Source of the DNA: a virus
Length of the DNA stretch: 64,000 nt
Direction: 5' to 3' (one strand)
IMG/VR virus record: IMGVR_UViG_3300028840_004184
Span: 64,001-128,000 of that record
Within the stretch, counting starts at the first letter, position 1, and each line of letters begins with the position of its first letter. Under the pieces are notes generated by a model. It saw only the letters and a list, made by a program, of their open reading frames with translations. It was not told the origin of the DNA and made no database searches. Of the stretch, positions 1 to 64,000 are shown one piece after another. A program made the position numbers and the translations under genes.

Positions 1-4
1 TGGT

Positions 5-1480
5 ATGATTACTGTTGCTGGTGGAGGAGGCGGCGGTAGTGCCGCTGCTGGTAGTGGTATCATGTCTATAAATGGCGAAACTGGGCCAACCATAACTAAC
101 CAAAGCTCTGATAATACCATAAACATCACTGTTCCATCAACTAATATTATAGATTATTCTTGTAGTGGTTTTGTTAGTGGTGTACAGCAACAAATAGAGG
201 CGAAGCTTGCTGTGTCTGGGCAGACATTTTTGTCTGCTATCAATGCGTCTGGGCAAGTACTGTTGTCTGTTAATAGTGCGTCAGGCCAATACCTATGGAC
301 ACAACTAAATGTATCTGGTCAGTATATTCTATCTAGTGTTGTGAGGTCAATTGGTGTCCAGGGTGGTGCCGATTTAAATGGTGACGTAGATCTTTTATCC
401 ACTAGTGGGTTTATAATTATAGGTGATAATGCTGGTAGTAGTCCAGTATCTTTCGACGTAGATATACATGCCCTATCTGGGTTTTGGGGACTTGGTAGTC
501 TCGGGGCTGGTAACGTTGCTTCGGTTGGTGTTTTGGGTGGTGCTGATCTAACGGGCGATATTGATTTTTCAGATCCAAGTGGATTCATAGTGTGGGGCGA
601 TACCGCTGGTGCAAATCCGATTACTGCAAGCATTGACACCCATGCTCTTTCTGGGTTATGGGATCTAAATTTAATTAATTTAAATCGACAAGCCATTCAT
701 TCTTCGGGGCAGGTATTATTATCCGAAAATAGTGCGTCGGGTCAGTATTTGTGGACACAACTAAAGGTATCAGGCCAGCAAATTTTGTCTAGTGTTGTAA
801 GATCGATTGGTGTTCAAGGGGGGGCAAACCTGAGTGGTGATGTGGATCTTGTATCATCTAGTGGTTTTGTTGTCCTGGGTGATAACACTGGGACAAGCCC
901 CATATCATTTGATGTTGATATTCATTCTTTGTCTGGTTTCTGGGGACTTGGAAGCCTTGGGGCTGGTAATGTTACTTCAGTGGGTGCTTTAGGCGGTGCT
1001 GATTTAACAGGTGACATTGATTTTTCTGATCCAAGCGGGTTTATTGTTTGGGGAGATACTGTTGGTGCTAGTCCAGTCACTGCTAGTGTTGATATCCATG
1101 CTCTTTCAGGTTTTTGGGGCTTGAGTCAGATTGATCTAAATAAACAGGCTGTAATAGCATCCGGGCAGGTATTGTTAAGTAATACTGCTGACCACAATAG
1201 CTTGGATGGACTTCAGGGTGGTACAGGCGGACAGTATTATCATCTTACGGAGGATGAACATAATAATACGGTGCCTCGTAAATATTATGGGTATTTTAAT
1301 AACTTTGGTAGTGGGTATTTTAATCATGGACTTAATACAAAGTTATTGACGTGGGGTGTATATGCCTCAGGCACAACCGTTGATGCCATCGAGCCGGATC
1401 AGTTTAGGGTCATGGATGAGGATCATATATTTTTAAAGTTCAATTCTGAAGAAACCGGCCTAGTTGTTATTATGGGGTAA
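5..1480 (+). CDS. Tail-fibre-like virion protein with internal 152-aa tandem duplication (may begin upstream of the window)
   Basis: Gly/Ser-rich; 456-nt period repeat (nt 275 vs 731); repeated GGADLxGDxDx..SGF..LSGFWGL modules; C-terminal 'HNSLDGLQGG...YYHLT' and 'HGLNTK' segments typical of phage tail proteins. Confidence 0.65.
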   Translation: MITVAGGGGGGSAAAGSGIMSINGETGPTITNQSSDNTINITVPSTNIIDYSCSGFVSGVQQQIEAKLAVSGQTFLSAINASGQVLLSVNSASGQYLWTQLNVSGQYILSSVVRSIGVQGGADLNGDVDLLSTSGFIIIGDNAGSSPVSFDVDIHALSGFWGLGSLGAGNVASVGVLGGADLTGDIDFSDPSGFIVWGDTAGANPITASIDTHALSGLWDLNLINLNRQAIHSSGQVLLSENSASGQYLWTQLKVSGQQILSSVVRSIGVQGGANLSGDVDLVSSSGFVVLGDNTGTSPISFDVDIHSLSGFWGLGSLGAGNVTSVGALGGADLTGDIDFSDPSGFIVWGDTVGASPVTASVDIHALSGFWGLSQIDLNKQAVIASGQVLLSNTADHNSLDGLQGGTGGQYYHLTEDEHNNTVPRKYYGYFNNFGSGYFNHGLNTKLLTWGVYASGTTVDAIEPDQFRVMDEDHIFLKFNSEETGLVVIMG

Positions 1481-1498
1481 ACATAAGATAGGAGTAAG

Positions 1499-2959
1499 AT
1501 GCATAAGTATATATTAACAATTATGTCTTTGCTTATACTGATGTGTGGTTTGGTACACGCTAGTGAGATCTGGGTCGATACAGATGGTGGTAATGATGAT
1601 AATGTAGGCACCAGAGAGTCGCCAATAAAGTCTCCTAATATTGCTGTGGGTAGACTCGGTGAAGGTGGTGGAATCGTACATATAAATGCTGATGGTTTCG
1701 CTCCATGTTACGAATCGTTACACCCTGGTATGATTATTTATGATAAAAATAATCCGCTTATTATAGATGGTCATAACAATACTATTTTTTATGGCTTTGA
1801 TGGTGATTTTGATGATTTTGACCCTATCAATCAGCCAGTTCGTAATTATCATGTTGTTGGTGTGATGGATTGTCACAATGTTATTTTTAAAAATTTCGAG
1901 ACATGGGGTGGTGTTACCCAAGCTTTTGGTTTAAATGATTCTTATCCAGATGTTGGTTTACATCATATCACTTTAGATAATATAACCGTTCGTTATGGCC
2001 GAGACCGTGGCATTTTTATGGGTGGGAGCAACATTTCTAACATAAAAATTCTTAATAGTCACATAACAGAAACAGCATATGGTGATGTGACGCACGGAAT
2101 TTATTTATCCGGTGGTATTTGGAGCGGAGACTATCCGCCGATTAGACATATTACTATAAAGAATACTACAGTAAGTTATTCAACTGGGCGACATGGTATC
2201 CAGCTTAATGGTCGTTTTGAGCATGTTATGATTGAAAATTGCTCTTTGTTTCATAATGAATTAGCTGGTATTAGTTTGATGGGGTGTAGGTTTGTAGAAG
2301 TAAAAGATTGTCTTATATACGGTAATCATAAACAAGGTATTGTTATATCTGACTATTTTGATGATCATTACTGGGACCCCGATGATGAGGCCAGCGTCAC
2401 TGATTGGCGTAGTAGTCATCATTCCAGTGGCTGGATGTATATACATCATAATACCATCGTAGTTGGTCCTACTCAATGGCATAGAGATGGTCATCACAAC
2501 AATATACCGGGTGGACATGGGTGTATAGCTATTAATAATGCCGCTAGAGCACAAATTATAGATTATGAAATGGGTCCATATTTTATATATAATAATATCC
2601 TATGGACTCCTGGGCCTGTTTCTCTTGCCCTAGGTAGTCAGTATAAGGGATACCATGGTGAAGCCAACATGCTTTATGTGCATAATAATATTGTGTGGTC
2701 TAGTGGGTCCGATGATAGTCCGTTGGTGGTGGTTCATAGGCATATGGGGCGATATTCTTATGATTTCCTTGAGGGTATATTGGGTAATTTTTTTATAAAC
2801 AATAGTGTTCATGATCCTGAATTTAATAAAATACCAGTATATGATTTCGTGGATCTAACAAAGCCACCCTATCGTTTCAATTGGTCAGAGCATATTTCGT
2901 CAGCAGATTTATTTTCTATAAAATGTAGAAAGTTGGGGATTGGTAGACGCAAGAGATAA
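1499..2959 (+). CDS. Right-handed parallel beta-helix (pectin-lyase-like) protein with N-terminal signal peptide
   Basis: 'IWVDTDGGNDDNVGTRESPIKS' start motif, PbH1-like repeats (NITVRYG, HGIYL, NCSLFHN), hydrophobic N-terminus ending VHA. Confidence 0.75.
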   Translation: MHKYILTIMSLLILMCGLVHASEIWVDTDGGNDDNVGTRESPIKSPNIAVGRLGEGGGIVHINADGFAPCYESLHPGMIIYDKNNPLIIDGHNNTIFYGFDGDFDDFDPINQPVRNYHVVGVMDCHNVIFKNFETWGGVTQAFGLNDSYPDVGLHHITLDNITVRYGRDRGIFMGGSNISNIKILNSHITETAYGDVTHGIYLSGGIWSGDYPPIRHITIKNTTVSYSTGRHGIQLNGRFEHVMIENCSLFHNELAGISLMGCRFVEVKDCLIYGNHKQGIVISDYFDDHYWDPDDEASVTDWRSSHHSSGWMYIHHNTIVVGPTQWHRDGHHNNIPGGHGCIAINNAARAQIIDYEMGPYFIYNNILWTPGPVSLALGSQYKGYHGEANMLYVHNNIVWSSGSDDSPLVVVHRHMGRYSYDFLEGILGNFFINNSVHDPEFNKIPVYDFVDLTKPPYRFNWSEHISSADLFSIKCRKLGIGRRKR

Positions 2960-3015
2960 TTTATTAGTGTATATTGATGAGAAAGAGCCTTTTAAAACAC
3001 ATAAGGGACAGATAG

Positions 3016-5190
3016 ATGATACGTAATGGCAATATTATACCTAGGGCTAGTGGTCACCCAGAGGGGTCTGTGCTTGGTAATGCATGGACGCCGTGGGGCG
3101 AAGTGCATATGGAAAGCGGTGTTTTCCATAACCTAGTTGGTGTATCACAATCTGGTGTTATAAGATTTGATCCTTACAATAATGGTCTTGAGTTTAGTAA
3201 TGATGGTGGAAAAACATTCGATAGTTTTGGTAAAATCACCAGCCTGGGTGTTATTGGCGATGCAGACCTAACCGGAGATATAGATCTTTCAGTACCAAAT
3301 AGTGGTTTTATGACTATTCAGGATACTGGTGATGCCAGCCCATTATCTTTCGCCGTAGATCATTTAGGTTTGTCTGGCCTATGGAGATTCCCGACTCAAG
3401 GCCTTAGTAACGTAGTTAATAATATAAGACAAATCGGAAATACTCCGTTACAGGGTGTTGTCAATTTCCAAACCAAGTCTAGCGGCTTCATGTCAATTAC
3501 GCAAAATGGTCAAAATCTCCAGTGGCAGGTTGATTACCATGCACTTTCGGGACTATGGGGCTTATCACCCAGTAGTGGTATCGCCGCCGTAAATCAGCAG
3601 GATGGTCAATATTTAACCTTAATAGGTGATGACTCTGTTTCTATAGAAAACCCCGCTGATGACGTTATACAGGTCGTGTGTAGCGGTATAACTTCTTCAG
3701 GCGAGGTCAACTTTTTGCCTACGACCATGATGACGGTTTCTGGACAAAAGGTTCAGTATGATATGCATCATCCGGCTGGTAATGCTGTGACGTATCGTTT
3801 TTATGACTGGAGTACATTTGGGCATTATCGTGTTGGTAATGACAACGATCCTGATTATCATGGTTCACCTTTTACATTACACCAAACATCTAAAGGAACT
3901 ATAGAACAGAGGGCTATGTTATGGATTTACAATTTAGTTAGAGTAGATCCTAACGACATTGCCGCTGGTTATTATGGCTGGGTTATGGAAAACCATAACG
4001 TACAGATTAATACTGTGGCTGGTCAGAGGCCGATTGTTGCTCAACCTACCGTAGGTTTGTCAAGCGGTATAGCTACTTTTGACGGAGAAGGAGTTCTTCC
4101 TTACAACCATGTTTCTGGTATACAGTCCACGAGAGATATACGTTTGGAAGCCACCGATAATATCTATATGTTTACCATGTTGGGTAATCGTCCCGAAGTT
4201 AATGGTAGCGGGATAGCGTTGCTTGGTGAACCAAGAGTGTTATCATCTATAAACGATGAAGATGGTCCTGATATTGATATCATAGGAGATGACTCTATTT
4301 CGATAGATGTTCCGGCAAGTGATGTTATCCAAGTTATATGTAGTGGTGTTGCTTCGTCTGGTACTTTGTTGCTTGATGCTACGCAGAATTTCGACACTAT
4401 GGCTGGGGGAAATGTTCTTCATTCTGGTGCTGGAAATTTTAAGACTTATGTTTACAATAAAAATTATTCGATTGGTGAGGCATCTGGTGTTGATAACTAT
4501 GATATCACTAAGACCCCCACTAATATATACGGGTTCGCTACATCTAGTGTACGACTAGATGCTCTTAACATATACCTTTATCCTCAAACCAATTTACACG
4601 TTGGTCATAGTAGTAAACTTAAAGATAAAACACCATGGAATATTAATTTTTACACACGTAATCAATTCAGACTATTTTATGATGGTGCCCAAATAACAGT
4701 TAATAACAAGAGACTCCCCGAGGGGTACGGCCAATTCTATGCTTATATGAGTGCTGCCAATTCTGGTATTCCAACTTTAATATCTGGTAATAGGGGCGTT
4801 ATTCCATGGGGTGCTGAAGAAATAGAAGATTCTGACTATTTCACGCATGCTACAGCGTGGCCAGGATACAACACCCATGTTTATGTAGATAGAGATGGTG
4901 TGTATGAGATCACATATACTGTTACTACTGATATATCTGTTGGTACGACAAGAACTGGTTGTCGAGGTCAGTGCAAAATAAATAATACAACATTAGTTCC
5001 TGGATCAACAACCTATACTTATAATAGAACTTTGGGTGCTGGTAAAGACACAATGACATGGAAGGGTACTCAGGAATTAAATAGTGGGGACTCCATAACT
5101 GTCGAGGTGGTGGAGTATGGTAATTCAACTAACTGTGTAGCCGTTCAAGGGGCATGTTCTATACATGTAAAATGGGTCAGAGATAGTTAA
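3016..5190 (+). CDS. Tail-fibre/receptor-binding-like protein with C-terminal C1q/TNF-like jelly-roll
   Basis: Shares the GDADLTGDIDL..SGF..LSGLW module with 5..1480; C-terminal 'VYVDRDGVYEITYTV...LNSGDSITV' C1q/BclA-like pattern. Confidence 0.6.
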   Translation: MIRNGNIIPRASGHPEGSVLGNAWTPWGEVHMESGVFHNLVGVSQSGVIRFDPYNNGLEFSNDGGKTFDSFGKITSLGVIGDADLTGDIDLSVPNSGFMTIQDTGDASPLSFAVDHLGLSGLWRFPTQGLSNVVNNIRQIGNTPLQGVVNFQTKSSGFMSITQNGQNLQWQVDYHALSGLWGLSPSSGIAAVNQQDGQYLTLIGDDSVSIENPADDVIQVVCSGITSSGEVNFLPTTMMTVSGQKVQYDMHHPAGNAVTYRFYDWSTFGHYRVGNDNDPDYHGSPFTLHQTSKGTIEQRAMLWIYNLVRVDPNDIAAGYYGWVMENHNVQINTVAGQRPIVAQPTVGLSSGIATFDGEGVLPYNHVSGIQSTRDIRLEATDNIYMFTMLGNRPEVNGSGIALLGEPRVLSSINDEDGPDIDIIGDDSISIDVPASDVIQVICSGVASSGTLLLDATQNFDTMAGGNVLHSGAGNFKTYVYNKNYSIGEASGVDNYDITKTPTNIYGFATSSVRLDALNIYLYPQTNLHVGHSSKLKDKTPWNINFYTRNQFRLFYDGAQITVNNKRLPEGYGQFYAYMSAANSGIPTLISGNRGVIPWGAEEIEDSDYFTHATAWPGYNTHVYVDRDGVYEITYTVTTDISVGTTRTGCRGQCKINNTTLVPGSTTYTYNRTLGAGKDTMTWKGTQELNSGDSITVEVVEYGNSTNCVAVQGACSIHVKWVRDS

Positions 5191-5210
5191 TTGGAAGGGT
5201 GTAATTTATA

Positions 5211-5579
5211 ATGTCTGATGAAAAAAAGACCGCACTTAGCGGCACTCCGTGTGATGATTGTCGAGTGCATGATACTTTGTGTTTGCGTGTAGATTACGTG
5301 GAAAGCGATCACGAGGATCTGAGGGAGAGTCACAACGAAGGAAAAAGAGTTATATGGCAAAGTATTAATAAGTTAAACGACGAGAAGGTTAGTTTCAGAA
5401 ACTTCAAGATGTTCATGTCCTTAATTGTAGCTCTTCTTTTATTGGGTGCTGGATTAATTGTAGAAACTCGCGTGGCTGTGGTTAAGGAGTTAAGCGAGAT
5501 ACGCAAAGAGTTGAATGGAAAGATAGAGACGACTAAGGCGATCGAAGGCAAGGAGATAAAATTGAAGCCAGGGGAATAA
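5211..5579 (+). CDS. Small membrane protein (coiled coil + one TM), holin-like position
   Basis: TM segment MSLIVALLLLGAGLIV; last gene of the structural operon. Confidence 0.4.
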   Translation: MSDEKKTALSGTPCDDCRVHDTLCLRVDYVESDHEDLRESHNEGKRVIWQSINKLNDEKVSFRNFKMFMSLIVALLLLGAGLIVETRVAVVKELSEIRKELNGKIETTKAIEGKEIKLKPGE

Positions 5580-5592
5580 AGAGGGAGGTTGT

Positions 5593-5625
5593 ACCGCCTA
5601 CAGAATTGTAGGCGGTATTTTTTTT
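5593..5625 (+). terminator. Intrinsic terminator between convergent genes
   Basis: TACCGCCTACA-GAAT-TGTAGGCGGTA hairpin followed by a T tract. Confidence 0.8.
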
Positions 5626-6604
5626 ACCCGTCTAAAACTACTAGTGTATTGTTGTTTGCATCAGAGCCCATCCTAGCATTTCCTTTGTCCGATAATTCTC
5701 TGCCCCTTGAAGTTATTTTAATATACCCCTTCTGCAAAAGAAACGGCTCTACTAATGTTATTATATCTTCTTCGGGTAGCCCAGACATAGCCACGATGCT
5801 TTTTAAGCCAGACACACCGTGTTCTCTCAGTATAGACATACACAAGAGGTCTTCTTTTGTGCATCCGTCTTCTTCGATGCTATATATATTGCAAAATGCC
5901 TTAAAGTGATCCATGGTAATCTTTTTTGCATTATTCATATCCAGAAACGCGGCGAATGTCTTAAGACGCCCCTTTGCTCCTCTAGGGTTTCTCCCTATCC
6001 TGGAGAGAGCTATCATTACATTATTCGGGATATCGAGATTGGTGTTTCTTTTAATGATTTCCACCATTTCATCTTCGGTATAGTCATCAAATGTTATTTT
6101 CATGATCCTGTCGAGGATGGTGTCTCTTAAGCATCCACGATGAGTAGTCCCAAGGATAAAGGAAATATTAGTAGGTAAAACAGCTTTAATTATATCTCCC
6201 TTTTGAAAAGTTTTTGTTTTGCCGCTTTCCGTGTTATAGGTTTTCTTTGTGGGACTAGAAAAACATAATGTAGCAGGTTCTTCAAGTACAGACAGAAGGT
6301 TTTCCTGTATGCCCTTTGGTAACTCGTGTGCCTCGTCCAGGAATACTAAAAAATGCTTGTGTGGGTTGGATCTGGCCTTATTTATGTCTTTGAGAAAGGC
6401 CATAGGGGTTTCAACAGACGTGGAGTTAATATAAATAAGCTCAGCCCCCATCTCTTCTGCTATTAATTCGCTTATGAAGGATTTACCCATGCCCTTAGTA
6501 GCGAATATACCAAGGTGAGGCATCTTTCCCATAGATCCCTCGTGGATAGCAATCCTAAGCTGCATTTTTACTCGGTCCTGTCCAACGAATTTCTCAAATG
6601 GCAT
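5624..6604 (-). CDS. ruvB: Holliday junction branch-migration AAA+ helicase RuvB-like
   Basis: FEKFVGQ start, Walker A GMGKS, Walker B FLDEAH, 'GTTHRGCL..TILDR', C-terminal 'VEPFLLQKGYIKITSRGR'. Confidence 0.9.
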   Translation of the reverse strand: MPFEKFVGQDRVKMQLRIAIHEGSMGKMPHLGIFATKGMGKSFISELIAEEMGAELIYINSTSVETPMAFLKDINKARSNPHKHFLVFLDEAHELPKGIQENLLSVLEEPATLCFSSPTKKTYNTESGKTKTFQKGDIIKAVLPTNISFILGTTHRGCLRDTILDRIMKITFDDYTEDEMVEIIKRNTNLDIPNNVMIALSRIGRNPRGAKGRLKTFAAFLDMNNAKKITMDHFKAFCNIYSIEEDGCTKEDLLCMSILREHGVSGLKSIVAMSGLPEEDIITLVEPFLLQKGYIKITSRGRELSDKGNARMGSDANNNTLVVLDG

Positions 6605-6630
6605 TTCAACGTTCCTTTAAAATTAACCGA

Positions 6631-7230
6631 CTATTTATTAAGTATAGCTATGACCTTCTCCCAGTGGGATCTGGCTTTTGCGGCAACTTCTTTATCCTTT
6701 TGTTTACGGAGCAAGTATGAAGGATGATATGAAAACGCAACAGGGCATTTAAAATCGTCTATCGCGATCTCATGACTTGTATCACATAGCTCGCCTAGAT
6801 TATCCACCTTATCTTGACCTATAAGGGCCTTAGCAGCAGCAGCACCGAGTCCTAGAATAACCTTGGGTTTTATAAGATAAATTTGACACATTAGCCTACG
6901 ATTGCAGGCCAAGATCTCTTCATTAAAGAGCGGTGTTCTGTTACCAGGAGGGCGACACAGAACTGTATTTGTAATATAGGTATTTTTGTCTCGTTCCAAC
7001 TTAAAGAATTTCAGTATTTCATCAAGCTTTTTCCCCGCCCTTCCTACGAAAGGTATGCCCTGTTCATCTTCATTTTGGCCGGGGGCTTCACCGACAATAA
7101 ACAGGGGGGCGAATACATTGCCCTCCCCGAGCACTATATTTTTTCTTACGGAGCTAAGTTCACAATTTTTACATGAAGAAGCTGCTTCTTTAAACAGATT
7201 ATGCAATGTTTGTTTTGCTGAGAAATCCAT
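6631..7230 (-). CDS. Uracil-DNA glycosylase family 4 (Fe-S)
   Basis: CxxCxL, GEAPG, PFVGRAG, TNTVLCRPPGNR and YHPSYLLR motifs. Confidence 0.93.
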   Translation of the reverse strand: MDFSAKQTLHNLFKEAASSCKNCELSSVRKNIVLGEGNVFAPLFIVGEAPGQNEDEQGIPFVGRAGKKLDEILKFFKLERDKNTYITNTVLCRPPGNRTPLFNEEILACNRRLMCQIYLIKPKVILGLGAAAAKALIGQDKVDNLGELCDTSHEIAIDDFKCPVAFSYHPSYLLRKQKDKEVAAKARSHWEKVIAILNK

Positions 7231-7251
7231 ATGTTGTTTCCTTAAAATGAA

Positions 7252-7506
7252 TTATCGTCTTTTCCTATTGTTTCCTACTCTGTATGGGGGAATTGTTTTG
7301 TTGTATCTTGGCGAATGATTGTCGGGTATACGTCGATCATGCTCATCTATTTCATTGCAATTCGTACACTTTGATATAGATGATGGTAGTATCGACACGA
7401 GATCTCCCGGCTTCAGTTCTATCCTATTTCCTTTATACCACTGAGATCCGCACTTTTTACATTCAACTAGACTCAGTGTTTTCGGTGGCATTTGATTCAT
7501 CTTCAC
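7252..7506 (-). CDS. Small Zn-binding hypothetical protein
   Basis: Two CxxC pairs; co-oriented in operon. Confidence 0.55.
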   Translation of the reverse strand: MKMNQMPPKTLSLVECKKCGSQWYKGNRIELKPGDLVSILPSSISKCTNCNEIDEHDRRIPDNHSPRYNKTIPPYRVGNNRKRR

Positions 7507-7891
7507 TCATCTCCATTATAATACGTGCTGCCATCTCTGTCAAGACATTTTTACTTTTTGGTGAAAAATTTTTGAACTGCCTTACGGTATGATTATTGCT
7601 TGGTAGTACTTTCATTTTGCGTTTTAGTGTTTTATTTCCTATATTTTTTTCATTATATCTGAATACTGGTATAGCGGCTTTCTTGTTAACAAGATGTATG
7701 GCCATAGCCACAATATCTTTGTTCTCTTTTAAAATTTCCGATATATGTTCCTTAAAATTGTCTATTTTACAATATGTTGTATTGTTTCGCTTTTTTTTAG
7801 TATTATATTTGATCTGGATTTTTGTGTCGGGTTCGACTCGTGCATCCCTTTTTAGACTTTCATAGAAGCCTGATAGGTTTTCCCACTTCAT
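7463..7891 (-). CDS. Basic hypothetical protein
   Basis: ORF with upstream GGAG, operon context. Confidence 0.65.
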   Translation of the reverse strand: MKWENLSGFYESLKRDARVEPDTKIQIKYNTKKKRNNTTYCKIDNFKEHISEILKENKDIVAMAIHLVNKKAAIPVFRYNEKNIGNKTLKRKMKVLPSNNHTVRQFKNFSPKSKNVLTEMAARIIMEMSEDESNATENTESS

Positions 7892-7911
7892 GTATTTCGT
7901 ACTCCACAGAA

Positions 7912-8190
7912 TTACTTTTCGTATGTCGTTAATTCAGAATTTAATGTTGCTATAATATCAAGTAGGTCGTGTTCTAATGCAAAACCTAAAGCTTCTTGTT
8001 TGGTAATCAATTGCCATTGACCTCCTCCCGCCCCTGAGTTCCAGTGTCTTACCCAGTTGTTTTTTACTGTTCTATAAAATGTGAATGTTTGTCCTCCTAT
8101 ATTATATGGTATATATTGGGTAGCTGATATAATGTCAAACCACCATTTTTTTCCTGTTGAATCTGTTATAACTTGTTCTATATGTGCCAC
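7912..8190 (-). CDS. Hypothetical protein
   Basis: GTG start preceded by AAAGGAGG. Confidence 0.7.
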   Translation of the reverse strand: MAHIEQVITDSTGKKWWFDIISATQYIPYNIGGQTFTFYRTVKNNWVRHWNSGAGGGQWQLITKQEALGFALEHDLLDIIATLNSELTTYEK

Positions 8191-8259
8191 TTTTCTTGCC
8201 TCCTTTCACATATGTTATTTCCTAATGAATATACACTAAAAGGAAGCTTCAGTTAAATT

Positions 8260-8469
8260 TTAATCGTCTGTGACAATGAAACCGTAGTCGTGATCTTCGT
8301 CTACCATATCTATCAAAAAACCATCATCTACTACCTGTTCGTCTAGTTGGAGGGCCTCAGTTTGCTCTTCTTCTGCTTTTTTATTATAGTAGTCTATGAT
8401 CTTACTTAGTATATATAATATCACGAATATGGCGAATATATAGAACGCTATGTGGTCTGAAGTTATCAT
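8260..8469 (-). CDS. Small single-TM protein with acidic tail
   Basis: N-terminal TM helix. Confidence 0.6.
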   Translation of the reverse strand: MITSDHIAFYIFAIFVILYILSKIIDYYNKKAEEEQTEALQLDEQVVDDGFLIDMVDEDHDYGFIVTDD

Positions 8470-8472
8470 TGC

Positions 8473-8679
8473 TCAAACGCCGCAGGGCTTCTGCGGTCTC
8501 CTTTTTTCTTTCCCTCTACGTGGGCATTTATCTGCTTTTACCAGTTTGTAGCAGAATGGCATATTTTCTGTGCCACGGTAAATTCCCCCACGAGATATGC
8601 CATATTTACAGTGACATTTTTTATGCCAGGGGCATGCTGGTACCCTATATTCGCATTTTCTTATTCTTATATTACTCAC
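8473..8679 (-). CDS. Small Cys-rich hypothetical protein
   Basis: Overlaps the stop of the upstream gene. Confidence 0.5.
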   Translation of the reverse strand: MSNIRIRKCEYRVPACPWHKKCHCKYGISRGGIYRGTENMPFCYKLVKADKCPRRGKEKRRPQKPCGV

Positions 8680-9155
8680 TTTTGTAAGTCACTCCACTGT
8701 AGTAAGTTAATCGGTACTTTGTACGCAGGTTTGTTGCCTGCCGTGAACCATTTGACCAGTTCGCATCTTGCTGCTATCACTTTACATTGTCTAACCCCTA
8801 TTAAGGTAAACTTAGGTACGTTTTCTTTCCATCCGTTTACCATAAGAATTTGGGCCTTTTTACGTATGCATGTATGAAGCTTACCCTCCTTAAGATGAAA
8901 ATGGGTTGGGCACATTGGATTAGCATACTGAATTTCCACCAAGCCAAGTTTTTCTATTTCGTAGTCTGGGTCTGTGGTGACGTTTTTATTGTTTCTGATA
9001 AATCTGCCGCTATTGTCTGACCCTTTGTCCCAATATTTTAGGTCGGTTTTGCCAATTGTTTTAAGCCAGCATTTCAGTATAGTCACCTGATCTCGGGTGC
9101 TCCGCTTAATGTCTTTTCTAAACTCCTCTTCGGTCCTTCTATCAAATCTACTCAT
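8676..9155 (-). CDS. Putative PD-(D/E)XK-type nuclease
   Basis: 'PDYEI...VEIQY' pattern. Confidence 0.45.
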   Translation of the reverse strand: MSRFDRRTEEEFRKDIKRSTRDQVTILKCWLKTIGKTDLKYWDKGSDNSGRFIRNNKNVTTDPDYEIEKLGLVEIQYANPMCPTHFHLKEGKLHTCIRKKAQILMVNGWKENVPKFTLIGVRQCKVIAARCELVKWFTAGNKPAYKVPINLLQWSDLQK

Positions 9156-9251
9156 ATTATACCTTCTTTTCCTGTAAAGTCAAGGAAGTTTTGCCCAGAA
9201 TTTTTAAGTCCTGGGCAAATACTGTTCTACCTTACGAGATTTTAACCGAAC

Positions 9252-9752
9252 TTATTCGTCGAAAAATGGAGATGATTCATTATTTCCCACATGTTCGTTC
9301 GCTATAAGTGGAGAATCTTGGGTCGCGGTTACAACATCAACTCCCTGTTCCTCTTGAGTTTCGGCCAATACGGGGGTGTCGGCCTGGGGCTGGACAAGAT
9401 CCTGTATGTGTGATAGATTAAGATTTACTTTGTTCCCTCCGAGTGCCTCAACCTTGTTGTTAAGATTAGTGAAAGTCTCGAAGGTTTTTTTGGGATCATC
9501 AATGCTTGTCACATCCCGAAGTGCCTGTTTAGCATCTTGAACTGCTTTGCTTAGTTTGTTCATTTTTTCAAGGATGATCACGATATTTTTCCGCTGTTGT
9601 GTAGCCTTTTTTAATTCGGCTGGAGACTTGTGTTTTTGCTCAATGCTTTCAATTAGGGCCACAGCACGGGGGTCGTTCTTTTCCCAACCAGCAGCTTCAA
9701 TAACTCGCTTGGCTCGATCGAGGTCGATTACTCGTTTGGTTCTTCGCTTCAT
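9252..9752 (-). CDS. Coiled-coil hypothetical protein
   Basis: AAGGAG SD, helical composition. Confidence 0.65.
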   Translation of the reverse strand: MKRRTKRVIDLDRAKRVIEAAGWEKNDPRAVALIESIEQKHKSPAELKKATQQRKNIVIILEKMNKLSKAVQDAKQALRDVTSIDDPKKTFETFTNLNNKVEALGGNKVNLNLSHIQDLVQPQADTPVLAETQEEQGVDVVTATQDSPLIANEHVGNNESSPFFDE

Positions 9753-9765
9753 GTGTAGTTACTCC

Positions 9766-10737
9766 TTAAGTAAAATAGTTTGTAAATTTATTAGACCAAT
9801 AACTGATTATATTATGTATAAATGTTATATTGCTGTGTTGTGATGGTATCACTTGAATCGGTGCTGTTTTTAATACCGACCTTTTAATAAGTGGTCCCAT
9901 CTCATCCCAAAAATGTGATAGTGCCCTTTTCACAACGGAGTTTTTCGTATATTTACTCATTTTGAATTTAGCTACCTTCCATAATTCTTTTTGTTGATAG
10001 GCAGATAATTCAAAGATCTTAGATGGGAAAAATTGTTCCGTTTCTGGTGGGATTATAATGCTTTGTCTTATAGCATGTTTTAGCAACCTTGTCCATACCT
10101 TTGGTTCTCGCGTTTTTTTTGTTGGTAATGAAGGTGTCAAGAACGCCTTTCTGTGTTGGGTAAATCTGTAAAATTCTGTCGTACTTATTTTAGTTTCGTT
10201 TTCATCTATTCCCACTTGGCAAAAATTCCAGTCGAAACCTTGTAGAATTTTTAATGGATCATTTATGTTATCCACATTCATAAATATAAGTTGTATTTTT
10301 TTGTCCCATTTTGTGTCTATGTATTGATACTCAAATATAGCAGCAATGTTATGTTTTGATGATTTGAAGTGCTTGAGTTTGAGAGCCTGTTTCTTGGTTT
10401 GCCCGATAGCTTTAAAGTTTCCTTTAGGGTTTACAAGTTTGTCTATTACATTATCCGTGATATTATTACTAAGGGGCACGAATACATCAACATCACCATA
10501 ATTATTTGTGTATCCTTCCGCAAACAATCCAGCACCACCGGCTATTAAGAATGGATGACCGTGCTGTATACGGGTATCAATAAAACCCATAACCCTGTTA
10601 AATACAGTGTTCCTGTCATAAGACGATATATTCTGTGTAGGTTCGATAATAACATGTCCTGATGGCGGATCACATACATCACACACCCAGTTTACAAGAA
10701 GCTGAGTCATTTTGTTATTACATTTGGGACATTTCAT
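9766..10737 (-). CDS. N-terminal Zn-ribbon + Pol-beta-fold nucleotidyltransferase (CCA-adding/poly(A) polymerase head-like)
   Basis: 'FLIAGGA...YGDVDVF' and 'IQLIF...FDWNFCQVG' motifs. Confidence 0.7.
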   Translation of the reverse strand: MKCPKCNNKMTQLLVNWVCDVCDPPSGHVIIEPTQNISSYDRNTVFNRVMGFIDTRIQHGHPFLIAGGAGLFAEGYTNNYGDVDVFVPLSNNITDNVIDKLVNPKGNFKAIGQTKKQALKLKHFKSSKHNIAAIFEYQYIDTKWDKKIQLIFMNVDNINDPLKILQGFDWNFCQVGIDENETKISTTEFYRFTQHRKAFLTPSLPTKKTREPKVWTRLLKHAIRQSIIIPPETEQFFPSKIFELSAYQQKELWKVAKFKMSKYTKNSVVKRALSHFWDEMGPLIKRSVLKTAPIQVIPSQHSNITFIHNIISYWSNKFTNYFT

Positions 10738-10943
10738 TCGCTTAATCGCCGCGAAGGCTTACTCCATTTATTAAGTCTTTCAAGACATTCTACACAGTCT
10801 GGTTTTCTATATTTATAACCCCATGGCATTATTACTACGTGTTCACATAATGTATGTACGTTATCTATTTCATTACTGGGTTTTTGGTTGTTTTTTGTGG
10901 CACAAAACCCGTTACTATGTTCGACGCACCATACTTTTTTCAT
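10734..10943 (-). CDS. Small Cys/His hypothetical protein
   Basis: 4-nt overlaps with both neighbours. Confidence 0.6.
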   Translation of the reverse strand: MKKVWCVEHSNGFCATKNNQKPSNEIDNVHTLCEHVVIMPWGYKYRKPDCVECLERLNKWSKPSRRLSE

Positions 10944-11317
10944 TGTAATTTCTTTTTCTTATATGGTATAACATAACCACTACTATGTATTGCGAGTAAG
11001 TCACCCGTCTTTATAGGACCAGAAGCAGACACTTGGAATGTTGCTCCTCTTGCTGTGCCGCCAGTCATCATCACGAGCACCGTGTGGTCTTCTGGGTCAG
11101 GAGCAGACACTGCAATACCAATAGGTATCTGTTTATCATCGGCATATTCCCACCCGTTCCATTGATCGTCTTGTGGGAAAACACACTCATCTTCGGTTGA
11201 TGGCTCTTTGTTGTTAGCAGTCTTTTTCTTTTTAGTATTGTCAGACGGATTACAGTTTTCGCAAACCCAGGATGTTAATAACTGTATCATGGGCTTTTTA
11301 CATTTGGGACAATTCAA
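10940..11317 (-). CDS. LLTS Zn-ribbon-tagged hypothetical protein
   Basis: MNCPKCKKPMIQLLTSWVCENC. Confidence 0.7.
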   Translation of the reverse strand: MNCPKCKKPMIQLLTSWVCENCNPSDNTKKKKTANNKEPSTEDECVFPQDDQWNGWEYADDKQIPIGIAVSAPDPEDHTVLVMMTGGTARGATFQVSASGPIKTGDLLAIHSSGYVIPYKKKKLQ

Positions 11318-11320
11318 CCT

Positions 11321-11722
11321 TTAGTCACCCTCTTTCTTTTTCTGTTTTTTGAGTTTTTCCAGCACCTCGGGCGAGGCATTAATTCTACGATAATCAAAGC
11401 CACCATCAAGAGACAGGTTTTGGCATTTGCATGTTTGGTAGTCGTGTCTATGTAACGAATGTATAGTTTTTTTACATTCCGGACATTTTATTTTCGGTGC
11501 TTTGTTTTCGTCAATAATATTTTTCTTCAACATGTTAGACGGTAAAGTTAGTGGTAGGGCCATGCCTCCATAGACTGAAAAATGTCTATAGCGTTTATGT
11601 AGCCATCCGAATGACTGTCTACATTCACAATAAACTTTACGTCGTTGAAGTTTTTTGATGTCCCGGCATCTGGGACAATATATAAAGACATATTTGTACC
11701 AATCTTTTTCGTTATATTCCAT
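11321..11722 (-). CDS. Zn-binding phage protein
   Basis: 'CPECKKTIHSLHRHDYQTCKC..SLDGG' pattern common in phages. Confidence 0.65.
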   Translation of the reverse strand: MEYNEKDWYKYVFIYCPRCRDIKKLQRRKVYCECRQSFGWLHKRYRHFSVYGGMALPLTLPSNMLKKNIIDENKAPKIKCPECKKTIHSLHRHDYQTCKCQNLSLDGGFDYRRINASPEVLEKLKKQKKKEGD

Positions 11723-12461
11723 TAGCTATATCCACGTATTGTTTACTTATATCAAAACCAAGCCATCTACGGTTTAGTTTTTTCGCTACCTTAAGAGTTG
11801 TTCCAATACCACAAAAAGGATCGACAACAAGGTCACCAGCATAACTAAGCATTTGTATAAGCCTATAAGGCAATTCTTCTGGGAAAACGGCAGGATGTAC
11901 CTCGTGTTTAACTCCTGGAAACTTCCATATGCCATTAGAAAACTTAACAAACTCTTCTTTTGAAACAGTTATTTTTTCTTTATCACCTTCCTTGCGATGT
12001 GTTTTGTGTGCAAACACCAGTATGTATTCAAACGGTCTAGGGAAAGACGGGTTAAGAGGAGATTGGAACGATCCCCACGCCGTTCTATTGCTTGTACTCC
12101 CTTTGTCCCACAAAATAATTGTTACAGGGAGAAATCCCAGATTGTCAGTCATTCTCTGTATAATGTCAGAATGAGTGGGGACCTTCCCGTTTTTGCCGTC
12201 TCCTATATTGATGCAAACCCTAGCACCGTCTTTTAAAAGAGGCATAAGGCGAACCATTTTCATCATTAACCACTCTATATAGTCTTTGTGATCTTTATTG
12301 TCGTTATATAGATCATAGGGACGCTTATTGTATTTGTTGTTTCCCAAGTTAATGTTGTATGGTGGAGAGCAAATAACCATATCTATTATCGGGTCTTTTA
12401 CGTACTTATTTATATTAATACAATCATCACATATGGCTTTATTAATTATGTTTTTATGCAT
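11712..12461 (-). CDS. DNA amino-methyltransferase, beta class (likely N4-cytosine)
   Basis: Catalytic SPPY before SAM-binding DPFCGIGTT; HPAVFPEEL. Confidence 0.92.
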   Translation of the reverse strand: MHKNIINKAICDDCININKYVKDPIIDMVICSPPYNINLGNNKYNKRPYDLYNDNKDHKDYIEWLMMKMVRLMPLLKDGARVCINIGDGKNGKVPTHSDIIQRMTDNLGFLPVTIILWDKGSTSNRTAWGSFQSPLNPSFPRPFEYILVFAHKTHRKEGDKEKITVSKEEFVKFSNGIWKFPGVKHEVHPAVFPEELPYRLIQMLSYAGDLVVDPFCGIGTTLKVAKKLNRRWLGFDISKQYVDIANGI

Positions 12462-12951
12462 TTTTATACACTTTATAGTTTTTGTTTTTGAGTATTTTTT
12501 TCATTATATTTGTGGATCTGGTTACCCATTGCCAATTACGTGGTATATTTTTCCCACCACGAGATTTAGGGATTATATGATCTACGGTAGCGTCGAAACC
12601 TAATTCAAGTTTTTCATTTGTATAAGCACATTGATAGTTTTGTTTTTCAAGAATATTTTGTAAATCTTTCCAGTGTTTATTGGTGCCTGTAATTTTGTAT
12701 GACTTAGTTTTAAGCCAACATATTTCACACTTTACGCCAACGATAGCTTGACAACCACAATAGGGACATAGCCCAGATTGTTTCCGCTGATGTTTTGTCT
12801 TGAGTTTAAGTTTCGCGGCTCTCTTTTTATTTAATTTATACCATGGATCACCACCATGTTTTCTGCGATATGCTCTCCTACAGGCATTTATTTTGTCTTT
12901 ATTTTGCTCTCTGTACACACGAAGGTATTCTTTTCGTTCTTGACGATTCAT
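12454..12951 (-). CDS. HNH endonuclease
   Basis: 'QNYQCAYT...TVDHIIPKSRGG..NWQWV...NIMK'. Confidence 0.85.
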   Translation of the reverse strand: MNRQERKEYLRVYREQNKDKINACRRAYRRKHGGDPWYKLNKKRAAKLKLKTKHQRKQSGLCPYCGCQAIVGVKCEICWLKTKSYKITGTNKHWKDLQNILEKQNYQCAYTNEKLELGFDATVDHIIPKSRGGKNIPRNWQWVTRSTNIMKKILKNKNYKVYKNA

Positions 12952-13361
12952 GGCAGAACAATTCCCCCACCAGTTTCTTCGTTAGGGAGAATGATACCTT
13001 TGCCATGTTTCTTTTCCATCATACGTAAGCATACTTTTAATATATGGGCGGGGGCTTTTTTGTCTTGTTCAGCGATGTGCCCTATTAATGACAATATAAC
13101 GGCTACGTGTTTATCAAGATAGCTTTGGAATAGAACTTGGCTTAGCTCAGTTTTGCTTTTTATTTCTTCTTTGAGTATAACACCTTCTTGTATAGTCCAT
13201 TCATCTATAACTTGTTCAATAGCAATAGCTAATGCACGAAGTGTGTTCACACGAGATATATTTTCGTGTTGATATAGGATATAAACTATTTGTTGAACTG
13301 CTGATTTTATTAAATCTAGATCTTGTTCTGTTGGCTCTTCTTTAAAGGCTTCCATGCTCAT
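12948..13361 (-). CDS. Hypothetical helical protein
   Basis: Operon overlap, SD. Confidence 0.65.
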   Translation of the reverse strand: MSMEAFKEEPTEQDLDLIKSAVQQIVYILYQHENISRVNTLRALAIAIEQVIDEWTIQEGVILKEEIKSKTELSQVLFQSYLDKHVAVILSLIGHIAEQDKKAPAHILKVCLRMMEKKHGKGIILPNEETGGGIVLP

Positions 13362-13951
13362 TTGGTGCTCCCGTATATTTCTTGAAACGCTTCTTCCCGA
13401 GTAATTTCGCCCTTCTTATGTCTGATCGCTTGTTCTTTTTTCATGCGAAATCTTTGTCCTGTGGCTTCTGTAAATTCTTTGATGTTTGAATACACAGTGT
13501 CGTTTTCTGAAGTATCAGATTCTTTTGCTTTTTCGCGACGGAACTGGATGCATTTTTGTCGTATGCGGCCCTGCTCTTTTCTGATATACACTATTTTTTC
13601 TTCACAGTCATTTCTTTTACTTAGGACTGGATGAAATTCTATGGCCATGCGTACTATCATACTTGATTTATGTTCTCTAAGTATTTGTATTATATCCATT
13701 TCTGCACCGCATGTTCGATGATCGATCATGAGCATTTTACGCATAAAATGTTTAAAAAGTTCTCCTTGAAAATGATTGGTTTGACCATTTTCTTGGGTTG
13801 TAAAAGGATAAGAGCCATGAAAGTTCTTAAGAAAGTCGTACAAAAGAAGATAAAGATCTTTGTCGCTTAATTTAAGCTTGTCTGTCATTAGAATGTTCCT
13901 TTTTTTATTTTTTCCTTGACTTATTCTATCCCATAAAGTATACTTTGTCAA
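13358..13951 (-). CDS. Hypothetical protein (true start may be downstream)
   Basis: 197-aa ORF, first of the minus-strand operon. Confidence 0.6.
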   Translation of the reverse strand: MTKYTLWDRISQGKNKKRNILMTDKLKLSDKDLYLLLYDFLKNFHGSYPFTTQENGQTNHFQGELFKHFMRKMLMIDHRTCGAEMDIIQILREHKSSMIVRMAIEFHPVLSKRNDCEEKIVYIRKEQGRIRQKCIQFRREKAKESDTSENDTVYSNIKEFTEATGQRFRMKKEQAIRHKKGEITREEAFQEIYGSTK

Positions 13952-13990
13952 GTTGTTTTTTCTTTTTTTTACTATATGGAGGCCTTATAA

Positions 13991-14254
13991 ATGCCTTATA
14001 TTCCAGCCGAGCGTCGAGAAGAAAGATTTGATGAACACCTCGAAAGAATTCTTGAAGGTATTGAGGTCCAGGGCGATCTTACCTACTGTATCTATTGGTT
14101 GATGGTCAAGTGGGCTCGTTCTAAGCCTGGACGACCCAGCTATCATAATTATAGCCCATCCGGAGCAGCCTGTCAAGATGCAAATAGTGAATTTTACAGA
14201 AAGGAGATGATCCCTTTAGAAGATAATGCTATTGAGAGAAATGGAGATATTTAA
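13991..14254 (+). CDS. Conserved phage hypothetical protein
   Basis: GGAGG SD; 'MPYI...GDLTYCI...EFYR...ED.AI..NGDI' pattern. Confidence 0.75.
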   Translation: MPYIPAERREERFDEHLERILEGIEVQGDLTYCIYWLMVKWARSKPGRPSYHNYSPSGAACQDANSEFYRKEMIPLEDNAIERNGDI

Positions 14255-14336
14255 TTTTGTATTGCATAAATGTGGTAATTCTGTGTGTTGCAATCCGAAA
14301 CATTTATTTTTAAGCAGGAAATCGACAAAAGATTAG
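14253..14336 (+). pseudogene. HNH endonuclease remnant
   Basis: Start-less frame reads FVLHKCGNSVCCNPKHLFL, the classic HxCxNxxCxNPxHL core. Confidence 0.6.
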
Positions 14337-14419
14337 TGTATATATAATTAAGGCAATTTGACAAAGAGCAAGTTACGAAAGCTATTGAACATATATAACA
14401 ACTATGAAGGAGGTGGGTC

Positions 14420-15202
14420 ATGTTCAAGAGTAGTATTGTAACGTGTGTTTTGTCCGTTTCTTATTGTCTTTTAACACTTCTCGGCTGTACCACATGCAAA
14501 AAGGATGTTTCCCCCTCTTTATTTCCGGAAGAACAAAGAATATCTAATATTTATGATCGTGTAGCCCGGTCTGTTGTTTTAATTAAAAACAAAAGAAAGC
14601 ATCCTACTATGGGTGTAGCTACGTACTGTATGGGTAGTGGATATGTTGTATCTTGTGGTATGGATAAAATTATTGTAACAAACTATCATGTTGTGGATTT
14701 AGCATATTCTGTTTGGGTAGTGATTAATGAACAAGAATGGGAAGCCGATTTCGTAGGCGGGGCTAAGTCTTGTGATATCGCAATTATTAGAATAAAAAAC
14801 CCAGCTATTTTGCAACACATGCCGTCTTTGACATTTGGCTCATCTGCTGACTTGAAGGTTGGCCAAGATGTTTATACTCTGGGTTACCCCTTTGCTTTGC
14901 CGTTAACTATGACAAGAGGTATAGTTAGTGGTTTGAATAGAAGGGTTTGTGTGGGTGACGATATCGATATGCATGGATGTATACAGATTGATAGTGCCGT
15001 CAATCCAGGCAGTTCTGGTGGTGCGGTTTTGAATAGTAGAGGAGAATTAATAGGTATGGCTACCATGATTATGTCTCGTGGAGGAGACTTTTGTGGGATA
15101 GCATTTGCCATTCCAAGTGATCTTATTCGTACTATTGTAGACTCTATTATGGAAGAATATAATAAAATGTTAATATTTTTTCATAATTCACTTGACTATT
15201 GA
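14420..15202 (+). CDS. Trypsin-like (HtrA/DegP family) serine protease, predicted lipoprotein, no PDZ
   Basis: TNYHVV, DIAII, IQIDSAVNPGSSGG triad motifs; LLGC lipobox. Confidence 0.9.
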   Translation: MFKSSIVTCVLSVSYCLLTLLGCTTCKKDVSPSLFPEEQRISNIYDRVARSVVLIKNKRKHPTMGVATYCMGSGYVVSCGMDKIIVTNYHVVDLAYSVWVVINEQEWEADFVGGAKSCDIAIIRIKNPAILQHMPSLTFGSSADLKVGQDVYTLGYPFALPLTMTRGIVSGLNRRVCVGDDIDMHGCIQIDSAVNPGSSGGAVLNSRGELIGMATMIMSRGGDFCGIAFAIPSDLIRTIVDSIMEEYNKMLIFFHNSLDY

Positions 15203-15233
15203 AAATAATATGTTATGGTAAAATAGTTATGGT

Positions 15234-15620
15234 GTGAGAAAAACATTTACACTTCGTGGTCTTAAGGGTAAATTGATTATGTCACAGAATACAATGGATG
15301 ATTTCGATAAACTTTTTCCTGGCTTATCAGAAAAGATATTTGAGCAGTTTTACGGTGATGCTGATCATGGTATATTAATATGGAATAGAGAACAATTAGA
15401 CAGAGAAGGTTTCAACCATACGTTTTGTGCTGAAATAATATTACATGGGCAACATATTTATGTAAGCTGTCAAGACGGAAATTGGAATGGATCAGAGATA
15501 CTGGATTTTGAATGTTGTAAATTAGATAATCATCAAGAAAATATATGTCCATATTGTGGTGGACAAATAGAAACAATTATTGGAAACTTTAAAATATGTC
15601 AAAAGTGTGAGGATTGTTAA
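15234..15620 (+). CDS. Hypothetical protein with C-terminal Zn ribbon
   Basis: CPYC...CQKC; ATG start probably at 15279. Confidence 0.6.
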   Translation: MRKTFTLRGLKGKLIMSQNTMDDFDKLFPGLSEKIFEQFYGDADHGILIWNREQLDREGFNHTFCAEIILHGQHIYVSCQDGNWNGSEILDFECCKLDNHQENICPYCGGQIETIIGNFKICQKCEDC

Positions 15621-15621
15621 T

Positions 15622-16902
15622 ATGAGAAATCTTGCTTCTATCCAGAAGATCAAAAGCCTTCAACCCATTGAAGGGGCTGATAAAATTGAAGTGGCTCGCG
15701 TTCTTGGTTGGGATGTTGTGGTAAAAAAGAATGAGTTTCAGCCTGGAGATCTCTGTGTCTATATTGAAATTGATTCTGTTCTACCATCGCGGGATGAGTT
15801 TAATTTTTTACTTAAGCTAACGGCTAAATGCTCTAATGACAATTGCCCAAATCGTTGGCAGGTTCCATATGATTTTAAGCTTATTGGTGGTCGTGTATAC
15901 TGCCCTAAGTGTGATAAGCTAAGCGAAGAGATCGAGGAGATTCCTGAAGTCAAGCAAGAAAAAATGAGACGTATTCGAACTATTAGGCTTCGCGGTCAGT
16001 TATCTCAGGGAATTGTTTTCCCATTGTCGATCTTGCCTAATAATGCCATGTGTTTTAAGAAAGATATGGTAGATACCGATGTTACTGAAGCCCTCGGTAT
16101 TAAGAAATATGAGCCCCCTATTGCTAGCGGCCCTGGTGGCCCCAATCGTAACAAGAGAACTAAGGGGAAGCGACCTATTTATGTACCACTGACTGACGAG
16201 ACCCGTGTACAGATCCTGGGTCCTGTTATCGAGAAATATCAAGGAACCGTGGGTTATATTAGTGAGAAACTGGACGGCTCTAGTTTCTCTGCTTCGCTCG
16301 TAGGAGGTAAGTACGAGGTATGTAGCCGGAATATGAATTTGGCAAAGCCCGGACTTCCTTGGTTACGCAGGTTATTGAATTGGTACTGGCAGTTGCGAAA
16401 CCGACAAGAAATGGTCCGTCATCCCGAAAGGGTAGACGCCTGGTGGTCTGTGGCCAATACTCTTGGTTTAAAAGAACGCATGCAAAAGTACTGTAAAAAT
16501 CATGGAATAAGAAATATTGTTTTACAGGCAGAATTAATAGGACCTAGAGTACAAGGAAACAAATACGCACTAGATGATTACGACCTTTACGTTTTTCAAA
16601 TTTATAATCCCGACACTGATAGTTATTTTAGTTTTATTGATTTTATTAATGCTGTTGAAGAAATGGGACTTAAAACTGTGCCAATTTTGAATGATAATTA
16701 TATTCTCGGTGGTGACAGTGATACTTTACTTCAGGTGGCGAAGGGCGATAGTGTATTAAACCCTAAAATTCCAAGGGAAGGCATAGTCTTCCGTCCATTA
16801 AAAGAAGTCTTGGTTACTTCTGGTATCGGTAGTAAGTTGCATCGAAGTAGATTAAGTTTTAAGGCAATCAATAATGATTTTCTACTAAGATATGGTGAAT
16901 AA
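15622..16902 (+). CDS. ATP-dependent RNA ligase, DRB0094 family
   Basis: MRNLASIQKI..PIEGADKIE..VLGW.VVVKK..GDLCVYIEIDS; motif I EKLDGSS; QAELIGP, FQI, REGIVF, FKAINNDFLL. Confidence 0.92.
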   Translation: MRNLASIQKIKSLQPIEGADKIEVARVLGWDVVVKKNEFQPGDLCVYIEIDSVLPSRDEFNFLLKLTAKCSNDNCPNRWQVPYDFKLIGGRVYCPKCDKLSEEIEEIPEVKQEKMRRIRTIRLRGQLSQGIVFPLSILPNNAMCFKKDMVDTDVTEALGIKKYEPPIASGPGGPNRNKRTKGKRPIYVPLTDETRVQILGPVIEKYQGTVGYISEKLDGSSFSASLVGGKYEVCSRNMNLAKPGLPWLRRLLNWYWQLRNRQEMVRHPERVDAWWSVANTLGLKERMQKYCKNHGIRNIVLQAELIGPRVQGNKYALDDYDLYVFQIYNPDTDSYFSFIDFINAVEEMGLKTVPILNDNYILGGDSDTLLQVAKGDSVLNPKIPREGIVFRPLKEVLVTSGIGSKLHRSRLSFKAINNDFLLRYGE

Positions 16903-17479
16903 TATGGGGAAAATAATCCATGGGCACAGTTTACAAAATAATAAAACCTCTACTTATCAAATATGGAAATCTATGATAAAACGTTGTTCTAATTCTAATG
17001 ATAGGTATTATGCAAATTATGGTGGCCGTGGCATCAAAGTATGTCATCGATGGAAAAAGTTTGAAAATTTTCTAAAGGACATGGGTGAAAAACCCAATGG
17101 CATGACGCTCGATAGAATTGATAATAACGGGCATTACTGTATGGAAAATTGTCGATGGGCTACTAGAAAACAACAAATGAGAAATACTCGTAGAAATAGA
17201 TTAATTACTATAAATAATAAAACCAAGTGTTTGTCCGAATGGTGCGAAGAGTTATGTCTAAATTATCACAGAACCAAAAAAAGACTTAATCGTGGGTGGC
17301 CTGTAGAAGAGGCTTTTGATATAGTGCCACATAAAGTCTTGTGCCATAAATATTTTACGTGGCATAATCAAACACTAAATATGAGACAGTGGTGTAAAGT
17401 ATTAAACCTCAAATATACTACCGTGATGATGCGTATAAAAAGTGGGTGGTCTATCCCAAGAGCCTTAGGTTTACTATAA
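16892..17479 (+). CDS. HNH homing endonuclease with C-terminal DNA-binding repeats
   Basis: YGGRGIKVC.RW..F..F..DMG, TLDRIDNNG.Y..ENCRWAT...Q..N. Confidence 0.88.
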   Translation: MVNNMGKIIHGHSLQNNKTSTYQIWKSMIKRCSNSNDRYYANYGGRGIKVCHRWKKFENFLKDMGEKPNGMTLDRIDNNGHYCMENCRWATRKQQMRNTRRNRLITINNKTKCLSEWCEELCLNYHRTKKRLNRGWPVEEAFDIVPHKVLCHKYFTWHNQTLNMRQWCKVLNLKYTTVMMRIKSGWSIPRALGLL

Positions 17480-17522
17480 AAAATTTAAAGGAAAAAAATA
17501 ACTAACGAAGAGGGGGAAAACA

Positions 17523-17747
17523 ATGACAGCCAGCAGTTTCACCGTGAACTGTTTTCAATCGACGGCGACTAATGCCACCAAGTGTTCAAAATGTCACAGG
17601 CAATTGAAGAATAGTGAAAACTGCTGGGTTATTCAGTGCTGTATGTTTGACGAACGTATTTTTTCCTATTGGATCAATAATTATTGTTCAAGCAACCATA
17701 AAGTTTGTAAACAATGTATTGATGAAATACGGGATATATTTCAATAA
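17523..17747 (+). CDS. Small Zn-finger protein
   Basis: CxxC pairs, SD. Confidence 0.55.
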   Translation: MTASSFTVNCFQSTATNATKCSKCHRQLKNSENCWVIQCCMFDERIFSYWINNYCSSNHKVCKQCIDEIRDIFQ

Positions 17748-18097
17748 TGATTTACAATCATAGATGCCGTGTGTGTCCTAAATTTGTGTCTAGGGGTAAA
17801 AAATTCTGTAGCCCGAAGTGTGCGACAAAGTTTTATGCCTCGGGGGCTCTTAAGGAAAAAAGACAGCGGCTTGCAGCTAACGCAAGAAGAAACTTATCGG
17901 CAGCTACGAAAGCGTATTTCGCAAGATTATGTAGTAAAGAAGAGAGATTCTTCTGGAAAGAGCGACGATGTTCGAAATGTGGAGCAAGCGGTAAACGTAT
18001 GCATGTTATTCTTAAGAAGCCGTTCTGGCAAGGTGGACAATATACACCAGATAATATAAGATATTATTGTAGTAATTGTAATAAATGTAGTGTATAA
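17747..18097 (+). CDS. Degenerate HNH-like Zn-binding protein
   Basis: FCSPKC; CSKC...H...GG....NI...CSNCN. Confidence 0.55.
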   Translation: MIYNHRCRVCPKFVSRGKKFCSPKCATKFYASGALKEKRQRLAANARRNLSAATKAYFARLCSKEERFFWKERRCSKCGASGKRMHVILKKPFWQGGQYTPDNIRYYCSNCNKCSV

Positions 18098-18106
18098 TAG
18101 ATGAAT

Positions 18107-18179
18107 AGCGGGGAGGATGGGTATCCCGGCAGGGCTCATATCCCTGTTCTTGCAGGCTCGACTCCTGCCCCCGCTACCA
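18107..18179 (+). tRNA. tRNA-Met(CAT), initiator-like
   Basis: AGCGGGG/CCCCGCT acceptor, ACCA end, three G-C pairs in the anticodon stem, atypical D arm. Confidence 0.8.
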
Positions 18180-18240
18180 TAAATATTTTCTCCTTAGGGA
18201 GTTGTGTTCTCTGCCTATGGCAGATAATCTAAAAAGGTTT

Positions 18241-18274
18241 CCGCTGAACCCGCCTGGCGAATCAGCGGTTTTTT
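18241..18274 (+). terminator. Intrinsic terminator
   Basis: CCGCTGA...TCAGCGG followed by T6. Confidence 0.6.
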
Positions 18275-18278
18275 ATTT

Positions 18279-18355
18279 GGACCCGTAGCTCAGTTGGTGA
18301 GAGCACTCGCCTCATAAGCGATAGGTCCTTGGTTCAAGTCCAAGCGGGTCCACCA
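18279..18355 (+). tRNA. tRNA-Ile2/Met(CAT)
   Basis: Full cloverleaf, CAT anticodon, encoded CCA; body resembles lysidine-type tRNA-Ile2. Confidence 0.9.
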
Positions 18356-18444
18356 CCTCAAACGGCAATAGCCTTAGTTTTACATTGGAGTATGAATTAA
18401 TGCATTTACCAGTTGGATAAGACTTATTAAGGACATAAAACATA

Positions 18445-18660
18445 ATGAGTGAAGAACTAATACGCAAGATAGAGGAAGAGTGGGATCAGCCGCAACCAAT
18501 GCAGTGCCCGGATTGTGGAAATTTTGTCATGGTTTCTCCAGAAGATTTGCTGGTACCAGTTGAGGATTTGTGTGAATGCTGCTTCAGATATAATGAAGAA
18601 TGTATCAGAGAACACGAAACTATGCACAGCGACCGACTATTCGACGATGATTTATGGTAA
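18445..18660 (+). CDS. Small acidic Zn-binding protein
   Basis: AAGGA SD, CxxC pairs. Confidence 0.6.
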   Translation: MSEELIRKIEEEWDQPQPMQCPDCGNFVMVSPEDLLVPVEDLCECCFRYNEECIREHETMHSDRLFDDDLW

Positions 18661-18678
18661 TTTTTTCGAAAAAATAAC

Positions 18679-18707
18679 TTGACTTTTCGTAAGGTTTAGA
18701 GTATTAT
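18679..18707 (+). promoter_or_regulatory. Sigma70-type promoter upstream of the attenuator/tRNA array
   Basis: TTGACT-N17-TATTAT. Confidence 0.7.
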
Positions 18708-18830
18708 ATATATACACGGGGTTATTCCCGATCTTACTATAGTTTGTGGGATTGTGACAGTTTGACTCAATTCCACTAAATAGTAGAACACGCATATAGC
18801 GTAGTTATTTCATAGGTTATGGAGAATAAA

Positions 18831-18911
18831 ATGTTTCTCGCAGAGCGACCATCTAGTTTGTCACATTTATGGACACCGGCATACGGCATCGAAGGAGCCG
18901 ATACGGGATAG
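18831..18911 (+). CDS. Putative 26-aa attenuator leader peptide MFLAERPSSLSHLWTPAYGIEGADTG
   Basis: GGAG SD; stop codon abuts the antiterminator strand. Confidence 0.65.
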   Translation: MFLAERPSSLSHLWTPAYGIEGADTG

Positions 18912-18985
18912 CTGAGGGTCTGCTTATAACACATTTTTTAACACAATATACAGACCCTCAGGAGAAAAACTTCTGAGGGTTTTTT
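18912..18985 (+). promoter_or_regulatory. Transcription attenuator (mutually exclusive antiterminator/terminator)
   Basis: CTGAGGGTCTG (18912-22) pairs with CAGACCCTCAG (18951-61), which overlaps the terminator ACCCTCAGGAG/CTTCTGAGGGT + T tract. Confidence 0.75.
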
Positions 18986-19063
18986 AATGTTCAGTCGCCG
19001 AAGGGCTCACAAAAAAGTAGCTTTAAGATTAGCCGAATGGATTCAAGATATTTATAAATAAGT

Positions 19064-19137
19064 GCGTGGATGGTGTAGTGATAGCATCTGTGATTCCAAC
19101 TCATAGGGCCAGGGTTTGATTCCTTGTCTGCGTGCCA
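19064..19137 (+). tRNA. tRNA-Trp(CCA)
   Basis: Cloverleaf, loop TTCCAAC, G73, CCA. Confidence 0.85.
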
Positions 19138-19161
19138 ATTTTTATTGAGATATTTTATAAC

Positions 19162-19238
19162 GGGGGTGTAGTTCAGGTAGTTAGAACGCCAGCCTGTCAC
19201 GTTGGAGGTCGAGGGTGCGATGCCCTTCATCCCCGCCA
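19162..19238 (+). tRNA. tRNA-Asp(GTC)
   Basis: Cloverleaf, loop CTGTCAC, GCCA end. Confidence 0.92.
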
Positions 19239-19284
19239 CTTATTTCTTTGTTATGGAGGAATGAGCCTTAAATGAACGATATAT

Positions 19285-19359
19285 GGGCGAATAGTGTTAA
19301 CGGGAGCATACTAGATTTGCACTCTAGGGGTTGGGGTTCAACTCCCCATTTGTCCACCA
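19285..19359 (+). tRNA. tRNA-Ala(TGC)
   Basis: Loop TTTGCAC, G3-U70 identity pair, ACCA. Confidence 0.9.
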
Positions 19360-19446
19360 ACACTCAGTCGCCGTGGGGCTTTGATAAAAAATATTGCTCT
19401 TAGGCGAAAAAATAGATTGACAAATAAGAAAGATGTAGTATGATTA

Positions 19447-19522
19447 CTAGGGTTAACTCAGTTTGGTAGAGTACTGGCCTTGGACGCCAGGAGCGTAGGT
19501 TCAAATCCTACACCTTAGACCA
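19447..19522 (+). tRNA. tRNA-Pro(TGG)
   Basis: Cloverleaf, loop CTTGGAC, ACCA. Confidence 0.9.
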
Positions 19523-19531
19523 AAATTATTC

Positions 19532-19639
19532 TTCCTTGCTGGGTCGTCTAATATGGTAGGACGCCAGTGACTCCTGTGGGGCGGAGCCTGCTCCGTAAAC
19601 TGGAAATGGTGGTTCGATTCCACCACCGTCATGGAGGAA
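19532..19639 (+). ncRNA. tRNA-like RNA with a 30-nt structured anticodon loop, no CCA
   Basis: D arm GTCT-AATATGGT-AGGAC, CCAGT/ACTGG stem, T arm GGTGG-TTCGATT-CCACC. Confidence 0.55.
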
Positions 19640-19659
19640 TCTTTTAAGCTTAAGTTATA

Positions 19660-20199
19660 TTGTATTGGATTTGTGTTATGATATATTTAAGTGAAAAGCA
19701 ACGAAAAAACAAACGCATTATATTAGAGGAAATCAAACCTGTTGATTGTCAGGTGTGTTTTTTCCATGACGTATCTCATTTGCCGTTTAGTGGTTATCCT
19801 ATGCGTTCGAGTTATTATGATGAAATTAATAAGATAGCTTTCGTGTATACGGCTGAAGCGACCAACCGTCATATTTTGTATTCGTTACTACATGAGGTAT
19901 GTCATCACATTACATGGGACAAGAGATGGGATAGGCGTAAGTTTAGACGAGATGAATGGGGGGAGTGGAGACCTAGCCATCCTACATATTATTTGCGAGA
20001 ATATAAAGCAGAGAAGTTATTGCGAAAAATATGTAGACGATATGGATGGCATGAATTACTACAAGAGTCGGATATGTTATTAACAAAACATTTATTAAAT
20101 AAAACAAAAGATACTGAAAGACAATATACATATTCTTGTAAACGTATAGTAAGAGAAGAAAAACGAGACATAGCTCAGATGGTTAGAGCGTTCGGCTGA
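19660..20199 (+). CDS. HExxH zinc-metallopeptidase-like protein
   Basis: SLLHEVCHH...REYKAE; 3' end overlaps tRNA-Ile. Confidence 0.65.
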   Translation: MYWICVMIYLSEKQRKNKRIILEEIKPVDCQVCFFHDVSHLPFSGYPMRSSYYDEINKIAFVYTAEATNRHILYSLLHEVCHHITWDKRWDRRKFRRDEWGEWRPSHPTYYLREYKAEKLLRKICRRYGWHELLQESDMLLTKHLLNKTKDTERQYTYSCKRIVREEKRDIAQMVRAFG

Positions 20200-20240
20200 T
20201 AACCGAAAGGGCGTAGGTTCAATTCCTACTGTCTCGACCA
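20164..20240 (+). tRNA. tRNA-Ile(GAT)
   Basis: Canonical cloverleaf, ACCA. Confidence 0.93.
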
Positions 20241-20275
20241 ACACTCAAGCGGCGTGGGCCTTATGGAGAAAATAG

Positions 20276-21055
20276 ATGATAAGAAAGTGTGATAAATGCG
20301 GATCTAACCTTGTTGAGTTGATTACATCGTGGGTTTGCCCTAACAGTTGCAACAAGGTGGACACCCCCTTGAAATCCCCCGGTGACTGGGGATCCGAAAT
20401 AGAACGTGACACCTTCTACCAGGACTTGCTTAAGGAGCAATGCAAAAACTGCGTCAACGAAGGAGATCATGATAATTGTTGTGGCAACGCTTGTGATGAA
20501 ATACCGTGTCCTGGATTTGAGAAAATGCCTGTAAAGAAGTCTATTACAGAACAGTCAATGATGCAACCAGTAGATATAACACAAAGCGGTTGTTTGAGTG
20601 GGCTAAAGAAGCCGCAGACAAAAATGTCATTAAAACAAGATCTCCATAAGCGGCAAGAAGATAAGTCCGCGTCGCTCTGTTCGATGGGTGTTTGGCGATG
20701 TGGATGTGGTAAGTTTCCTATACTCAAAAGCGAACCGGATGAAGAGGGAGATTTATTTTGGTTTTCATGTTGTGATATAGTTTCTTTTAATACGTCAGAT
20801 CTTAAATTGGCAGTTTTGCGATGGAATAATCTCCTTAAGCAGAAGGAGGGGTGGGAAAGACTAGGTGAAGTAGATCACATCGAAATAAACGATGGAAATA
20901 AAATTGTTATACATACTAAAAAGAACAATTTTCATATGAATGAGGATCAAATAATAAGTGATATGTCGGAAAAAGATTGTCCAAATAGTATAAAAAACAT
21001 ATTTCTTTATTATCAACAAAAGCATAATATATATAGATTTGAAATTATACCATGA
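20276..21055 (+). CDS. Multi-Zn-ribbon protein (LITS tag + internal Lar-like segment)
   Basis: CDKCGSNLVELITSWVC; CGCG...FSCC...AVLRWN. Confidence 0.65.
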   Translation: MIRKCDKCGSNLVELITSWVCPNSCNKVDTPLKSPGDWGSEIERDTFYQDLLKEQCKNCVNEGDHDNCCGNACDEIPCPGFEKMPVKKSITEQSMMQPVDITQSGCLSGLKKPQTKMSLKQDLHKRQEDKSASLCSMGVWRCGCGKFPILKSEPDEEGDLFWFSCCDIVSFNTSDLKLAVLRWNNLLKQKEGWERLGEVDHIEINDGNKIVIHTKKNNFHMNEDQIISDMSEKDCPNSIKNIFLYYQQKHNIYRFEIIP

Positions 21056-21141
21056 GTCGAACATATAAAGATACTAAAAGGCGTAGAGATGAAGCAGACG
21101 CACAGAAACAGATAAACGAATATAATCCCGAGCGGGAATAA

Positions 21142-21414
21142 TTGCTGCTTTGCAGCACTAAAATGTTAAATATTTACCGAGCGGTAATATCTAGTTGTTT
21201 TTATTATCATAAACACAAATGTATTATATGTGATGAGATTAATATAGTGGCCGTGCATCATTTTGATTTTAATAATAAAAATAATGAACCGGATAATTTA
21301 ATACCAATGTGCCCAACGCATCATCAATATATGCATAGTAGATTTAGGGAACTAATAGATAAAAAAGTTATTGAATATAGGCAGAGCTTCTTAAAGAAAT
21401 TTCGGAGCACATAA
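21142..21414 (+). CDS. HNH endonuclease fragment, probably truncated
   Basis: CIIC...VHHFDFNNKNNEPDNLIPMCPTHH; weak TTG start, no N-terminal domain. Confidence 0.6.
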   Translation: MLLCSTKMLNIYRAVISSCFYYHKHKCIICDEINIVAVHHFDFNNKNNEPDNLIPMCPTHHQYMHSRFRELIDKKVIEYRQSFLKKFRST

Positions 21415-21417
21415 AAA

Positions 21418-21639
21418 ATGGGAATGTATGATGAAATCAAGGTGCCTTGTCCTGAATGTGGTACAATTCATCTTGCCCAATCTAAGGGCGGCGATTGTAC
21501 ACTGGCACTTTATACGTTAAACGAAGCACCGACAGACGTATTACTTGATGTAAACAGACATGGTCCATTCCAATGTGAAAGGTGCTGTACAAGATTTGCT
21601 GTTAAAATACATTGTGTAGCTCAGGTTGTAAAAGAATAA
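21418..21639 (+). CDS. Small Zn-ribbon protein
   Basis: MGMYDEI..CPECG...QSK pattern. Confidence 0.7.
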   Translation: MGMYDEIKVPCPECGTIHLAQSKGGDCTLALYTLNEAPTDVLLDVNRHGPFQCERCCTRFAVKIHCVAQVVKE

Positions 21640-21656
21640 TTTGCGTAGCAATAGCA

Positions 21657-21730
21657 GGACATATCGTATAATGGTATTATGTGTGGCTTACATCCACAAG
21701 ACGGTGGTTCGATTCCATCTATGTCCACCA
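21657..21730 (+). tRNA. tRNA-Val(TAC)
   Basis: Cloverleaf, loop CTTACAT, ACCA. Confidence 0.9.
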
Positions 21731-21767
21731 ATGCTCAATCGCCGCAAGGCTTGTTAAGGATATTATT

Positions 21768-21944
21768 ATGAAAACAAAATTAAAAATTGTGATTGAATAT
21801 GAAGCAGATCCCGAGGATTATGATACCGAAGATCCAAAGAAAATGGCTGAAATTGATGAGAGTAATTTTAGAGAAGACCCACCATCTTTGATGGAAATGT
21901 TATGTGATTTAGAAGATATTAAAGTTAAAGTGGAGCCAGCATAG
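21768..21944 (+). CDS. Small acidic protein
   Basis: AAGGA SD; ATG downstream of tRNA-Val. Confidence 0.65.
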   Translation: MKTKLKIVIEYEADPEDYDTEDPKKMAEIDESNFREDPPSLMEMLCDLEDIKVKVEPA

Positions 21945-21946
21945 TC

Positions 21947-22405
21947 ATGCAAACTTTTCTCCCGTACCGCGACTTTGAAAAATCGGCTAAATGTCTCGAT
22001 TATCGTCGGCTCGGTAAACAAAGAGTTGAGGCAAAACAGATCCTTAATGTTCTCCTGGGAAGGACAAATAAAAAGGGTTGGCGTAATCATCCATGCGTGA
22101 CAATGTGGCGTGATTATGAACTTGCTTTACAAGAATATTATAATATGATTCTGAAAGAATGGATAAGGCGTGGATATAAAAATAATATGGAATTTGAGTA
22201 TACTTCATATTATAAACATGGTATACTGAGGGTATATCAAGAACCATATACTAATCCTTATTATTGTAAGCCAGAATGGCTCAATAAGACATTCTGTGCC
22301 TCTCATCGTTCTAATCTGCTCCGTAAAGATCCTGAGTGGTATGGACGATTTGAGTGGGAAGAACCAAATAATTTACCGTACATTTGGCCCATTCAGTCAG
22401 CGTGA
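21947..22405 (+). CDS. Pyrimidine-dimer DNA glycosylase-like protein (MSMEG_6728 family, DenV-related)
   Basis: MQTFLPY.DF..SA..LD.RRLGKQRVEA.QI, GW.NHP...MW, SHRSNLLRKDP.WY, LPY.WP. Confidence 0.9.
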   Translation: MQTFLPYRDFEKSAKCLDYRRLGKQRVEAKQILNVLLGRTNKKGWRNHPCVTMWRDYELALQEYYNMILKEWIRRGYKNNMEFEYTSYYKHGILRVYQEPYTNPYYCKPEWLNKTFCASHRSNLLRKDPEWYGRFEWEEPNNLPYIWPIQSA

Positions 22406-22430
22406 GCCTTTTTTGTTTATGGAGTAAAAT

Positions 22431-22625
22431 ATGATTGATCCCCAAATTAAAGAATGGATCGACGGTGCTAATATTGAAATGTTGTTGAGGAAATGGAGGT
22501 TCGCAAGGTCTGGTGATCCATATTTCCAAGGAGAAGCCGGAAAGTATTATTCTGAAGTTATGGCCAAGAAACGAAATGAAGACCCGGCGGCTTATACTCG
22601 GGCTAGCAAGAATATTGGATGGTAA
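22431..22625 (+). CDS. Small conserved phage protein
   Basis: 'LLRKWRFA..GDP.FQGE.G.Y...ASK.IGW'; GGAG SD. Confidence 0.7.
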   Translation: MIDPQIKEWIDGANIEMLLRKWRFARSGDPYFQGEAGKYYSEVMAKKRNEDPAAYTRASKNIGW

Positions 22626-22649
22626 TAAGTTATTTTTGGAGACAATGAA

Positions 22650-23114
22650 ATGAAAACTACGGCTATAGTAACCCTGGCGATATTTATGTTCATAATAGGA
22701 TACGGAGCCTTACATTGTATTATGATAGAACGGGTGAAAGATAATGCAGTTGAAGACTATCGTAGATCGGCGGGTATGATAAGTTTTGATGATGAAGGTC
22801 CTAAGAAAACGGCATGTAAATGGGGCTGGGATATGGAGGCTGATCTTATCGAGACTCCTCATGGTAATCACAAGTTGATACTTAATGCAACTATTACCAA
22901 AGAACCCTGTGGAGAGCCCACGTTCACATTTTTTGTCTTTTTCTTTGGTTCTGATAATCAGATACTAGGGACTAGGAAAATTGTACGTCCTTGTGATAGT
23001 CCTGTGCAGTTATGGATTCCACGAAACACAGCGTATATACTAGTTTGCGGTGAGGGTAAATGTGGTAAATGCGGAAGCGAAGTGTTGAATGCGGCATTGT
23101 TGGAAATAGAATAA
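22650..23114 (+). CDS. Membrane-anchored/exported beta-rich protein
   Basis: N-terminal TM, Cys pairs. Confidence 0.65.
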   Translation: MKTTAIVTLAIFMFIIGYGALHCIMIERVKDNAVEDYRRSAGMISFDDEGPKKTACKWGWDMEADLIETPHGNHKLILNATITKEPCGEPTFTFFVFFFGSDNQILGTRKIVRPCDSPVQLWIPRNTAYILVCGEGKCGKCGSEVLNAALLEIE

Positions 23115-23120
23115 TCAAGA

Positions 23121-23197
23121 GTTGACCATGGTGTAGATAGTTAACATATCGGATTGTGACTCCGGGGTCAGCGGGGCGGAACCGCTTGGTCAACCCA
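23121..23197 (+). tRNA. tRNA-His(GTG)
   Basis: Encoded G-1:C73, loop TTGTGAC, CCA. Confidence 0.88.
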
Positions 23198-23236
23198 CAT
23201 AACTTCGTTATGAAGAAAGTCGTAGTTTAAAAATTG

Positions 23237-23329
23237 GGAGGGTTGTCGGAGCGGTCAATCGAGGCGGATTTGAAATCCGTTGGTCAGTTTAAAGCTGGCA
23301 CGGGGGTTCGAATCCCTCACCCTCCTCCA
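23237..23329 (+). tRNA. tRNA-Ser(TGA)
   Basis: Long variable arm, loop TTTGAAA, CCA. Confidence 0.92.
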
Positions 23330-23342
23330 AACTTTAAATAAA

Positions 23343-23433
23343 AGTCCATGGCGAAGTGGCAGACGTGTTATTTCATGGTGGGCGTCGGGAGCCGTTAACC
23401 GATAGCTGTTGGTTCGAATCCAGCCCATGGACT
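23343..23433 (+). ncRNA. tRNA-like RNA without a canonical anticodon arm
   Basis: 9-bp AGTCCATGG/CCATGGACT closing stem, D-like GGCGAAGTGGCAGACG, T arm GTTGG-TTCGAAT-CCAGC. Confidence 0.55.
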
Positions 23434-23456
23434 GTTTTTAAAATGGATAACTTCCC

Positions 23457-23756
23457 ATGGATGATAAAATAAAAATACTAAGATGGTGGAATAAAAATGA
23501 AGCCGAAGTAATAAAAGAATACCATATTGCTGTACGGGTTACAAGAACTAAATCTGGTAAACGACATAGGTATGATGTATGTGCTCAAGACGATGATCCG
23601 AACTTAGCGGGGTGGAATTTTATTAGTATATATCTTCCTCACGATCAGGATGAAGAGGCGAAAAAGAAAGCTATTGAAAAAATTAAAGGCATGGTTCGGT
23701 GTGGTTCTCCTGACATACATATGATAAGAAATGATATCGAGGAACATAAATCATGA
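23457..23756 (+). CDS. Hypothetical protein
   Basis: ORF in operon. Confidence 0.6.
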   Translation: MDDKIKILRWWNKNEAEVIKEYHIAVRVTRTKSGKRHRYDVCAQDDDPNLAGWNFISIYLPHDQDEEAKKKAIEKIKGMVRCGSPDIHMIRNDIEEHKS

Positions 23757-23962
23757 AACCCAGCAAAAAATCTGAAGGTATTGAGGATTTCCTAGATCGT
23801 TTTGGCGAAGTCGCATACGGAAGAGGCCGTATAGAATCAATTGAAAATGATATCTGTATAAAATGTGGTCAACCAGCCAAAGTTTTTCGCGACGATCTTT
23901 CCCGTAGGGAATATACGATTTCTGGTCTTTGCCAAAAGTGTCAGGATAAGATATTTAAGTAG
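23753..23962 (+). CDS. Small Zn-binding phage protein
   Basis: 'C..CG....FRD.LS.REY.ISGLCQ.CQD.IF'. Confidence 0.75.
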   Translation: MKPSKKSEGIEDFLDRFGEVAYGRGRIESIENDICIKCGQPAKVFRDDLSRREYTISGLCQKCQDKIFK

Positions 23963-24048
23963 GGGTGGCGGAATAATAGACGCAGCCCGATTATGGGTGG
24001 CTATTTTGATCAAATAGTGTGTAGGTGTGAATCCTACCCTCTACACCA
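23959..24048 (+). tRNA. Leu-like class II tRNA with truncated (4-6 nt) anticodon loop
   Basis: GTAGGGG/CCTCTAC acceptor, A73-CCA, long variable arm, anticodon arm GCCCG-ATTA-TGGGT. Confidence 0.6.
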
Positions 24049-24082
24049 AAACTTAGACGCCGTTAGGCTTTGAAATAGAGAC

Positions 24083-24167
24083 GGGCGGGTACCCAAGCGG
24101 CAAAGGGGTGTGGCTGTAGACCACATGGCTAACGCCTACGTTGGTTCGAGTCCAACTCCGCCCACCA
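24083..24167 (+). tRNA. tRNA-Tyr(GTA)
   Basis: Class II cloverleaf, ACCA. Confidence 0.93.
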
Positions 24168-24180
24168 ACATAACTTCGTT

Positions 24181-24390
24181 ATGGAGAAAGAAAAAATGCG
24201 ACTAAGTGAGTTGATTAATGTATTACTAGAAGTACAGAGAGATTGTAAAAATGATCCCGATTATCCTGATGATCCCCCCGTAGAGATTTGTCAAGCAATT
24301 AGTACAAATATAGGATCGGTAGAGAGATCAAGATATTATAATCACAGGACGGACGGAAAAGATCCAATTGTTATGATACATGAAGCATGA
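24181..24390 (+). CDS. Small hypothetical protein
   Basis: ORF after tRNA-Tyr; start may be the second ATG. Confidence 0.55.
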   Translation: MEKEKMRLSELINVLLEVQRDCKNDPDYPDDPPVEICQAISTNIGSVERSRYYNHRTDGKDPIVMIHEA

Positions 24391-24407
24391 AGGTCGATAA
24401 ACATAGT

Positions 24408-24493
24408 GGCTCCGTGGGGGAAATTAGCAGACCCGTATCGCTTAAGACGATATGCCCTAGGGCGTTCCAGTGCAAGTCTGGACGGAGCTACCA
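24408..24493 (+). tRNA. tRNA-Leu(TAA)
   Basis: Class II cloverleaf, loop CTTAAGA, ACCA. Confidence 0.88.
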
Positions 24494-24534
24494 AAACATA
24501 AATACCGCTACAGACTTTTGCGGAGCATATACTA

Positions 24535-25155
24535 ATGGGAATGTCACGATCAGAAGCTGGTAAGCTTGGTGCTAAGAAAGTTAATCCGGCACAAAGACAA
24601 AGAGCGATAAACAAATACTACAAAAGTCCATCTATTTGTAAATATTGTGGTAAAGTTATACGAATCAAAAATAAGGAAAAAGCATCTTATGTTAAAAGAA
24701 AGAAATTTTGTAATAGATCATGTTTAATGAGATACATAAACGCGTTACATGTTCGGCAAAGCGATAAACGAAATTGTTTACAATGCGACAAGGTAATACC
24801 AGCGAGACAGAAATACTGCTCTTTGAAATGTCAGCAATTATATAAAAAAATAAAAAGATTCAACGATATAGACGAAAGACAAGATGCTGATGGGTATGGT
24901 AATAAAACTATTAAGTCATATTTGTTATATAAATATGGTTATAAATGCTCTATATGTAATAATACTGTGTGGATGGACAAACAAATCCCCTTAGTTATGG
25001 ACCACGTAGATGGTAATCCATACAATAATAAGATCAATAACTTAAGGCTGGTCTGTGGTAACTGTGATATGCAGTTACCAACGTATAAGTCAAAAAATAG
25101 AGGAAGTGGTCGTCATTATAGACGACTAAGATATAAACAAGACAAAAGCTATTAG
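24535..25155 (+). CDS. HNH homing endonuclease in the tRNA array
   Basis: FCNRSC/YCSLKC repeats; MDHVDGNPYNNKINNLRLVCGNC. Confidence 0.88.
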   Translation: MGMSRSEAGKLGAKKVNPAQRQRAINKYYKSPSICKYCGKVIRIKNKEKASYVKRKKFCNRSCLMRYINALHVRQSDKRNCLQCDKVIPARQKYCSLKCQQLYKKIKRFNDIDERQDADGYGNKTIKSYLLYKYGYKCSICNNTVWMDKQIPLVMDHVDGNPYNNKINNLRLVCGNCDMQLPTYKSKNRGSGRHYRRLRYKQDKSY

Positions 25156-25228
25156 CCTGCATAGTTTAATGGTAAAACCTCGGTTTTGTAATCCGAATTT
25201 CGGCGTTCGATTCGTCGTGCAGGCTCCA
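25155..25228 (+). tRNA. tRNA-Thr(TGT)
   Basis: Cloverleaf, loop TTTGTAA, TCCA. Confidence 0.88.
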
Positions 25229-25258
25229 TGTATTTTTCTTTGTTATGGAGGTGTTAAA

Positions 25259-25465
25259 ATGGTTAACTTCAGTAACGTAAGGGATGTCGGCAGAATTCTT
25301 GCTCTTAGAGAGAGAGCATACCGCAGGTCTAATCGTGAAAAATCATTACAGCCTCGTCATAGCAAACATTGGTGTCCGTCTTGTGACGGAGCTATAATTG
25401 GTGCTGGTAGCAAATGTCCTAGATGTGGAAAGCGTATTTCGCCGAGACGGCTGAAAAAGGAATAA
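25259..25465 (+). CDS. Small basic Zn-ribbon protein
   Basis: GGAGGT SD; CPSC...CPRC. Confidence 0.65.
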   Translation: MVNFSNVRDVGRILALRERAYRRSNREKSLQPRHSKHWCPSCDGAIIGAGSKCPRCGKRISPRRLKKE

Positions 25466-25488
25466 TGCTACGCAGGCTAAAATTTTAC

Positions 25489-25579
25489 GGAAGGGTGGCC
25501 GAGTTGGCTTATGGCACCGTCCTGCTAAGGCGGAGGGGTATAATAGCCCCCGCAAGTTCGAATCTTGTCCCTTCCTCCA
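25489..25579 (+). tRNA. tRNA-Ser(GCT)
   Basis: Class II cloverleaf, CCA. Confidence 0.92.
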
Positions 25580-25608
25580 TGCTCAATCGCCGCAAGGCTT
25601 ACAGTTGA

Positions 25609-25790
25609 TCTTTGAATATTTATAAGCAAGAGGACTAGGGGCGAGAATCCGTATAATTCAATTCTTAGCCAGGACGTTCGGAGCATGTAAAATGCAGCAC
25701 CGCCTAGTATGAGTTTGCGGATACATATACAGCAACTCTGGTGATAGTTGCTCTGTGAAATCTAACAGAAAAGGCCGTAATATTCAAAGA
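25609..25790 (+). ncRNA. Candidate structured ncRNA (~180 nt)
   Basis: Perfect 12-bp closing stem TCTTTGAATATT/AATATTCAAAGA; internal ACTAGG/CCTAGT and AGCAACT/AGTTGCT helices. Confidence 0.5.
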
Positions 25791-25822
25791 CTTGATTAAT
25801 TTTAACTAAGGAGCAATTTATC

Positions 25823-26209
25823 ATGTTTAACTTTCTAATTTATCTGTTGATTACATTTAGTTCTTTTATAATGCAAGATCCTGGGCCTGGTCCGCAGGTT
25901 TGTGTACTGGAGGGGTGTATTGATCTTGTCACTGTTGATTATGGTGATGGACTATACGGCCTTGAAGTCTATTCAAGGGGTAGTTCCAGCTTGAATCACG
26001 GGGTCTCTATGGAGATTTATTGGTATGTTTTTGACATGTTCGGGAAACTTGTGGGGCTTGGTCGTGATCTTATTCCGTATTGGTATGACGAGAGAGAATT
26101 AATCCCTTTGGTGGCTGGTCAACACGTATATATCGAACTAAGAGTGATTTGTTGGAAATGTAAGATCGATACGTGGGCTTATGCGGATACTAAGATACCT
26201 CCATTTTAA
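25823..26209 (+). CDS. Exported beta-rich protein
   Basis: Signal peptide, AAGGAG SD, C-terminal CxxC. Confidence 0.7.
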   Translation: MFNFLIYLLITFSSFIMQDPGPGPQVCVLEGCIDLVTVDYGDGLYGLEVYSRGSSSLNHGVSMEIYWYVFDMFGKLVGLGRDLIPYWYDERELIPLVAGQHVYIELRVICWKCKIDTWAYADTKIPPF

Positions 26210-26274
26210 ACTCAGGTGGCGTTGGCCTTATATTGTATTGTTTTAAAGGCACAAAAAATTGTGCGTAGCACAAT

Positions 26275-26361
26275 GGCATCCTGGCGAAATGGCAGACGCG
26301 GTAGGTTCAAAACCTGCTACCACGTAGTGGTGTCCCGGTTCAAGTCCGGGGGGTGCCACCA
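26275..26361 (+). tRNA. tRNA-Leu(CAA)
   Basis: Class II cloverleaf, ACCA. Confidence 0.92.
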
Positions 26362-26399
26362 TATTCAGTTGCCGCAGGGCTTAGAAAAGGAAAGATAAC

Positions 26400-26555
26400 A
26401 TGAGTGAAGATGAAATAGTCGAATGTCCCGAGTGTGGTTTTCAGCAGCTAGATCCTGGTAAAGGAGTTGCTTGTGAAGAATGCGGACATTATCCCCTTGT
26501 TTCTCTTAAGGAGATCGAGAAGCAGGACAAAGAGTGGAGAAAAGGCAATGGCTAG
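26400..26555 (+). CDS. 51-aa Zn-ribbon protein (below the ORF-track cutoff)
   Basis: MSEDEIVECPECG...CEECG, AAGGA SD. Confidence 0.55.
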   Translation: MSEDEIVECPECGFQQLDPGKGVACEECGHYPLVSLKEIEKQDKEWRKGNG

Positions 26556-26745
26556 ATGTAATTATTGCAATTTTGTAAGTATTAGAGAAGAGCATAAGAA
26601 TAGTGATAAGACGGTGACTTTAACACCAGACAATCACGTATATGTACACCCTAAAGAGATTATTATTGCTGATTTGTCAAAGGAGGAAAGGGAAAAATAC
26701 TTTGTGGCCTGGTTTATGGAGTTGCCTAATTATTGTTGTTGCTAA
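26548..26745 (+). CDS. Small Cys-containing protein
   Basis: GGAG SD, MARCNYC. Confidence 0.6.
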   Translation: MARCNYCNFVSIREEHKNSDKTVTLTPDNHVYVHPKEIIIADLSKEEREKYFVAWFMELPNYCCC

Positions 26746-26746
26746 A

Positions 26747-26823
26747 GCGGGTGTAGTTTAGTCGAATAGAACACCTCGCTACGAACGAGGAGGTCGGGGG
26801 TTTAAGTCCTCCCACCCGCACCA
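26747..26823 (+). tRNA. tRNA-Arg(ACG)
   Basis: Cloverleaf, loop CTACGAA, ACCA. Confidence 0.9.
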
Positions 26824-26832
26824 TTGAAGCTC

Positions 26833-26930
26833 GATAAGAGATTGTCAGAGCCCGTTGTACAGGCTTGATTCGGTGGACGTGGTGACCGAATGACTATGAT
26901 ACAAGGAAGCAACCTTGCAGTTATCTTATC
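26833..26930 (+). ncRNA. Candidate four-way-junction RNA between tRNAs
   Basis: GATAAGA/TCTTATC closing stem with three hairpins. Confidence 0.45.
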
Positions 26931-26951
26931 CATACAGCATTATTTTTATGT

Positions 26952-27036
26952 GGGAGAGTGGCGTAACTGGTAGCCGCGTATGGTTTAGGACCATATGTCG
27001 AAAGGCGTGCAGGTTCGAGTCCTGTCTCTCCTACCA
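26952..27036 (+). tRNA. tRNA-Leu(TAG)
   Basis: Class II cloverleaf, ACCA. Confidence 0.93.
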
Positions 27037-27078
27037 ACACTCATGCTTCGCTGGCGTGGGCCTTATTAGGGGTATATT

Positions 27079-27300
27079 ATGACCAGGAAAGAATTTAGTG
27101 AAGTGCTTCGTGATTTATCTCCCGTTGTTTACGATGGTATGTTGGCTGGGGGTATGTCGCTGCCTAAAATAGCACAGGCTGTTGCCCTGGACTGTTTTTT
27201 ATATAGGTCGGGAGAAGTAGACAGTATTATGCAGAGAACACTGCGTGGGTATTTACAAAACCTAGATAAGACTGGCGTCTTTGGATTTGATAAAGAATAG
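27079..27300 (+). CDS. Hypothetical protein
   Basis: SD + ORF. Confidence 0.6.
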   Translation: MTRKEFSEVLRDLSPVVYDGMLAGGMSLPKIAQAVALDCFLYRSGEVDSIMQRTLRGYLQNLDKTGVFGFDKE

Positions 27301-27301
27301 A

Positions 27302-27375
27302 GAGGCTATGGTGTAGTGGTAACACGTCAGGTTTTCAGCCTGAGGTCGAGAGTTCGATTCTCTCTAGCCTTACCA
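27302..27375 (+). tRNA. tRNA-Glu(TTC)
   Basis: Cloverleaf, loop TTTTCAG, ACCA. Confidence 0.9.
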
Positions 27376-27396
27376 ACTTAAGAAGAATATGATATA

Positions 27397-28011
27397 ATGA
27401 GAATTCCTGATATTTTGATAAAAGATCTTAATAGCCTAAGTCCAGGCAATCGTGTTTTGAGATTAAGGGGATTGTCGTCATATTATCGAAACCCAAGATA
27501 TTGTTTGTTTTGTAACAAAGTTATTAATGCTGTACCTGGAGTACGTCTTGCACGCACAAAGGCAAAAAAGTTTTGTAACCAAAGATGTGCTGCATTATAC
27601 AATAATAAGCGTAAGCTGTCTAATGAGTGTTTGTATTGTGGTAAATCAATATATAAGTATCGTAAATACTGTTCTCATAAGTGTGTTCAAGAGCATAAAT
27701 ATAGAACATATATCGGTAAATGGCTTAGCGGTAAAGTAAGTGGTATAAAAGGCAAGGACAGCATATCTAATTATATCAGACGTTGGTTAATTGATAAATA
27801 TAACAATCGATGCGTTAAGTGTGGATGGAGTGTAAAAAATAGATATACGAATAAAGTCCCTCTACAAATTAATCACATCGATGGTAATTGGAAAAACAAC
27901 AAGTCCGAGAATTTAGAGCTTGTATGTCCTAATTGTCATTCATTAACACCTAATTATGGTGGTAGAAATAAAGGAAAAGGACGACCATATAGGTATAAAA
28001 TGCGAGTATAA
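27397..28011 (+). CDS. HNH homing endonuclease in the tRNA array
   Basis: FCNQRC/YCSHKC; LQINHIDGNWKNNKSENLELVCPNCHS. Confidence 0.9.
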   Translation: MRIPDILIKDLNSLSPGNRVLRLRGLSSYYRNPRYCLFCNKVINAVPGVRLARTKAKKFCNQRCAALYNNKRKLSNECLYCGKSIYKYRKYCSHKCVQEHKYRTYIGKWLSGKVSGIKGKDSISNYIRRWLIDKYNNRCVKCGWSVKNRYTNKVPLQINHIDGNWKNNKSENLELVCPNCHSLTPNYGGRNKGKGRPYRYKMRV

Positions 28012-28075
28012 TTCAATGGTAGAAAGTCACCCTTCCAAGGTGGATATGCCGGTTCGAATCCGGCTACTCGCTCCA
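28002..28075 (+). tRNA. tRNA-Gly(TCC)
   Basis: Cloverleaf, U73-CCA. Confidence 0.92.
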
Positions 28076-28116
28076 TACTGCTCAATCGCCGCAGGGCTTG
28101 CTTTTTAAGGAAGAAT

Positions 28117-28371
28117 ATGGTGGAAAATAAACCGAGTTATCTCTGGGTGTGTGATCAATGTCGTGAGAAAGATTGGGAAACCCTGACTATTGGCAGATTA
28201 ATTGATGACCGGGTGTGCAAGTGGTGTGGTAGGGGTGGCGTTAATACATCTGCTGTTTCGTTTGATAAACTTATTGGTACTCATGCTATGAATTATATTT
28301 CTAAGAGAAATGATATTGGGGGTGGTTCATGTGGCGAAGAAGAGAAAAGAGAGGGTAATAAAGCTGGCTAA
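28117..28371 (+). CDS. Small Zn-binding protein
   Basis: CxxC pairs, SD. Confidence 0.6.
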   Translation: MVENKPSYLWVCDQCREKDWETLTIGRLIDDRVCKWCGRGGVNTSAVSFDKLIGTHAMNYISKRNDIGGGSCGEEEKREGNKAG

Positions 28372-28525
28372 GGAATTGTGGAAAGATAAGATAGAGCAAA
28401 TGTCTGACCAGGAATTTGTAAATTTCCTTAAGATGAATTCGCCATGTGAAAATAAAAGCAAAAAAGGATTTGACATTCTCCGAAAATAGGATAAGCTTGA
28501 CTAAAAACTCTTAGGGATTATCTGG

Positions 28526-28909
28526 ATGGAAATTAATGAACGTGTTGTAGGCATGTTAGAACAATCAGCACAAAAACTTAACATTACCGCAGAGCATCTT
28601 TGGGGTGCTCTTGTTGCCCAAGCTCCTATTCAGGGCTTAGTGAACTGTTGTTATCTTTTTTTGTTTTTAATATCATCTATCTTATGTCTTAGAATGGCTT
28701 TTAAGTTTAGCGTAAAGGGTCGATGGGGTCCTAACGATCCATGTACCAAAACCGAGGCCATCACTGTTATATATGGCATTTTATGTTGTATATCGGTTCT
28801 TTGGGGGCTGGTAATGATGTATCGCCTGCCCATGTCTATCGGTGCTATTGTTAATCCTGATTATTGGGCTCTCAATGAATTAGCCACAATACTTGGTGTA
28901 TCTAAATAA
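28526..28909 (+). CDS. Two-TM membrane protein
   Basis: 'AEHLWGALVAQA...NPDYWAL' phage membrane-protein pattern. Confidence 0.75.
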   Translation: MEINERVVGMLEQSAQKLNITAEHLWGALVAQAPIQGLVNCCYLFLFLISSILCLRMAFKFSVKGRWGPNDPCTKTEAITVIYGILCCISVLWGLVMMYRLPMSIGAIVNPDYWALNELATILGVSK

Positions 28910-28920
28910 GGAGTGTATTC

Positions 28921-29676
28921 ATGAGAGGTGATTATGGTTCCATGGGATGTAATTTAGGTAAATCATCTGGGGCGGAACGATGGGTGTTTATTTGTCTTAT
29001 AGTCGCCGTCTGTCTTGTCACCGTAGTATCGGGTCTATGGAGTGCTTTTGCTGATGAACCCGTTATACGGCAGACGGGTGCTCCTCAAGATACAGAAGAA
29101 GAGACTGGTGGCTGTCCCGTTAGTATAGAAGTTAATGTTTATGAGGAAGATGGCAGTCTGTATTATTGGGTGAAGACAGCAGAAGGATGTGGCGAAACAG
29201 TTTTTGAAATTTCGTTTACATACTGTGTAAGTATTGGTGGAGTATTCTCTGTAACCCATAGGATATATGGAGATATAGAGGACTCTTTTTTAATCGACTC
29301 CGCTGATCTTAAGCTACTCACCATCGTAGGTAATGCGGTTGATGAGGAAAGACATCAAAGCGTTGATTATGATGTGTGGGTTTCTCCTTCTCATACGGAG
29401 AGCCTACTTAATATTGCCGTTAATGTATGGCATATGAAGTTCAGTGTTTTTTATTCTGCTGATATCACAAAGGACACATCACCAGCCAGGTTCAGTATAA
29501 GTATAACTACGGTATTAAAAGGTGGTGGTATAGCTACTTATTCATCGCCGATCCATCGTGATTGGCCGCATGTTCCCACTGATAACTATGTCGATTTGGC
29601 ATTGTCCAGTATAGTCGGCGAAGCCATAGACCAACAAGGACACCATAAACTCGACCATGATATGTGGAAGGAGTAA
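28921..29676 (+). CDS. Membrane-anchored protein with two similar beta domains
   Basis: TM; internal repeat TIVGNAVDEERHQSVDYDVW / SIVGEAIDQQGHHKLDHDMW. Confidence 0.7.
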   Translation: MRGDYGSMGCNLGKSSGAERWVFICLIVAVCLVTVVSGLWSAFADEPVIRQTGAPQDTEEETGGCPVSIEVNVYEEDGSLYYWVKTAEGCGETVFEISFTYCVSIGGVFSVTHRIYGDIEDSFLIDSADLKLLTIVGNAVDEERHQSVDYDVWVSPSHTESLLNIAVNVWHMKFSVFYSADITKDTSPARFSISITTVLKGGGIATYSSPIHRDWPHVPTDNYVDLALSSIVGEAIDQQGHHKLDHDMWKE

Positions 29677-29683
29677 ATAAAAA

Positions 29684-30133
29684 ATGAGATGCGGAATGAA
29701 GCTTTTAACATCTTTGTGGATAGCATTTTCTTTGATGACATTGTGTGGATGCATTAGTCGAAACGAAGCCGAGGCTGTTGTCACCGCAGATATCGTTGCT
29801 ATTGAAAACAAAATTATAGATGGCGATTTGAATTTTGGTATTCTCGGTGGCCGTGGTTCGGTGAGTAATGATACCATTAAAATAGGCGTCAGATTTTATC
29901 TTGCCGATGAGTTATTTTTGCTTGATATTGATGCTTTACATGCCGAACTTGCACATTTTTGTAGTAATGAGAATAATAACAAAATACCTATTCGGGTTAG
30001 AGCAGTAACTTGTGATACCTGGGTGACAGACGAAGGAATTTTATATTTTCATTTGAATCATAGGCGGATATATTATAATCGTATCCCTATGGGGCGAGCA
30101 GACAAGTTTATTAATTACCTGAAGTACAAATAG
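29684..30133 (+). CDS. Putative lipoprotein
   Basis: LCGC lipobox. Confidence 0.65.
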   Translation: MRCGMKLLTSLWIAFSLMTLCGCISRNEAEAVVTADIVAIENKIIDGDLNFGILGGRGSVSNDTIKIGVRFYLADELFLLDIDALHAELAHFCSNENNNKIPIRVRAVTCDTWVTDEGILYFHLNHRRIYYNRIPMGRADKFINYLKYK

Positions 30134-30202
30134 GGGGCGATGTTGAAGTACATTATCAACTTATTGTCAACTTATCCTAAATTTTATTGACAACTTCATG
30201 GG

Positions 30203-30260
30203 GCAAGTAAGCGACTATCATTATAGGGCTTGCCGCGAGTAAGCCCGTCTCATTATAGGG
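30203..30260 (+). repeat. GCRAGTAAG-N-TATAG repeat cluster 1 (2 copies)
   Basis: Copies at 30203 and 30235. Confidence 0.7.
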
Positions 30261-30404
30261 TCTCTTTGCCGCTATATTCTTCGGTTATGGAGCAGCCCCA
30301 CATGTCGAAGAACATTTACTCCTGTCGAAATGACAGGTTTTTCCTGCCAATTTGTCGAAACGCAAATACTACCTATTTTTTGCGTCAAAAAAATATTTTT
30401 CAAC

Positions 30405-30432
30405 TTGACAACACCATTTCGCGATGTATAAT
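30405..30432 (+). promoter_or_regulatory. Sigma70-type promoter
   Basis: TTGACA-N16-TATAAT. Confidence 0.75.
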
Positions 30433-30535
30433 AAGGTAACTTCGAAAGAAAAAGGAAGCTGAGTTTTCCTTACTCTTTTTAGGCAAAATAGTTATGTGAG
30501 TGTACCATTCTTTCATGGATTGTCAAGGAGTTTTT

Positions 30536-30700
30536 ATGAAAATCGCTGTCGAAGATCTTGAGATAGGTATGCAGGTCGGACCTTATGGCGAGGTATATGA
30601 CATAAGAATCTATGATACTTTCATAGTCGTAGAATTCATAAGAGATGATACAATACACGATGGGATTTATGGTAGATACCAGGAAATTATGTGGCTATGA
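30536..30700 (+). CDS. Small hypothetical protein
   Basis: AAGGAG SD. Confidence 0.6.
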   Translation: MKIAVEDLEIGMQVGPYGEVYDIRIYDTFIVVEFIRDDTIHDGIYGRYQEIMWL

Positions 30701-30730
30701 GTTATAGACAAATTCAAGGGGATTAAATTA

Positions 30731-31210
30731 ATGAATAATATGTGTCCTAAATGTGGTGGTGTTATGGAGCTAGGTTTTAACCAATACACTTGTTATCAGT
30801 GCGGAAAAGAACCGGTATATAACGAATATAATTTCGATGTAGGTTATAACCGTGATTTTAAAATTGGCGATAGGTGGTGTAATATTTTTAAGTCTGGTGG
30901 TACAAAGTATTTTAGAATAGCCACTAGCATTACAGTAGATGCTTCTACTTGCAACTGGTTTCCTTTGTGTCCAGATGAATTGAAGATATTTCTTTATACT
31001 ATTAAGTCTCCTTATAAAAATCATTTGCTTTCAGGCACGCAACACGCATTGTCAGGAAAGCATTTTGATATCACAATATATAACAGAGACCAATTAGTTA
31101 TAAAGGGTTCTACAACATCTGAGCAGATGGAAATCATTTTTAGTAAAAAAGATGCGGAAAAACTTGTATCTCTTGTGAAACAAGTGAAAAAATTATTTGA
31201 CTCTTGTTGA
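30731..31210 (+). CDS. Zn-ribbon-tagged hypothetical protein
   Basis: MCPKCGGVMELGFNQYTCYQC. Confidence 0.7.
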   Translation: MNNMCPKCGGVMELGFNQYTCYQCGKEPVYNEYNFDVGYNRDFKIGDRWCNIFKSGGTKYFRIATSITVDASTCNWFPLCPDELKIFLYTIKSPYKNHLLSGTQHALSGKHFDITIYNRDQLVIKGSTTSEQMEIIFSKKDAEKLVSLVKQVKKLFDSC

Positions 31211-31251
31211 AAAATAAGCTATACTTTAATCAACAAGGAAAGGATTAATCG

Positions 31252-31458
31252 ATGACTGAACATTGTACATGTTGTGGCCGTCCACTTAAAGAGAGTCGGA
31301 TAGTGTGGTTAGAACTTGACCAGAGGATTAATGAGTATCATGATGGCATTATTCCGGAGGAGTCATCACAGGGTGCGTTTCCGTTTGGAACTGATTGTGC
31401 AAGGAAAGCAATCGTCAGAGCCAATAATGCTCTTATCAAGCTAAAGAAAGGAACTTAA
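31252..31458 (+). CDS. Small conserved phage protein
   Basis: C..CGR.L....VWLELD...SQG.FPFG.DCA; promoter TTGACT-N17-TATACT at 31197. Confidence 0.7.
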   Translation: MTEHCTCCGRPLKESRIVWLELDQRINEYHDGIIPEESSQGAFPFGTDCARKAIVRANNALIKLKKGT

Positions 31459-31459
31459 C

Positions 31460-31643
31460 TCGGCGTGGCAGGTTGCTACCCGCTTGCGGGGAAAAACGGT
31501 TAAGCGTGATCAAAGCGAAAGAATCGAATCATAGGTTGCTGATCACTGATCTGCTGAGGGCTATAGTCCGTTGAGGCTTAATATGATGAGTGAATTTCGT
31601 TAAGGTTTAATTGAGCGGGTTCGAATCCCGCCGCCGATGTCCA
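31460..31643 (+). ncRNA. ~180-nt RNA closed by a tRNA-like acceptor stem and T arm
   Basis: TCGGCG/CGCCGA stem and GCGGG-TTCGAAT-CCCGC T arm. Confidence 0.5.
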
Positions 31644-31744
31644 AAATTAATCTTGTTTTTTCTCTTGACTCTTGGAAAAAAAGAGATATAATTTAGTTGA
31701 TGTGAATAAAAGACAAGCAGGAATTTGTTGAGCGGAGCGAAACA

Positions 31745-32185
31745 ATGAATCTTAGGGAAGCTAGAGAGAGAACCCAGTATTTAATGAAGAGGCATGGCTT
31801 AGGGAATAACTGGTCTTTCAGGTGGTCTCGTGGCAGAAGGCTTCATGGGTATGCTCAATATAATGAGAGAACAAAAAGGGGACATATCGCGTTGTCAAGA
31901 TTTTTTGTGCAGCTTAATACATCTGACGAGATTGAAGATACTATTTTGCATGAAATAGCTCACGCTCTTGTCGGTGTCGGCAAGGGGCATAGTCCTGCCT
32001 GGAAGCTTAAGGCTATAGAAATAGGGCTATCTAATCCACAAAGGGTAACTATAGCTAATATGCCTGAGCCTAAATATTTTGCTGTTTGTGCTTGTGCGAT
32101 AAGACATAAGCGTCATAGAAAAAGTCGTAGACATGCTTACTTTTGTCGAAAGTGTGGCGAAGAATTAAGGTGGAAAGAAAAATAA
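31745..32185 (+). CDS. SprT-like zinc metalloprotease
   Basis: DTILHEIAHAL...GH...WK..A..IG; C-terminal Cys/His; promoter TTGACT-N16-TATAAT at 31665. Confidence 0.85.
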   Translation: MNLREARERTQYLMKRHGLGNNWSFRWSRGRRLHGYAQYNERTKRGHIALSRFFVQLNTSDEIEDTILHEIAHALVGVGKGHSPAWKLKAIEIGLSNPQRVTIANMPEPKYFAVCACAIRHKRHRKSRRHAYFCRKCGEELRWKEK

Positions 32186-32269
32186 AATTTCTTCCTTGAC
32201 TCTGATTGAAGATCAAGATATAATTAGGTAAATCGAAACTAAGAACTTTTGTTAAAAGGAGTAATGCTG

Positions 32270-33232
32270 ATGGAATCAACTTTGTGGCGTGATGAAGGCA
32301 AGGACGTTAGTCACCTTACTACTCTTGATGAGGTAATCGAGGCGGCTGGTCTTGATTTCCCGATGGTTCTTTGTCAGGTTAAGACTATGCTGCCTGACGG
32401 TAACGAGAGGCTGGAAGAGAATCAGTTCAACGTGGTCCGTTCCGATACGAACGTGACCCTCACCAGGAAGACTGTCGCCGGGTCTTATGGTCTTCTCCAG
32501 AATAAAAATCTCCTGGACATAGCTAGGCAGTTGATGGAGCAGGGATGTACTCCCGATGCTGCTGGTGTCATCGAAGATGGCCGTCGTGTTTTCTGTGTCC
32601 TTAATTTTCCCGAAGATGAAAGTACTGTCACTGATGTCGGATCTTTAGGTGGTCAGGCTGAGGATATCATTCTTCCTCGTATCGGCATCTTTGCCGCAAA
32701 TGATGGTTCGGGCAGTGTGGTTGCCAAGCTTATGTCGCTTCGTATGTGGTGTAACAACATGTACCAGGCTGCTATCGGGCAGAAGGGATATACTATCCAT
32801 ATGAAGCATAGCAAGAATGTTCATGACAGACTTGCGGAAGCTACGAACGTTCTCAAGAACATGAGAGAAGAATGGATTCGGAGAATTGATTTTTACAAGG
32901 CTCTTCGTAGCAAGCCATTGCCTTTCGACCAGGCCCAGATGGCGGCTCGCCGTATCCTCAAAATAGATACCGAGAAGCCTTATGATGAACTTCCTACTAA
33001 AAGCCGTAATCGCATTGAAGCTTTGCTTGGTGAATTCAATAACCCCGAGAGAGGGGCTTTCGGCAAGACTGCTTTTGACATGTTTAATGCGGTAACAGCC
33101 TATAATACTCACACTGTCAATACTAAGAAGTCTCGACTCGACTATGCGGCCCTTGGTGATGGTGCTAAGAGGGAAGACCGTGCTATGCGGATATTGGCCG
33201 AGATGATCGGATACGATCTAAAAGAGGAGTAG
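32270..33232 (+). CDS. DUF932/DUF945-family phage/plasmid protein
   Basis: AAGLDF, VVRSDT, Y..LQN, AG.I.DGRRVF, NDGSGS, R.WCNN, TAFDMFNAVTAY.TH. Confidence 0.85.
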   Translation: MESTLWRDEGKDVSHLTTLDEVIEAAGLDFPMVLCQVKTMLPDGNERLEENQFNVVRSDTNVTLTRKTVAGSYGLLQNKNLLDIARQLMEQGCTPDAAGVIEDGRRVFCVLNFPEDESTVTDVGSLGGQAEDIILPRIGIFAANDGSGSVVAKLMSLRMWCNNMYQAAIGQKGYTIHMKHSKNVHDRLAEATNVLKNMREEWIRRIDFYKALRSKPLPFDQAQMAARRILKIDTEKPYDELPTKSRNRIEALLGEFNNPERGAFGKTAFDMFNAVTAYNTHTVNTKKSRLDYAALGDGAKREDRAMRILAEMIGYDLKEE

Positions 33233-33340
33233 TAAACCCCTTTTACAGTGAATAAGTGTGCAGCCCCTACACGGATAGTCCGGTAAGAGTCCGGTTAAAT
33301 CGGGGATTCATCGAGCAGAGCTATCCTTTATATTTCTATT

Positions 33341-33658
33341 ATGGAGAGGATCATGGAATTGATCAGTAAGGTCGGGCATTATTACTGGAGAGATAATGAG
33401 GATCGTATTGTTATCAGTGACGAATCAGCAGATGGTGTTGATGAGATTGGAAAACCCGAAAACACTGATGATGGCATCTTGTATCTTGATGAAGAGGGGT
33501 TGAGGAACATCGATTTGAAGAAAGCCAGGAGTAGTTTTCGTCAGTCTACTTATTACCTGTTGCCTATTATCACTACAAATGGAGAGAAAAGATGGACCCC
33601 GGCAGAGACAAATGAATTTTATTTTGCTTTGGGGTTGGCACTTGGAGTTAAACAGTAG
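33341..33658 (+). CDS. Hypothetical protein
   Basis: ORF in + strand cluster. Confidence 0.6.
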   Translation: MERIMELISKVGHYYWRDNEDRIVISDESADGVDEIGKPENTDDGILYLDEEGLRNIDLKKARSSFRQSTYYLLPIITTNGEKRWTPAETNEFYFALGLALGVKQ

Positions 33659-33768
33659 TTAAAAAATAGCCGGTATGTGTCAGATGGAAAACTCTCAATG
33701 GTCCAATAGAATGCTCGCCGGTTTATTTAAACTCAGTTGCCGTTAGGCTAAAAAAGGACTAATAACAA

Positions 33769-34149
33769 ATGAGTACTAATAAAAATATTAAGCGTCTTCC
33801 TATCGAGTGGCAAGCGATAGATGAAATAGTTGTTATAGATGCTGATGGATGGCGTTGTGATAATAAATCTTGGGACGATCCGATTACTCGTTTTGAATGG
33901 GATAAACGCAAATCTCAGTCTACTATTCGACCTAAAAAGAAGATTAAGGGGATGACTGTCCGACGTGGTGATACAATCGAAAGTGAATTTGGTAGGGGTT
34001 TAATTGTTGCCATTACTAAACAGTGGGTTATCCACGAGATTCGTGGTGGGGAAGAAGAGGTTGCTTTATATCGTGCAAGAGATTCTTTTTGGATACCTGC
34101 TGAGCCCGTGGGCGAAGATGTACTTGATGTAGAGATGGAGATCGATTAA
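33769..34149 (+). CDS. Hypothetical protein
   Basis: AAGGA SD. Confidence 0.65.
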   Translation: MSTNKNIKRLPIEWQAIDEIVVIDADGWRCDNKSWDDPITRFEWDKRKSQSTIRPKKKIKGMTVRRGDTIESEFGRGLIVAITKQWVIHEIRGGEEEVALYRARDSFWIPAEPVGEDVLDVEMEID

Positions 34150-34349
34150 TGGACAAGGACCAACGAATTGCTTACATTAATGCTATGGTTGTATGTGCTC
34201 AAATCGAAGCTATGGGCATGCAAGCCGAAAATAAATATCGAGAAGAATGTGGTAAACAGATAGCTTACGATGAAAAGTCTTTCATGGACGTGATAAATAA
34301 GTATGGTATTCATCACAATGCCGTAATAGAATATTTGAGGGATTATTAA
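34149..34349 (+). CDS. Small phage protein
   Basis: 'IEAMGMQAEN..RE..G..IAYDE..F' pattern. Confidence 0.7.
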   Translation: MDKDQRIAYINAMVVCAQIEAMGMQAENKYREECGKQIAYDEKSFMDVINKYGIHHNAVIEYLRDY

Positions 34350-34643
34350 ATGACACGAAAGCAAATCTTGACGCGAAGCGTCAAATATTTTCTTTGGAGA
34401 TGGTTCATTTGTCCCTGGAGAGTATACCATCATTTAAGAAGATGGCCAAATAAGTCAGCGGCTATTAGATATGTTCGTGAAAACACAGGATGGCCCCTGC
34501 TGAAATGCAGAGATTATGTCTATAGTAAATTTGGGCGGCATGTGTGGCATGAGAATCTTCATTGTATGTATTACAAAATAGGACCGATCAAATTGTGGCA
34601 ATATCCACGCCTGGCTAGACTAAGATTAAGGAACCCAAAATGA
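34350..34643 (+). CDS. Small basic protein
   Basis: 'AIRYVRENTGWPL..CRDYV' segment resembling the L7/L12 C-terminal helices. Confidence 0.55.
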   Translation: MTRKQILTRSVKYFLWRWFICPWRVYHHLRRWPNKSAAIRYVRENTGWPLLKCRDYVYSKFGRHVWHENLHCMYYKIGPIKLWQYPRLARLRLRNPK

Positions 34644-35041
34644 TTCGTATTAGTGAATATCCTATTCATAATATATTAAGTAATGTTGTTATTGCTCAAA
34701 GAGGTAAGAAAACAAGAAAGAAAGACAAGAGATATTTGGAATGGAATGAACATAAGGTCAGAATGGATTCGTTACGCCTCAAAACATTTGCGAATTATGG
34801 CACACAGTGTGTGAAGTGTGGAATCAAAGGTAGGTTTTTTGCTCTTGAGAAACATCACATAAATGCGAGTCGTGATGTTGCACATTTTAATCTTTATGCT
34901 TTTGATGATAGGGGTCACGAAGTATTAATGACAAGGGATCACGTTATCCCAAAATCTAGGGGGGGAAGAAATTTTCTTGGTAATATGCAACCGATGTGCT
35001 GTAAATGTAATAATGAAAAAGGTGATCGAATTGGAGATTAA
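34640..35041 (+). CDS. HNH endonuclease
   Basis: CVKCG...MTRDHVIPKSRGG....NMQPMCCKCN.EKG. Confidence 0.85.
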   Translation: MIRISEYPIHNILSNVVIAQRGKKTRKKDKRYLEWNEHKVRMDSLRLKTFANYGTQCVKCGIKGRFFALEKHHINASRDVAHFNLYAFDDRGHEVLMTRDHVIPKSRGGRNFLGNMQPMCCKCNNEKGDRIGD

Positions 35042-35043
35042 AA

Positions 35044-35442
35044 ATGAATTTTAGAATAACCAGAAACAAAAGAAGTCGAAAAATGGCTACGGTAGGCAGC
35101 TTGGTCCGTGTAGGAGGAGTAGTTGTGATTGCTCTTCTAATTATTGGGGCGATTACATCTGCTTACTGGTCTCACGACACCGTAGTTGTGACCGTAAAGG
35201 ACAAGGAGAGGGTTAATAGTGGCGATTCTTCATACTATCTGGTGTTTACCGAAAACGAGGTATTCAAAAACAAAGACTCTCTCCTCTATATGAAATTTAA
35301 TTCGTCTGATTTATATGGCGAATTGGATAAGGGAGAGACTTATGAATTCGATGTGTATTGGTTTCGTATACCATTTCTCTCAATGTACCGTAACGTTGTG
35401 GATGCCCGGTTATGCGGCTTTAATAAGAAAGGTGAAGAGTAA
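35044..35442 (+). CDS. Membrane-anchored phage protein (DUF1523-like)
   Basis: TM, then 'TVKDKER...YYLVFT...VFKNKDSL...KFNSSDLY...RIPFLSMYRN'. Confidence 0.7.
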   Translation: MNFRITRNKRSRKMATVGSLVRVGGVVVIALLIIGAITSAYWSHDTVVVTVKDKERVNSGDSSYYLVFTENEVFKNKDSLLYMKFNSSDLYGELDKGETYEFDVYWFRIPFLSMYRNVVDARLCGFNKKGEE

Positions 35443-35733
35443 ATGAACATCACAACTGCTGATATCCTCGGAGTTCTTGAGGGTGTTTCGGGTATAAAAA
35501 AGTATGAAGTTGCTTTTATCCTAAAGTGGGATAGTGATATTGAACTTTTATTTAATGTCGAAGCTACAAATAAAGATAAAGCAGTTCAGGCAGGTCGCCA
35601 GAGGCTTATCGCCATGAATCAAAGGGAGCGGAAAAAGAAGGAAGACGGTGGTCCTCTTATTGATCTAAATATCTGGAAGAAACATCCTCGGGTGACCGAG
35701 ATTGTTGAGAGTGGTCGAAGAATAGGTAAATAA
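35443..35733 (+). CDS. Hypothetical protein
   Basis: Adjacent ORF. Confidence 0.6.
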   Translation: MNITTADILGVLEGVSGIKKYEVAFILKWDSDIELLFNVEATNKDKAVQAGRQRLIAMNQRERKKKEDGGPLIDLNIWKKHPRVTEIVESGRRIGK

Positions 35734-35767
35734 ATCGGCGTTTCACGCCGATGGAACAGTAGGAACG

Positions 35768-36055
35768 AAAAGAGAATTTGTGTTAGTGTGTTGGTTAATC
35801 ACACTGCGGGTAAAAAGCCTCGCTCGTAAAAACCCGGAAAAGTTAATAGCGAATCCCGGTCAGCTTTGTCTTGAGGCAAACTGCTAAATTGATGACCCCA
35901 TACCTGAGGCTCAGGTGAGGTAAAATTATTGAGGTTTTTTTGGTGCTTGTCATTTTTGTCCTAGTAGAAGGTCAATGATCGTAAAGATCAACCGGATAGG
36001 ATAAGAATCACCAAAGAACCATAAGTGGTGAGAATCCACACACAAGTTTTCTTTT
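35768..36055 (+). ncRNA. Candidate ~290-nt highly structured ncRNA
   Basis: 16-nt 5'/3' closing stem, D-arm-like and T-arm-like ends, multiple nested helices, no ORF. Confidence 0.6.
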
Positions 36056-36077
36056 TTTAATTATTATTAGCTTTGGA

Positions 36078-36323
36078 GTGAAACTACAAATGTACCACGA
36101 AGTTAAAATATCTCTCCAGTGGTTTTTGGATCAAGAGATCACCGGTCAGGCTGCGACGGTTAAAGATATGTTGGTGGATGAAGCGATGAAGAGAATGTCC
36201 AATGAGAATGTCCCTATTTCTGAGTATGACTTGGGCAAGCCTGTTATAATATGTAGGGATGGGTATCTTGTGATCCATTTTTATCCGCATAGGGGAGAGG
36301 ACAATGAAGTGCCCCAGGTATGA
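36078..36323 (+). CDS. Hypothetical protein
   Basis: ORF in cluster. Confidence 0.55.
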   Translation: MKLQMYHEVKISLQWFLDQEITGQAATVKDMLVDEAMKRMSNENVPISEYDLGKPVIICRDGYLVIHFYPHRGEDNEVPQV

Positions 36324-36759
36324 TAGAGAGATGACTATGTTGCTTACGTCTTCGTCTTGCGACGTGTGTGATGCCAAGAGTGATCCGGATGGGAAGGAAA
36401 AACCATCTTCGTGTAATAGCAATATAGGGTATAAGGTCACTGATGCTGCTCTTTTTAAAACTGGGTCTGATGGAAAGGGATCTGTAAAAAGTCTTGTTCC
36501 AGGATTTCAATTCAGGACAAACTGTGTCAAACAACCATCTATTCACGACCCTTACCGTATCGAAGATTATGCTGTGGCTGCTTCTGGTAGATTTGCTGAC
36601 GTGGAAATAAAAATTCTAAGCTTTGGTTTTGATGGTTACGGGAAGAGAATAGATTCTTATTATGCTATTTATCTTCCTGTGGATTGTGACTGGAAGAAAT
36701 TTGGTGAAATGTTATCCCGTGTTCGACAGAGACGAAAGGACAAAACTAATGGCCCTTAA
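36304..36759 (+). CDS. LLTS Zn-ribbon-tagged protein
   Basis: MKCPRYDREMTMLLTSSSCDVC. Confidence 0.7.
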   Translation: MKCPRYDREMTMLLTSSSCDVCDAKSDPDGKEKPSSCNSNIGYKVTDAALFKTGSDGKGSVKSLVPGFQFRTNCVKQPSIHDPYRIEDYAVAASGRFADVEIKILSFGFDGYGKRIDSYYAIYLPVDCDWKKFGEMLSRVRQRRKDKTNGP

Positions 36760-36997
36760 AGTTTGTACACAAGACGGAAGTTTCGAAATCAACGGACCCA
36801 TTTTGATTTCTTTAAAAGATGGTCACCAGGTTAGACTGTATGAATCGTCACATGGTGGTATAGCGGTATCAAATAACACTGTACATCCTGTACAAGAAGT
36901 AAAAGATGGCACCGTTGTTTTTGGTCGTAAAGATAACGATAGGGTTCGTAAAAGCCATCTTTGTGTGAAGAGATGGGACAGGGTGGCGAAGTACTAG
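36749..36997 (+). CDS. Hypothetical protein
   Basis: AAGGA SD. Confidence 0.6.
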   Translation: MALKVCTQDGSFEINGPILISLKDGHQVRLYESSHGGIAVSNNTVHPVQEVKDGTVVFGRKDNDRVRKSHLCVKRWDRVAKY

Positions 36998-37032
36998 GAG
37001 TATAGTATGTTAAAATTGGAGTATAACAACAA

Positions 37033-37245
37033 ATGATAAACTTAATCGAAGGTAGAATTATAGAAAGGTTTGCTCACATAATCAAATGGCATACCATTAT
37101 TATGTCTGGTGCTTATAAAGATAATAAGTATTGTTTAAAGACAGCATCGGATAGTGAAAGAGCCCGGCTATCCAACGCGGTGGGGATCATGAATAACCAC
37201 GTAACCCGACTCGGCGAGATAGTAGAAAGATTACCGACGGAGTAG
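37033..37245 (+). CDS. Hypothetical protein
   Basis: GGAG SD. Confidence 0.55.
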   Translation: MINLIEGRIIERFAHIIKWHTIIMSGAYKDNKYCLKTASDSERARLSNAVGIMNNHVTRLGEIVERLPTE

Positions 37246-37316
37246 TCTCAAGAAGTATGTCCGGGTTGTAGTAAACTAGTAAGAGATTGCACCGGACAGT
37301 TTCCCATGTGTAATAG

Positions 37317-37544
37317 GTGATAAAAGTGCAGTTCACAGTCAGAGAGATTGTTCCCGACATGGATTACATCGCATACTGCGATAGGGTCCCAGGAATTCAA
37401 ACCAAAGGCAGAAGCGTAGCCGATGCTATTGGTAACTTTGTGATTGAAATGAATAATCGGAAAATAGGTACGGTAAAAATTGTTATTAAAGCCGCACCCA
37501 TTGGGTCGGCTTTAAGGGCTCTTAAGGATAAAAACAGTGGCTAA
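37317..37544 (+). CDS. HicB-like (partial RNase H fold) small protein
   Basis: 'YIAYC..VPGI.T.G.SV.DAI.N' HicB N-terminal pattern. Confidence 0.55.
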   Translation: MIKVQFTVREIVPDMDYIAYCDRVPGIQTKGRSVADAIGNFVIEMNNRKIGTVKIVIKAAPIGSALRALKDKNSG

Positions 37545-37794
37545 TACATGCAAAACTTTTTGTCGTCGGTTACATACTGAGGGTATGAAAACTGTTCGCA
37601 AGCATGTATCCAGTATTGATATCAAGGCGGCATGGGCATTTAAGAGTATAAGCGGTACCATGGAGTTTCATGGCCCTAATAAATTTTACTGGCATAATCA
37701 GTCTTGTTGTAAGTGGTATATGAAATATAAAGGATGGATGAAATACCTTGATTACATTGGCGTCAATATAGATGAGGAAAAACATAATGATTAA
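37537..37794 (+). CDS. Hypothetical protein
   Basis: Overlapping operon. Confidence 0.6.
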   Translation: MANTCKTFCRRLHTEGMKTVRKHVSSIDIKAAWAFKSISGTMEFHGPNKFYWHNQSCCKWYMKYKGWMKYLDYIGVNIDEEKHND

Positions 37795-37999
37795 AGGATA
37801 CTGTAAAACACATTATGACATAGGAGATAATTCTATGCCGTGGCCGACTACGTTTGCTTCTGTCCCACGAAAAGGCGAATTGATAGCTAGTCCATTCAGC
37901 ATAGCATATGCGAGAGTGCTTAATGTTATGCATGCTACTGAAGATAAAGAACCAGTAATTATTGTGTTTATTGAAGTAATAGATCATATAAACTCATGA
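37787..37999 (+). CDS. Hypothetical protein
   Basis: GAGG SD. Confidence 0.6.
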   Translation: MIKGYCKTHYDIGDNSMPWPTTFASVPRKGELIASPFSIAYARVLNVMHATEDKEPVIIVFIEVIDHINS

Positions 38000-38250
38000 A
38001 AGGAATACTTGATATGGATAACGACATTAATCAAAGAATCGAAGACGCAAAGACAAGGGCTAAGAATCAGTTTACTAAGGTAAGAAGCCATCTTAGTGAA
38101 CTTGAGAGTTTCGTAGATAACGCCGAACCTATCGTGGAAGACCGGGTAGCGGAAGCCTGCGATATAGCCAGAGAACGGATAGATGGTGTCGAAGAAGCCA
38201 TTAATGATTTTTTCAGCGAGATTACGGAAATGAGGAACATGGAGGATTAA
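37996..38250 (+). CDS. Acidic coiled-coil protein
   Basis: Heptad pattern. Confidence 0.6.
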   Translation: MKGILDMDNDINQRIEDAKTRAKNQFTKVRSHLSELESFVDNAEPIVEDRVAEACDIARERIDGVEEAINDFFSEITEMRNMED

Positions 38251-38289
38251 TGCTCAATCGCCGCAGGGCTTATATTAAGGATCAATGAA

Positions 38290-38487
38290 ATGAACTGGGG
38301 TGATTTTTTATACAACACACCTAAGGGTTTTTATTTTGTGTGGCCCTATTCTTCTCTTAAGAAGCATAAAACATTTTTTGATTATCCTTATCACAAAAGG
38401 ATACAGATAGTCTGTGATTACCTTGATGAACAAATAAGACTTGTTAATCGGTATGGCTGGGATTACGATCATAATAAACGGAGATAA
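38290..38487 (+). CDS. Hypothetical protein
   Basis: AAGGA SD. Confidence 0.6.
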   Translation: MNWGDFLYNTPKGFYFVWPYSSLKKHKTFFDYPYHKRIQIVCDYLDEQIRLVNRYGWDYDHNKRR

Positions 38488-38489
38488 TA

Positions 38490-39848
38490 ATGGCAACATA
38501 TGAATTAACCGTGTCAACAAATCATTATCGTGATTGGGGTGTTAAGGAAGGAGTGAGTGAACTTTTCCAAAACGCGATGGATGGAGACACAAGGGGTAAT
38601 ATTATGTCCTATAAATATATCCCCAAATCTAATACTTTAAGAGTTCATAACCAGGGGGCTTTTCTTAATATTTCTACTTTGCTTCTTGGAGAAGGAGACA
38701 AGGCGGATGACTCCAGCCAAATAGGTGGATTCGGTGTGGGTTATAAGCTGGCTGCCATAGCTCTGCTCCGTATGGGTAAAGAGTTTGTTATTTTTAATCG
38801 GTGTCATCCTGATGGTCCTCAGCAGTGGAAAGGTTTTATCAAACATTCTAAGAAATATGATAGACCTACTGTTAACTTTAGGGTCACTAATATTAATCCA
38901 AGTCGCGACCTTGATAAATTGACGTTTAAGATCAAGGGTATTACTCCAGTAGAATGGGAAGAATGCAGAAAGAGGTTTTTGAATTCTGGAACTTATGGAG
39001 ATTATACCGCCTTTGATACACCGAAGGGACAGATACTTGATGGGGAAAAAGTTAAGGGATGTATTTTTGTAGGTGTGTCTGAGGACAAAGCTATTTTTGT
39101 CCAGAAAAATGATAGACTTCATTATGGTTATAATTTTAAACCTGGTGAAATCCAACTAAACCAGGAAAGAAATATGGCCCAGAGTTGGTCATTAGAATTT
39201 GGTACCAGCAGCATATGGAATCATTTGGGTAAGGACGATAAGCATTTACTAGCTATCGAAAATATGCTTGGTCAAGATGCTCTTGATGTATGCAGACTCA
39301 ACGAAACATGGTGTGGTAGTGATGATTTGGTGAGCAAGCTATCAAATAGATTTCGTTCGAAACATGGTGATAACGCTCATCCTGTTACAGACTCAGCTAA
39401 TACTACTGCATTGGGCTTTTCAAATATAATTGGTGTTCCAACCAGCCCTCTTTATACTAAAGTCTTAGAGCGTGATATCGGCAACGTAGATGATCGTGTT
39501 AAAAATGAACAAGAGTCTGTAAGAGGAACGGTTCCTTATGCAGCCCTGGATAAAGACGAACAACATGTATTTGATACCGCGATTTCCTTGATAACAAAGG
39601 AAGTTGGCAACATAGTAGATGTCAGTATTGTGACTTTTAATGGAGATAAAACAGAAGGGTTGTTTGTGGACGGGATCATTCTGGTTGCCAGGAAGGTTTT
39701 AAAAGATATGGGCAGAGCCCTAAAAGTGCTTATCCATGAACATGCACATTCTGCTGGTTATGACGGAGAGGCTGATTTTTGCGAAGCAGAAAGATCTTTA
39801 TGGGCTAAGGTATTCGTGAGGTTATATAACAAACATGTCACGAGATAA
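38490..39848 (+). CDS. GHKL (HATPase_c) ATPase with C-terminal HExxH zincin-like domain
   Basis: ELFQNAMD, NQGA, IGGFGVGYKLA; LIHEHAH. Confidence 0.8.
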   Translation: MATYELTVSTNHYRDWGVKEGVSELFQNAMDGDTRGNIMSYKYIPKSNTLRVHNQGAFLNISTLLLGEGDKADDSSQIGGFGVGYKLAAIALLRMGKEFVIFNRCHPDGPQQWKGFIKHSKKYDRPTVNFRVTNINPSRDLDKLTFKIKGITPVEWEECRKRFLNSGTYGDYTAFDTPKGQILDGEKVKGCIFVGVSEDKAIFVQKNDRLHYGYNFKPGEIQLNQERNMAQSWSLEFGTSSIWNHLGKDDKHLLAIENMLGQDALDVCRLNETWCGSDDLVSKLSNRFRSKHGDNAHPVTDSANTTALGFSNIIGVPTSPLYTKVLERDIGNVDDRVKNEQESVRGTVPYAALDKDEQHVFDTAISLITKEVGNIVDVSIVTFNGDKTEGLFVDGIILVARKVLKDMGRALKVLIHEHAHSAGYDGEADFCEAERSLWAKVFVRLYNKHVTR

Positions 39849-40137
39849 AGAAAGCTTAGTTTTTCTTGATGGCAAATGGTGGAGTAATAGCGTGTACTAT
39901 GCTATTAAGGAGGGATGGAGTCGTACAAGGGTCGTAAATGCCGCCATACGGGCTGGAGAAGAGGTAGACATACCTGAGACCATTAGACAAACAAAAGACG
40001 ATCCTCGGGTATATTTGGTGCTCCAAAGTGGCGAAGTGTTCAGGGGCGGATATGATAAATATGGAGAGATCAGTTTTTCAAGATTCAATCCAATAGAATA
40101 TGCCTGTATGGGTATCTTGCCCGGACTACAACTTTAG
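39835..40137 (+). CDS. Hypothetical protein
   Basis: Overlapping operon. Confidence 0.6.
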   Translation: MSRDKESLVFLDGKWWSNSVYYAIKEGWSRTRVVNAAIRAGEEVDIPETIRQTKDDPRVYLVLQSGEVFRGGYDKYGEISFSRFNPIEYACMGILPGLQL

Positions 40138-40149
40138 GATAGTATAATT

Positions 40150-40629
40150 ATGATATGTTCTAAGTGCGGATCGAAAATGAAGCTTTTATTAACTTCATCT
40201 TATTGTGATTGTGAAGATACGGCTATCGCCAAAAATAATATCAACGATAAAAAGGCGGGACGATTCAATGAAATGATTGGAGGGGTTAATTTCTTTTATG
40301 AGGATGGATCACCACCCGTTGAATATATAGGTCGTCCATTTTCAATGACATGTCGGCAACCAGACGATCATGGTCAATATACTTACAAGTGGTTTTTTAG
40401 TATAAATAGTATACGTACTATTGTGAATTTTTTATCCAGTGTTTATTATGACCATAATGATAAAGACAAAATAATAGCTGACCATATTTGTTTTGAGTGT
40501 GATAAAAAAAGAACCGGAAGCTTCGTACATATTTATCATAAGGATTATAGTGATGAGCGGTGGATGTTTACAGAAAGAGAAATTGGGCTTATCGTAGGTT
40601 TTTGGCATAAGTTTTTATCCAGTAGTTGA
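40150..40629 (+). CDS. LLTS Zn-ribbon-tagged protein
   Basis: MICSKCGSKMKLLLTSSYCDC. Confidence 0.7.
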   Translation: MICSKCGSKMKLLLTSSYCDCEDTAIAKNNINDKKAGRFNEMIGGVNFFYEDGSPPVEYIGRPFSMTCRQPDDHGQYTYKWFFSINSIRTIVNFLSSVYYDHNDKDKIIADHICFECDKKRTGSFVHIYHKDYSDERWMFTEREIGLIVGFWHKFLSSS

Positions 40630-40774
40630 TTATAAGTCAATGTACATAGATCCTATAAGGTACATGTATTTCTATACATCCAATCATACATTTTAACGAT
40701 GTATATACATTTTTCTGCTTGACTTTATACATCCTTCGGAGTAGAATATAAGAAGAAAGGAACAAAGTAGTAAT

Positions 40775-41176
40775 ATGAGCGATTTAAGAAAGAAAATTAT
40801 CGATACTACGGCAAGATTAGTGTCTTTTGCCCGAGATGACTTTCCCTTACATGAACTTGAGCGGAAAGTTTTCTTAAGAGTTATAGAGCAGATCGATAAT
40901 AACTTTGTTAACATGACGACAGACATTATGCGATATGTAGAGAGGGCTATCGATGAAATTGTCCGGAGTGGCATGGACAAAATTTTTATCGTTCATAATG
41001 GCGTAACCCCTGCTACTAGGTATGTTAAGGACATACTTGGTAAGTTCAGTTTGTCATGGACATCAAGTCGAGAAGACGCTATGTTGTTTAACAGGGAGGA
41101 AGCAGGGGCGGTGTTGGCTTTGGCGGAAAGGCAGTTTAGCTGCCCCTGTTTTGTAAGGATAGATCGTCATGAATAA
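40775..41176 (+). CDS. Hypothetical protein
   Basis: Promoter TTGACT-N17-TAGAAT at 40719, SD. Confidence 0.65.
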   Translation: MSDLRKKIIDTTARLVSFARDDFPLHELERKVFLRVIEQIDNNFVNMTTDIMRYVERAIDEIVRSGMDKIFIVHNGVTPATRYVKDILGKFSLSWTSSREDAMLFNREEAGAVLALAERQFSCPCFVRIDRHE

Positions 41177-41834
41177 TGAAGAAAAGACTAAAAAAAATCC
41201 ATGTGCAAATGGTTGCATATGCGGCAGTTACAATGCTGTTCGGAATTTTATAGCAAATAGTTCAGATGGTACCAAATATACGGAAGCGTTATTGAGGAGA
41301 TTGTCCAAGTTTAGCGTCAGGGATGATTTGCATGAAGGGATTGTGGAGTTTGTCAAAGCATTATCTCAGGACCTCGAAGACATATACAAAGACGCAAAAG
41401 GTCCTAAGACTTGTTGTGTTAAGGAGGTAAAGGAATCCCGTATCCCATATGCTAATAGTCATTTCATGAAGCCCTATAGTCATCCCGGCCCGGATGGGTG
41501 GGATAACCATAATGAGCGGGTAGATACTCCCGAACGTATTATTAGTCTATTAAGGAGGGTAAGACAAGACAGTCGTCATATTTCTGTTGTTAGTGATGAA
41601 GAAATTGCCTGGGCTATCGGCAAGGTAAGAGGAATGAGCGACTACAGAATACCTCCTCATCTTTACCAGATGTTAGCTGATCTTAAATATTTCATAGACC
41701 TGCCTTTACATAAGTTTTATAGGAGGCGGTGGCCGTTTACAACGGTAAAATTTGTGGTTAAAATACTGGACAATCTTTCGCGGAGGACAGGCGAGATCGT
41801 AGAATCTGCAAGAACCTATCTGCCTAAATCATAA
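41169..41834 (+). CDS. Hypothetical protein
   Basis: 221-aa ORF. Confidence 0.65.
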   Translation: MNNEEKTKKNPCANGCICGSYNAVRNFIANSSDGTKYTEALLRRLSKFSVRDDLHEGIVEFVKALSQDLEDIYKDAKGPKTCCVKEVKESRIPYANSHFMKPYSHPGPDGWDNHNERVDTPERIISLLRRVRQDSRHISVVSDEEIAWAIGKVRGMSDYRIPPHLYQMLADLKYFIDLPLHKFYRRRWPFTTVKFVVKILDNLSRRTGEIVESARTYLPKS

Positions 41835-41996
41835 ACAGTTATGCTCCATAAACAGATCCCGGAAGTCGGTTAAAACTATCGAAACAAAATCGAGTAATAT
41901 GTGTAAATTGGTTTTTATGTGTTGCTCGAAAAAATATATAAAGCAGCTTGACTTTCCCGGTGTTATGGAGTATATTAAATATGAAGCGATCGCTTC

Positions 41997-42217
41997 AAAG
42001 ACGAGATCTAAAGCCTCACGATCAGTTTTCGTGGCTTCCTAACAACAGAAAGAAGAAAAGGGCTAACCTTGCCAAATGGGCGAGTTGAGTCATGGCCAGA
42101 CTTGGGAGATCTCAGTCTTGTTTTTCTTAGTAAGAGAACGGCGGTCAATGCCTGGTATCCAGAAGACCGACTACGTAGTAGGCATCGGCGTATCTGATTA
42201 TCTGCCTCTTGGCCGCC
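41997..42217 (+). ncRNA. Candidate structured leader/ncRNA(s)
   Basis: Follows promoter at 41948; AAGACGAGATCT/AGATCTCAGTCTT and GGCGGTCAA/TTGGCCGCC closing stems, then a T tract. Confidence 0.45.
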
Positions 42218-42245
42218 TATTTTTTTCTTAAGGAGCCTAAAATAA

Positions 42246-42515
42246 ATGTATGCTCTAACATCACATTATAAAAGAGGTTATCATGACTGCGTTGATTTTC
42301 TTGCAGTTTGGGGTCGTAAACCTACCCCTAAACAAGTCAAGAAAGTCTTGTGTGATAAGAACATTACACAGTTTTATGCTGCATATGAAGAGATACCCAT
42401 GGCTCCGTATCAAGTATTGTGTTCGAAAAATGAGGTTAAGATTGGTACAGCAGTTACTTATAGACTAAAGTCTTTTGCCAAAGGAAAGCGTATCAGACTG
42501 GATACAAGTAAGTGA
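42246..42515 (+). CDS. Hypothetical protein
   Basis: AAGGAG SD. Confidence 0.65.
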   Translation: MYALTSHYKRGYHDCVDFLAVWGRKPTPKQVKKVLCDKNITQFYAAYEEIPMAPYQVLCSKNEVKIGTAVTYRLKSFAKGKRIRLDTSK

Positions 42516-42658
42516 TCGGAGTATATAGACATGACGTTTCTTGAATGGCTTGGTGAAAAACAGAATCAGGATTTTGTTTTACTGTTGGCAGTTTTGTTTT
42601 TTGTGTTTGCGGGTCCTCTCATGGTCGTTATTCGGAAGAACAAAAATGACCTGGATGA

Positions 42659-42795
42659 CGAGTAAGTAACTTCTTATATAGCCGCAAGTAAGCGAGATCC
42701 TATATAGGACCCCGGCCATCATACTTCCTCCTGGCTCCGTAACCTGAATAGAGCCCACCTGCCAAAATGGCAGATCCCAGGCCAGAATGGCACCT
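42659..42795 (+). repeat. Repeat cluster 2 (2 AGTAAG-TATAG copies + TGCCA-N3-TGGCA palindromes)
   Basis: Copies at 42659 and 42684. Confidence 0.65.
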
Positions 42796-42966
42796 GAGCC
42801 AAATCTGCACACTGCGGATTATACTATTATCATAGTCCCTCACATAGAAAAAAAGTCAAGTGGAAAATAAAAAAAACTTAATTGAGTTTTTTGTTTGACT
42901 ATTTCCTTCTATGATTTATACTCTTAATGACGAGAAAAATAAGGTTAAACTTAAGGAGTATAAGTT

Positions 42967-43185
42967 ATGTTGCCTGTTACAGTTACAAATCTCGGTACTG
43001 GAAAGACTTTGACTTTTGTTGGAATATCACCGAAAAAGGCTGTTGTTTGTGCTTATGAACAATCAAGGGGTAATTTTAATACGTGGACCTATGATGAAAA
43101 CAAGGCGATTGTTTCAACTAGTGGTGCTACAGTATCTTGCGGTGATTTTTGCAGTATCATTGATAGGAGCAAGATGAAATCATGA
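42967..43185 (+). CDS. Small phage protein
   Basis: Promoter at 42895; 'AVVCAYEQSRGNFNTW.Y'. Confidence 0.7.
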   Translation: MLPVTVTNLGTGKTLTFVGISPKKAVVCAYEQSRGNFNTWTYDENKAIVSTSGATVSCGDFCSIIDRSKMKS

Positions 43186-43553
43186 ATCCTAATTTAGAAG
43201 GTATTATCGGTTTTATTCCAATAAAAGATATTAAGCGTATTTTAACCAGTTATAATGTAGTATTTTATGATGATGATTTAAATTGGCAATTAAGGGCATT
43301 ATTGTTAGAGAAAATCAAAGACGGCACAATTCCCGATAGTGCTATCCATAATTTTCTTTGATTTATTCTTGACTATTGTTTTCTATCTAGTATACTCTTA
43401 ATAACAAAGACAAGGATAAGTTTTTTCAGGAGTTTAGATTATGAAACAATGGTACGCCATAGAATATTATGATAAATCTGTTTGGGAAAAAATAGCTAGA
43501 CAATCTATGGAGCAAAAAGGGGCTTGTGTCGGTTCATGGGGGGTATCGTAACA

Positions 43554-44366
43554 ATGAATGCATCTGTTTTTAAAACAAGCCATTACAAACAATTCATTAA
43601 TGGTAAACGTCCTAAAAAATGGTCTCCTACCATAAGTATCAATTATGGGAACGAAAAAACTAGACCACGTAAACGTGGCGGGTTTAAGGGAGAATCCCTT
43701 GATATTTGGTCAACCGATGTAACTAAAGGATGTGACAATGGTTGTGTCGAATGCTATGCTGCAAAAATGTCGGCTATGGCTATGCGTAACTTTGGTTGTG
43801 TCAAAACCGTTAAGCTTATTGGTAAACCTAAGGGGAATCCTTTTATATGGACGGCGGGACAAGGGGATATACCTAAGTGTATTATCGATAGCAAGATAGG
43901 GGTTATCGTAACGGTTGATCCTATGCGGGAAAAATCCTTTGTCGATAATTCTATCAAGGCTGTATTGTCGGTACCACCTAGGCAAGTTTTGATCGGTTTT
44001 CGGGTATATCCTAAAAATATGGTCTCAATAGCTAGATGCTTGAAGCTTGCAAAGTATTTTCGAGCAAAGGGTTACAAGGGCATCTTTCATATGATTGTCC
44101 GGATAAACTCTTTAGAAATGGCTAGCAGGCTTGATTCTATCATATGCCCTAAAGGAAAAGTCAACCGTAAAATCTTCTATGAAGATAACAAAATTCCCGG
44201 TCTAGGCCTAGCTTGTGGGTCAAAGGGTAACGGCACTTGTGCCGATTGCATGTTTTGTTTTAACTATCATAATGCTACGCATAGGGTTGGAACATCTAGC
44301 GATCCTCTAAGATACCCTAAACATCTTGTGTCGGAATTCAAAAGAGTTGGATGGATAAAGTCTTAG
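43554..44366 (+). CDS. Radical-SAM-like Fe-S protein (divergent)
   Basis: GCDNGCVECYA (CxxxCxxC); C-terminal C..CADC..C. Confidence 0.55.
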   Translation: MNASVFKTSHYKQFINGKRPKKWSPTISINYGNEKTRPRKRGGFKGESLDIWSTDVTKGCDNGCVECYAAKMSAMAMRNFGCVKTVKLIGKPKGNPFIWTAGQGDIPKCIIDSKIGVIVTVDPMREKSFVDNSIKAVLSVPPRQVLIGFRVYPKNMVSIARCLKLAKYFRAKGYKGIFHMIVRINSLEMASRLDSIICPKGKVNRKIFYEDNKIPGLGLACGSKGNGTCADCMFCFNYHNATHRVGTSSDPLRYPKHLVSEFKRVGWIKS

Positions 44367-44635
44367 ACGCCGACGGGCTAATAATAAGGAAAAATAACCA
44401 TGATGGAAATTATAAAAATCCTTTGTTTGTTTATAGCAATTTTGTTTACTATATCATGTTTGTTTCGTGCCCATGCTAAGAATGATATTGCATTCCATAA
44501 CATGGTTATGATGAGTATAGGATGGACGGGATTTATTTATTTGCAATTTATTTACAAATAATGATTTTTGATTTGACTATCCGAATATGTTGAATATACT
44601 TTTATAACTAAGTCACATTTAAGGAGTTACGAAGC

Positions 44636-45049
44636 ATGGAATTGATCAATACTCCAGCCGATCAAATCTTTGAAACGGTTGCCGATTATGAAAAGGCAAA
44701 AGGTAATTTCAAAACCCTGAAAAGTGATATTGAAGTCTTTGAAAAGGCTTTGATTGAACAGGCGGGTGAAGGAAAAAGAGACTTTGTTTTTCCTGATGGA
44801 ATTCTCGTTATCCCCGAAAAAGAAAGGTCTGGAGATAGCCCAGCATACAAGGCTATGTTTGAAGCTATTAAGGAGCGTATAAACGACGGCTCTATATGGA
44901 CGGATAGCAAAGACGACGTAAGGCTATGGCTTGAAAATCTTTGGAATGATAAAAGAGGAAACAAGTATAAAAGCCGGAAACCCAAGATAAAAAAGGAAAT
45001 CGCATCTAAGAGCAAAAGAAAAGCCAAGAAAATGGCATCTGCGAGTTAA
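44636..45049 (+). CDS. Hypothetical protein with basic C-terminus
   Basis: Promoter at 44573, AAGGAG SD. Confidence 0.7.
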   Translation: MELINTPADQIFETVADYEKAKGNFKTLKSDIEVFEKALIEQAGEGKRDFVFPDGILVIPEKERSGDSPAYKAMFEAIKERINDGSIWTDSKDDVRLWLENLWNDKRGNKYKSRKPKIKKEIASKSKRKAKKMASAS

Positions 45050-45105
45050 ATAGATCTCCTCTAACCTCCTTGTCATCGCCGGTTTACATCGGGTAGACCG
45101 GTCAA

Positions 45106-45136
45106 GAGACCGGGCGAAAGCCCGGTCTCATTTTTT
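45106..45136 (+). terminator. Intrinsic terminator
   Basis: GAGACCGGGC-GAAA-GCCCGGTCTC + T tract. Confidence 0.85.
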
Positions 45137-45224
45137 ATTTAAAAACAAGCTTGACGTTTCCGTTTCATGGGATATAATATACATAACAAGGCAATAAAAG
45201 GTTAGTTATTAAGGAGTTAAGGAT

Positions 45225-45641
45225 ATGTCAAGAGATAATGTCTATGGTTTCTGGGCGGGAAATCTTAAGCTTGATAATAGCAATTCTGGTAAATCTTTGG
45301 TTGTTTCCGACGGAAAAAACAATTCTATAAGGGTTATCAGAACACAACAGGGTTTGTTAATTGACAATCTTCAAGGTATAGTCAAGGGCTCAAAGGCGGT
45401 CATAGACTCTATGGAATTTCTTAGGGCTAAGCCTGTTACGGAGCAAAAGAAAGCGGGATTAAGGATTGACATCAAACTATTAGAGAAACAAGCCAATCAA
45501 ATTGGTATAATGCATCAAGAGATGAAAAACGGTCTTTCTGAAAATGATGATGATATGCTTGAAGGGTTATTAAACTTTGTAACTAGTGCTCTATTCCAGC
45601 TTAAGGAAAATGGGGCTGTAACCCTTATTGTAGCTGATTAA
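45225..45641 (+). CDS. Hypothetical protein
   Basis: Promoter at 45151; C-terminal 'IDIKLLEKQ...LEGLLNF' shared with 46514..46903. Confidence 0.7.
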   Translation: MSRDNVYGFWAGNLKLDNSNSGKSLVVSDGKNNSIRVIRTQQGLLIDNLQGIVKGSKAVIDSMEFLRAKPVTEQKKAGLRIDIKLLEKQANQIGIMHQEMKNGLSENDDDMLEGLLNFVTSALFQLKENGAVTLIVAD

Positions 45642-45806
45642 GGAGAAAAAGAAAAATGAGATATAAAACGTCTAATACAAAAGAAGCTAAGTATGTCCGA
45701 CGACATAACGTCTATCGGTGTATTTGTGGCCGAAAAAAGATTATGCCTTTCAGAACAAAGGTTTTTGAAATGATATGGTGTCCTAGGTGTAAAAAGAAGA
45801 CTCTTC

Positions 45807-46058
45807 ATGAAACGCCATAAAAATCAATGGTACAAGGTATTATGGAGAAGAATACATCGGAATATCCGTATTATATACCTTAAAATAAACAAAAAAAGAT
45901 ACAATGAACTACTTAAAGAAAGACGGGGAATCGCTTGCAAGGTTATCTTAACCCATAAGGAGGAAAAAGAGTTAAGGAGGATTAATATTTTGTTAGGTAA
46001 TGGCCCCTTATACATATTTTCAAAAAAGGAAATACAGGATGCGTTGCGAAAGATGTAA
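45807..46058 (+). CDS. Basic hypothetical protein
   Basis: ORF in cluster. Confidence 0.5.
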   Translation: MKRHKNQWYKVLWRRIHRNIRIIYLKINKKRYNELLKERRGIACKVILTHKEEKELRRINILLGNGPLYIFSKKEIQDALRKM

Positions 46059-46278
46059 ACGACATATAGAGAATGATAAGAATAGGGAAAAAGAAAGAAT
46101 CTGGTCAAACATAGCTGAATTGACAAACGTGTTAATGTGTCAAGCGGCGTCAATACCTACTTCTTATGGAGAGAAGAGTTATAAAGAAGTTAAGGACCTT
46201 ATTTATCAACAGATTAAGGATATTGTACTAAGAAATGATCAAGAGACTTTGAAGCATTGTTTTAAGGAAGAAGTATAA
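46039..46278 (+). CDS. Hypothetical protein
   Basis: AAGGA SD, MRCERC. Confidence 0.55.
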   Translation: MRCERCKRHIENDKNREKERIWSNIAELTNVLMCQAASIPTSYGEKSYKEVKDLIYQQIKDIVLRNDQETLKHCFKEEV

Positions 46279-46279
46279 T

Positions 46280-46486
46280 ATGCTAATCCCACAACTGATT
46301 ATAAAAATAAGCCTTGCGGAGTTATCAATAGGTAAAAATGATTCTTTTGATGGGCAATACGAAACAGCGAGAGTTTTAGAGGCTTTTGCAGAAAAAATAA
46401 GGAAAGAAGGTATACCCGAAGTTTTAGCAGATATAAAAGATAATAAAGATGGAAGAACCGTAGGCTTTGCATATCTTCATTGTTAA
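46280..46486 (+). CDS. Hypothetical protein
   Basis: 'ND.F...E.ARVL..AEKI...D.DG.TVG' phage pattern. Confidence 0.65.
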   Translation: MLIPQLIIKISLAELSIGKNDSFDGQYETARVLEAFAEKIRKEGIPEVLADIKDNKDGRTVGFAYLHC

Positions 46487-46513
46487 ATGTATTAGGTTAT
46501 GGAGTAAAGAATT

Positions 46514-46903
46514 GTGAAAACTTTTAACATAGATACAAAACTATTATCTAGACAATTAAACCTAATAGGACAATTAATCAATACCCTACCAGATGATCAT
46601 TTCAAGGAAAGGGATACGGAATTGTTATCTGGTATCCTCGATATGTTTTGTTCTATTGAAGCAAGCATTATGCGGGATAATGGGGTTATGCTTGTTGAAC
46701 ATAAGGAATTAACAGAAAAGCAAGGGGTTACGGAGCAAGAAAAAACATATTTCATAAAAATACAACAAGAACTAGTATACACAAACAAAGAAACAAATAA
46801 TAAAAAAGAAGCAATAGAACATGCAAGGCGAGATATGATCGAAAGGTTACAAAGGGGGGAAATGGACAATTCTATTTTCCACATCATTGAAGTATCATCG
46901 TAA
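46514..46903 (+). CDS. Hypothetical protein
   Basis: GGAG SD, GTG start. Confidence 0.65.
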   Translation: MKTFNIDTKLLSRQLNLIGQLINTLPDDHFKERDTELLSGILDMFCSIEASIMRDNGVMLVEHKELTEKQGVTEQEKTYFIKIQQELVYTNKETNNKKEAIEHARRDMIERLQRGEMDNSIFHIIEVSS

Positions 46904-47083
46904 CAGGGGAAACAACGGGATTCGGTAGTTTTAAACTAGGTTCATTGTCAACATTATATAAGCCCCTTGTAAATGTACATTAATCCTCGAAGCAAGCGGG
47001 ATTTTAACGAAAGGTATCGATAATGCGTGATTAATTCTGAAAAACTGATTTGACTTTTCTTAAGGGCAGGGTATAATAAAAGC

Positions 47084-47248
47084 AGAGAAGAGTAGTAGTG
47101 AGTAGCTTAACTGGGGGACGCGTACCTGACTTACTATAACAAAAGTTAAGCCTTCTCTTTAACTGGGTGATGACGAAAGTCAATATTTCCGGACTCATGA
47201 TAGTTTGCCGGAAAAGCCCCTCATGGAAATTGCATGGGGGGGACACCC
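47084..47248 (+). ncRNA. Candidate pseudoknot + four-way-junction RNA
   Basis: Begins 6 nt after promoter 47050-47077; two interlocked 8-bp helices; GGGTG/CACCC junction. Confidence 0.55.
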
Positions 47249-47277
47249 TATTTATTTTTAGGTTAAGGAGTTAGGGA

Positions 47278-47475
47278 TTGACTAATTTTAAGCTTAAACT
47301 TAAACGCGTATTCGCGGGAAGGTATATAACTCATAGTCGCGATTTTATCATTAACAAAGATAAAGACGGGTTGTGGAAAGTCATACCTACGAAAAGCCCG
47401 TTGATGCATATCCTAGAGGCCGAGACCTTAGGTTTAGTCCGGGCTTATTATGAACAGCATGGAACATTTTACTAG
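47278..47475 (+). CDS. Hypothetical protein
   Basis: AAGGAG SD, TTG start. Confidence 0.55.
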   Translation: MTNFKLKLKRVFAGRYITHSRDFIINKDKDGLWKVIPTKSPLMHILEAETLGLVRAYYEQHGTFY

Positions 47476-47484
47476 GAGGTTTTA

Positions 47485-47928
47485 ATGGGCTGGAGTTTTT
47501 GTTTTGCACACACAAAAAGAAAGATGCTTATTGAAGACTTGTGTCGTAACTGGTCTTATACGGGTTATAGAGGGACCCTCTTAACGATTAGAGTAATAGC
47601 CCATTGTTATCGCGGAAATCCCGGTAACGGGATATTATGGAGCGTACAGGAGCGATATAATGAGAAGACGGGGGAAATCGAAGATAGGATGATCCGTTGT
47701 GATAAGATGCATTATAGTCGTTTCGATGGATGTTGGGGCTATAAGCCTATGTGTGAAAGGGAAGGTCCCTATTATTATTCGTGTCCTCAAAGGTATTTAG
47801 ATATGACTCCTAAGGAAATTAATCCAGGATTTAATCCATCATGGAGAAATACGGTTGAAGGACTCCATAACATGAAGAAAACAACCAGAAGTTTAAAAAA
47901 ACTAAATAAAAGGATTGCGGTGTCATAA
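47485..47928 (+). CDS. Conserved MGE protein (MGW...WGYKPM.E..GP.YY.CP..YLD)
   Basis: Motif seen in plasmid/phage early proteins; AGGAGG SD. Confidence 0.75.
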   Translation: MGWSFCFAHTKRKMLIEDLCRNWSYTGYRGTLLTIRVIAHCYRGNPGNGILWSVQERYNEKTGEIEDRMIRCDKMHYSRFDGCWGYKPMCEREGPYYYSCPQRYLDMTPKEINPGFNPSWRNTVEGLHNMKKTTRSLKKLNKRIAVS

Positions 47929-47949
47929 CTCCATTGTTTTCCTCCAATT

Positions 47950-47977
47950 AGGGCCGGAATTTTTCCGGCCCTTTTTT
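47950..47977 (+). terminator. Intrinsic terminator
   Basis: AGGGCCGGAA/TTCCGGCCCT + T tract. Confidence 0.85.
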
Positions 47978-48057
47978 ATTAAAATGTTTGACAATGGGCA
48001 AAGCCCATGATATACTCTTAATAGTTAAGAAAAACTAAGCTTTAAGGAGCTAAAATC

Positions 48058-48327
48058 ATGGCAAGGACCATCACACTAAAGTATAGTGGTCGCTGTAAAG
48101 ATTGCGGTGCTTTTCTTCCAGCCGGTTCACGGGCTAAGTATTATGGACGTGGACGTATCTATGGGATCGGTTGCCATAGTAAGAAAAACAAAACTGCTTA
48201 TGAACAAGGTGATAGATCCCCCGGAGCGATAGCAAGTCATTTTGATCGTACAGGAGTATATAGCTATGATGGGCGGAAAATAGGCTCTACTTGTGGGTGT
48301 GAGGATTATCCTTGTTGCGGTCATTAA
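48058..48327 (+). CDS. Small Zn-binding phage protein
   Basis: KYSGRCKDCG... ends CEDYPCCGH; promoter at 47988. Confidence 0.75.
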   Translation: MARTITLKYSGRCKDCGAFLPAGSRAKYYGRGRIYGIGCHSKKNKTAYEQGDRSPGAIASHFDRTGVYSYDGRKIGSTCGCEDYPCCGH

Positions 48328-48344
48328 CTCTTAAGGAGCATATA

Positions 48345-48542
48345 ATGATTTTCAAAAATATCATCCATGCAAATTTAGGCATTATACTTGCAAGGGAATC
48401 TAAGAAGGCGAGAGGGGAAAGGCATTACTGCCCAGATTGCGGGAAGGAACTAATCATTGATGATGGGGTAGCTTATTGTCTTATGGAGGAGGGTGGTTGT
48501 GGATATTCGTTTGACCCTAATTATAAAAGGAATATAGGATAA
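48345..48542 (+). CDS. Small Zn-ribbon protein
   Basis: AAGGAG SD, CPDCG. Confidence 0.6.
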   Translation: MIFKNIIHANLGIILARESKKARGERHYCPDCGKELIIDDGVAYCLMEEGGCGYSFDPNYKRNIG

Positions 48543-48704
48543 TGACTCTTAAGAAAACGCTTGAAGAGAAAAGGGAAGCTTTAGCAAAACGGGATATGGA
48601 AATATTAGATGGTGAATCTTTGTTCCATATTTTCTTGCATGGATGTACCGGATATAATAATATGTCTGATGAAGAGGTAGAAGAATTGTATCTGATGTTT
48701 TTCA

Positions 48705-48885
48705 GCGAGTAAGTGAAAACCGTATATAGGTTAAGAGTAAGTGATTTCTGTATATAGAGGGATCGGCAAGTAAGTATCTCTTGTATATAGAGACGTAGGA
48801 AAACGCCCCCATGCCATATCGGCAGACCGGTACCGTCATTCTGGCAGTGTGCAGAATTGGCACATGTCACCCTATGGTAACATAG
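48705..48885 (+). repeat. Repeat cluster 3 (3 AGTAAG-TATAG copies + palindromes)
   Basis: Copies at 48705, 48734, 48766. Confidence 0.7.
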
Positions 48886-49196
48886 GGGATTCCGATCAAG
48901 TGTATCATATTTAATGAGACAATCAAGGAAAAAATAAAATTTTTTCGGCGGGGTGATTTGGTGTGAACAAAATTCTACACCGTCCTGCTATCTTCCCGGC
49001 TCTTTATTCCGGAGTTTCAAGTTTATTTATACTGGTAACTTTTCTTATCCAGTCTTTTGTTTTGTTATCTCTATTATACTATATATCGACATACAATCAA
49101 GTAAAATTAAGATTAAATTTTCATTTGACTACATATTTTTATCGACTATAATAATGGAAACGAAACAACAGGATAGAATCATAAGGAGTTAATAGT

Positions 49197-50120
49197 ATGA
49201 AAAAAACAAAGCTAAGCTTAACCGAAAAGAAGATAGCAGAAATGCTAACTGAAAATACAGGGACTCATTTTTTAGATTCCGGCGGGGCATATGGTCGAAA
49301 CTGGGAAAGAAACCAGGGAAGGAATTTCAAAGCTGAAAATGAAACATCTTTTCGGGCTAGCAACGGCTATCTTGAAATAACGCATAATCTTTTTCACTGG
49401 TTATCGGAACGGTTGGAATATTCTCCGGAATGGCAAAGAAGATTTTCTAGGTTTGCTAATAGAGAAGAGGAACAAAATAATTCTTGGTTTGAAACGGTTG
49501 ATAATTTCCTAGGATACTTAAGAGAAAAGGGGCATGAACTAGGCGGGATATATGGGGAAGGTGAGCCCCTAACCGTTAATACTTATAACGGGGAAGATTT
49601 GCTTTCACAAACAATTCAATATACTTATTTTACTTATAATGATTCGGAAGTAGTTATTGCTCTTTTCATTCATGGCGGTTGTGATGTTAGGGGGGGATAT
49701 ACAGCACCTAAATTTTTCACTGAAAATGGCAATTATTCCGAACTAGCTATATTAAATAATGCCGATGCTAGAATATACTGTCAAAACAAAAACGATCGTC
49801 ATTCATGGTATACTGATGATGGTTGTCATTTTTACGGGGATAATCAGGAACCGGATATAAACGGCTTTAGAAATAGCATGGAATTCATTGATTTTACTGA
49901 TGATGAAAATGATTATCCTTTTTCTATTGACAAGAATGAAAAGGGGGATATAATTAATGTATTCCATGAGGGGAAAATTATTGATTCACCTTTGAAATCA
50001 TTCAAGGGTATTCCTTTTAATGAGGTACCGATAGAAGAAAAACTAATTTTGCCTTTCGACGGGGAAACGGGAAAGGCTTTTTGTCCTATATGCGGGGAAG
50101 AATTGCTAGCCCATAGTTAA
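49197..50120 (+). CDS. Conserved phage early protein
   Basis: 'MLTENTGTHFLDSGGAYGRNWERNQ', 'NTYNGE..LSQ', 'IHGGCDVRGGYT.P'; promoter at 49125. Confidence 0.8.
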   Translation: MKKTKLSLTEKKIAEMLTENTGTHFLDSGGAYGRNWERNQGRNFKAENETSFRASNGYLEITHNLFHWLSERLEYSPEWQRRFSRFANREEEQNNSWFETVDNFLGYLREKGHELGGIYGEGEPLTVNTYNGEDLLSQTIQYTYFTYNDSEVVIALFIHGGCDVRGGYTAPKFFTENGNYSELAILNNADARIYCQNKNDRHSWYTDDGCHFYGDNQEPDINGFRNSMEFIDFTDDENDYPFSIDKNEKGDIINVFHEGKIIDSPLKSFKGIPFNEVPIEEKLILPFDGETGKAFCPICGEELLAHS

Positions 50121-50172
50121 GTCTCAATTGCCGACGGGCTTAATAGGGGGGATTTTAAAAGGAAACGATAAA

Positions 50173-50643
50173 ATGAGCAATGAAGTTTTAGAAACAAGGG
50201 TAAAAGGGGTAAATAATGCTCATAAATACGGAAATGAACTATATCGTATTTTAGTAAAGGTTTTTAAGCCTTTCATAGGTCAAAAGGTTATCAAGAAAAC
50301 AGGGGGATTAATTCAGAAGGTACAAAGGGCTATTGATTCTCTTAATTTACCTTGTAGTGTACCTATACAAGTTTATAGAAATTCATTTAGTGATTATTCC
50401 CTTTCATATGTTGTTAAAACTTGTGAAACATTAAATCAAAGGGCCTATTATTATGAAGTAAGTATCTATATCGGGAACATAGAAAACGGAATCTTAAAAG
50501 ATATTGATTATCCTTTTCCTAATTTTAAAACAGATTATAAAGCGGAAACAATTAGAGAAAACAGGAAAATATATAAGGAACTGCAAGAAAAAGCGGATAA
50601 AGCAAAAAGCAATTTATTTCCTTTTGATACGTATGATAGATAG
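50173..50643 (+). CDS. Hypothetical protein
   Basis: AAGGA SD. Confidence 0.7.
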   Translation: MSNEVLETRVKGVNNAHKYGNELYRILVKVFKPFIGQKVIKKTGGLIQKVQRAIDSLNLPCSVPIQVYRNSFSDYSLSYVVKTCETLNQRAYYYEVSIYIGNIENGILKDIDYPFPNFKTDYKAETIRENRKIYKELQEKADKAKSNLFPFDTYDR

Positions 50644-50701
50644 CATGTCTAAATCTTAGTTTTTGATTTGACTTTTCTTTTCGCGGGGATATACTTAGAT
50701 A

Positions 50702-50911
50702 ATGCCGACATATGATTATCAATGTAAAAACTGTGGAAACACATTAGAGAAATTTCAAGGCATAACCGATAAGCCCCTTAAGAGGTGTCCTAGGTGCCGG
50801 AAAATGGCTCTTAAGCGAAAAATAGGACCGGGAAGTGGTTTTATATTCAGGGGGGAGCCGTTTTCAGCCAGTACTGAATATCTAGCAAAAAACAAGGATA
50901 AAAACAAATGA
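50702..50911 (+). CDS. FmdB-family zinc-ribbon regulatory protein (probably leaderless)
   Basis: MPTYDYQCKNCG..E.FQ.ITD.PL..CP.C....L.R.IG.G.G.IF.G; ATG 6 nt after -10 of the promoter at 50668. Confidence 0.85.
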   Translation: MPTYDYQCKNCGNTLEKFQGITDKPLKRCPRCRKMALKRKIGPGSGFIFRGEPFSASTEYLAKNKDKNK

Positions 50912-51132
50912 GCAAAGAAAAGGAAACGTATCCTCTAGCTGATTATCATTCAATGGCAAATCGGGCCATTAGAACCGGCGATTTTAGAAAGCCTAAAAAA
51001 GGGGAGTGGTTTCTTAGTGGGGCGATACCAGAGGCATATAAAGCCCCTAATGATTTGTCTGTTGCATATTATATCATGAGACCCGTCAAGGCTAAAACTA
51101 AAACCGTATGGATTATTAAAGAATATTATTAA
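50908..51132 (+). CDS. Small phage protein
   Basis: 'TGDFR.PKKGEWFLSGAIPEAY.APNDL'. Confidence 0.7.
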   Translation: MSKEKETYPLADYHSMANRAIRTGDFRKPKKGEWFLSGAIPEAYKAPNDLSVAYYIMRPVKAKTKTVWIIKEYY

Positions 51133-51222
51133 TCTGTTGACAAAAAGAAAATCGGGGATATAATTAAATCAACAGGAACAAACCGCCGTTTACTTTTTCA
51201 GTTAAAGAGCAGGGGGTAACAA

Positions 51223-51465
51223 ATGACAAATACAAAGACTCTTAAGGCAGTGATTCAAAAAGAATTCCCGGAATTGACTGATCAATATTTTGATGCTCAT
51301 GAATCAGATCTTTATGTTCAATGGGTGCCGGGATTAAGGCATTTTTTGCGGCATAACTTAGGCTTGCCAAGTATTCAAACATTTATGGATGATATAGACG
51401 GCTTAGCATGGCTTGACATTGCTTTTATGAATGATAATTTCTGGGATAGATTTAACTATCTGTAA
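51223..51465 (+). CDS. Small MGE protein
   Basis: 'D.HESDLYV...F.D.IDG..W.DI.F'; promoter at 51137. Confidence 0.7.
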   Translation: MTNTKTLKAVIQKEFPELTDQYFDAHESDLYVQWVPGLRHFLRHNLGLPSIQTFMDDIDGLAWLDIAFMNDNFWDRFNYL

Positions 51466-51540
51466 AATAAACCCCTTCTTTTCCTGTTGCTATAGGCGGG
51501 GGGATTTATCCCCCTGCCTAGGCTCTTAAGAGGAAACAAT

Positions 51541-51744
51541 ATGGATAAATATAATATTCAATGGAAAAATCGAATAATCAATAATCAACCTGGTATATCA
51601 TTAAAAGAAACTGGGTATTATTTTATTGATCATTATGGGTGTTGGCATAAAGTTAAGGTTATTGCTATAACCGATAGCAAAACAGCAAAAAATAAAATAG
51701 ATGATGAATTTTATATGATAGGGGAATATCCGGAAAATTATTAA
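51541..51744 (+). CDS. Hypothetical protein
   Basis: GAGG SD. Confidence 0.6.
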   Translation: MDKYNIQWKNRIINNQPGISLKETGYYFIDHYGCWHKVKVIAITDSKTAKNKIDDEFYMIGEYPENY

Positions 51745-51822
51745 TTTTTCGTTGACAATATAAAACAACAGGGTATAATTGAGTATCGTAACAAAAGGAA
51801 GTTTTTTTAGGGGTCAAAAATT

Positions 51823-52038
51823 ATGAGTACAATCGGAAAAGTCATCATGGGTGCCGGTCGGGAAAAATCGTATACTTCCCCCACCTCCCCCCTCGTTTAT
51901 CTCCGTCACGAGGTTGATTTGAACGGGGATTTTATGGAAGAATGGAAAAAGCTCGACGATACCACCAAAGAATGGTATCGAGCCGCCGCTCTGGCGGAAA
52001 TGGAAGCAAATAATATTCCTGTCCAGGGTAAAAAGTAA
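51823..52038 (+). CDS. Hypothetical protein, own transcription unit
   Basis: Promoter at 51752, terminator at 52082. Confidence 0.7.
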   Translation: MSTIGKVIMGAGREKSYTSPTSPLVYLRHEVDLNGDFMEEWKKLDDTTKEWYRAAALAEMEANNIPVQGKK

Positions 52039-52081
52039 AATTGTTGTAGTGGATTGTAAGCCCCACTAATTTCATGGATAA

Positions 52082-52116
52082 GCCCCGTTGTGGATCGGCC
52101 ACGGCGGGGTTTTTTT
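52082..52116 (+). terminator. Intrinsic terminator
   Basis: GCCCCGTTGTGG/CCACGGCGGGGT + T tract. Confidence 0.8.
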
Positions 52117-52146
52117 ATTGCTATCTGGGGACCGGGGTAAAGCCCT

Positions 52147-52336
52147 GCGAGTAAGCGGTTTTAAGTTATATCGCGAGTAAGTAGTTTCCCTCTATAGGTG
52201 GCAAGTAAGCGGTTGTCCTATATAGGCACCCTGCCGGGGGGGTGTTACCGAGTGGTAACGTTACCGAATGGTGACGCTCAATGTTACCAAAATGTGACTT
52301 GTAGTCAAATGGCGACATGTTACCGAAAAGTAACAT
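52147..52336 (+). repeat. Repeat cluster 4 (3 AGTAAG-TATAG copies + GTTACC..GGTAAC palindromes)
   Basis: Copies at 52147, 52173, 52201; four GTTACC-led imperfect palindromes. Confidence 0.7.
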
Positions 52337-52494
52337 AGGCAGATTTTAGGTATATGTTAGCATTATACAATACAAAAGAAAAATCGTCAATATGAATTTT
52401 TTTTTATTAAGTTATTGACTATATTATTCCGACAATATATAATAGTATTATGTTTTTTTGTTATTTGACAAATCATCTTTTAAGGAAAAGCATT

Positions 52495-52680
52495 ATGGCG
52501 AAAAAAGGAAAGGCTAGCAACAAAACGGAAATGCTTTGCAATGAATGTAACCATACTTTCAAACGTGTTATAGGTAAAAATACGTTTGAGGTTAGATGCC
52601 CTAAATGTAAAGGGTATGATACGGAACCAAGCGGTTACATATTGGTTGTGAATCCTTTACGTACCAACACAAGAGGATAA
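52495..52680 (+). CDS. Small Zn-ribbon protein
   Basis: CNECNH.F...CPKC; promoter at 52415. Confidence 0.7.
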   Translation: MAKKGKASNKTEMLCNECNHTFKRVIGKNTFEVRCPKCKGYDTEPSGYILVVNPLRTNTRG

Positions 52681-53074
52681 CATGGAAAAGACTAAACTCA
52701 TTTTGTTACAAGAGGATATATCCTCTAGGTTAAGGCTCTTAAAAAGGTTTAACGGAAATCCTGATAGAATCAAAGAGTTATCCGAAAAAAACAAAGCCTT
52801 ATCGGATCAAATCAAACGTAAAGCCTAGCAACACAAAAATTTAGCCCCTAAAAAAATTTTTAGGGGCTAAATTATTTTATCCTTCATTTTACCCGTTTAT
52901 CGGTCGATAATATATATTAGTCAAGGAAAATTAACAAAAGGGGTTAAAAATGAAACACTTAATCGATAAAGCAAAACTTTACAGTACTATCCCGGTTATC
53001 GCAATAGTTATTTATATTTTTGCGAGAATAGCAATAACCCTTAGTACTGTAACCCGATAAAGGGGTTATCATAA

Positions 53075-53281
53075 ATGATGATTATCGAAGCTAAAATGCT
53101 AGTCTTGTCTAGCATTTTAGACGAAAACGTTTATCAGACTAGTGTTATATCATCATTAATTAATGATGAAACGCATATTAAACTTTTAGATATTTTTGAA
53201 AAACTACAAGATACATATGGATTAGAAAAATCCATTAACTTTTTCCGTAAATATAGGGGAGAAAAGCCTTTAGATTTTTAA
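53075..53281 (+). CDS. Hypothetical protein
   Basis: AGGGG SD; N-terminus IEAKML similar to 54609..54878. Confidence 0.55.
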   Translation: MMIIEAKMLVLSSILDENVYQTSVISSLINDETHIKLLDIFEKLQDTYGLEKSINFFRKYRGEKPLDF

Positions 53282-53290
53282 GGGGTTAAA

Positions 53291-53497
53291 ATGGCGAAAA
53301 TTCCGGATATGTCAAAATGGCCTAGTTTTCACGTTCCTATGAATCATCATAAAACTAGTGGAATAAAACCTTTAACCCCTAGACAAGAAAAACTTTTGCA
53401 ACTAGTTAGAATGTACCGAAAAGCAAAATCTAAAAACGTTAAATCAAGAATATTAGACAAGATACATCAGATTGAATTAAACCCCTTAAGAGATTAA
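53291..53497 (+). CDS. Hypothetical protein
   Basis: AGGGG SD. Confidence 0.55.
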   Translation: MAKIPDMSKWPSFHVPMNHHKTSGIKPLTPRQEKLLQLVRMYRKAKSKNVKSRILDKIHQIELNPLRD

Positions 53498-53713
53498 GGG
53501 GCTTTTGTCATTATTGATTGAACATTGACAAATGATTTTCCTAATAAGGGGCTTTGTATGCTCAAAAATGACCGAAAAAGACGATTCAGGCGAAAAGCCT
53601 TCAATACCCTTATCAAGCTTAAGAATAGGCTTAAAGGGGTTATCAGGGGCTTTTGTGAAGGTTTATTTGATCAAGATGAAAGGGGTTATTTCATCAAATA
53701 AGGGGTTTCAAAA

Positions 53714-53923
53714 ATGGGAATAGTTATGAAAACATTTTGTACATCTAACAAAAAATCATTTCTTGGAAGAATAGAAAGATTATCCCTTGAACTAGAAAAC
53801 CATTTCAAGAGGATAACCGTTATTCCAGATAAAAAGACTAGGATCAAGAAAAGGGATGAAATCAATTTTTTGACGGATTTTCTATATCGGGATATGAAAT
53901 ATAATCCTCTTGAAAATCACTAG
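53714..53923 (+). CDS. Hypothetical protein
   Basis: AGGGG SD, followed by a terminator. Confidence 0.5.
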   Translation: MGIVMKTFCTSNKKSFLGRIERLSLELENHFKRITVIPDKKTRIKKRDEINFLTDFLYRDMKYNPLENH

Positions 53924-53946
53924 CGAAAACTGTACCAAACAAATAG

Positions 53947-53972
53947 AAAACCCGGATTTATCCGGGTTTTTT
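53947..53972. terminator. Bidirectional intrinsic terminator
   Basis: AAAACCCGGA-TTTA-TCCGGGTTTT. Confidence 0.75.
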
Positions 53973-53993
53973 ATTTTTTATATTGTTAATTAT

Positions 53994-54010
53994 TGGTATA
54001 CCTTTTGCTA
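53994..54010 (+). promoter_or_regulatory. Sigma54-like -24/-12 site
   Basis: TGGTATACCTTTTGCTA (GG-N10-GC). Confidence 0.45.
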
Positions 54011-54260
54011 TGCCCTAATCTATACCCTAAAATCTGGGATTCGTTTTGATACATGATTTTGATACGTTATTAGAGCCCCATATTTAGCCCCTATCGCATA
54101 TTAACACCTAGGACGTATCTTAACCCTATTTTCTGGAGAATTCAATTTATACCTAATAAACCCCTAACAAAAAAAGAAAATAAATTTATTTTGTTTTTGA
54201 TTTTTTATTTAGGTTAGGTATACTTAATAGACGATATAAAGGAATGAAGGGAAAAAGAAA

Positions 54261-54500
54261 ATGAATAGATTATCAGATGAAATTATTTTACGTGATAATG
54301 ATCATTTTGAAGGGGAAATAATAAGGTATCCGATTGATTTCATGTTTGAAAACTTTGGACCTTATGAAACCCTTGACGGAAAAACGGTACCGATACAACA
54401 ATATCGTTTTTATATGAATGTAGGTTGTACCGGTAACAAATGGCAAGCTTGCTATATTTGGGATATTAACTCTAGGCAATGGACATTAGGGGCTAATTAG
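54261..54500 (+). CDS. Hypothetical protein
   Basis: Promoter at 54197. Confidence 0.6.
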   Translation: MNRLSDEIILRDNDHFEGEIIRYPIDFMFENFGPYETLDGKTVPIQQYRFYMNVGCTGNKWQACYIWDINSRQWTLGAN

Positions 54501-54608
54501 ACAATCGATAGGAATAGGGGAGAATAGGGTTATAAAAGGAACTAGAAAGCCTTTGAATCCTGATAATTTCTAAGATCCTATTCCTAGTTTTTTATAAAAG
54601 GGGTTTTT

Positions 54609-54878
54609 GTGTTACGTCCTATCGAAGCAAAATTATTGATTCTCTATTGTATTATGTCTTTCGATGTTTTGCCTAATTTTACATCAAATCATTTTACTTT
54701 AGTCAATAATAGATTTGCCTTATTGGAATCGGAATATAATAAACCGGTTGATGATTATCACACCGATAGATTAATCGATAAATATGCTGCCTATTATGAA
54801 TATCCCGATTTGTTTGAAATAGGGGTAGAATACGATAGATTCGGGAATAGATGGTATACAGGAAAAGAGGATAAATAA
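54609..54878 (+). CDS. Hypothetical protein
   Basis: AGGGG SD, GTG start. Confidence 0.55.
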   Translation: MLRPIEAKLLILYCIMSFDVLPNFTSNHFTLVNNRFALLESEYNKPVDDYHTDRLIDKYAAYYEYPDLFEIGVEYDRFGNRWYTGKEDK

Positions 54879-55060
54879 TGGTATACTTTAGAGAATTGAA
54901 AGGCGAAAAGCCTATTGAATATGATAATCAAAGATGGTTATATGTTCATGATATTAAAGAAGGAAAAAACACATATTTGCATCTAAACTGCGATTGTCAA
55001 GTTGATGAAGAGGGATATTGTCTTTTATGCGGTTGTCCTAGTCCAATAGTGATTAAATAA
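54878..55060 (+). CDS. Small Cys-containing protein
   Basis: GAGG SD; last + strand gene. Confidence 0.55.
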   Translation: MVYFRELKGEKPIEYDNQRWLYVHDIKEGKNTYLHLNCDCQVDEEGYCLLCGCPSPIVIK

Positions 55061-55090
55061 AAAATACTCCTTTTCCCATTTCCTGATTTT

Positions 55091-55121
55091 AGCCCCTGGA
55101 TTAAATCCAGGGGCTTTTTTT
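55091..55121 (+). terminator. Intrinsic terminator
   Basis: AGCCCCTGGAT/ATCCAGGGGCT + T tract. Confidence 0.85.
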
Positions 55122-55194
55122 ATTGTCTAGTCATATCCTAATAATACCCTAGCAAAAAGCATACCAAACCACTAATAAAATTAAATTTATTTTT

Positions 55195-55460
55195 TGTCTT
55201 GACGTATTCCAATGCGTCAAGATGTTACCATATGGTAACGGTCATTTTGACATGTCAACCTGCCAGCTTGGCAGGGTACCCGGTTTTTTAATTTCCTGCC
55301 ATTTTGACACTGCCATTTTGGCAGCCGGGGGGGCCATCTATCAACGCCCCGCCTCGGCGTGAGCCGAGTTGCTCACCCAAGTTGTCAAAAATCGATGACC
55401 CCCCGGTTCAAAAAAGTTGCTCACCTAAGGGGGACACCCCCTTAAAACCCCCGGCTTCTT
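55195..55460. repeat. Palindrome/direct-repeat-rich non-coding block at the strand convergence
   Basis: TGCCA-N3-TG(A/G)CA palindromes, GTTACCATATGGTAAC, AGTTGCTCACCYAAG x2, G/C runs. Confidence 0.65.
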
Positions 55461-55470
55461 AACTACACAT

Positions 55471-55710
55471 TCATGTATTTTGTGCAGACTCACAATAGCA
55501 TGGTCTGTGTGCTATATCTGCAATATCACCACACCTCATATGTAATGCTTTAATTTCTTCGTATATCGAATCCAGTATAGCAAGTATATCACCAGCAGGG
55601 ACGTTCTCACTTTTATGGTTGTTTAACCATACTGCCCAGCAGTGTACACAGTTTGTTTTTCGTAACGGCTTCCTGACACCTTTATATTTGGTGTGTTTAG
55701 GGCATTCCAT
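55471..55710 (-). CDS. Small Cys/His protein
   Basis: CPKH.KYKG..KP...C..CW. Confidence 0.65.
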   Translation of the reverse strand: MECPKHTKYKGVRKPLRKTNCVHCWAVWLNNHKSENVPAGDILAILDSIYEEIKALHMRCGDIADIAHRPCYCESAQNT

Positions 55711-55726
55711 TATTATTTCCTTTCAG

Positions 55727-56044
55727 TTAACCTATCCCAAATGATATAATTTGTTTCAAAACCCCCGGCTTGGGTGTGGTTTTGTAACAATGGGAAGCTT
55801 TATCCCACTTATACCACGTTTCATATTCTGGAAGCGGGGGGAGGGCGTATGTCCCTTCGGGGACTTTTTCAACAACAGCGAAGCTATAATATCCACCATC
55901 ATTGATATCAAGATCATTTCGTATAACCATTTTTTCGGCTATACTCTTTTCAGAATACCAGCCAACCAACCTGCTGCGTTTGATGGGATAACTACCATCA
56001 CTCAATTCGATCATGGTGATCGTGTAGATATATTTAGTGGTCAT
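55727..56044 (-). CDS. Conserved phage hypothetical protein
   Basis: 'R.VGWY....A...V..N..DI....Y..AVVE...EG.Y......WYKW'. Confidence 0.7.
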   Translation of the reverse strand: MTTKYIYTITMIELSDGSYPIKRSRLVGWYSEKSIAEKMVIRNDLDINDGGYYSFAVVEKVPEGTYALPPLPEYETWYKWDKASHCYKTTPKPGVLKQIISFGIG

Positions 56045-56115
56045 ATTTAAGACTTTCTCTTCTCTGATGGCATCGCTGTGCGTTCGTGACCCAATTGCCC
56101 ACTTCCTTTCTTTTG

Positions 56116-56313
56116 TTAAGGAGTAATATCGGTATCACCGGTATATTCCTTATACGCATCATCAATTTGTTGCTTAGTAATACCCTTATCACATGATTCA
56201 CATCTGATAAAAACAAGCTGTTGTTTTTCAAAAGCCTGGATATTAATTATCGGTATAGGTTGATTACAATGTGGACAATATAAAGTTGATAAATTAGAAT
56301 CGTCACGGACCAT
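56116..56313 (-). CDS. Small Zn-ribbon protein
   Basis: CPHC...CESC. Confidence 0.55.
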   Translation of the reverse strand: MVRDDSNLSTLYCPHCNQPIPIINIQAFEKQQLVFIRCESCDKGITKQQIDDAYKEYTGDTDITP

Positions 56314-56447
56314 TATAAATGAAGCCTTTCTGTTTCACCGCTCATAAAACCATCTCTTCTAAAAGCACCCTTCTACTGGTTGCATAAAAAAGAAACTATT
56401 AAACCAATCTACAACATCCAAGGCCCTTATAAGCCTATCTTCGAAAA

Positions 56448-56651
56448 TCATACTTGTCTTTTAAGCCACCCAATACATCTACGACACTCGACCCAACTAT
56501 ACACAATATCATAAGCACACCATTGGTATACTGCCCTTTTAGACATATGAGTACCACAAGCGGGTTTACCATCTTGTACGATGTGAACCTTCCCGCCATT
56601 CCTGCCCGGAATACCAAAGTATCCTGTTTCGTAATTACCTTTGTCTTTCAA
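56448..56651 (-). CDS. Small Zn-binding protein
   Basis: KVH...CGT...CRRC. Confidence 0.6.
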   Translation of the reverse strand: MKDKGNYETGYFGIPGRNGGKVHIVQDGKPACGTHMSKRAVYQWCAYDIVYSWVECRRCIGWLKRQV

Positions 56652-56898
56652 AATATATATCCAAAGTATAAGTCAATACACCATATGGAATCTTAGTTCC
56701 ATTTACCTTATGAAAACCGTCTACCTTAGACGTGTCTCTCCATCTACTATTTATAAAGTGATTCAAATATTTATCGTTATCACCCAACGTGTCTTTTATA
56801 GCCCTCCATGCCAATTGGTCCCAATCTAGTTGGGTGAGAACCCCATAATTTTCAGGATGCTTCCGGTATTTTTTCAGTACTATGGTTATTTTTTTCAT
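56635..56898 (-). CDS. Hypothetical protein
   Basis: Overlapping operon. Confidence 0.6.
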   Translation of the reverse strand: MKKITIVLKKYRKHPENYGVLTQLDWDQLAWRAIKDTLGDNDKYLNHFINSRWRDTSKVDGFHKVNGTKIPYGVLTYTLDIYFERQR

Positions 56899-57368
56899 CT
56901 AAGTTGTCCATTGATCATTTTTTCCCAAAACTCATGAATAACTTTTAGTTCACTCTTTGTGAATCTTATTTCAGCGGTAGAACTCGTTTTTGTAAACACG
57001 GCTCCCCATTGAGGGGCTGCTTTGCTATTTATTATACACAACCCATCTTGACTATAGTTACTATCCCAGACTGGTACCTGAATAGCATTGTTATGATCAA
57101 AAAAGAGCCATCTTTGTTTTACTATCTTTTCAATATCACTTCTACGAAAGAACCATTCTATTGTACTATTTAACACACTAACCCTGAAAAACGTATTTTC
57201 CGAACGATACGAAAAGAGAACACCATTTACATCGATGACGGTATTAGATGCGGAAGATATTTTATCATTAGAAGAACATTTTTCACAGACACAACTTGTC
57301 AGCAAGGGAATCATTTTATTTCCGCAAACTGGACATATCTTTTCACATTTAGTTCGCCTTGTTACCAC
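56895..57368 (-). CDS. LLTS Zn-ribbon-tagged protein
   Basis: ICPVCGNKMIPLLTSCVCEKC; GTG start after AAGGAG. Confidence 0.7.
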   Translation of the reverse strand: MVTRRTKCEKICPVCGNKMIPLLTSCVCEKCSSNDKISSASNTVIDVNGVLFSYRSENTFFRVSVLNSTIEWFFRRSDIEKIVKQRWLFFDHNNAIQVPVWDSNYSQDGLCIINSKAAPQWGAVFTKTSSTAEIRFTKSELKVIHEFWEKMINGQLR

Positions 57369-57441
57369 GGAACACTCCTTAACAAAAAAATATAGCGGCA
57401 AAACAGATCACGCGGGGGTTCCAAAGGGGGTATCCCCCTTT

Positions 57442-57645
57442 TTAGTCGTTTGGATCTACCTCACTGACGCCCTCGCCCTTTACCTGATCTTTAATCCTCT
57501 CTACGAGAATATACCACCAGTCTTTTTGGCTTCTATCAGACAAGCTGTTTATAAATTTAAAACCCGCCTCCTCTATAGAATCATTTTCATAAGGACACAA
57601 AAAGCCTGCTTTGTGGCGAAGCCTATCTTTTTTCTTCTTTTTCAA
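57442..57645 (-). CDS. Hypothetical protein
   Basis: 4-nt overlap with the DHH gene. Confidence 0.55.
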   Translation of the reverse strand: MKKKKKDRLRHKAGFLCPYENDSIEEAGFKFINSLSDRSQKDWWYILVERIKDQVKGEGVSEVDPND

Positions 57646-58517
57646 TTGGTTGTTCCATTTCCATCGAATAAAGTAAAAGGAGTTTCCTTACACTGAAAGC
57701 CAGATGCCCCCTTATGTCCGCCACCGCCGTGCTTTTTGGCGATATCCCCAACATTTACATCACCCTTCGTAGAATACATGGTCACAACCCAGTGTTTGCC
57801 ATTCTTGTTATAATAAACCATCATTGCATCATGTTTGTCGGGATCATACACAGAGTCGAACAACTTGGACCCAGGCATACAGGCGTTCGCCGCTATGAAA
57901 CGAAGGCCCTCAAATTCGAACTCATAACACAGTGGACCACACAAGAATTCGTTTTGTTTATTAACATACTTTTGAATTGTACGACCTTCACTGACAATAT
58001 CCATAACAAGCGTATAAGAAGGCAGCATTTTGTTACCATCAAACAATATATGCCACAAACGATCGTCATCTTCCGGATTCGTGTCTCGTTGCTTGATGCC
58101 ATACTGAAACGGCAGTACGTCCATGTCTTTATGATCCCAAACGTCATACCTACCCAACAGAAAGACAGAGCGAGGCATTACTTGGTTAGGGAACAGATAT
58201 TGCCACGTAAGTTCACATGCCGCGAATTTCGTATCACGTATACCGGCTATAGCAATTTCGAATGCATTGACGCCGTTTATAGCTGTTTCGTGATGATCAA
58301 TCCAAACCAAGTCACAATGATTAAACAATGTGATCATATCTTCGTGTGGCTGCAAGGAAAAATCGACCATAAAGACAATTTCGCCTTCTGTAATAGAATC
58401 CCACGGAAATTCTTCTCCGTAATCCATGCCGATCATTTCGCATTCTGGATATTTATGTTTGACAATTGCACCAGCACAGTGGCCGTCAAGGTCTGTTGAA
58501 TGATAAAAACATTTCAT
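57642..58517 (-). CDS. DHH/DHHA1 phosphoesterase (nanoRNase NrnB-like)
   Basis: YH..DLDG, VDFS, WIDHH, YDVW, GGGGH.GASGF. Confidence 0.92.
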   Translation of the reverse strand: MKCFYHSTDLDGHCAGAIVKHKYPECEMIGMDYGEEFPWDSITEGEIVFMVDFSLQPHEDMITLFNHCDLVWIDHHETAINGVNAFEIAIAGIRDTKFAACELTWQYLFPNQVMPRSVFLLGRYDVWDHKDMDVLPFQYGIKQRDTNPEDDDRLWHILFDGNKMLPSYTLVMDIVSEGRTIQKYVNKQNEFLCGPLCYEFEFEGLRFIAANACMPGSKLFDSVYDPDKHDAMMVYYNKNGKHWVVTMYSTKGDVNVGDIAKKHGGGGHKGASGFQCKETPFTLFDGNGTTN

Positions 58518-58536
58518 TGCTCAGTCGCCGCAAGGC

Positions 58537-58974
58537 TTAGTTGCAGCCTCCATTTTCTAACACAATTTTTCTTATAAAATTACCTATACGTTTAACGCCA
58601 TTGTTTTTAATAACTATAGAGTCTTTAAAAAGACGAACCCCTACGTCTGGCATCACTATCTTGCTAGCAATCGTTAATTTGCCAAACAGTATGGTAAAAT
58701 ATATCTCTCCAACACGCAATTTAGATGATGAAACTTCACTTAATAAAAAATCAGCTATTCTTGTTGCTTCTTTTTTAGAAAAATATACCCCTCTGGTATT
58801 TAGCATATCACATGACAATACCAATACATAATCTTCATGATCAGAATGTGACCATCGAGCATCATCAGTTATAATAGTTTTATCTGATGAGGTTGCTTTT
58901 TTATCGCATTCTTTGGAACAGTAAAACGAAGTTAGTAACAAAAGCATGTCTGCTCCGCATACAGGGCATTTCAT
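58537..58974 (-). CDS. LLTS Zn-ribbon-tagged protein
   Basis: MKCPVCGADMLLLLTSFYCSKEC. Confidence 0.7.
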   Translation of the reverse strand: MKCPVCGADMLLLLTSFYCSKECDKKATSSDKTIITDDARWSHSDHEDYVLVLSCDMLNTRGVYFSKKEATRIADFLLSEVSSSKLRVGEIYFTILFGKLTIASKIVMPDVGVRLFKDSIVIKNNGVKRIGNFIRKIVLENGGCN

Positions 58975-59706
58975 TTATTTTTTCCTCAGGGAGATAAGGA
59001 AATCATAGATTTCCTTTATGTCTTGCATCGCGAATGTATAAAAACTGTTTCTTTTTTTGCGACCGAAAGCATCTGGGGCTGTATATTTTACCTCAAGACT
59101 GGCTTCGGATTTATGGTGTTTCGAGACTGGACGATAATTAAAAGAGACATTTTTATATCCACATTGGCTTAGAAGAGTCCATTTATATAACTTTTCGTTA
59201 GAAAGAATATATTCCAGGTTTTCGGCTAGTACATGTGTATGGTTTTCACCGAATTCTAAAATATCCCTTAAGTCATGTCTAGAAATAGAAAGTTGACCAT
59301 CTCCGTATCTGAAACACACTTCGTTGTGTAGTATCAGTCGTTTATAGTTATGTGTACGACATTCTTGTTGTATAACATTTTTGTTGTCCGTTGGTGATGG
59401 CTCGACCAGGACTTCACTACGGCAGCTCATTTGATGATGACAAGCCGTGCAATTTAATAGACAATAGTCAAGACTACTCCAATTATTTTGTGAGCATAAC
59501 GAATTGTTTCTGTATAGAATGTCTTCGATGGCTGCTTTACGAGTTTCGATGGACTGATTCCATAAATGTCTTGCTAATGGTTCATCAACGGCTTTTGGCC
59601 CCTTGATACCACACTCACTACAGGTATAATTATTATGAAAACCCATTTCACGATTTAAAACGGCCAACCCACCACATAAACATTTGTCAAGGAAAGTCGC
59701 ATCCAT
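58975..59706 (-). CDS. Protein with N-terminal Lar-like Zn ribbon
   Basis: CLCGG.A......Y.C..CG..GP......A..LWN. Confidence 0.6.
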   Translation of the reverse strand: MDATFLDKCLCGGLAVLNREMGFHNNYTCSECGIKGPKAVDEPLARHLWNQSIETRKAAIEDILYRNNSLCSQNNWSSLDYCLLNCTACHHQMSCRSEVLVEPSPTDNKNVIQQECRTHNYKRLILHNEVCFRYGDGQLSISRHDLRDILEFGENHTHVLAENLEYILSNEKLYKWTLLSQCGYKNVSFNYRPVSKHHKSEASLEVKYTAPDAFGRKKRNSFYTFAMQDIKEIYDFLISLRKK

Positions 59707-60017
59707 TAGAATCCATCTCCTATTTTAAAACCACGGATATAATTATCGTCGTCGCCACATGGGTTATAGTCAGGATTGGGCTCTACTGGTCCATGTATAT
59801 GTTTTTTAATATGTATAGGGAAACATGGGATGATACAAATCCATATGTCTGTTGATATATGTCGTCTATGTTTTGGTGTCGCTCCTGGATGTGTTTGTCC
59901 AGTATAGTTATATGTTTTTTTCCAGTATACACCAATCCACATATCCCGTAGATTAAATTCCCATTTTACGCTTGTATTTTTCATGATTTTCCTTAAGTGC
60001 TTTATATGCTGGGTCAT
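59706..60017 (-). CDS. Hypothetical protein
   Basis: 'DMWIGVYW...WICIIPCFPI' phage pattern. Confidence 0.65.
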   Translation of the reverse strand: MTQHIKHLRKIMKNTSVKWEFNLRDMWIGVYWKKTYNYTGQTHPGATPKHRRHISTDIWICIIPCFPIHIKKHIHGPVEPNPDYNPCGDDDNYIRGFKIGDGF

Positions 60018-60228
60018 TAGTGTCAGCTTTGCCTAATGCCGACAGGATGTTAAGTTTTAGTACTTCTGGTATTCCTCGCCAATAACATATGTTGCCGCAA
60101 CCATCCTGACACTTAATATATTCTTCGCCATCCTCACCCTTGGAGAAGAACAAGGCATAATGCTTGCAAAAGGGACACTTTACTTTATCACCATGATCTG
60201 GTTTTAACATTATAGAAACCTTTTCCAT
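59953..60228 (-). CDS. Small Zn-ribbon protein
   Basis: CPFC...C..GCG. Confidence 0.55.
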   Translation of the reverse strand: MEKVSIMLKPDHGDKVKCPFCKHYALFFSKGEDGEEYIKCQDGCGNICYWRGIPEVLKLNILSALGKADTNDPAYKALKENHEKYKRKMGI

Positions 60229-60692
60229 ATATCGTGTTCGTTGTCAAGCTTGCTTTTAGTTCGCCGACCACGGATATTGTTGATAAGTTTGAATTCATTT
60301 GTTATACGATTTATCATAAGGCTATGTTTGCCTTTCATAAAAGCTTCTGATAGACCAGGCGGATCGGGCGGACACGACATCCAATTATTTATTCTTTCTT
60401 TTGTAGAATAACATATGGTCCATTCCGAGGTATCACTATTATTTATCATACCAAGCGGGAGGCCGTCTATATTAACAGATTTGGCATGTATAATAGAATA
60501 ACATTCGCCTATGTATTCCCAGTCTGAATCTTTTAATTCTATGCCATATGGCCTTTGTTGATACTGTGTTTTGAATATATTTCTATCCACATCGGGGGTT
60601 TTTGAGGGGGTCCCCTTAATGCATCCCTTGGGGCAATATGTCGAAGTCAGCAGCATTTCTAGCTCAGAACCACATACACTACACTTTTCCAT
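60210..60692 (-). CDS. LLTS Zn-ribbon-tagged protein
   Basis: MEKCSVCGSELEMLLTSTYCPKGC. Confidence 0.7.
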   Translation of the reverse strand: MEKCSVCGSELEMLLTSTYCPKGCIKGTPSKTPDVDRNIFKTQYQQRPYGIELKDSDWEYIGECYSIIHAKSVNIDGLPLGMINNSDTSEWTICYSTKERINNWMSCPPDPPGLSEAFMKGKHSLMINRITNEFKLINNIRGRRTKSKLDNEHDIWKRFL

Positions 60693-60855
60693 TGAAGTCT
60701 CCGAATATATTACTAAACATACCAGAAGTCATCATCGCTGCTTGAACTTTACGTATAAGGTCTTCAAGCCTTGCCCTGTGTGTAGGATCTCGTGTCACAC
60801 TAAATTCGATGCTAAGCTTCTCGTTAAACGTTTTTAATGTTTGTCTGATGTTCAT
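60679..60855 (-). CDS. Small hypothetical protein
   Basis: GGAG SD before MNIRQ. Confidence 0.5.
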   Translation of the reverse strand: MNIRQTLKTFNEKLSIEFSVTRDPTHRARLEDLIRKVQAAMMTSGMFSNIFGDFNGKV

Positions 60856-60877
60856 ATGGCTCCATAATGAAAAAAAT

Positions 60878-60976
60878 AGCGGAGATTGATGCATCTATAA
60901 CGGTGCTCTCTGCCATCAAGTGGCAGCAGCATTCCCGGCTTAATAGGCAATAGAAGGAAGATGCAATATAGCCGCT
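60878..60976 (-). ncRNA. CUUCCUU-bulge RNA motif, copy A
   Basis: AGCGG-CTAT-ATTGCAT-CTTCCTT-CTA...TAG-ATGCATC-AATCT-CCGCT. Confidence 0.75.
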
Positions 60977-60985
60977 CATATTAAC

Positions 60986-61041
60986 AGAGGTAATTATAAC
61001 ACCTAAATTTATCTTTAGAAGGAAGATGTTATATAGCCTCT
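60986..61041 (-). ncRNA. CUUCCUU-bulge RNA motif, copy B
   Basis: AGAGG-CTAT-ATAACAT-CTTCCTT-CTA...TAG-GTGTTAT-AATTA-CCTCT. Confidence 0.75.
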
Positions 61042-61073
61042 TTTTTATTATATAAAGTAGCCTTTATATTTCA

Positions 61074-61147
61074 GGTCGGTCGGGGACAAGATTCGATACT
61101 TGTCATATCGGGGATCAGCCGCAGTTTATCTTAACCTACCCGCCGAG
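61074..61147 (-). ncRNA. tRNA-mimic RNA
   Basis: TCGG-CGGG/CCCG-A-CCGA acceptor, short D arm, 3-bp anticodon stem, ACAAG-TATCGAAT-CTTGT T arm. Confidence 0.5.
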
Positions 61148-61170
61148 TTTGTTTGTTATCAAGGATCATC

Positions 61171-63333
61171 TTACAAAAACTCTCCCATAATAACATCATC
61201 ATCAAAATGAGTTACTACACGAGCACCTTCTTTAAGAGGCAGGGAGTTCACGTCGTCAACGACAGTAAATATGGTGTCGGCTTCTTCGATACTGACGAGT
61301 TCGCCGCGAGCCTCTACGTGTAAATTGAATAGATCGAAGAGAGTGGGTTTTACACAGATGAAGTTAGACATAGCTTTGCCCATGGCGATCATGCCTCTCT
61401 GGTTACTCTCGACGTTGTTCCCGCTCCACGAAGGTCTTTTCTTAAGAGCAAGATCGGTCCAAATCACCTTATTATTTTTAAGGTCTATAATCATAGGAAT
61501 ACAGATGCGAGTATTGGCGGTTAGATCGATTTTGTTTTCTACCGTCTTGGGCTCGTAAATTTCTCCGGAGCCAGGTTCTTCTCTGCTCATCCAACCCATA
61601 AAACATTCAGGGACCTTACAGAATGGCTGACCGCTATATGAAAGTACCGACCATACGATGTAACGAACACCATATCGTCTAGCGGACTCGATATCTATAT
61701 CAATGAATTCGCTTGCTCCATTGGGAGCATTAGTAATATCTCCGCTATGACATGCTTTATAAGCGTTTGACCTTATGCGTGTATATGATATATGCTCCTT
61801 ATAATTCCAGTCGTCGTCGTATAGAACAGCGGACGAATCAATATCAACGCGATTACTAGCGGATATGTTTTTCCAATGGATAAAGCTGCGTAAGGTTTTC
61901 ATATTTTCCGGCATATCCACCTGTGATCCACGAGTAATGGTCCGGAATGCACCGCTTGCCGACCTCTGAGAAAATGGAACGAGGTAGCTAGCAAGCCTTT
62001 CGTCGATATGTACGTTACCTAGACTACCCCTTTCCTTAAATATTGTACATAGTGCTTTATCGCACACTGTTACTACTCTTTGACAAATATCATCATCAAT
62101 CTCGGGCAGATGATTATCCATACTAAAGGCTTTAGCTATTGTTCTTTTGGGGAAAAACACCCTTGTATTATGCTCAAGGCTATTCCTGCCGCGAAAATGA
62201 GCCATAACCTGTAGCAACACCGGGACGGAGACCTTGCTGGCTACGGCAGCAAATCGAGCAATTATATTGCCGGGCCTCGCGGTCATTCTCATTAAATGAT
62301 CGAGTCTACGGGCGAATTCTCCCGGCCTCTGCTTAAGGAGATCGGCCGCCACGCGGGTTTCCCCTTGTGACAGGGCTGTTTCGACCTTACCATTAAAAGT
62401 CTTGATTTTCCTATGATTGTTACGGAGATTCCAGAAAGCACTATAAGCCTTTTCAAAACGCCCTTTATAATCACCAGGATGTAATTTTTCACCAAGACGA
62501 ATCCATTTCATGGTGTAACGCTTCATGTCTTCTTCAAGAAGCCCACACGCATGCTCTAATAGACCAAGTAGTAGTTTTCTTTCTGAGCGATTGAAATTAC
62601 GATAATTGGTGTTGGTAGCAAGACTTATATCACCATCTGACATGGATGTTGCCAGCCTCAAAACGTCGGTAGCTGTTTTGAAATAAGGTTTTAGAAACGT
62701 TATAGCGGCATCGTCAACCTGAATATTTTCAAGAACACACTTTGAAACCAGGGCTACGTTTTCTTTAAGAGGAATGGCATCAGGCAATAGTCGTTCAAGA
62801 TCATTTTTGTAGTATTCGACGTACCACATTACGTCAGTCTTATCGGTTTCCGACAGAGAAGTTTTTGAGTTGATTAGATTTTGTCCTATCTCCACAAACT
62901 CTTTTTCTGTACCTAGACCAATACCCTTGGGCTTGTGTGTTTCTAAAGACGGAAATCTTTCTTTGACTTCATATTCTGGAATCCATTCGCCGAAAGTCAG
63001 ATAGTGAAAAATGGCATTAATGTAAAGTTCAGCTTCAACCATTTCCATTACTTGCTGGGGGAAATTGGGATACATGGGTTTGTGACGAACGTTGGCACCC
63101 ACCATCTTTTTAAGGTTTGCGGCTATGTTCACGTAAAAAGTTTTAGCCTGATCGATGGATAATGTCCTTAGGGCGTTAACTAGATCTTTTGAGAAAGTAA
63201 AACCAAGGTTTTCGATATTACGCATCATAGTTGCGATGTACTGATCGGGAAGACAGTTGCTTTTGAACATTCTACTGGTTCCAGTGGGAATAAACACCTT
63301 TAGTTTTCTTCTCAGATAAATTTCGTTTCTCAT
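61171..63333 (-). CDS. 720-aa protein: large helical N-terminal region + C-terminal TerD-like domain
   Basis: 'HKPMYPNFPQQVM', 'TATDVLRLA', 'RPGEFARRLDHL'; TerD motifs 'VDIDSSAVLYD', 'HSGDITNAPNGASEFIDID'. Confidence 0.85.
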   Translation of the reverse strand: MRNEIYLRRKLKVFIPTGTSRMFKSNCLPDQYIATMMRNIENLGFTFSKDLVNALRTLSIDQAKTFYVNIAANLKKMVGANVRHKPMYPNFPQQVMEMVEAELYINAIFHYLTFGEWIPEYEVKERFPSLETHKPKGIGLGTEKEFVEIGQNLINSKTSLSETDKTDVMWYVEYYKNDLERLLPDAIPLKENVALVSKCVLENIQVDDAAITFLKPYFKTATDVLRLATSMSDGDISLATNTNYRNFNRSERKLLLGLLEHACGLLEEDMKRYTMKWIRLGEKLHPGDYKGRFEKAYSAFWNLRNNHRKIKTFNGKVETALSQGETRVAADLLKQRPGEFARRLDHLMRMTARPGNIIARFAAVASKVSVPVLLQVMAHFRGRNSLEHNTRVFFPKRTIAKAFSMDNHLPEIDDDICQRVVTVCDKALCTIFKERGSLGNVHIDERLASYLVPFSQRSASGAFRTITRGSQVDMPENMKTLRSFIHWKNISASNRVDIDSSAVLYDDDWNYKEHISYTRIRSNAYKACHSGDITNAPNGASEFIDIDIESARRYGVRYIVWSVLSYSGQPFCKVPECFMGWMSREEPGSGEIYEPKTVENKIDLTANTRICIPMIIDLKNNKVIWTDLALKKRPSWSGNNVESNQRGMIAMGKAMSNFICVKPTLFDLFNLHVEARGELVSIEEADTIFTVVDDVNSLPLKEGARVVTHFDDDVIMGEFL

Positions 63334-63360
63334 CTTAGTTCGTCCTTATAATAAATAAAA

Positions 63361-63443
63361 AAGGAAATTGACGCCTCTAATAAGGTAGCTCCCAAAGCTA
63401 CTGGCGAATCGCCAGTGATAGAAGGAAGAAGCGTCGTGGCCTT
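63361..63443 (-). ncRNA. CUUCCUU-bulge RNA motif, copy C
   Basis: AAGG-CCAC-GACGCTT-CTTCCTT-CTA...TAG-AGGCGTC-AATTT-CCTT. Confidence 0.75.
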
Positions 63444-63457
63444 AAAATTTTTAAAGC

Positions 63458-63528
63458 AGCAGGAAATTTTCCTATCTAATAACAATATAATGAATAGTTT
63501 TTAGAAGGAAGATAAGATGTAGTCTGCT
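63458..63528 (-). ncRNA. CUUCCUU-bulge RNA motif, copy D
   Basis: AGCAGA-CTAC-ATCTTAT-CTTCCTT-CTA...TAG-ATAGGAA-AATTT-CCTGCT. Confidence 0.75.
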
Positions 63529-63535
63529 TGTTTTT

Positions 63536-63563
63536 ATTATATACAATTTTCCAAGAAAGTCAA
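63536..63563 (-). promoter_or_regulatory. Sigma70-type promoter of the RNA/TerD-like locus
   Basis: TTGACT-N16-TATAAT; predicted start about at the 5' end of copy D. Confidence 0.75.
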
Positions 63564-63581
63564 GTAAAAAATCTAGAAATA

Positions 63582-64000
63582 TTATGAAGTAGTTACTGGT
63601 ATAATACCTCCGACCATCATTTGAGCCTTACAGGTAGTACACTTAACTTTACATGTGAATTTAAGACCTTTGGTTACATCATAGTCGCTTGGGTTTACTT
63701 TGTCATTCCACCATCCAGCAGCTTCTTCATCAGGCAGAGTTTGGCTACCGCCGTGATTACCTAGTTCTCCATCAGCGGTTCGATCATCATTGAAAATACA
63801 TGTCCAGTCGCCTTCACCGTCTTTGGCGTCAGGGTCCCATGCGAAAATTTTCCAGTAATATATCCATTTTGGATTGTCACATAGTTGGACGCAATTAAAG
63901 CTGGCCGTCCATACAAAACCCTCTCCGTATACCAGAGGATTAGGATCTAGTATCATCTCTTTTCTATTCCACGCACACATTTTAACTTGTGGGTTCGGAT
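63582..64000 (-). CDS. Beta-rich Cys-containing protein (5' end outside the window)
   Basis: Frame is open to the window edge; C-terminal CxxC. Confidence 0.6.
   Translation of the reverse strand, partial: PNPQVKMCAWNRKEMILDPNPLVYGEGFVWTASFNCVQLCDNPKWIYYWKIFAWDPDAKDGEGDWTCIFNDDRTADGELGNHGGSQTLPDEEAAGWWNDKVNPSDYDVTKGLKFTCKVKCTTCKAQMMVGGIIPVTTS

Follow-up and report, generated by a model that had tools for sequence, protein, structure and literature searches.

The window analysed here is a 64,000-nt stretch (positions 64,001–128,000) of the complete, 170,410-bp genome of an uncultured phage, and it raises the question of what a short intergenic sequence, repeated many times on a single strand, contributes to such a chromosome. 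The studied genome is labelled G000 below, and other G numbers denote the relatives and contigs compared with it. A whole-genome PWM scan and the covariance model R1 concur on 18 clear copies within the window, every one on the plus strand (Table 1), and a lone minus-strand copy outside it, at genome positions 22,515–22,535 inside a plus-strand operon. The genome-wide total under R1 is thus 19 copies in 170,410 bp, where about 0.01 would be expected; a pattern search allowing up to two mismatches returned 12 matches, all plus, against an expectation of 0.01. The first-pass annotation of this DNA had counted 19 copies, all of them plus, and had proposed scanning both strands genome-wide. Its statement that all copies are plus holds for the window, with 18 clear copies and a weak one at 22391, but not for the whole genome, where the bias is strong (18:1) and one minus-strand copy exists. 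The coordinate of the copy at 44361 is absent from its listing.

Table 1. Copies of the motif in the window, in window coordinates, with R1 scores and local setting
Position	Strand	Copy	R1 (bits)	E	Setting
8471..8491	+	motif copy	27.2	3.6e-5	antisense to local minus-strand genes; reverse complement between SD-like AAGGAGA and ATG at 8469; overlaps stop of ORF 8473-8679; bases in common with terminator-like hairpin 8486-8502
10740..10761	+	motif copy, 5-nt loop GCGAA	22.0	1.3e-3	antisense; 2 nt from ATG (10737) of 323-aa nucleotidyltransferase-like gene; overlaps 3' end of ORF 10734-10943
18356..18376	+	GGC/GCC stem variant	22.7		0 nt after tRNA-Met
18989..19009	+	motif copy	23.3		6 nt after 13-bp terminator-like hairpin; upstream of tRNA-Trp
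19362..19382	+	motif copy	28.2		2 nt after tRNA-Ala; sigma70-like promoter (19417-19444) and tRNA-Pro downstream
20243..20263	+	GGC/GCC stem variant	27.2		2 nt after tRNA-Ile; 13 nt before ATG of 259-aa zinc-ribbon protein
21733..21753	+	motif copy	28.7		2 nt after tRNA-Val; 15 nt before ATG, SD between
22391..22411	+	weak degenerate copy (PWM 17.0)	13.0	0.58	overlaps 3' end of denV-like gene 21947-22405 (Pfam Pyr_excise)
24051..24071	+	motif copy	26.1		12 nt before tRNA-Tyr; preceded by tRNA-like 3' end without ARAGORN call
25581..25601	+	motif copy	31.0		1 nt after tRNA-Ser
26210..26230	+	GGC/GCC stem variant	25.9		0 nt after stop of ORF 25823-26209; upstream of tRNA-Leu
26363..26383	+	motif copy	25.8		1 nt after tRNA-Leu; 17 nt before ATG
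27045..27065	+	GGC/GCC stem variant, degenerate 5' box	19.1		8 nt after tRNA-Leu; 14 nt before ATG
28080..28100	+	motif copy	28.9		4 nt after tRNA-Gly; 17 nt before ATG
33731..33751	+	motif copy	27.2		18 nt before ATG of ORF 33769-34149
38252..38272	+	motif copy, top score	31.2	2.2e-6	1 nt after stop of ORF 37996-38250; 18 nt before next ATG
44361..44381	+	motif copy	21.7		overlaps stop of ORF 43524-44366; 19 nt before ATG
50122..50142	+	motif copy	25.6		1 nt after stop of ORF 49197-50120
58519..58539	+	motif copy	30.6		antisense; fills gap between two minus-strand genes; 1 nt from ATG (58517) of DHH phosphoesterase gene; TTA end is stop (58537) of ORF 58537-58974

The motif is a GC-rich, asymmetric element of 21 nt consisting of R-CTCA-R-W-C, a 3-bp stem G-S-C enclosing the loop G-N-N-R, and a terminal TT-A, and its edges are sharp, with conservation stopping at 21 nt. 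Twelve of the 21 positions are near-invariant across genomes that share only 20–40% protein identity, which points to selection. Covariation is seen at the middle stem pair (CG in 28 rows, GC in five and UG in two), with a score that none of 500 shuffles matched, suggesting a single-stranded form. The stem covariation and the four GGC/GCC variants in the window had been pointed out before and are confirmed, with the qualification that only the middle base pair changes; such variants arose independently in four genomes. The mini-hairpin is marginal (-2.1 kcal/mol as DNA, -4.9 as RNA) and folds no better than shuffles do. Loops fall into subfamilies by genome, for example GCTG in G001, GCAR in G000 and G015, and GTTA in G002 and G003.

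A comparison of the motif with the genes around it revealed an orientation unrelated to transcription. Sense and antisense copies number 15 and 4 in G000, 2 and 8 in G001, and 1 and 16 in the complete, 209-kb G015, and the antisense copies, about 40% overall, match the sense copies in conservation. This independence across genomes makes an ordinary sense-mRNA signal unlikely, in agreement with the first-pass annotation, which had argued the same from the copies at 8471, 10740 and 58519 inside minus-strand gene blocks, also seen here. Strand use within a genome block is near uniform (18:1 in G000, 16:1 in G015) whatever the gene direction, which fits a constraint at the DNA level, although most of the plus bias in the window arises because 14 of its 18 copies fall in one plus-strand gene block. 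The proposal that orientation follows the chromosome nearly holds for G000 and G015 and fails for G001, where two plus and eight minus copies are interleaved, for G002 (three plus, two minus) and for the inverted arrays of G003 and G014.

Placement is as asymmetric as sequence. All copies are intergenic and near gene starts. Of 63 copies, 34 have a gene or tRNA boundary between -3 and +4 nt of their GCTCA end and 10 have one that close to the other end, with median distances of 2 and 29 nt, respectively. What adjoins the GCTCA end is the stop of a same-strand gene (12), the start of an opposite-strand gene (16) or the 3' end of a tRNA (7), and this one-end anchoring is how a DNA segment's edge behaves, not a transcript. 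Spacing to start codons is regular, with sense copies 13–19 nt and reverse copies 1–4 nt upstream, and all four antisense copies of G000 place their reverse complement between an SD-like sequence and the ATG. In the window, the motif trails tRNAs mainly where a protein gene is next: eight copies start 0–8 nt downstream of a called tRNA and, together with the copy at 24051 behind an uncalled tRNA-like end, reproduce the earlier observation of nine copies near a tRNA CCA.

Accessory or hypervariable blocks hold the copies (genome 72–122 kb in G000, 159–190 kb in G015), and seven of the ten in G001 lie within 0–14 kb. Each of the three core-module copies examined adjoins a lineage-specific ORF between genes that are adjacent in relatives (22204–22533 in G000, 75587–76036 in G001, and a YopX gene and its neighbours in G016), and homologous denV-like genes are motif-flanked in both G000 and G001. 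The motif occurs in six distant relatives from the same diverse clade of large DnaE-encoding phages and on two Clostridiales-MAG phage contigs (carriers besides G000 include G001–G003, G015, G016 and the G013 contigs), and is absent from the two closest relatives (G007 and G008), making its occurrence in the clade patchy. The tRNAs of relatives are without it. Among the matches listed for bacterial contigs, most are single chance-level or intra-CDS hits, and multiple copies are confined to phage-like contigs of one MAG. Three genomes or contigs carry arrays in ORF-free regions: 4+4 inverted units of ~50 nt in G014, 2+2 inverted copies beside an XRE-type repressor gene in G003, and, on contig L242, a sigma70-like promoter (TTGACA-16-TATATT) followed directly by 3.5 tandem 23-nt units. 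In G003 and G014, the inverted arrays face inward around regions that are ORF-free, rich in repeats and origin-like.

We tentatively posit, at a probability of roughly 0.3, that the motif serves accessory-gene cassettes as a junction or recombination site at the DNA level. Accessory units edged by the motif, comprising tRNAs, small early genes and inserted extra genes, would be gained, lost and reshuffled with the motif as boundary or crossover site; the candidate agent is a phage protein, or else recombination by the phage itself on the basis of 21-bp identity. The core 3-bp mini-hairpin would form when the strand is single, and selection against inversions between inverted copies may account for the uniform orientation of each block. 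A more specific version, possible but doubtful, takes the 21-nt strand-specific mini-hairpin for the joint of an integrase-less cassette system in which tRNAs, early genes and morons would be swapped by a recombinase or nuclease of unrecognised kind, or by replication and recombination machinery on single-stranded DNA, with the inverted ORF-free arrays as a control or origin-linked form. In favour of the cassette reading are the independence of orientation from transcription, the anchored GCTCA end, the location of copies in accessory blocks, the lineage-specific ORFs beside the core copies, the flanked denV-like genes, the patchy distribution and the stem covariation. The reading is weakened because the motif has no recombinase or nuclease linked to it, because the distant relatives compared yielded neither a cassette cut at the motif in two genomes nor a pair of filled and empty sites, and because the gene-free arrays (G014, L242, G003) are unlike cassettes and the hairpin is marginal. 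The first-pass interpretation is thus partly supported: among the DNA-level mechanisms it listed, the cassette-shuffling site fares best, on the strength of boundary anchoring and core-module insertions.

The genomes searched yielded no recombinase or nuclease tied to the motif. The tyrosine recombinase family (PF00589) had no match in the complete G000, and two integrases of this family are found in the temperate G003 only. Y1 transposase (PF01797) had no match in G000–G003, while control genomes gave matches, and the genomes searched gave neither GPA nor a Rep_OBD match above the family cut-off, leaving no HUH initiator. HNH genes are numerous in G000; an HNH-like family that often co-occurs with the motif is missing from the complete, motif-bearing G015.

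Two known systems of exchanged genes offer partial parallels to the cassette reading. Integron attC sites are 57–141 bp long, carry R''/L''–L'/R' boxes and extrahelical bases, and need the tyrosine recombinase IntI. The likeness to attC and CALIN arrays lies in repeated, potentially hairpin-forming sites at putative cassette boundaries, with a next gene that begins near the site and a sequence read on one strand. Unlike attC, the motif is 21 nt with a 3-bp stem and has no paired boxes or extrahelical bases, no tyrosine recombinase accompanies it in G000, and no excision or insertion event was seen for it; the single orientation typical of attC arrays is approached in G000 (18:1) and G015 (16:1), with mixed orientations in G001 and G002. 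The PeSL elements of T4-type phages, which join a terminator-like stem-loop to a sigma70 early promoter in one orientation (PMC2839356), are likewise short conserved intergenic sequences in a hypervariable early region, flanking accessory genes that differ between relatives. In contrast to PeSLs, the motif is neither promoter nor terminator within the window, where none of the strong sigma70-like promoters (18679, 19417, 30405, 31665, 32196) abuts a copy; it also takes both orientations to genes, and a -35 hexamer adjoins just nine copies, all in G015 or G001.

It is conceivable, though again doubtful, that the motif is instead a cis-regulatory site, an operator or roadblock at junctions for a phage DNA-binding regulator, whose binding would keep tRNAs apart from the ORFs that follow them or switch off early genes and, at the arrays, exert strong repression. 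The regular start-codon spacing, combined with a TTGAC(A/T) -35 hexamer 1–2 nt downstream of five copies in G015 and four in G001, could equally mean a role in expression. Such a role would also suit the intergenic position of all copies near gene starts, the promoter-led array of L242, the four G003 copies beside the repressor gene and the tendency of tRNA-trailing copies in the window to precede protein genes. However, most copies have no adjoining promoter, no conserved regulator limited to motif-bearing genomes was found, and duplex binding leaves the strict complementarity of the middle stem pair unexplained. The stoperators of Cluster A mycobacteriophages (L5 gp71 sites) are 13-bp, duplex-bound sites and reportedly keep one orientation relative to transcription. 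They share with dispersed P1 C1 operators and with the motif many asymmetric copies in short intergenic spaces and a strong strand bias, but the motif has hairpin covariation in its core and reverses its orientation to transcription between genomes (sense:antisense 15:4 in G000, 2:8 in G001, 1:16 in G015), unlike stoperators.

A polar single-strand signal for replication, nicking or recombination, the main idea of the first-pass annotation, seems unlikely. Such a signal might be a polar fork barrier, a priming hairpin of the ssi type or a localized single-strand interruption site like those of T5, phiKMV-like phages and tf, and would be consistent with the strand bias of G000 and G015 regardless of gene direction, the inward-pointing arrays around origin-like regions, the stem covariation and the many HNH genes of G000. 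The nick sites of these phages, with a 9–20 nt consensus, all on one strand and of unknown function (PMC3517423), provide a precedent for one-strand placement whatever the gene direction, to which the motif nearly holds in G000 and G015. Those sites differ in having no hairpin and no restriction to junctions, and the motif breaks the one-strand rule in G001, G002 and the inverted arrays. In addition, the 50 kb (of 170 kb) over which copies are spread is too restricted for lagging-strand priming in general, the genomes searched yielded no HUH initiator, and neither junction confinement nor one-end anchoring is required of a replication signal.

We also consider improbable a selfish, functionless REP-like miniature repeat that would spread in intergenic spacers and persist where expression is unharmed. 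REP elements are 20–40 nt repeats of host chromosomes linked to Y1 transposase, and they resemble the motif in their conserved 5' box followed by a GC-rich palindrome, intergenic location and occurrence in either orientation. The motif is in addition multi-copy, GC-rich in AT-rich genomes and patchy in the clade, with loop subfamilies particular to each genome. Against a selfish origin stand the near-invariance of 12 of 21 positions at 20–40% protein identity, the lack of target-site duplications at motif copies and of a RAYT or Y1 transposase gene in the genomes searched, and the finding that, among the matches listed, the motif is not repeated in the bacterial genomes searched.

Least credible, and in our view very unlikely, is an RNA-level element in which sense copies would act immediately 5' of the ribosome-binding site as hairpins for processing or stability, or, tRNA trailers and the L242 array included, would pair in trans with reverse copies between SD and AUG: the spacing of sense copies (13–19 nt before ATG, 0–4 nt after tRNA CCA), the reverse complement between SD-like sequence and ATG in 4/4 antisense copies of G000, the promoter-driven tandem array and the RNA hairpin of -4.9 kcal/mol suit it, but ~40% of copies are antisense and equally conserved, relatives' tRNAs are without the motif, pairing within a genome needs no sequence conservation across genomes, and several reverse copies have no sense partner of matching loop.

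Three classical elements were rejected. Sites of the nut type act on the sense transcript, one or two per operon near the promoter, and a lambda-type nut site (boxA + boxB) does not accord with 15–17 copies per block, ~40% of them antisense overall. An intrinsic terminator (stem of at least 5 bp and a U-tract) does not accord with a 3-bp stem that at -4.9 kcal/mol as RNA folds no better than shuffles; only copy 8471 has bases in common with a true terminator-like hairpin. Promoter hairpins of phage N4 have a 5–7 bp stem and a 3-nt loop and are used by a single-subunit RNA polymerase. The suggestion of an N4-type single-stranded promoter was not upheld, given the 3-bp stem and the loop of 4 nt (5 nt at most) and with no N4- or T7-type polymerase found. 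T7-type RNA polymerase (PF00940) had no match in the genomes searched and none in control genomes either, so this null alone does not show absence; a scan of the ten largest ORFs turned up nothing polymerase-like, with three of them lacking any match, and a 724-aa ORF had no match at all, including PHROG.

Short conserved junction repeats offer one of the rare visible clues to how accessory genes, including tRNA sets, RNA-repair genes and counter-defence genes, are built up and reshuffled in large phages. What sets this one apart is the combination of conservation at 20–40% protein identity, independence from transcription and one-end anchoring with no known recombinase, transposase or polymerase alongside. 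Should it prove to be an operator or nick site, it would point to an unknown DNA-binding protein that controls a whole early region; if it is a crossover site, it would represent a new, very small cassette joint and could serve as a practical marker of module boundaries in uncultured phage genomes.

The repeat that the first-pass annotation reported at gene and tRNA junctions is real. A pattern search with its consensus returned 12 matches with at most two mismatches, all on the plus strand, against 0.01 expected, and a whole-genome position-weight scan and a covariance model (R1, built from 38 copies) agree on the copy set, which in the window comprises 18 clear plus-strand copies and a weak one. 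The claim that every copy lies on the plus strand holds within the window but not for the whole IMG/VR phage record (G000; 170,410 bp, terminal repeats, 39% G+C; the window is its positions 64,001-128,000), which carries exactly one copy outside it, on the minus strand, and no further match below E = 0.1 in the whole-genome scan; the genome-wide bias is 18 plus to one minus.

Thirty-six copies drawn from four genomes and aligned with 30 nt of flank define the element as R-CTCA-R-W-C-G-S-C-G-N-N-R-G-S-C-T-T-A, and as information content is sharp at both edges its length is 21 nt. Its core is a 3-bp stem, G-S-C/G-S-C, around a 4-nt (rarely 5-nt) loop with G first and a purine last. Among distinct rows, 28 have C-G as the middle stem pair, five have G-C and two U-G, but none has C-C or G-G, and the covariation score was reached by none of 500 shuffles. 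GGC/GCC stems occur in G000, in two other motif-bearing contigs (G003 and G016) and in the contig behind locus L281, each with its own genome's version of the flanks, indicating that the double stem change arose more than once. The hairpin is marginal (-2.1 kcal/mol as DNA, -4.9 as RNA) and not better than shuffled sequence; the evidence for stem pairing is covariation rather than stability. Every G016 copy has a TGAG(A) behind it that complements the (T)CTCA box of that copy, which gives a two-tier hairpin absent from the other genomes.

No target-site duplication is visible in the flanks of the copies. Rfam returned nothing but tRNAs in the window and seven other loci, a full-text literature search with the motif found unrelated primers only, and a concept search found the PeSL paper (PMC2839356) and nothing specific to the element. 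The only sequencing runs listed with this DNA were two DNA runs (sediment and seawater, as assembled contigs), and no RNA run was among them; a single contig spanned the whole window, and the only joints were cross-matches of one tRNA-like piece with another or one motif copy with another.

The middle plus-strand block of G000 holds 14 clear copies and the weak one, together with 19 tRNA genes, three HNH genes and many small ORFs. Here the motif starts 0–8 nt past a tRNA 3' end (eight called tRNAs and one uncalled tRNA-like end) or 0–2 nt past a stop codon, and mostly 13–19 nt, including a Shine-Dalgarno sequence, separate its end from the next ATG. Four copies are antisense to their neighbouring genes; in all four the reverse complement occupies the intergenic gap, overlapping or touching the upstream stop, and ends 1–2 nt ahead of the downstream ATG, with an SD-like sequence just upstream of it. 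The region does contain sigma70-like promoters and ordinary terminators, but these stand apart from the motif.

Positions of features in the phage record and on related contigs (strand blocks from rough gene calling)
Feature	Coordinates	Position	Strand
Gene-strand block	genome	14-69,579	+
Gene-strand block	genome	69,624-77,951	-
Gene-strand block (middle plus block)	genome	77,991-119,060	+
Gene-strand block	genome	119,727-147,497	-
Gene-strand block	genome	148,028-170,224	+
Motif copy, antisense	window	8471	+
Motif copy, antisense	window	10740	+
Motif copy, antisense	window	58519	+
Motif copy, antisense, outside window	genome	22,515-22,535	-
Motif copy, weak	window	22391	
Motif copy after tRNA-like half	window	24051	+
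tRNA-like 3' half	window	23975-24048	
HNH gene	window	12454-12951	
HNH gene after tRNA-Leu, middle plus block	window	24535-25155	
HNH gene after tRNA-Glu, middle plus block	window	27397-28011	
LDRID paralogue (HNH gene of middle plus block)	window	16892-17479	
LDRID paralogue	genome	130061-130570	
LDRID paralogue	genome	138684-139289	
LDRID member	L242	5878-6621	
RuvB-like AAA+ gene	window	5624-6604	-
Terminator-like hairpin	window	8486-8502	+
Origin-like region, rejected	window	50.6-55.8 kb	
Second repeat family	window	50700-55200	
RNA-repair genes	window	15580-16902	
RNA-repair genes	window	57642-58517	
RNA-repair genes	genome	139703-140509	
RNA-repair genes	genome	142301-144610	
Two-tier hairpins of G016	L315	5980-9400	
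Two-tier hairpin of G016	G016	122623	
Array of G014	L257	1100-3300	
Array of L242 (G013:C455)	L242	185-300	

Several other features of this region were observed. A tRNA-like 3' half (T-arm GGTGTGAATCCTACC, acceptor end ...ACACCA) immediately precedes one motif copy; it is called by neither ARAGORN nor Rfam and may be a degenerate or unusual tRNA. Two HNH endonuclease genes with a treble-clef zinc finger immediately follow tRNA-Leu and tRNA-Glu and have no motif ahead of them, in contrast to most tRNA-to-ORF junctions in this genome. A good terminator-like hairpin, CCGCAG-GGCTT-CTGCGG followed by a T-run (-11.7 kcal/mol as RNA, z -2.5), lies on the plus strand within a minus-strand operon and has bases in common with the copy at 8471. 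An origin-like region considered towards the end of the window was rejected, as it holds small ORFs and ordinary terminators, and much the same stretch carries a second, unrelated repeat family of terminator-type hairpins (AAGCCCCTTAAGAGGGGCTTTT) between ORFs of 60–80 aa. Beside its 19 tRNA genes the phage encodes a large RNA-repair kit comprising a Thg1-like 3'-5' polymerase (found also in G001 and G015), an RtcB with a long N-terminal extension, an RNA ligase and a DHH phosphoesterase.

Comparison with motif-bearing relatives separates the orientation of the element from transcription. In G000, with its mixed strand blocks, 15 copies are sense and four antisense, counting the weak copy. Genes of G001 are nearly all on the plus strand and its motif is two plus to eight minus, so that eight of the ten copies are antisense; the 159–190 kb block of G015, with about 90 small genes nearly all on the minus strand, has 16 plus copies and one minus (16 of 17 antisense). 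The suggestion that orientation follows the chromosome therefore stands as near-uniformity within blocks, as in G000 and G015, but not for G001, which is mixed, and the sign relative to transcription varies by genome. Antisense copies match sense copies in score, which together with the changing sign rules out any simple sense-RNA role and bears out the first-pass view of a DNA-level rather than an mRNA element. The reverse complement ends 1–4 nt ahead of an ATG at ten G015 copies, and 1–2 nt ahead of a TTGAC(A/T) -35 hexamer at five G015 copies, within good sigma70-type promoters, and likewise at four copies in G001. A promoter is nevertheless ruled out, because either choice of strand leaves one genome with 15–16 antisense promoters; sigma70, sigma54, MotA-box and single-subunit polymerase readings were rejected on sequence, on the absence of a polymerase gene and on the opposite orientation in G000 and G015. 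Only eight of 81 genes in the G015 block (L292/L293) have an SD-like sequence, and since Shine-Dalgarno sequences are used in G000 but hardly in G015 the hosts must differ. Many genes of that block have a -10-like hexamer 7–10 nt before the ATG, and this sequence pattern suggests leaderless mRNAs in a host without Shine-Dalgarno pairing. As tRNAs of the relatives have no adjoining motif, the link with tRNAs is local to G000.

Anchoring to gene boundaries, measured on 63 copies (score at least 18) from seven sequences, is one-sided. The GCTCA (5') end lies within -3 to +4 nt of an ORF or tRNA boundary in 34 of the 63 copies, against ten for the 3' end, with median distances of 2 and 29 nt, respectively. 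The boundaries at the GCTCA end are same-strand stops (12), opposite-strand starts (16) and tRNA 3' ends (7), and abutment on gene edges of any kind is expected for the end of a DNA segment, not of a transcript. Copies are concentrated in accessory blocks, and all three examined within conserved core modules adjoin a lineage-specific insertion. In G000 a 109-aa ORF (22,204-22,533) and a motif separate two genes that form an overlapping pair in G007, G015 and G016; G001 has an extra 149-aa ORF and a motif one junction further on; and two tail-module genes of G016 that adjoin each other in G000, G002, G007, G008 and G015 are separated by a YopX gene, two further ORFs and a motif. Homologous denV-like genes are motif-flanked in both G000 and G001. 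The search for closer relatives found none for a filled-versus-empty site comparison: terminase relatives are 40–47% identical, RNA-ligase relatives in metagenomes at most 38% identical, with no motif in 413 kb, and no relatives of the ORF at 49197 were found.

The public phage collection holds no close relative of G000, and phage database matches were to tRNA only. Pattern scans of IMG/VR recovered multi-copy contigs G001 (79 kb, 10 copies), G002 (75 kb, five), G003 (75 kb, four), G014 (123 kb, eight), the complete G015 (209 kb, 17 at 159–190 kb and two weak matches elsewhere) and G016 (148 kb, four), and the motif also occurs on two phage-like contigs (L159 and L242) of a Clostridiales MAG (G013). 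Protein comparison shows about 20 core genes, including terminase, portal, capsid, DnaE and helicase, common to G000–G003, G015 and G016 at 20–40% identity. Two phages closer to G000 (40–66% identity), G007 (137 kb) and G008 (114 kb), have these genes yet no copies, and the element is therefore a patchily distributed trait of one diverse clade. A chromosomal host repeat was rejected: among the matches listed, the scan of bacterial genomes gave mostly single matches attributable to chance or coding sequence, their loop bias (GCAG, GCAA, GCTG) fits Ala, Leu and Arg coding sequence in GC-rich genomes, and in none of the genomes examined is the element a chromosomal repeat. Latescibacterota and Streptomyces matches are pieces of other, longer repeats, and two Desulfobacula matches are one syntenic site.

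A search for a partner protein found no Y1 transposase in G000–G003 and no tyrosine recombinase in G000–G002, while the temperate G003 has two integrases. T7-type RNA polymerase was likewise missing from G000–G003, a weak blank given that the family went unmatched in every control genome too. In G000–G003, G013 and G014–G016 GPA was unmatched and Rep_OBD gave nothing above the family cut-off. An HNH-like family (phrog_374/3377) in which LDRID replaces the usual DH has three paralogues in G000, three in G002, two in G016 and members in G001 and L242, the last 39–44% identical to those of G000, which is high for otherwise unrelated phages. It was rejected as partner because the complete G015 lacks it and no member lies next to a copy; G007 and G008 lack it too. 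The three near-complete motif genomes (G000, G015, G016) all encode, in or near the motif-rich block, a RuvB-like AAA+ protein whose C-terminus is a winged helix; within the clade it is confined to these three, and G007 and G008 lack it. Homologues in six other phages, however, are not accompanied by any motif within 10 kb, and neither this protein nor the LDRID family can be put forward as the partner. Zinc-ribbon 'LLTS' tag proteins were rejected as G000-specific, with only two adjoining a copy.

Taken together, the evidence favours an element acting at the level of DNA and read with polarity, probably in single-stranded form. Among mechanisms we tentatively rank first a cassette-junction or recombination site, at a probability of about 0.3. 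Such a site would explain why orientation is independent of transcription, why only one end is anchored to gene edges, why copies are confined to accessory blocks and associated with insertions, and why the distribution is patchy; near-uniform orientation within blocks fits because inverted copies would invite inversions. It has no enzyme, and it leaves unexplained a set of gene-less arrays, which are the main argument against a pure cassette joint. In G003 two plus and two minus copies face inward over a 1.75-kb ORF-free stretch beside an XRE-type gene. In G014 (IMGVR_UViG_3300044939_000165) four plus and four minus units of about 50 nt each flank an ORF-free stretch of about 1.6 kb and face into it; seven tandem 11-mers (GGCGCTCATAA), five GCGCAACGT units and other simple repeats also lie there. 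On the near-identical contig 3300044959_000200 one side carries five units. The G014 region could be an origin, a partition site or an invertible segment. L242, a JAJBVF-type contig, has 3.5 tandem 23-nt motif units and a T-run downstream of a TTGACA-16-TATATT promoter, an arrangement that could represent either a small RNA gene or an operator array. By analogy, the arrays look like the protein-binding arrays of origins, operators or invertible segments.

An operator or roadblock site would explain these arrays and the promoter-adjacent copies but neither the covariation nor the reversed orientation, and we consider it a doubtful possibility. A polar signal for replication, priming or nicking fits the strand bias and the inward-facing arrays; restriction to junctions does not fit, making this role unlikely. 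Equally improbable is a selfish REP-like repeat, whose copy number and patchiness would match but which sits poorly with conservation across genomes. Pairing or processing of RNA is very unlikely: the spacing to start codons agrees with it, but the many conserved antisense copies do not.

Systems that work comparably are integron attC sites, the PeSLs of T4 (PMC2839356), mycobacteriophage stoperators and the nick sites of T5, phiKMV and tf (PMC3517423), although the element lacks the full defining features of any of them. It belongs, as a variant, among the known dispersed junction repeats of phage genomes.

Follow-up and report, generated by a model that had tools for sequence, protein, structure and literature searches.

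A predicted N-terminal zinc-ribbon tag joined to mostly unrelated bodies in the genome of an uncultured phage, a candidate docking handle

The internal proteins of phage T4 carry a capsid-targeting sequence, which is an unstructured N-terminal peptide that is removed by the prohead protease. Like the tag described here, it is a short N-terminal element on differing phage proteins, some of which act against restriction. However, our tag is predicted to be a folded zinc domain, is present in unrelated phages and shows no conserved cleavage site in its linkers. A lineage-specific expansion of zinc ribbons to about 35 copies has been reported in Bacillus phage G (Iyer et al. 2021, PMC7824862), and the authors proposed that these ribbons are transcription factors or structural DNA-binding proteins. 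As in the phage studied here, a small C4 zinc ribbon is present many times over in one large genome. Unlike the present tag, which is N-terminal and followed by mostly unrelated bodies, those of phage G are located around residues 100-121 of tandem paralogues of ~200 aa. They were rejected as members of the same family, because they reached 12-16 bits with the tag profile, compared with 35-58 bits here, and have no LLTS.

The tag (consensus MKCPKCGSEMKQLLTSWYCPNDCDK) is an N-terminal C4 zinc ribbon of ~25 residues. It was studied in the 170,410-bp genome of an uncultured phage, and part of the tagged set is held by the 64,000-nt stretch that was analysed as a whole (hereafter the window). Six-frame translation of the window yields six occurrences of the strict motif CxxC-x3/4-[ML]-x2-L-[LIVF]-[TN]-[SW]-x2-C-x1-4-C and seven of a looser version, while thirty mononucleotide shuffles of the window contained no match to either. 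Over the whole genome, the tag HMM identified 11 ORFs at 37-58 bits, and the next ORF scored 8.8 bits. Eight of the 11 are inside the window, at the coordinates of the original prediction, and the other three, also found with the tag HMM, lie just beyond its end on the minus strand (genome positions 131005-131916, 131906-132634 and 133672-133941). Generic ribbons of the form CxxC-x8-14-C-x1-4-C are abundant in the window (23, versus 2.3 expected from shuffles), but the tagged ones alone score with the tag HMM and the rest stay below 10 bits. The original prediction would have been refuted by an HMM that matches generic ribbons alone, which is not the outcome here, since the remaining zinc ribbons of the genome are below 10 bits as well. 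In 9 of the 11 tagged ORFs, no in-frame start codon is present upstream of the tag. Synonymous codons vary among the copies and the DNA upstream of them is unconserved, indicating that the tag is conserved at the protein level.

The original prediction had assigned the tag to nine ORFs of the window, all of which translate as it described; eight carry the specific ribbon, while the ninth (30731..31210) has diverged, is without LLTS and is not matched by the HMM. On the minus strand, 9766..10737 (323 aa; tag at 10666-10737; 46.5 bits) has a Gad2-like body of the Pol-beta-type nucleotidyltransferases, and the body of 10940..11317 (125 aa, TTG start; tag at 11246-11317; 48.5 bits) matched no Pfam or PHROG family; 58537..58974 (145 aa; tag at 58900-58974; 50.6 bits) and 60210..60692 (160 aa; tag at 60615-60689; 46.0 bits) are encoded on the same strand. 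On the plus strand, the tag of 20276..21055 (259 aa; tag at 20282-20356; 50.5 bits) is followed by a Cys-rich insert and then a putative Lar/RalR-like domain, and 36304..36759 (151 aa; tag at 36304-36375; 47.3 bits) has a Tyr for the second Cys and retains LLTS. A common body family is shared by 40150..40629 (plus strand, 159 aa; tag at 40150-40215, its second knuckle being CxC; 37.4 bits) and 56895..57368 (minus strand, 157 aa; tag at 57273-57341; 41.6 bits), whose bodies match at E 8e-6; the latter ORF uses a GTG start behind AAGGAG, 11 residues ahead of the tag. Judged by profile comparison, which places it in this same body family (hhalign, 89%, E 2e-6, 82 columns), 30731..31210 (plus strand, 159 aa; ribbon at 30740-30811) is a decayed relative; in its ribbon, the Met and the spacing of the Cys residues are retained, but LLTS is replaced by GFNQ.

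Two kinds of body resemble anti-defence proteins. Gad2 (PF26128) is a phage anti-Gabija protein and a predicted nucleotidyltransferase (bioRxiv 10.1101/2023.05.01.538930). The earlier suggestion that one tagged body is a nucleotidyltransferase was borne out for 9766..10737, which matches phrog_1614 (E 2.3e-4), has a GG-x14-DxD nucleotidyltransferase signature in its translation and is Gad2-like in the ESM Atlas, where Gad2 is found in 22 of its 30 nearest clusters (score 0.97) and its structure reaches TM 0.51-0.71 to Gad2 and PolyA_pol clusters. However, Gad2 is 400 aa long and a zinc-ribbon tag is absent from the description by Yirmiya et al., whereas 9766..10737 has 323 aa and is tagged; tblastn of this ORF against cultured phages found nothing. 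In an alignment, the Lar pattern (two Cys pairs, then EA-x3-W(N/G)) appears to be present in 20276..21055 and in its paralogues L001:3005-3916 and L001:3906-4634. Escherichia coli RalR matched L001:3005-3916 at E 3e-4 and the orthologue in the relative L038 at E 2e-5 (both single-comparison E-values), while the family HMMs of Lar/RalR stayed below their curated cut-offs (PF14354, 14.9 vs 28.6 bits; TIGR03655, 12.8 vs 39.6 bits). These three bodies may carry a weak Lar/RalR-like domain, and at least some of the bodies would be counter-defence or nucleic-acid enzymes.

A profile search of 1.84 billion (1.84e9) representatives with the tag returned 306 clusters at E<=1e-3, and nearly all of the best 150 are small proteins. 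The tag begins at residue 1 in 101 of these 150 and by residue 8 in 146, which is the position at the protein start expected of an address tag. Among the same 150, the zinc ligands are C3 (150), C6 (145, plus four His), C19 (150) and C23 (148); the other conserved positions include M10 (134, plus 15 Leu), L13 (146), L/F14 (136), T15 (109) and S16 (138). L13 (97%), S16 (92%) and M10 (89%) are kept about as well as the cysteines in these best 150 clusters, figures that are partly circular because the hits were picked by an HMM that itself contains LLTS. D24 is found in 104 of the 150, and conservation falls on hydrophobic or acidic residues, with no conserved Arg.

The bodies behind the tag are highly diverse. 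The 147 bodies of the best 150 clusters fell into 127 unrelated BLAST groups, and the 150 tagged proteins gave four Pfam matches, in agreement with the earlier view that the tag is fused to different bodies. In some representative pairs, near-identical tags are followed by unrelated bodies, and in one pair the first 42 residues are identical and the sequences behind them unrelated. The tag and linker of 20276..21055 are 65% identical over 37 aa to those of L001:3005-3916, while its body is homologous to a different paralogue, L001:3906-4634 (E 3e-14). In orthologue pairs with the relative L038, tag identity is 19/23 and 15/23, the middle of the proteins is unalignable and the Lar-like domain has an identity of about 33%. 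At the level of sequence, the tag is shown to be joined to many unrelated bodies and to be kept far better than the body in orthologue pairs.

Seven other virus records with the tag were examined and each has one copy, so the studied genome, with 11, is an outlier in copy number. Tag identity is 50.4% within the studied genome versus 50.1% between genomes, and the observed value is equalled or exceeded in 1481 of 2000 random sets; because tags within the genome are no more alike than those between genomes, any reader of the tag must recognise its universal core. In some Myxococcota, the tag is encoded on the chromosome, in one copy and in front of one conserved body. On phage contigs, the tag-bearing loci are replication or accessory gene regions, and the tagged genes sit in a region of small genes and nucleic-acid metabolism, apart from structural genes, with DNA/RNA enzymes (methylase, HNH, UDG and RNA ligase) among their neighbours. 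When a partner gene was sought, no family recurred beside the tagged genes, whether within the studied genome, among the loci of other phages with the tag or among eight loci of myxobacteria.

The fold was predicted with AlphaFold from residues 1-45 of 58537..58974, using a deep alignment of 137 sequences. The model has a pLDDT of 92 for residues 1-20, with strands at 9-12 and 17-19 and a turn at 13-16, and LLTS forms the four-residue turn of a predicted beta-hairpin between the two Cys pairs. The tag is thus a predicted zinc-binding hairpin, which has the features of a zinc ribbon, namely four ligands in two pairs (Cys-to-His being tolerated) and a predicted hairpin between the pairs. The following linker is polar and predicted to be disordered (pLDDT 54-58), and the proposed architecture of a ~22-aa N-terminal module followed by a polar linker is recovered in the model as a distinct ~25-aa domain with a low-confidence polar linker. 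Pfam, PHROG, NCBIfam and PDB contain no family that covers the tag, and PDB profile matches are confined to its KCPxCG knuckle. Several candidate families were tried and rejected, including curated zinc-ribbon families (Zn_ribbon_6, Zn_ribbon_TFIIB and Zn_ribbon_RlmA; best 9.8-15.8 bits vs cut-offs of 22-27), TFS_arch (15-16 bits, cut-off 65) and DUF7567 (21.8-23.7 bits vs a cut-off of 27, in one protein only).

We give a probability of roughly 40% to the reading that the tag is an undescribed minimal C4 zinc-ribbon family acting as a docking handle, through which differing bodies are recruited to a single conserved partner. The tag would head small accessory proteins of tailed phages at their very N-terminus, and its Leu-Leu-Thr-Ser tip would be an exposed contact surface, since the domain is too small to bury Met10, Leu13, Leu/Phe14 and the aromatic residues 17-18. 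The contact is probably with protein rather than nucleic acid, because conservation falls on hydrophobic or acidic residues and on no Arg. A host component is a likelier partner than a phage product, since the tag turns up in unrelated phages that have no other gene in common around it. The studied phage would have accumulated 11 old, diverged copies, while the other phages examined have one. The original prediction that LLTS is conserved beyond the need of zinc binding holds in so far as it occupies the turn of the model with L13 at 97% and S16 at 92%, but these residues may equally form the minimal core of the fold. A 25-residue fold may need nearly every residue, so the conservation of M10, L13 and S16 is no proof of an interface. 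Further points against a docking handle are that no gene family recurs near the tag in the studied genome, the phage loci or the eight myxobacterial loci, that 30731..31210 has a ribbon without LLTS, so the ribbon can outlast the tip, that the chromosomal single-copy version of Myxococcota fits phage effector delivery poorly, and that the Lar resemblances are under curated thresholds.

Several of these points suit a possible, though rather doubtful, explanation in which the tag is a structural cap, that is, a tiny, zinc-stabilised and fast-folding N-terminus for fast-evolving or newly born C-terminal sequences, with no common partner. The tag would always be N-terminal because bodies are swapped behind a fixed start by recombination, insertions, deletions and frameshifts. 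This agrees with the bodies, of which 127 of 147 are without a relative in the representative set and hardly any belongs to a Pfam family, with the abrupt junctions directly behind the tag or linker (the identical 42-residue prefix and the near-identical tags with different bodies), with the partner searches, which found none, and with the ribbon of 30731..31210, which persists without LLTS; in a fold of this size, every conserved residue could have a structural role. However, the turn residue L13, which has little packing, is kept at 97% compared with 89% for the strand residue M10, and 36304..36759 has lost a zinc ligand but kept LLTS. The genome is also rich in other ribbons, so a generic stabiliser would need no fixed sequence across unrelated phages and some Myxococcota. 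The tags might instead pair with each other through the hydrophobic hairpin tip, as homodimers in single-copy phages and as mixed dimers among the 11 here. A universally conserved surface would find its simplest conserved partner in another such surface, the small hairpin seems to expose hydrophobic residues, and no other co-occurring partner was found; we nevertheless regard such self-association as unlikely, since most phages examined have one copy and mixed pairing would not be a general function.

Many zinc ribbons bind nucleic acid, and the tag could be a DNA- or RNA-binding ribbon of the primase, TFIIB, TFS or phage G type, which holds enzymes or regulators on phage or host nucleic acid. 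The weak likeness to the TFS N-terminal ribbon (E 0.009-0.04), the neighbouring methylase, HNH, UDG and RNA ligase genes and the one nucleotidyltransferase body are consistent with such an anchor. It is made distinctly improbable by the conserved positions, which are hydrophobic or acidic (D22, D24) with no conserved Arg or Lys except for a moderately kept Lys2, and by the similarity to known ribbons, which stops at the generic KCPxCG knuckle. Least probable, in our judgement, is a virion-packaging signal of the T4 internal-protein type, which would load counter-defence proteins into the head for injection with the DNA. The strictly N-terminal tag with its flexible linker fits this idea, as does the resemblance of some bodies to anti-restriction or anti-defence proteins, which gain from co-injection. 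However, no shared protease cleavage motif is visible in the translated linkers, the tagged genes are located away from structural genes, and the tag is found in unrelated phages with different head genes as well as in myxobacterial chromosomes.

Most small early or accessory phage genes are of unknown function, and the tag marks about 300 such protein clusters from other uncultured phages, which can be found and grouped by it. Should all tags dock on the same partner, one pull-down experiment would assign a whole class of phage proteins to a pathway, which the Gad2-like and Lar-like bodies suggest could be counter-defence. If it is a folding cap only, it provides a clear example of phages building new small proteins behind a constant start. 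Under either reading the family, which is missing from Pfam, PHROGs and NCBIfam, merits its own model.

Among known docking domains, the ribbons of TFIIB/TFB and TFS resemble the tag in being N-terminal C4 ribbons with a beta-hairpin, which in those proteins docks on RNA polymerase, and TFS is the best, though weak, NCBIfam similarity to the tag. However, these are archaeal and eukaryotic factors, the likeness stops at the first knuckle, and the scores of 15-16 bits fall far short of the cut-offs of 65-120 bits. In the poxvirus ankyrin/PRANC and the cellular F-box and SOCS-box families, a helical constant domain is located at the C-terminus and the partner is Skp1/cullin. By analogy with the F-box, the LLTS ribbon might be a constant plug whose Leu-Leu tip enters one host machine (a protease, polymerase or chaperone), while the bodies bind varied host targets, defence proteins included; we consider so specific an adaptor unlikely, but if it were true, a phage would widen its counter-defence range by gathering tagged genes, 11 or 12 of them here. 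The bodies behind our tag are not repeat proteins and the tag is N-terminal, which differs from these families, while the proposed logic is the same, in that a small constant domain docks variable target-binding bodies on one machine.

All nine window ORFs named in the original prediction as sharing an N-terminal C4 zinc ribbon with the motif LLTS (hereafter the tag) translate as claimed. Six-frame translation of the window contains six instances of the strict motif and seven of a looser version, against zero of either in 30 shuffles. A tag HMM run over the whole genome recovered 11 ORFs at 37-58 bits, with everything else at 8.8 bits or less. Eight of these are ORFs of the original prediction (window 9766-10737, 10940-11317, 20276-21055, 36304-36759, 40150-40629, 56895-57368, 58537-58974, and 60210-60692), and a further three follow shortly after the window, at genome 131005-131916, 131906-132634, and 133672-133941 (L001:3005-3916, L001:3906-4634, and L001:5672-5941, where L001 is the DNA past the window end). 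The ninth, 30731-31210, retains the Met and the spacing of the cysteines, carries GFNQ in place of LLTS, and is not matched by the HMM; it is regarded as a decayed member, because in a profile comparison its ribbon and the first part of its body group with the 40150/56895 family (89%, E 2e-6). ORF 36304 presents the converse, with the second Cys lost and LLTS kept. All three second-knuckle subtypes (CxC, CxxC, and CxxxC) are found in this genome.

Generic C4 ribbons are also abundant in the window, with 23 found against 2.3 expected from shuffled sequence, an approximately tenfold excess that extends beyond the LLTS family. None of them scores with the tag HMM; thus, the tag is a distinct family with no continuum towards generic ribbons. 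The tag copies differ in codon usage and their upstream DNA is unrelated, which argues for selection on the peptide; recent DNA duplication and a shared promoter cassette were rejected on the same grounds.

Searching the tag profile against 1.84 billion representative proteins yielded 306 clusters at E<=1e-3, and the members are nearly all metagenomic. In the best 150 of the 306 clusters, the consensus is MKCPKCGSEMKQLLTSWYCPNDCDK, proteins are 44-323 aa long, and the tag begins at residue 1 in 101/150 and by residue 8 in 146/150. Among the same 150, the Cys columns are C3 (150/150), C6 (145/150, plus four His), C19 (150/150), and C23 (148/150); such Cys-to-His swaps are typical of metal-ligand positions. 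The other conserved columns of this set are M10 (134, plus 15 Leu), L13 (146), L/F14 (136), T15 (109), S16 (138), and D24 (104), where the LLTS figures are partly circular, as the profile used for selecting matches includes LLTS. Long tagged proteins (567-2000 aa) were looked for and not found, a negative that carries little weight, and IMG/VR contains no instance of the CPNDCD subtype pattern. No above-threshold match for the family was obtained in Pfam, PHROGs, or NCBIfam; PDB sequences matched the tag only at the generic KCPxCG knuckle, and DUF7567 matched one tagged protein only, below the cut-off. Neither the tag (tblastn/megablast) nor three tagged proteins found a relative among 50,697 cultured phage records. 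Where contexts are visible, tagged genes are surrounded by small genes of unknown function in the replication or accessory regions of phages; examples are a 209-kb contig that also encodes DnaB, ribonucleotide reductase, ThyA, and Pol III alpha subunit, and a 26-kb contig that encodes PolA and RNA ligase.

An AlphaFold model built with a 137-sequence alignment gave pLDDT 92 for tag residues 1-20, with two strands (9-12 and 17-19) and, linking them, LLTS as a four-residue turn at 13-16. The following 20 residues dropped to pLDDT 54-58, in agreement with the proposed hairpin tip and flexible linker. The tip is presumably exposed, since the domain is small. Modelling of 58537-58974 from its single sequence was unusable (pLDDT 33). 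Structure searches with a 45-residue tag model returned nothing at Z>=2 in VIA-align and a best Foldseek E-value of 3.2, and the ESM Atlas neighbours (YacG, HNH, and NinG), with a coverage of only 30 residues, are leads at most. A lipoprotein signal was rejected because the Cys does not directly follow a lipobox, and a sliding-clamp-binding motif because the Gln is not conserved.

The bodies behind the tag are mostly unrelated within this genome, with the exceptions of 40150/56895 (together with 30731) and 20276/L001:3906-4634. Likewise, 147 representative bodies fell into 127 BLAST groups, only four Pfam matches were found in 150 representative proteins, and a profile search with the 40150/56895 family gave only two further members. 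The body of 9766-10737 is a predicted Pol-beta-type nucleotidyltransferase, with a match to phrog_1614 (E 2.3e-4), a GG-x14-DxD signature, and ESM Atlas neighbours that are mostly Gad2 (score 0.97; TM 0.51-0.71) and PolyA_pol/CCA-adding enzymes; a word-based search with it found only itself. Gad2 is a phage anti-Gabija protein and itself a predicted nucleotidyltransferase (10.1101/2023.05.01.538930). A Lar/RalR pattern was detected in an internal segment of each of 20276, L001:3005-3916, and L001:3906-4634. In single pairwise comparisons with E. coli RalR, L001:3005-3916 gave E 3e-4 and the orthologue on L038, a 2.1-kb contig of a relative, gave E 2e-5; scores against PF14354 (E 0.033) and TIGR03655 (E 0.11) were sub-threshold. 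These Gad2- and Lar-like resemblances are leads towards a counter-defence role, no proof of one. The other tagged bodies of this genome gave no match.

Several cases bear on how tags and bodies came together. ORF 20276 resembles L001:3005-3916 in tag and linker (65% over 37 aa) and L001:3906-4634 in its C-terminal domain (E 3e-14), which is a recombinant pattern. Alternatively, the three genes may be long-standing paralogues whose 5' ends underwent gene conversion, because all of them carry the Lar-like domain. In the representative pairs P0117/P0119 (where the first 42 residues are identical) and P0015/P0063, the two proteins match completely or almost completely through tag and linker and then differ entirely, suggesting that a frameshift or recombination event occurred immediately behind the tag. 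The gene order of the pair downstream of the window recurs on L038, which has two tagged genes; the tags of the orthologues are identical at 19/23 and 15/23 positions, the middles are unalignable, and the Lar-like domain is ~33% identical, so the tag is under much stronger constraint than the downstream sequence. One tag copy each was found in seven further virus records, one of them a complete 424-kb phage; two phages sharing a 720-aa protein with this phage have no tag, and no relatives were found via the RuvB-like protein. Tag identity is 50.4% within this genome versus 50.1% between genomes, with no closer kin within, and the nearest relative lies in another genome for 8/9 tags. Together with the three knuckle subtypes, this indicates that the 11 copies are old or separately acquired, with no recent burst. 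Whatever reads the tag must therefore recognise its universal core.

When 185,579 prokaryotic species genomes were scanned for the tag pattern, eight true matches emerged, mostly MAGs labelled Myxococcota, Polyangiales, Haliangiales, or Sandaracinus, with one copy each and one conserved body of ~110 aa common to all eight. The tag in the Polyangia-type MAGs (L017-L019, L021, L022, L025, L027, and L028) is an LFTS variant. No conserved neighbouring gene was found across the eight loci; at one Myxococcota-type locus, a Ser/Thr kinase and a STAND-like NTPase carrying a phosphatase domain are among the neighbours. Among 151 sampled genomes of the phylum of one tag-bearing MAG (G006), the tag occurred only in the query genome itself.

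The source record (170,410 bp, direct terminal repeats) is rated complete in IMG/VR, and the window, which spans its bases 64001-128000, has no close relative among the 50,697 cultured phage records (megablast and tblastn). Many small genes are interspersed here with genes for nucleic-acid enzymes, namely a RuvB-like ATPase, RNA ligase, a DUF932 protein, DHH phosphoesterase, DNA methylase, HNH endonucleases, UDG, and pyrimidine-dimer glycosylase. Next to tagged ORF 10940-11317 lies 11321-11722, a match to DUF7695 (E 6e-12) and to a zinc-ribbon domain; it is directly followed by a DNA N6/N4 methylase (11712-12461). Three paralogues of unknown function, 55-61% identical, occupy window 16892-17479 and genome 130058-130570 and 138681-139280, one of them directly 3' of the RNA ligase gene. 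Two HNH endonuclease paralogues (window 24535-25155 and 27397-28011; 35% identical), each with a treble-clef-like zinc site, lie in a region of tRNAs and small genes and may be homing endonucleases. The proteins of window 5-1480 (491 aa) and 3016-5190 (724 aa) contain several copies of a common internal repeat (35-56% identical), probably tail-fibre repeats, and an ORF between them has a beta-helix domain.

A search for a partner gave no recurring gene family beside the tagged genes of this genome, where intragenomic similarity is mostly the tag itself, and the only genes common to this genome and the tag-bearing loci of other phages are general replication genes. Our favoured reading, put tentatively at a probability of roughly 40%, is that the tag serves as a protein-docking handle, because the hydrophobic turn is extremely conserved, the position strictly N-terminal, the linker flexible, and the bodies unrelated, with no conserved basic residues. 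The main rival, which we consider somewhat unlikely, takes the ribbon to be no more than a stable folding cap, with bodies being exchanged or arising anew behind it. That the tag is a self-association module seems clearly unlikely; nucleic-acid binding, for which conserved basic residues are absent, is improbable, and a virion-packaging signal the least probable of these.

Ribbons with this type of fold are known; the libraries and papers searched describe neither the family nor its architecture, in which one constant N-terminal ribbon precedes over 120 unrelated bodies, and a literature search gave no account of the domain. Among published cases, the closest is the zinc-ribbon expansion in Bacillus phage G, with ~35 copies (PMC7824862). 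Unlike the N-terminal tag, the phage G ribbons are internal, lack LLTS, and reach only 12-16 bits with the tag profile, and the two were therefore judged to be separate families.

Follow-up and report, generated by a model that had tools for sequence, protein, structure and literature searches.

We found that the main tRNA gene array of an uncultured marine phage is headed by an element that is rather likely to be a leader-peptide attenuator of the trp/his type, the codons of which would act as a census of the tRNA species encoded by the array itself. The evidence comes from the geometry of the element, in which a putative antiterminator strand directly follows the leader stop codon, and from the leader codons, which match nearly all of the tRNAs encoded downstream. 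According to our folding model, the array is probably transcribed more when ribosomes read the leader codons slowly.

Phage Genome and tRNA Gene Complement

The phage is represented by an IMG/VR record of 170,410 bp with direct terminal repeats, and the stretch analyzed in this work (64,000 nucleotides, hereafter the window) corresponds to bases 64001–128000 of that record. The stretch is located on one assembly contig and is contained without differences in two metagenome rows, both of DNA (sediment and seawater). Their contig sizes are identical, so the two rows probably belong to a single data set from which the assembly was made and are therefore not independent. The phage genes include those for a DnaE-type polymerase, a terminase, and a portal protein. 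When compared with 50,697 phage records, the terminase is at most 26% identical to those of the best cultured relatives.

In the whole genome, 24 tRNA genes are present and organized into two clusters. The first cluster contains 19 tRNA genes on the + strand (window positions 18107–28075). Two of these encode tRNA-Met and are located upstream of the leader promoter described below, which places them outside the attenuated unit; one of the two has three G-C pairs beside the anticodon loop, a feature typical of initiator tRNAs. The other 17 genes (19064–28075, + strand) are interspersed with HNH-endonuclease and other ORFs and constitute the array downstream of the leader, in the order Trp, Asp, Ala, Pro, Ile, Val, His, Ser-tga, Tyr, Leu-taa, Thr, Ser-gct, Leu-caa, Arg-acg, Leu-tag, Glu, and Gly. 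The second cluster (Arg-tct, Asn, Lys, Phe, and Gln) is found on the − strand at approximately 146–147 kb of the genome, directly behind a peptide-deformylase-like gene and approximately 55 kb from the main array.

Genes related to RNA repair-type ligation are found near both clusters. An RNA ligase gene (phrog_968; Pfam PF09414 and PF21189) is located 1.8 kb upstream of the leader element, and a gene near the second cluster encodes a 769-aa protein with a C-terminal match to RtcB-type tRNA ligases and a weak N-terminal PhoH-like match.

Organization of the Leader Element

The element begins with a sigma-70-type promoter (P18679; 18668–18707, + strand) that consists of the A-rich segment GAAAAAATAAC, a −35 hexamer TTGACT (18679–18684), a 17-nt spacer, and a −10 hexamer TATTAT (18702–18707), with 10 of the 12 hexamer positions matching the consensus. 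The predicted transcription start lies near 18714–18716. The upstream context GAAAAAATANNTTGAC is common to three other good promoters of this phage, namely, P19417, P31186, and the one at 13962 on the − strand. Furthermore, P18679 is among the 12 TTGACTTTT sites found genome-wide, most of which have a −10 hexamer at a distance of 17 ± 1.

A 5′ untranslated region (UTR) of approximately 104 nt (18715–18818) follows, which is predicted to fold into three hairpins and matches no Rfam family. The ribosome-binding region TAGGTTATGGAGAATAAA (18813–18830) contains a GGAG motif (18821–18824) located 6 nt 5′ of the ATG at 18831, and spacings of 5–11 nt between GGAG and the start codon are typical for genes of this phage genome. 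The TAGGTTATGGAG context recurs 5′ of other start codons, including the one of a 129-aa gene at 46514. The leader ORF MFLAERPSSLSHLWTPAYGIEGADTG (18831–18911, + strand) starts 124 nt 3′ of the −10 hexamer and has 26 sense codons followed by a TAG stop codon (18909–18911). An in-frame ATG further upstream, at 18819, would extend the leader peptide by MENK.

Four RNA segments with alternative pairing were identified within and downstream of this ORF, all on the + strand. Strand 1 (18843–18856) is inside the ORF at codons 5–9 and is predicted to pair with strand 2 in untranslated RNA. Strand 2 (18912–18925) contains CTGAGGGTCTG (18912–18922), the 5′ half of the antiterminator, which begins at the base after the stop codon and is perfectly complementary over 11 nt to CAGACCCTCAG (18951–18961). 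Strand 3 (18951–18964) is common to the two alternative structures, forming 11 bp with strand 2 in the antiterminator and serving as the 5′ arm of the terminator. Strand 4 (18970–18985) consists of the terminator 3′ arm (18970–18982) plus a T6 tract (18980–18985). The resulting terminator has a 13-bp stem (18952–18964 with 18970–18982), a 5-nt loop, and the T6 tract, and ends 79 nt before the tRNA-Trp gene. One copy of a mini-hairpin repeat of the CTCARTYGCCGNNRGGCT class (18990–19010) is found 8 nt past the terminator, between it and tRNA-Trp. The promoter, the Shine–Dalgarno sequence, the 26-codon ORF, the 11-nt strand abutting the stop codon, the terminator, and the 17 tRNA genes were thus all located where the original prediction had placed them.

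For comparison with the remainder of the 170-kb genome, the terminator-like hairpins were scanned for perfect complements of at least 9 nt to the 5′ arm within 140 nt upstream. Among approximately 40 distinct hairpins of this type, the leader terminator is the only one that has such a complement. By chance, approximately 3e-5 perfect complements of 11 nt would be expected in a stretch of 140 nt.

Predicted RNA Switch

Folding of the 276-nt leader gave a z-score of −4.8 relative to shuffled sequences. The two competing hairpins have similar predicted energies (terminator, −19.8 kcal/mol; antiterminator, −20.5 kcal/mol), and for the whole leader the terminator state was calculated at −46.4 kcal/mol vs. 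−43.0 kcal/mol for the antiterminator state. In free RNA, the probability of the terminator is 0.97 in this model, with the pairing of strands 1 and 2 adding −8.9 kcal/mol. Untranslated RNA would therefore also terminate, through the ORF segment that pairs with the antiterminator strand. When only strands 1–3 have been made, the equilibrium already prefers pairing of strands 2 and 3, such that the terminator default of ribosome-free RNA depends on kinetics; the no-translation default of classical attenuators likewise rests on kinetics.

The effect of translation was modeled thermodynamically by setting a ribosome at each codon and folding only the RNA 3′ of the ribosome. With the A site at about codons 3–23, the probability of the antiterminator was 0.9–0.99, with a dip to approximately 0.3–0.5 near codons 15–18. 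In the codon-by-codon values, the antiterminator reached 0.91–0.99 at codons 3–15 and 19–23 and approximately 0.4–0.5 at codons 16–18. The probability was intermediate with the A site at codon 24, and with the A site at codons 25, 26, or the stop codon the terminator was favored at 0.93–0.97. This pattern remained stable when the ribosome 3′ edge was varied from +10 to +16 nt. The model agrees with the earlier proposal that a ribosome at the stop codon masks the antiterminator strand and turns the array off (probability of the terminator at least 0.93). The same proposal had stalling anywhere in the leader turn the array on; this holds in the model for an A site at approximately codons 3–23 and fails at codon 2 and at codons 25 and 26.

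Codon Content of the Leader and tRNA Genes Downstream

As had been noted from the sequence, the leader has high codon diversity: 23 of the 25 codons after the ATG are distinct, specifying 14 amino acids plus Met, and no run of one codon is present. These 25 codons cover 15 of the 17 tRNAs encoded downstream under strict wobble rules and 16 under relaxed rules (P < 1e-4, with the codon-match hypothesis formed and tested on one data set). The sORF had been fixed beforehand by its position, so no search across many ORFs was involved. The two tRNAs missed under strict wobble are Val-tac, for which the leader has no codon, and Leu-tag, the match of which requires that U34 read CUC. With U34 taken to read every codon of a four-codon box, 24 of the 25 leader codons are readable by tRNAs of the array.

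This coverage exceeds the background of the phage. None of 200,000 real 25-codon windows drawn from the phage's own genes reached 15 (mean, 8.2; maximum, 14), and 200,000 draws based on codon usage gave a probability of 1.5e-4 for a coverage of at least 15. Other sORFs from all six frames (n = 1,461) did not exceed 14, and the remaining five frames of the leader DNA itself have coverages of 7–12. Among gene windows with at least 23 distinct codons, 0 of 30,000 reached 15, so codon diversity alone is insufficient to account for the coverage. The match is also evident when only exact Watson–Crick complements of the array anticodons are considered, which account for 13 of the 25 leader codons vs. 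an expectation of 24% (P = 0.0026) and include TAC and ATC, two codons otherwise rare in this phage.

Codons for Lys, Asn, and Gln are avoided in the leader, AGR codons for Arg are absent from it, and the corresponding tRNAs are those of the second cluster. Codons for second-cluster tRNAs (Gln, Phe, Lys, Asn, and Arg-tct) occur once in the leader vs. 5.6 times expected (P = 0.014), and this single occurrence is a TTT at position 2, outside the predicted sensing window. Similarly, the final two codons of the leader, which are also outside that window, repeat Thr and Gly codons that occur earlier. Since Lys codons are missing from the leader, cleavage of tRNA-Lys would escape sensing here. The original prediction had taken the leader for a broad sensor of the tRNA pool; its codons instead match the very tRNAs encoded downstream, 15–16 of the 17. 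It is this match, as read from the sequence, that lifts the finding from an attenuator-like layout to a putative attenuator of tRNA genes.

Proposed Mechanism and Extent of the Controlled Unit

We propose the following scheme. Host RNA polymerase would start at P18679, and a ribosome would load at the strong Shine–Dalgarno sequence and ATG of the leader. With rapid decoding, the ribosome would reach the TAG at 18909 with its 3′ edge over strand 2 (18912–18922); with strand 2 covered, strand 3 would pair with strand 4, the terminator would form, and transcription would stop at 18985 (OFF). When the A site waits at about codons 3–23 for a tRNA that is scarce, uncharged, or cleaved, strand 1 would be covered or out of reach, and strand 2 would then pair with strand 3. 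No terminator would form in this case, and the polymerase would enter the Trp-Asp-Ala-Pro genes and the rest of the array (ON). In RNA that is not translated, the pairing of strands 1 and 2 would lead to the terminator (OFF). Translation of the leader and coupling between polymerase and ribosome are presumed parts of this scheme. The tRNAs produced by the phage would relieve the stall, and since these products are the tRNAs whose scarcity stalls the ribosome, the circuit would be a negative feedback on decoding capacity for the codon families of the array.

The genome terminator scan found no strong + strand terminator from 18985 up to 30321, so read-through can extend over the 17 tRNA genes together with the HNH-endonuclease and other ORFs among them. 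A clear intrinsic terminator follows only at 30321–30344 (+ strand) and is likely the end of the transcription unit.

With a codon in one leader for nearly every tRNA of the operon, a shortage or cleavage of any of approximately 15 species might activate the whole replacement set, an extension of the scheme that we judge to be about evenly balanced between true and false. The leader provides only one or two codons for each tRNA, and a lone hungry codon may stall the ribosome too briefly unless depletion is severe. Candidate causes of such tRNA scarcity are a mismatch between the host tRNA pool and the phage codons in early infection, or host defences that cleave tRNAs.

Alternative Explanations

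The same mechanism may have host anticodon nucleases specifically as its natural trigger, instead of routine feedback between supply and demand; this is possible, but we regard it as somewhat unlikely. Sensors with single codons would suit the catastrophic loss of one tRNA species, and the genomic setting is compatible with tRNA damage in that one RNA ligase adjoins the array and an RtcB-type ligase is encoded elsewhere. The anticodon nuclease PrrC targets tRNA-Lys. Phage tRNAs can rescue infection from tRNA-cleaving defences (PMC11464382, PMC12445682), and tRNA-Lys is the nuclease target in the study of PARIS (PMC11464382). However, Lys is absent from the leader described here, and the tRNA-Lys gene belongs to the other cluster. 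Moreover, the sequence does not tell cleavage from simple scarcity.

Another explanation is that the hairpin is an ordinary intrinsic terminator, which closes a brief early transcript or shields the array from transcription arriving from upstream, with the sORF and the complementary strand being coincidental and the array driven by other promoters. We consider this unlikely, and the evidence on other promoters bears on it directly. An internal promoter candidate, P19417 (19406–19444, + strand), has the composition GAAAAAATAGA-TTGACA-16 nt-TATGAT and matches the consensus at 11 of 12 positions. Sharing the upstream context of P18679, it appears to be genuine and probably fires, and it could drive expression of the 13 distal tRNAs with no involvement of the leader. 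An ordinary terminator would also be in line with the arrays of family-level relatives and of phage T5, which run without such a leader. On the other hand, the −10 hexamer of P19417 ends 2 nt ahead of the tRNA-Pro 5′ end and is so near that its transcripts should miss this end, and no promoter-like site was found in 18990–19064, ahead of the Trp, Asp, and Ala genes. Further evidence against an ordinary terminator comes from the 11-nt perfect complement located exactly at the stop codon, which is unique among approximately 40 terminators, and from the codon census of the leader. Under the attenuator reading, the ability of P19417 to feed the distal array means that the attenuator hold is certain only for Trp, Asp, Ala, and intact Pro; for the other tRNAs of the array, the predicted attenuator would add to a basal level.

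A switch that is real but independent of translation appears quite unlikely. In this case, the outcome would be controlled by an RNA-binding protein of the phage or the host, by a small RNA or a tRNA pairing with the leader, by the speed of the polymerase, or by NTP levels, and the 5′ UTR would be the sensor. Such control finds some support in the length of the structured UTR, with 104 nt ahead of the ORF, and in the energies of the two states, which are nearly isoenergetic, such that any binder of strand 1 or strand 2 could flip the switch. However, no riboswitch, T-box, or other Rfam family was matched, even at E ≤ 10. The competitor of strand 2 is located inside the ORF and the stop codon abuts strand 2, which is the geometry expected of control by a ribosome, and the match between leader codons and array would be left unexplained.

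Finally, that the 26-residue peptide is the actual product, i.e., a small phage protein expressed from a promoter and terminator of its own, with incidental RNA alternatives, is highly improbable: the Shine–Dalgarno sequence and ATG are good and very small proteins are encoded among the tRNA genes of many phages (several in T5), but this peptide is neither hydrophobic nor otherwise recognizable, its codon diversity is maximal, the antiterminator strand is located at its stop codon, and the match to the array is at the codon level and exceeds that of amino acid composition.

Distribution Among Other Phages

Several searches were conducted for relatives of the element. A blastn search of the leader and 4 kb around it against the 50,697 phage records returned matches to tRNA genes only, and the exact patterns of the antiterminator/terminator pair and of the mini-hairpin motif gave no match when scanned against IMG/VR. 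Searches for related loci with the 71-aa upstream ORF and with DnaE found no relative, and no homologue was found for a 179-aa ORF inside the array. For the RNA ligase, 24 related loci with at most 38% identity were identified, and these are not syntenic with tRNA arrays; its closest relative among 5.8 billion proteins is 52% identical and located on a 1.4-kb contig. Terminase relatives with 56–64% identity were found only in Logan/ENA contigs, which break off within a few kb on the upstream side of the terminase and do not include the tRNA side.

The original prediction had proposed looking for the same layout ahead of other phage tRNA arrays, and this layout was absent from all of the arrays compared. 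In 11 IMG/VR relatives at the family level (terminase identity, 43–48%; genome size, 137–183 kb; 8–28 tRNAs in similarly dispersed arrays), we found neither a cassette of sORF, terminator, and antiterminator nor an sORF with an outlier codon census. In phage T5, small ORFs occur among the tRNAs but no attenuator is present. Four large phages also lack the cassette: in three (G002, G003, and G005), a promoter directly precedes the array, 3′ of a conserved ORF of approximately 60 codons, and in the fourth (G004) just ordinary gene-end terminators are present. Based on these 11 relatives, T5, and four large phages, the device is not general, even in the family of this phage.

Within the genome itself, a candidate attenuator ahead of the second tRNA cluster was also considered. 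The sORF behind the promoter at 147838 (− strand) lacks a clear terminator and does not match Asn, Phe, or Gln, and this candidate was rejected.

Comparison With Known Systems

Judging from its predicted structure, the element has the form of a leader-peptide attenuator, but without runs of one codon. The trp, his, leu, phe, and thr leaders typically have tandem runs or clusters of the regulatory codon. Leaders of this type in enterobacteria include trpL, hisL, leuL, and pheL, as well as the multivalent leaders of ilvGMEDA, which respond to Ile, Leu, and Val, and of thr, which responds to Thr and Ile. The phage element resembles these amino acid operon leaders in having a promoter-proximal leader ORF, four segments with 1:2, 2:3, and 3:4 alternatives, a stop codon at which a terminating ribosome blocks segment 2, and an intrinsic terminator before the structural genes. 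The logic is also alike, with a stall at a hungry codon leading to read-through and absence of translation leading to termination, which for the phage element is the behavior of the model. Unlike these leaders, the phage element would control tRNAs rather than biosynthetic enzymes, and it has about one codon for each of 15–16 tRNA species in a window of approximately 21 codons, with no run. Furthermore, it is encoded by a phage and would sense the availability of decoders, with a product that directly repairs the deficit.

Among regulators of the translation apparatus, the pheST operon is an example in which the pheM leader mediates attenuation of phenylalanyl-tRNA synthetase. This system is similar in that a component of the translation apparatus is subject to leader-peptide attenuation, but it senses one amino acid by a run of Phe codons, and its target is a synthetase, not tRNA genes. 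T-box riboswitches (RF00230) also make a terminator/antiterminator decision that reports tRNA status to translation-related genes. In contrast to the phage leader, which has an ORF and not a specifier loop, a T-box acts by direct binding of a single uncharged tRNA and involves no ribosome. No T-box match was found at E ≤ 10 in 18650–19070, nor at E ≤ 1 in 17500–29000.

The His_leader family (RF00514) is the only Rfam family that scored on the element, with 26.9 bits over 18837–18988. This is below the 49-bit gathering threshold, and the score is driven by a similar terminator stem; the phage leader has no run of His codons and is not a homologue of this family.

Implications for Phage tRNA Arrays

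Transcription of tRNA genes is generally held to be set at promoters by growth-rate and stringent control, and leader-peptide attenuation is textbook knowledge for amino acid operons and for one synthetase operon. Our literature search found no paper on leader-peptide attenuation of tRNA genes or of phage tRNA arrays. If the attenuator reading is true, the element would represent a previously undescribed feedback control of tRNA genes, by which phages gauge decoding capacity at the level of single codons and produce tRNAs as needed. The reading predicts that leader codons track array content.

Such control would help to explain how phages pay for large tRNA arrays only when these are useful. 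It would also provide a compact and portable sensor that reports the depletion of any of many tRNAs. Moreover, it would offer a mechanistic link between phage tRNA arrays and tRNA-cleaving defence systems, and may serve as an automatic counter-measure to tRNA-targeting immunity.

Promoters and tRNA genes of the main array

The internal promoter candidate of the main tRNA array, P19417 (GAAAAAATAGA-TTGACA-16-TATGAT; window 19406-19447, plus strand), stops 2 nt short of the 5′ terminus of the tRNA-Pro gene, and its predicted start therefore lies within the acceptor stem. Consequently, intact tRNA-Pro should derive solely from upstream, attenuator-controlled transcripts. An upstream element, GAAAAAATANNTTGAC, and after it a good -10 hexamer spaced at 16-17 nt, are common to one subclass of promoters, found at window positions 18668, 19406, and 31186 on the plus strand and at 13962 on the minus strand. 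In the metagenome run(s) that contain this stretch, 52 nt of the promoter region (window 18669-18720) also align, with five differences, to a separate contig of ~450 nt and low depth, which may represent a related phage that is otherwise unassembled.

Two tRNA-Met(cat) genes (window 18107-18179 and 18279-18355) are both located 5′ of the leader promoter, which places them outside the attenuated unit. In the first, three G-C pairs adjoin the anticodon loop, as in initiator tRNAs; the second might encode either an elongator tRNA-Met or a tRNA-Ile with a lysidine modification.

We also observed a repeated mini-hairpin motif (consensus CTCARTYGCCG-NNR-GGCT(T)), in which a GCC/GGC stem carries a GNRA-like loop. 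Copies are found on the plus strand at window positions 18992, 19365, 21736, 25584, 26366, 28083, 33734, 38255, and 58522, and a single copy is found on the minus strand (genome 22532). The usual site is just 3′ of the CCA end of a tRNA, with a Shine-Dalgarno sequence and start codon 10-25 nt further on. The motif may serve as a signal for RNA processing or stability; it is probably not a promoter itself, because a separate sigma-70 promoter stands 3′ of the copy at 19365. No exact match was found elsewhere in IMG/VR by an exact-pattern scan.

Regulatory elements are densely packed 3′ of the array (window 30150-30440), namely, a repeated CATTATAGGG box, a further copy of the ribosome-binding context GGTTATGGAG, a terminator (30321), and a consensus promoter (TTGACA-17-TATAAT; ~30406-30434).

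Regions upstream of other tRNA clusters

On the minus strand outside the window (genome 147838-147600), a second strong promoter (TTGACTTTTGG...TATAAT) precedes the ribosome-binding context TAGGTTATGGAGAA, which is also used elsewhere in this phage, a small ORF of ~38 codons, and a GC hairpin that lacks a T run; an overlapping convergent promoter lies on the opposite strand. This region is 5′ of a peptide-deformylase-like gene that runs directly into the second tRNA cluster (Arg-tct, Asn, Lys, Phe, and Gln), and no convincing attenuator was found in it.

In the 300 nt upstream of their tRNA arrays, three related large phages, G003 (L064), G002 (L063), and G005 (L065), have in common a conserved ORF of ~60 codons (MAYDPN...) with a high content of Gln, Asn, Thr, and Tyr, with a consensus promoter ahead of it and a second promoter after it, immediately 5′ of tRNA-Thr. 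No terminator was found in these 300 nt, and for this reason a leader attenuator like that of the present phage was ruled out for the region.

RNA-repair-type ligases

Two RNA-repair-type ligases are encoded by this phage. One is an RNA ligase that adjoins the main tRNA array (window 15580-16902, plus strand; phrog_968; Pfam PF09414 and PF21189). The other, encoded close to the second tRNA cluster (genome 142301-144610, minus strand), is a protein of 769 aa whose C-terminal part matches an RtcB-type tRNA ligase and whose N-terminal part gives a weak PhoH-like match. The context of these ligases suggests tRNA repair.
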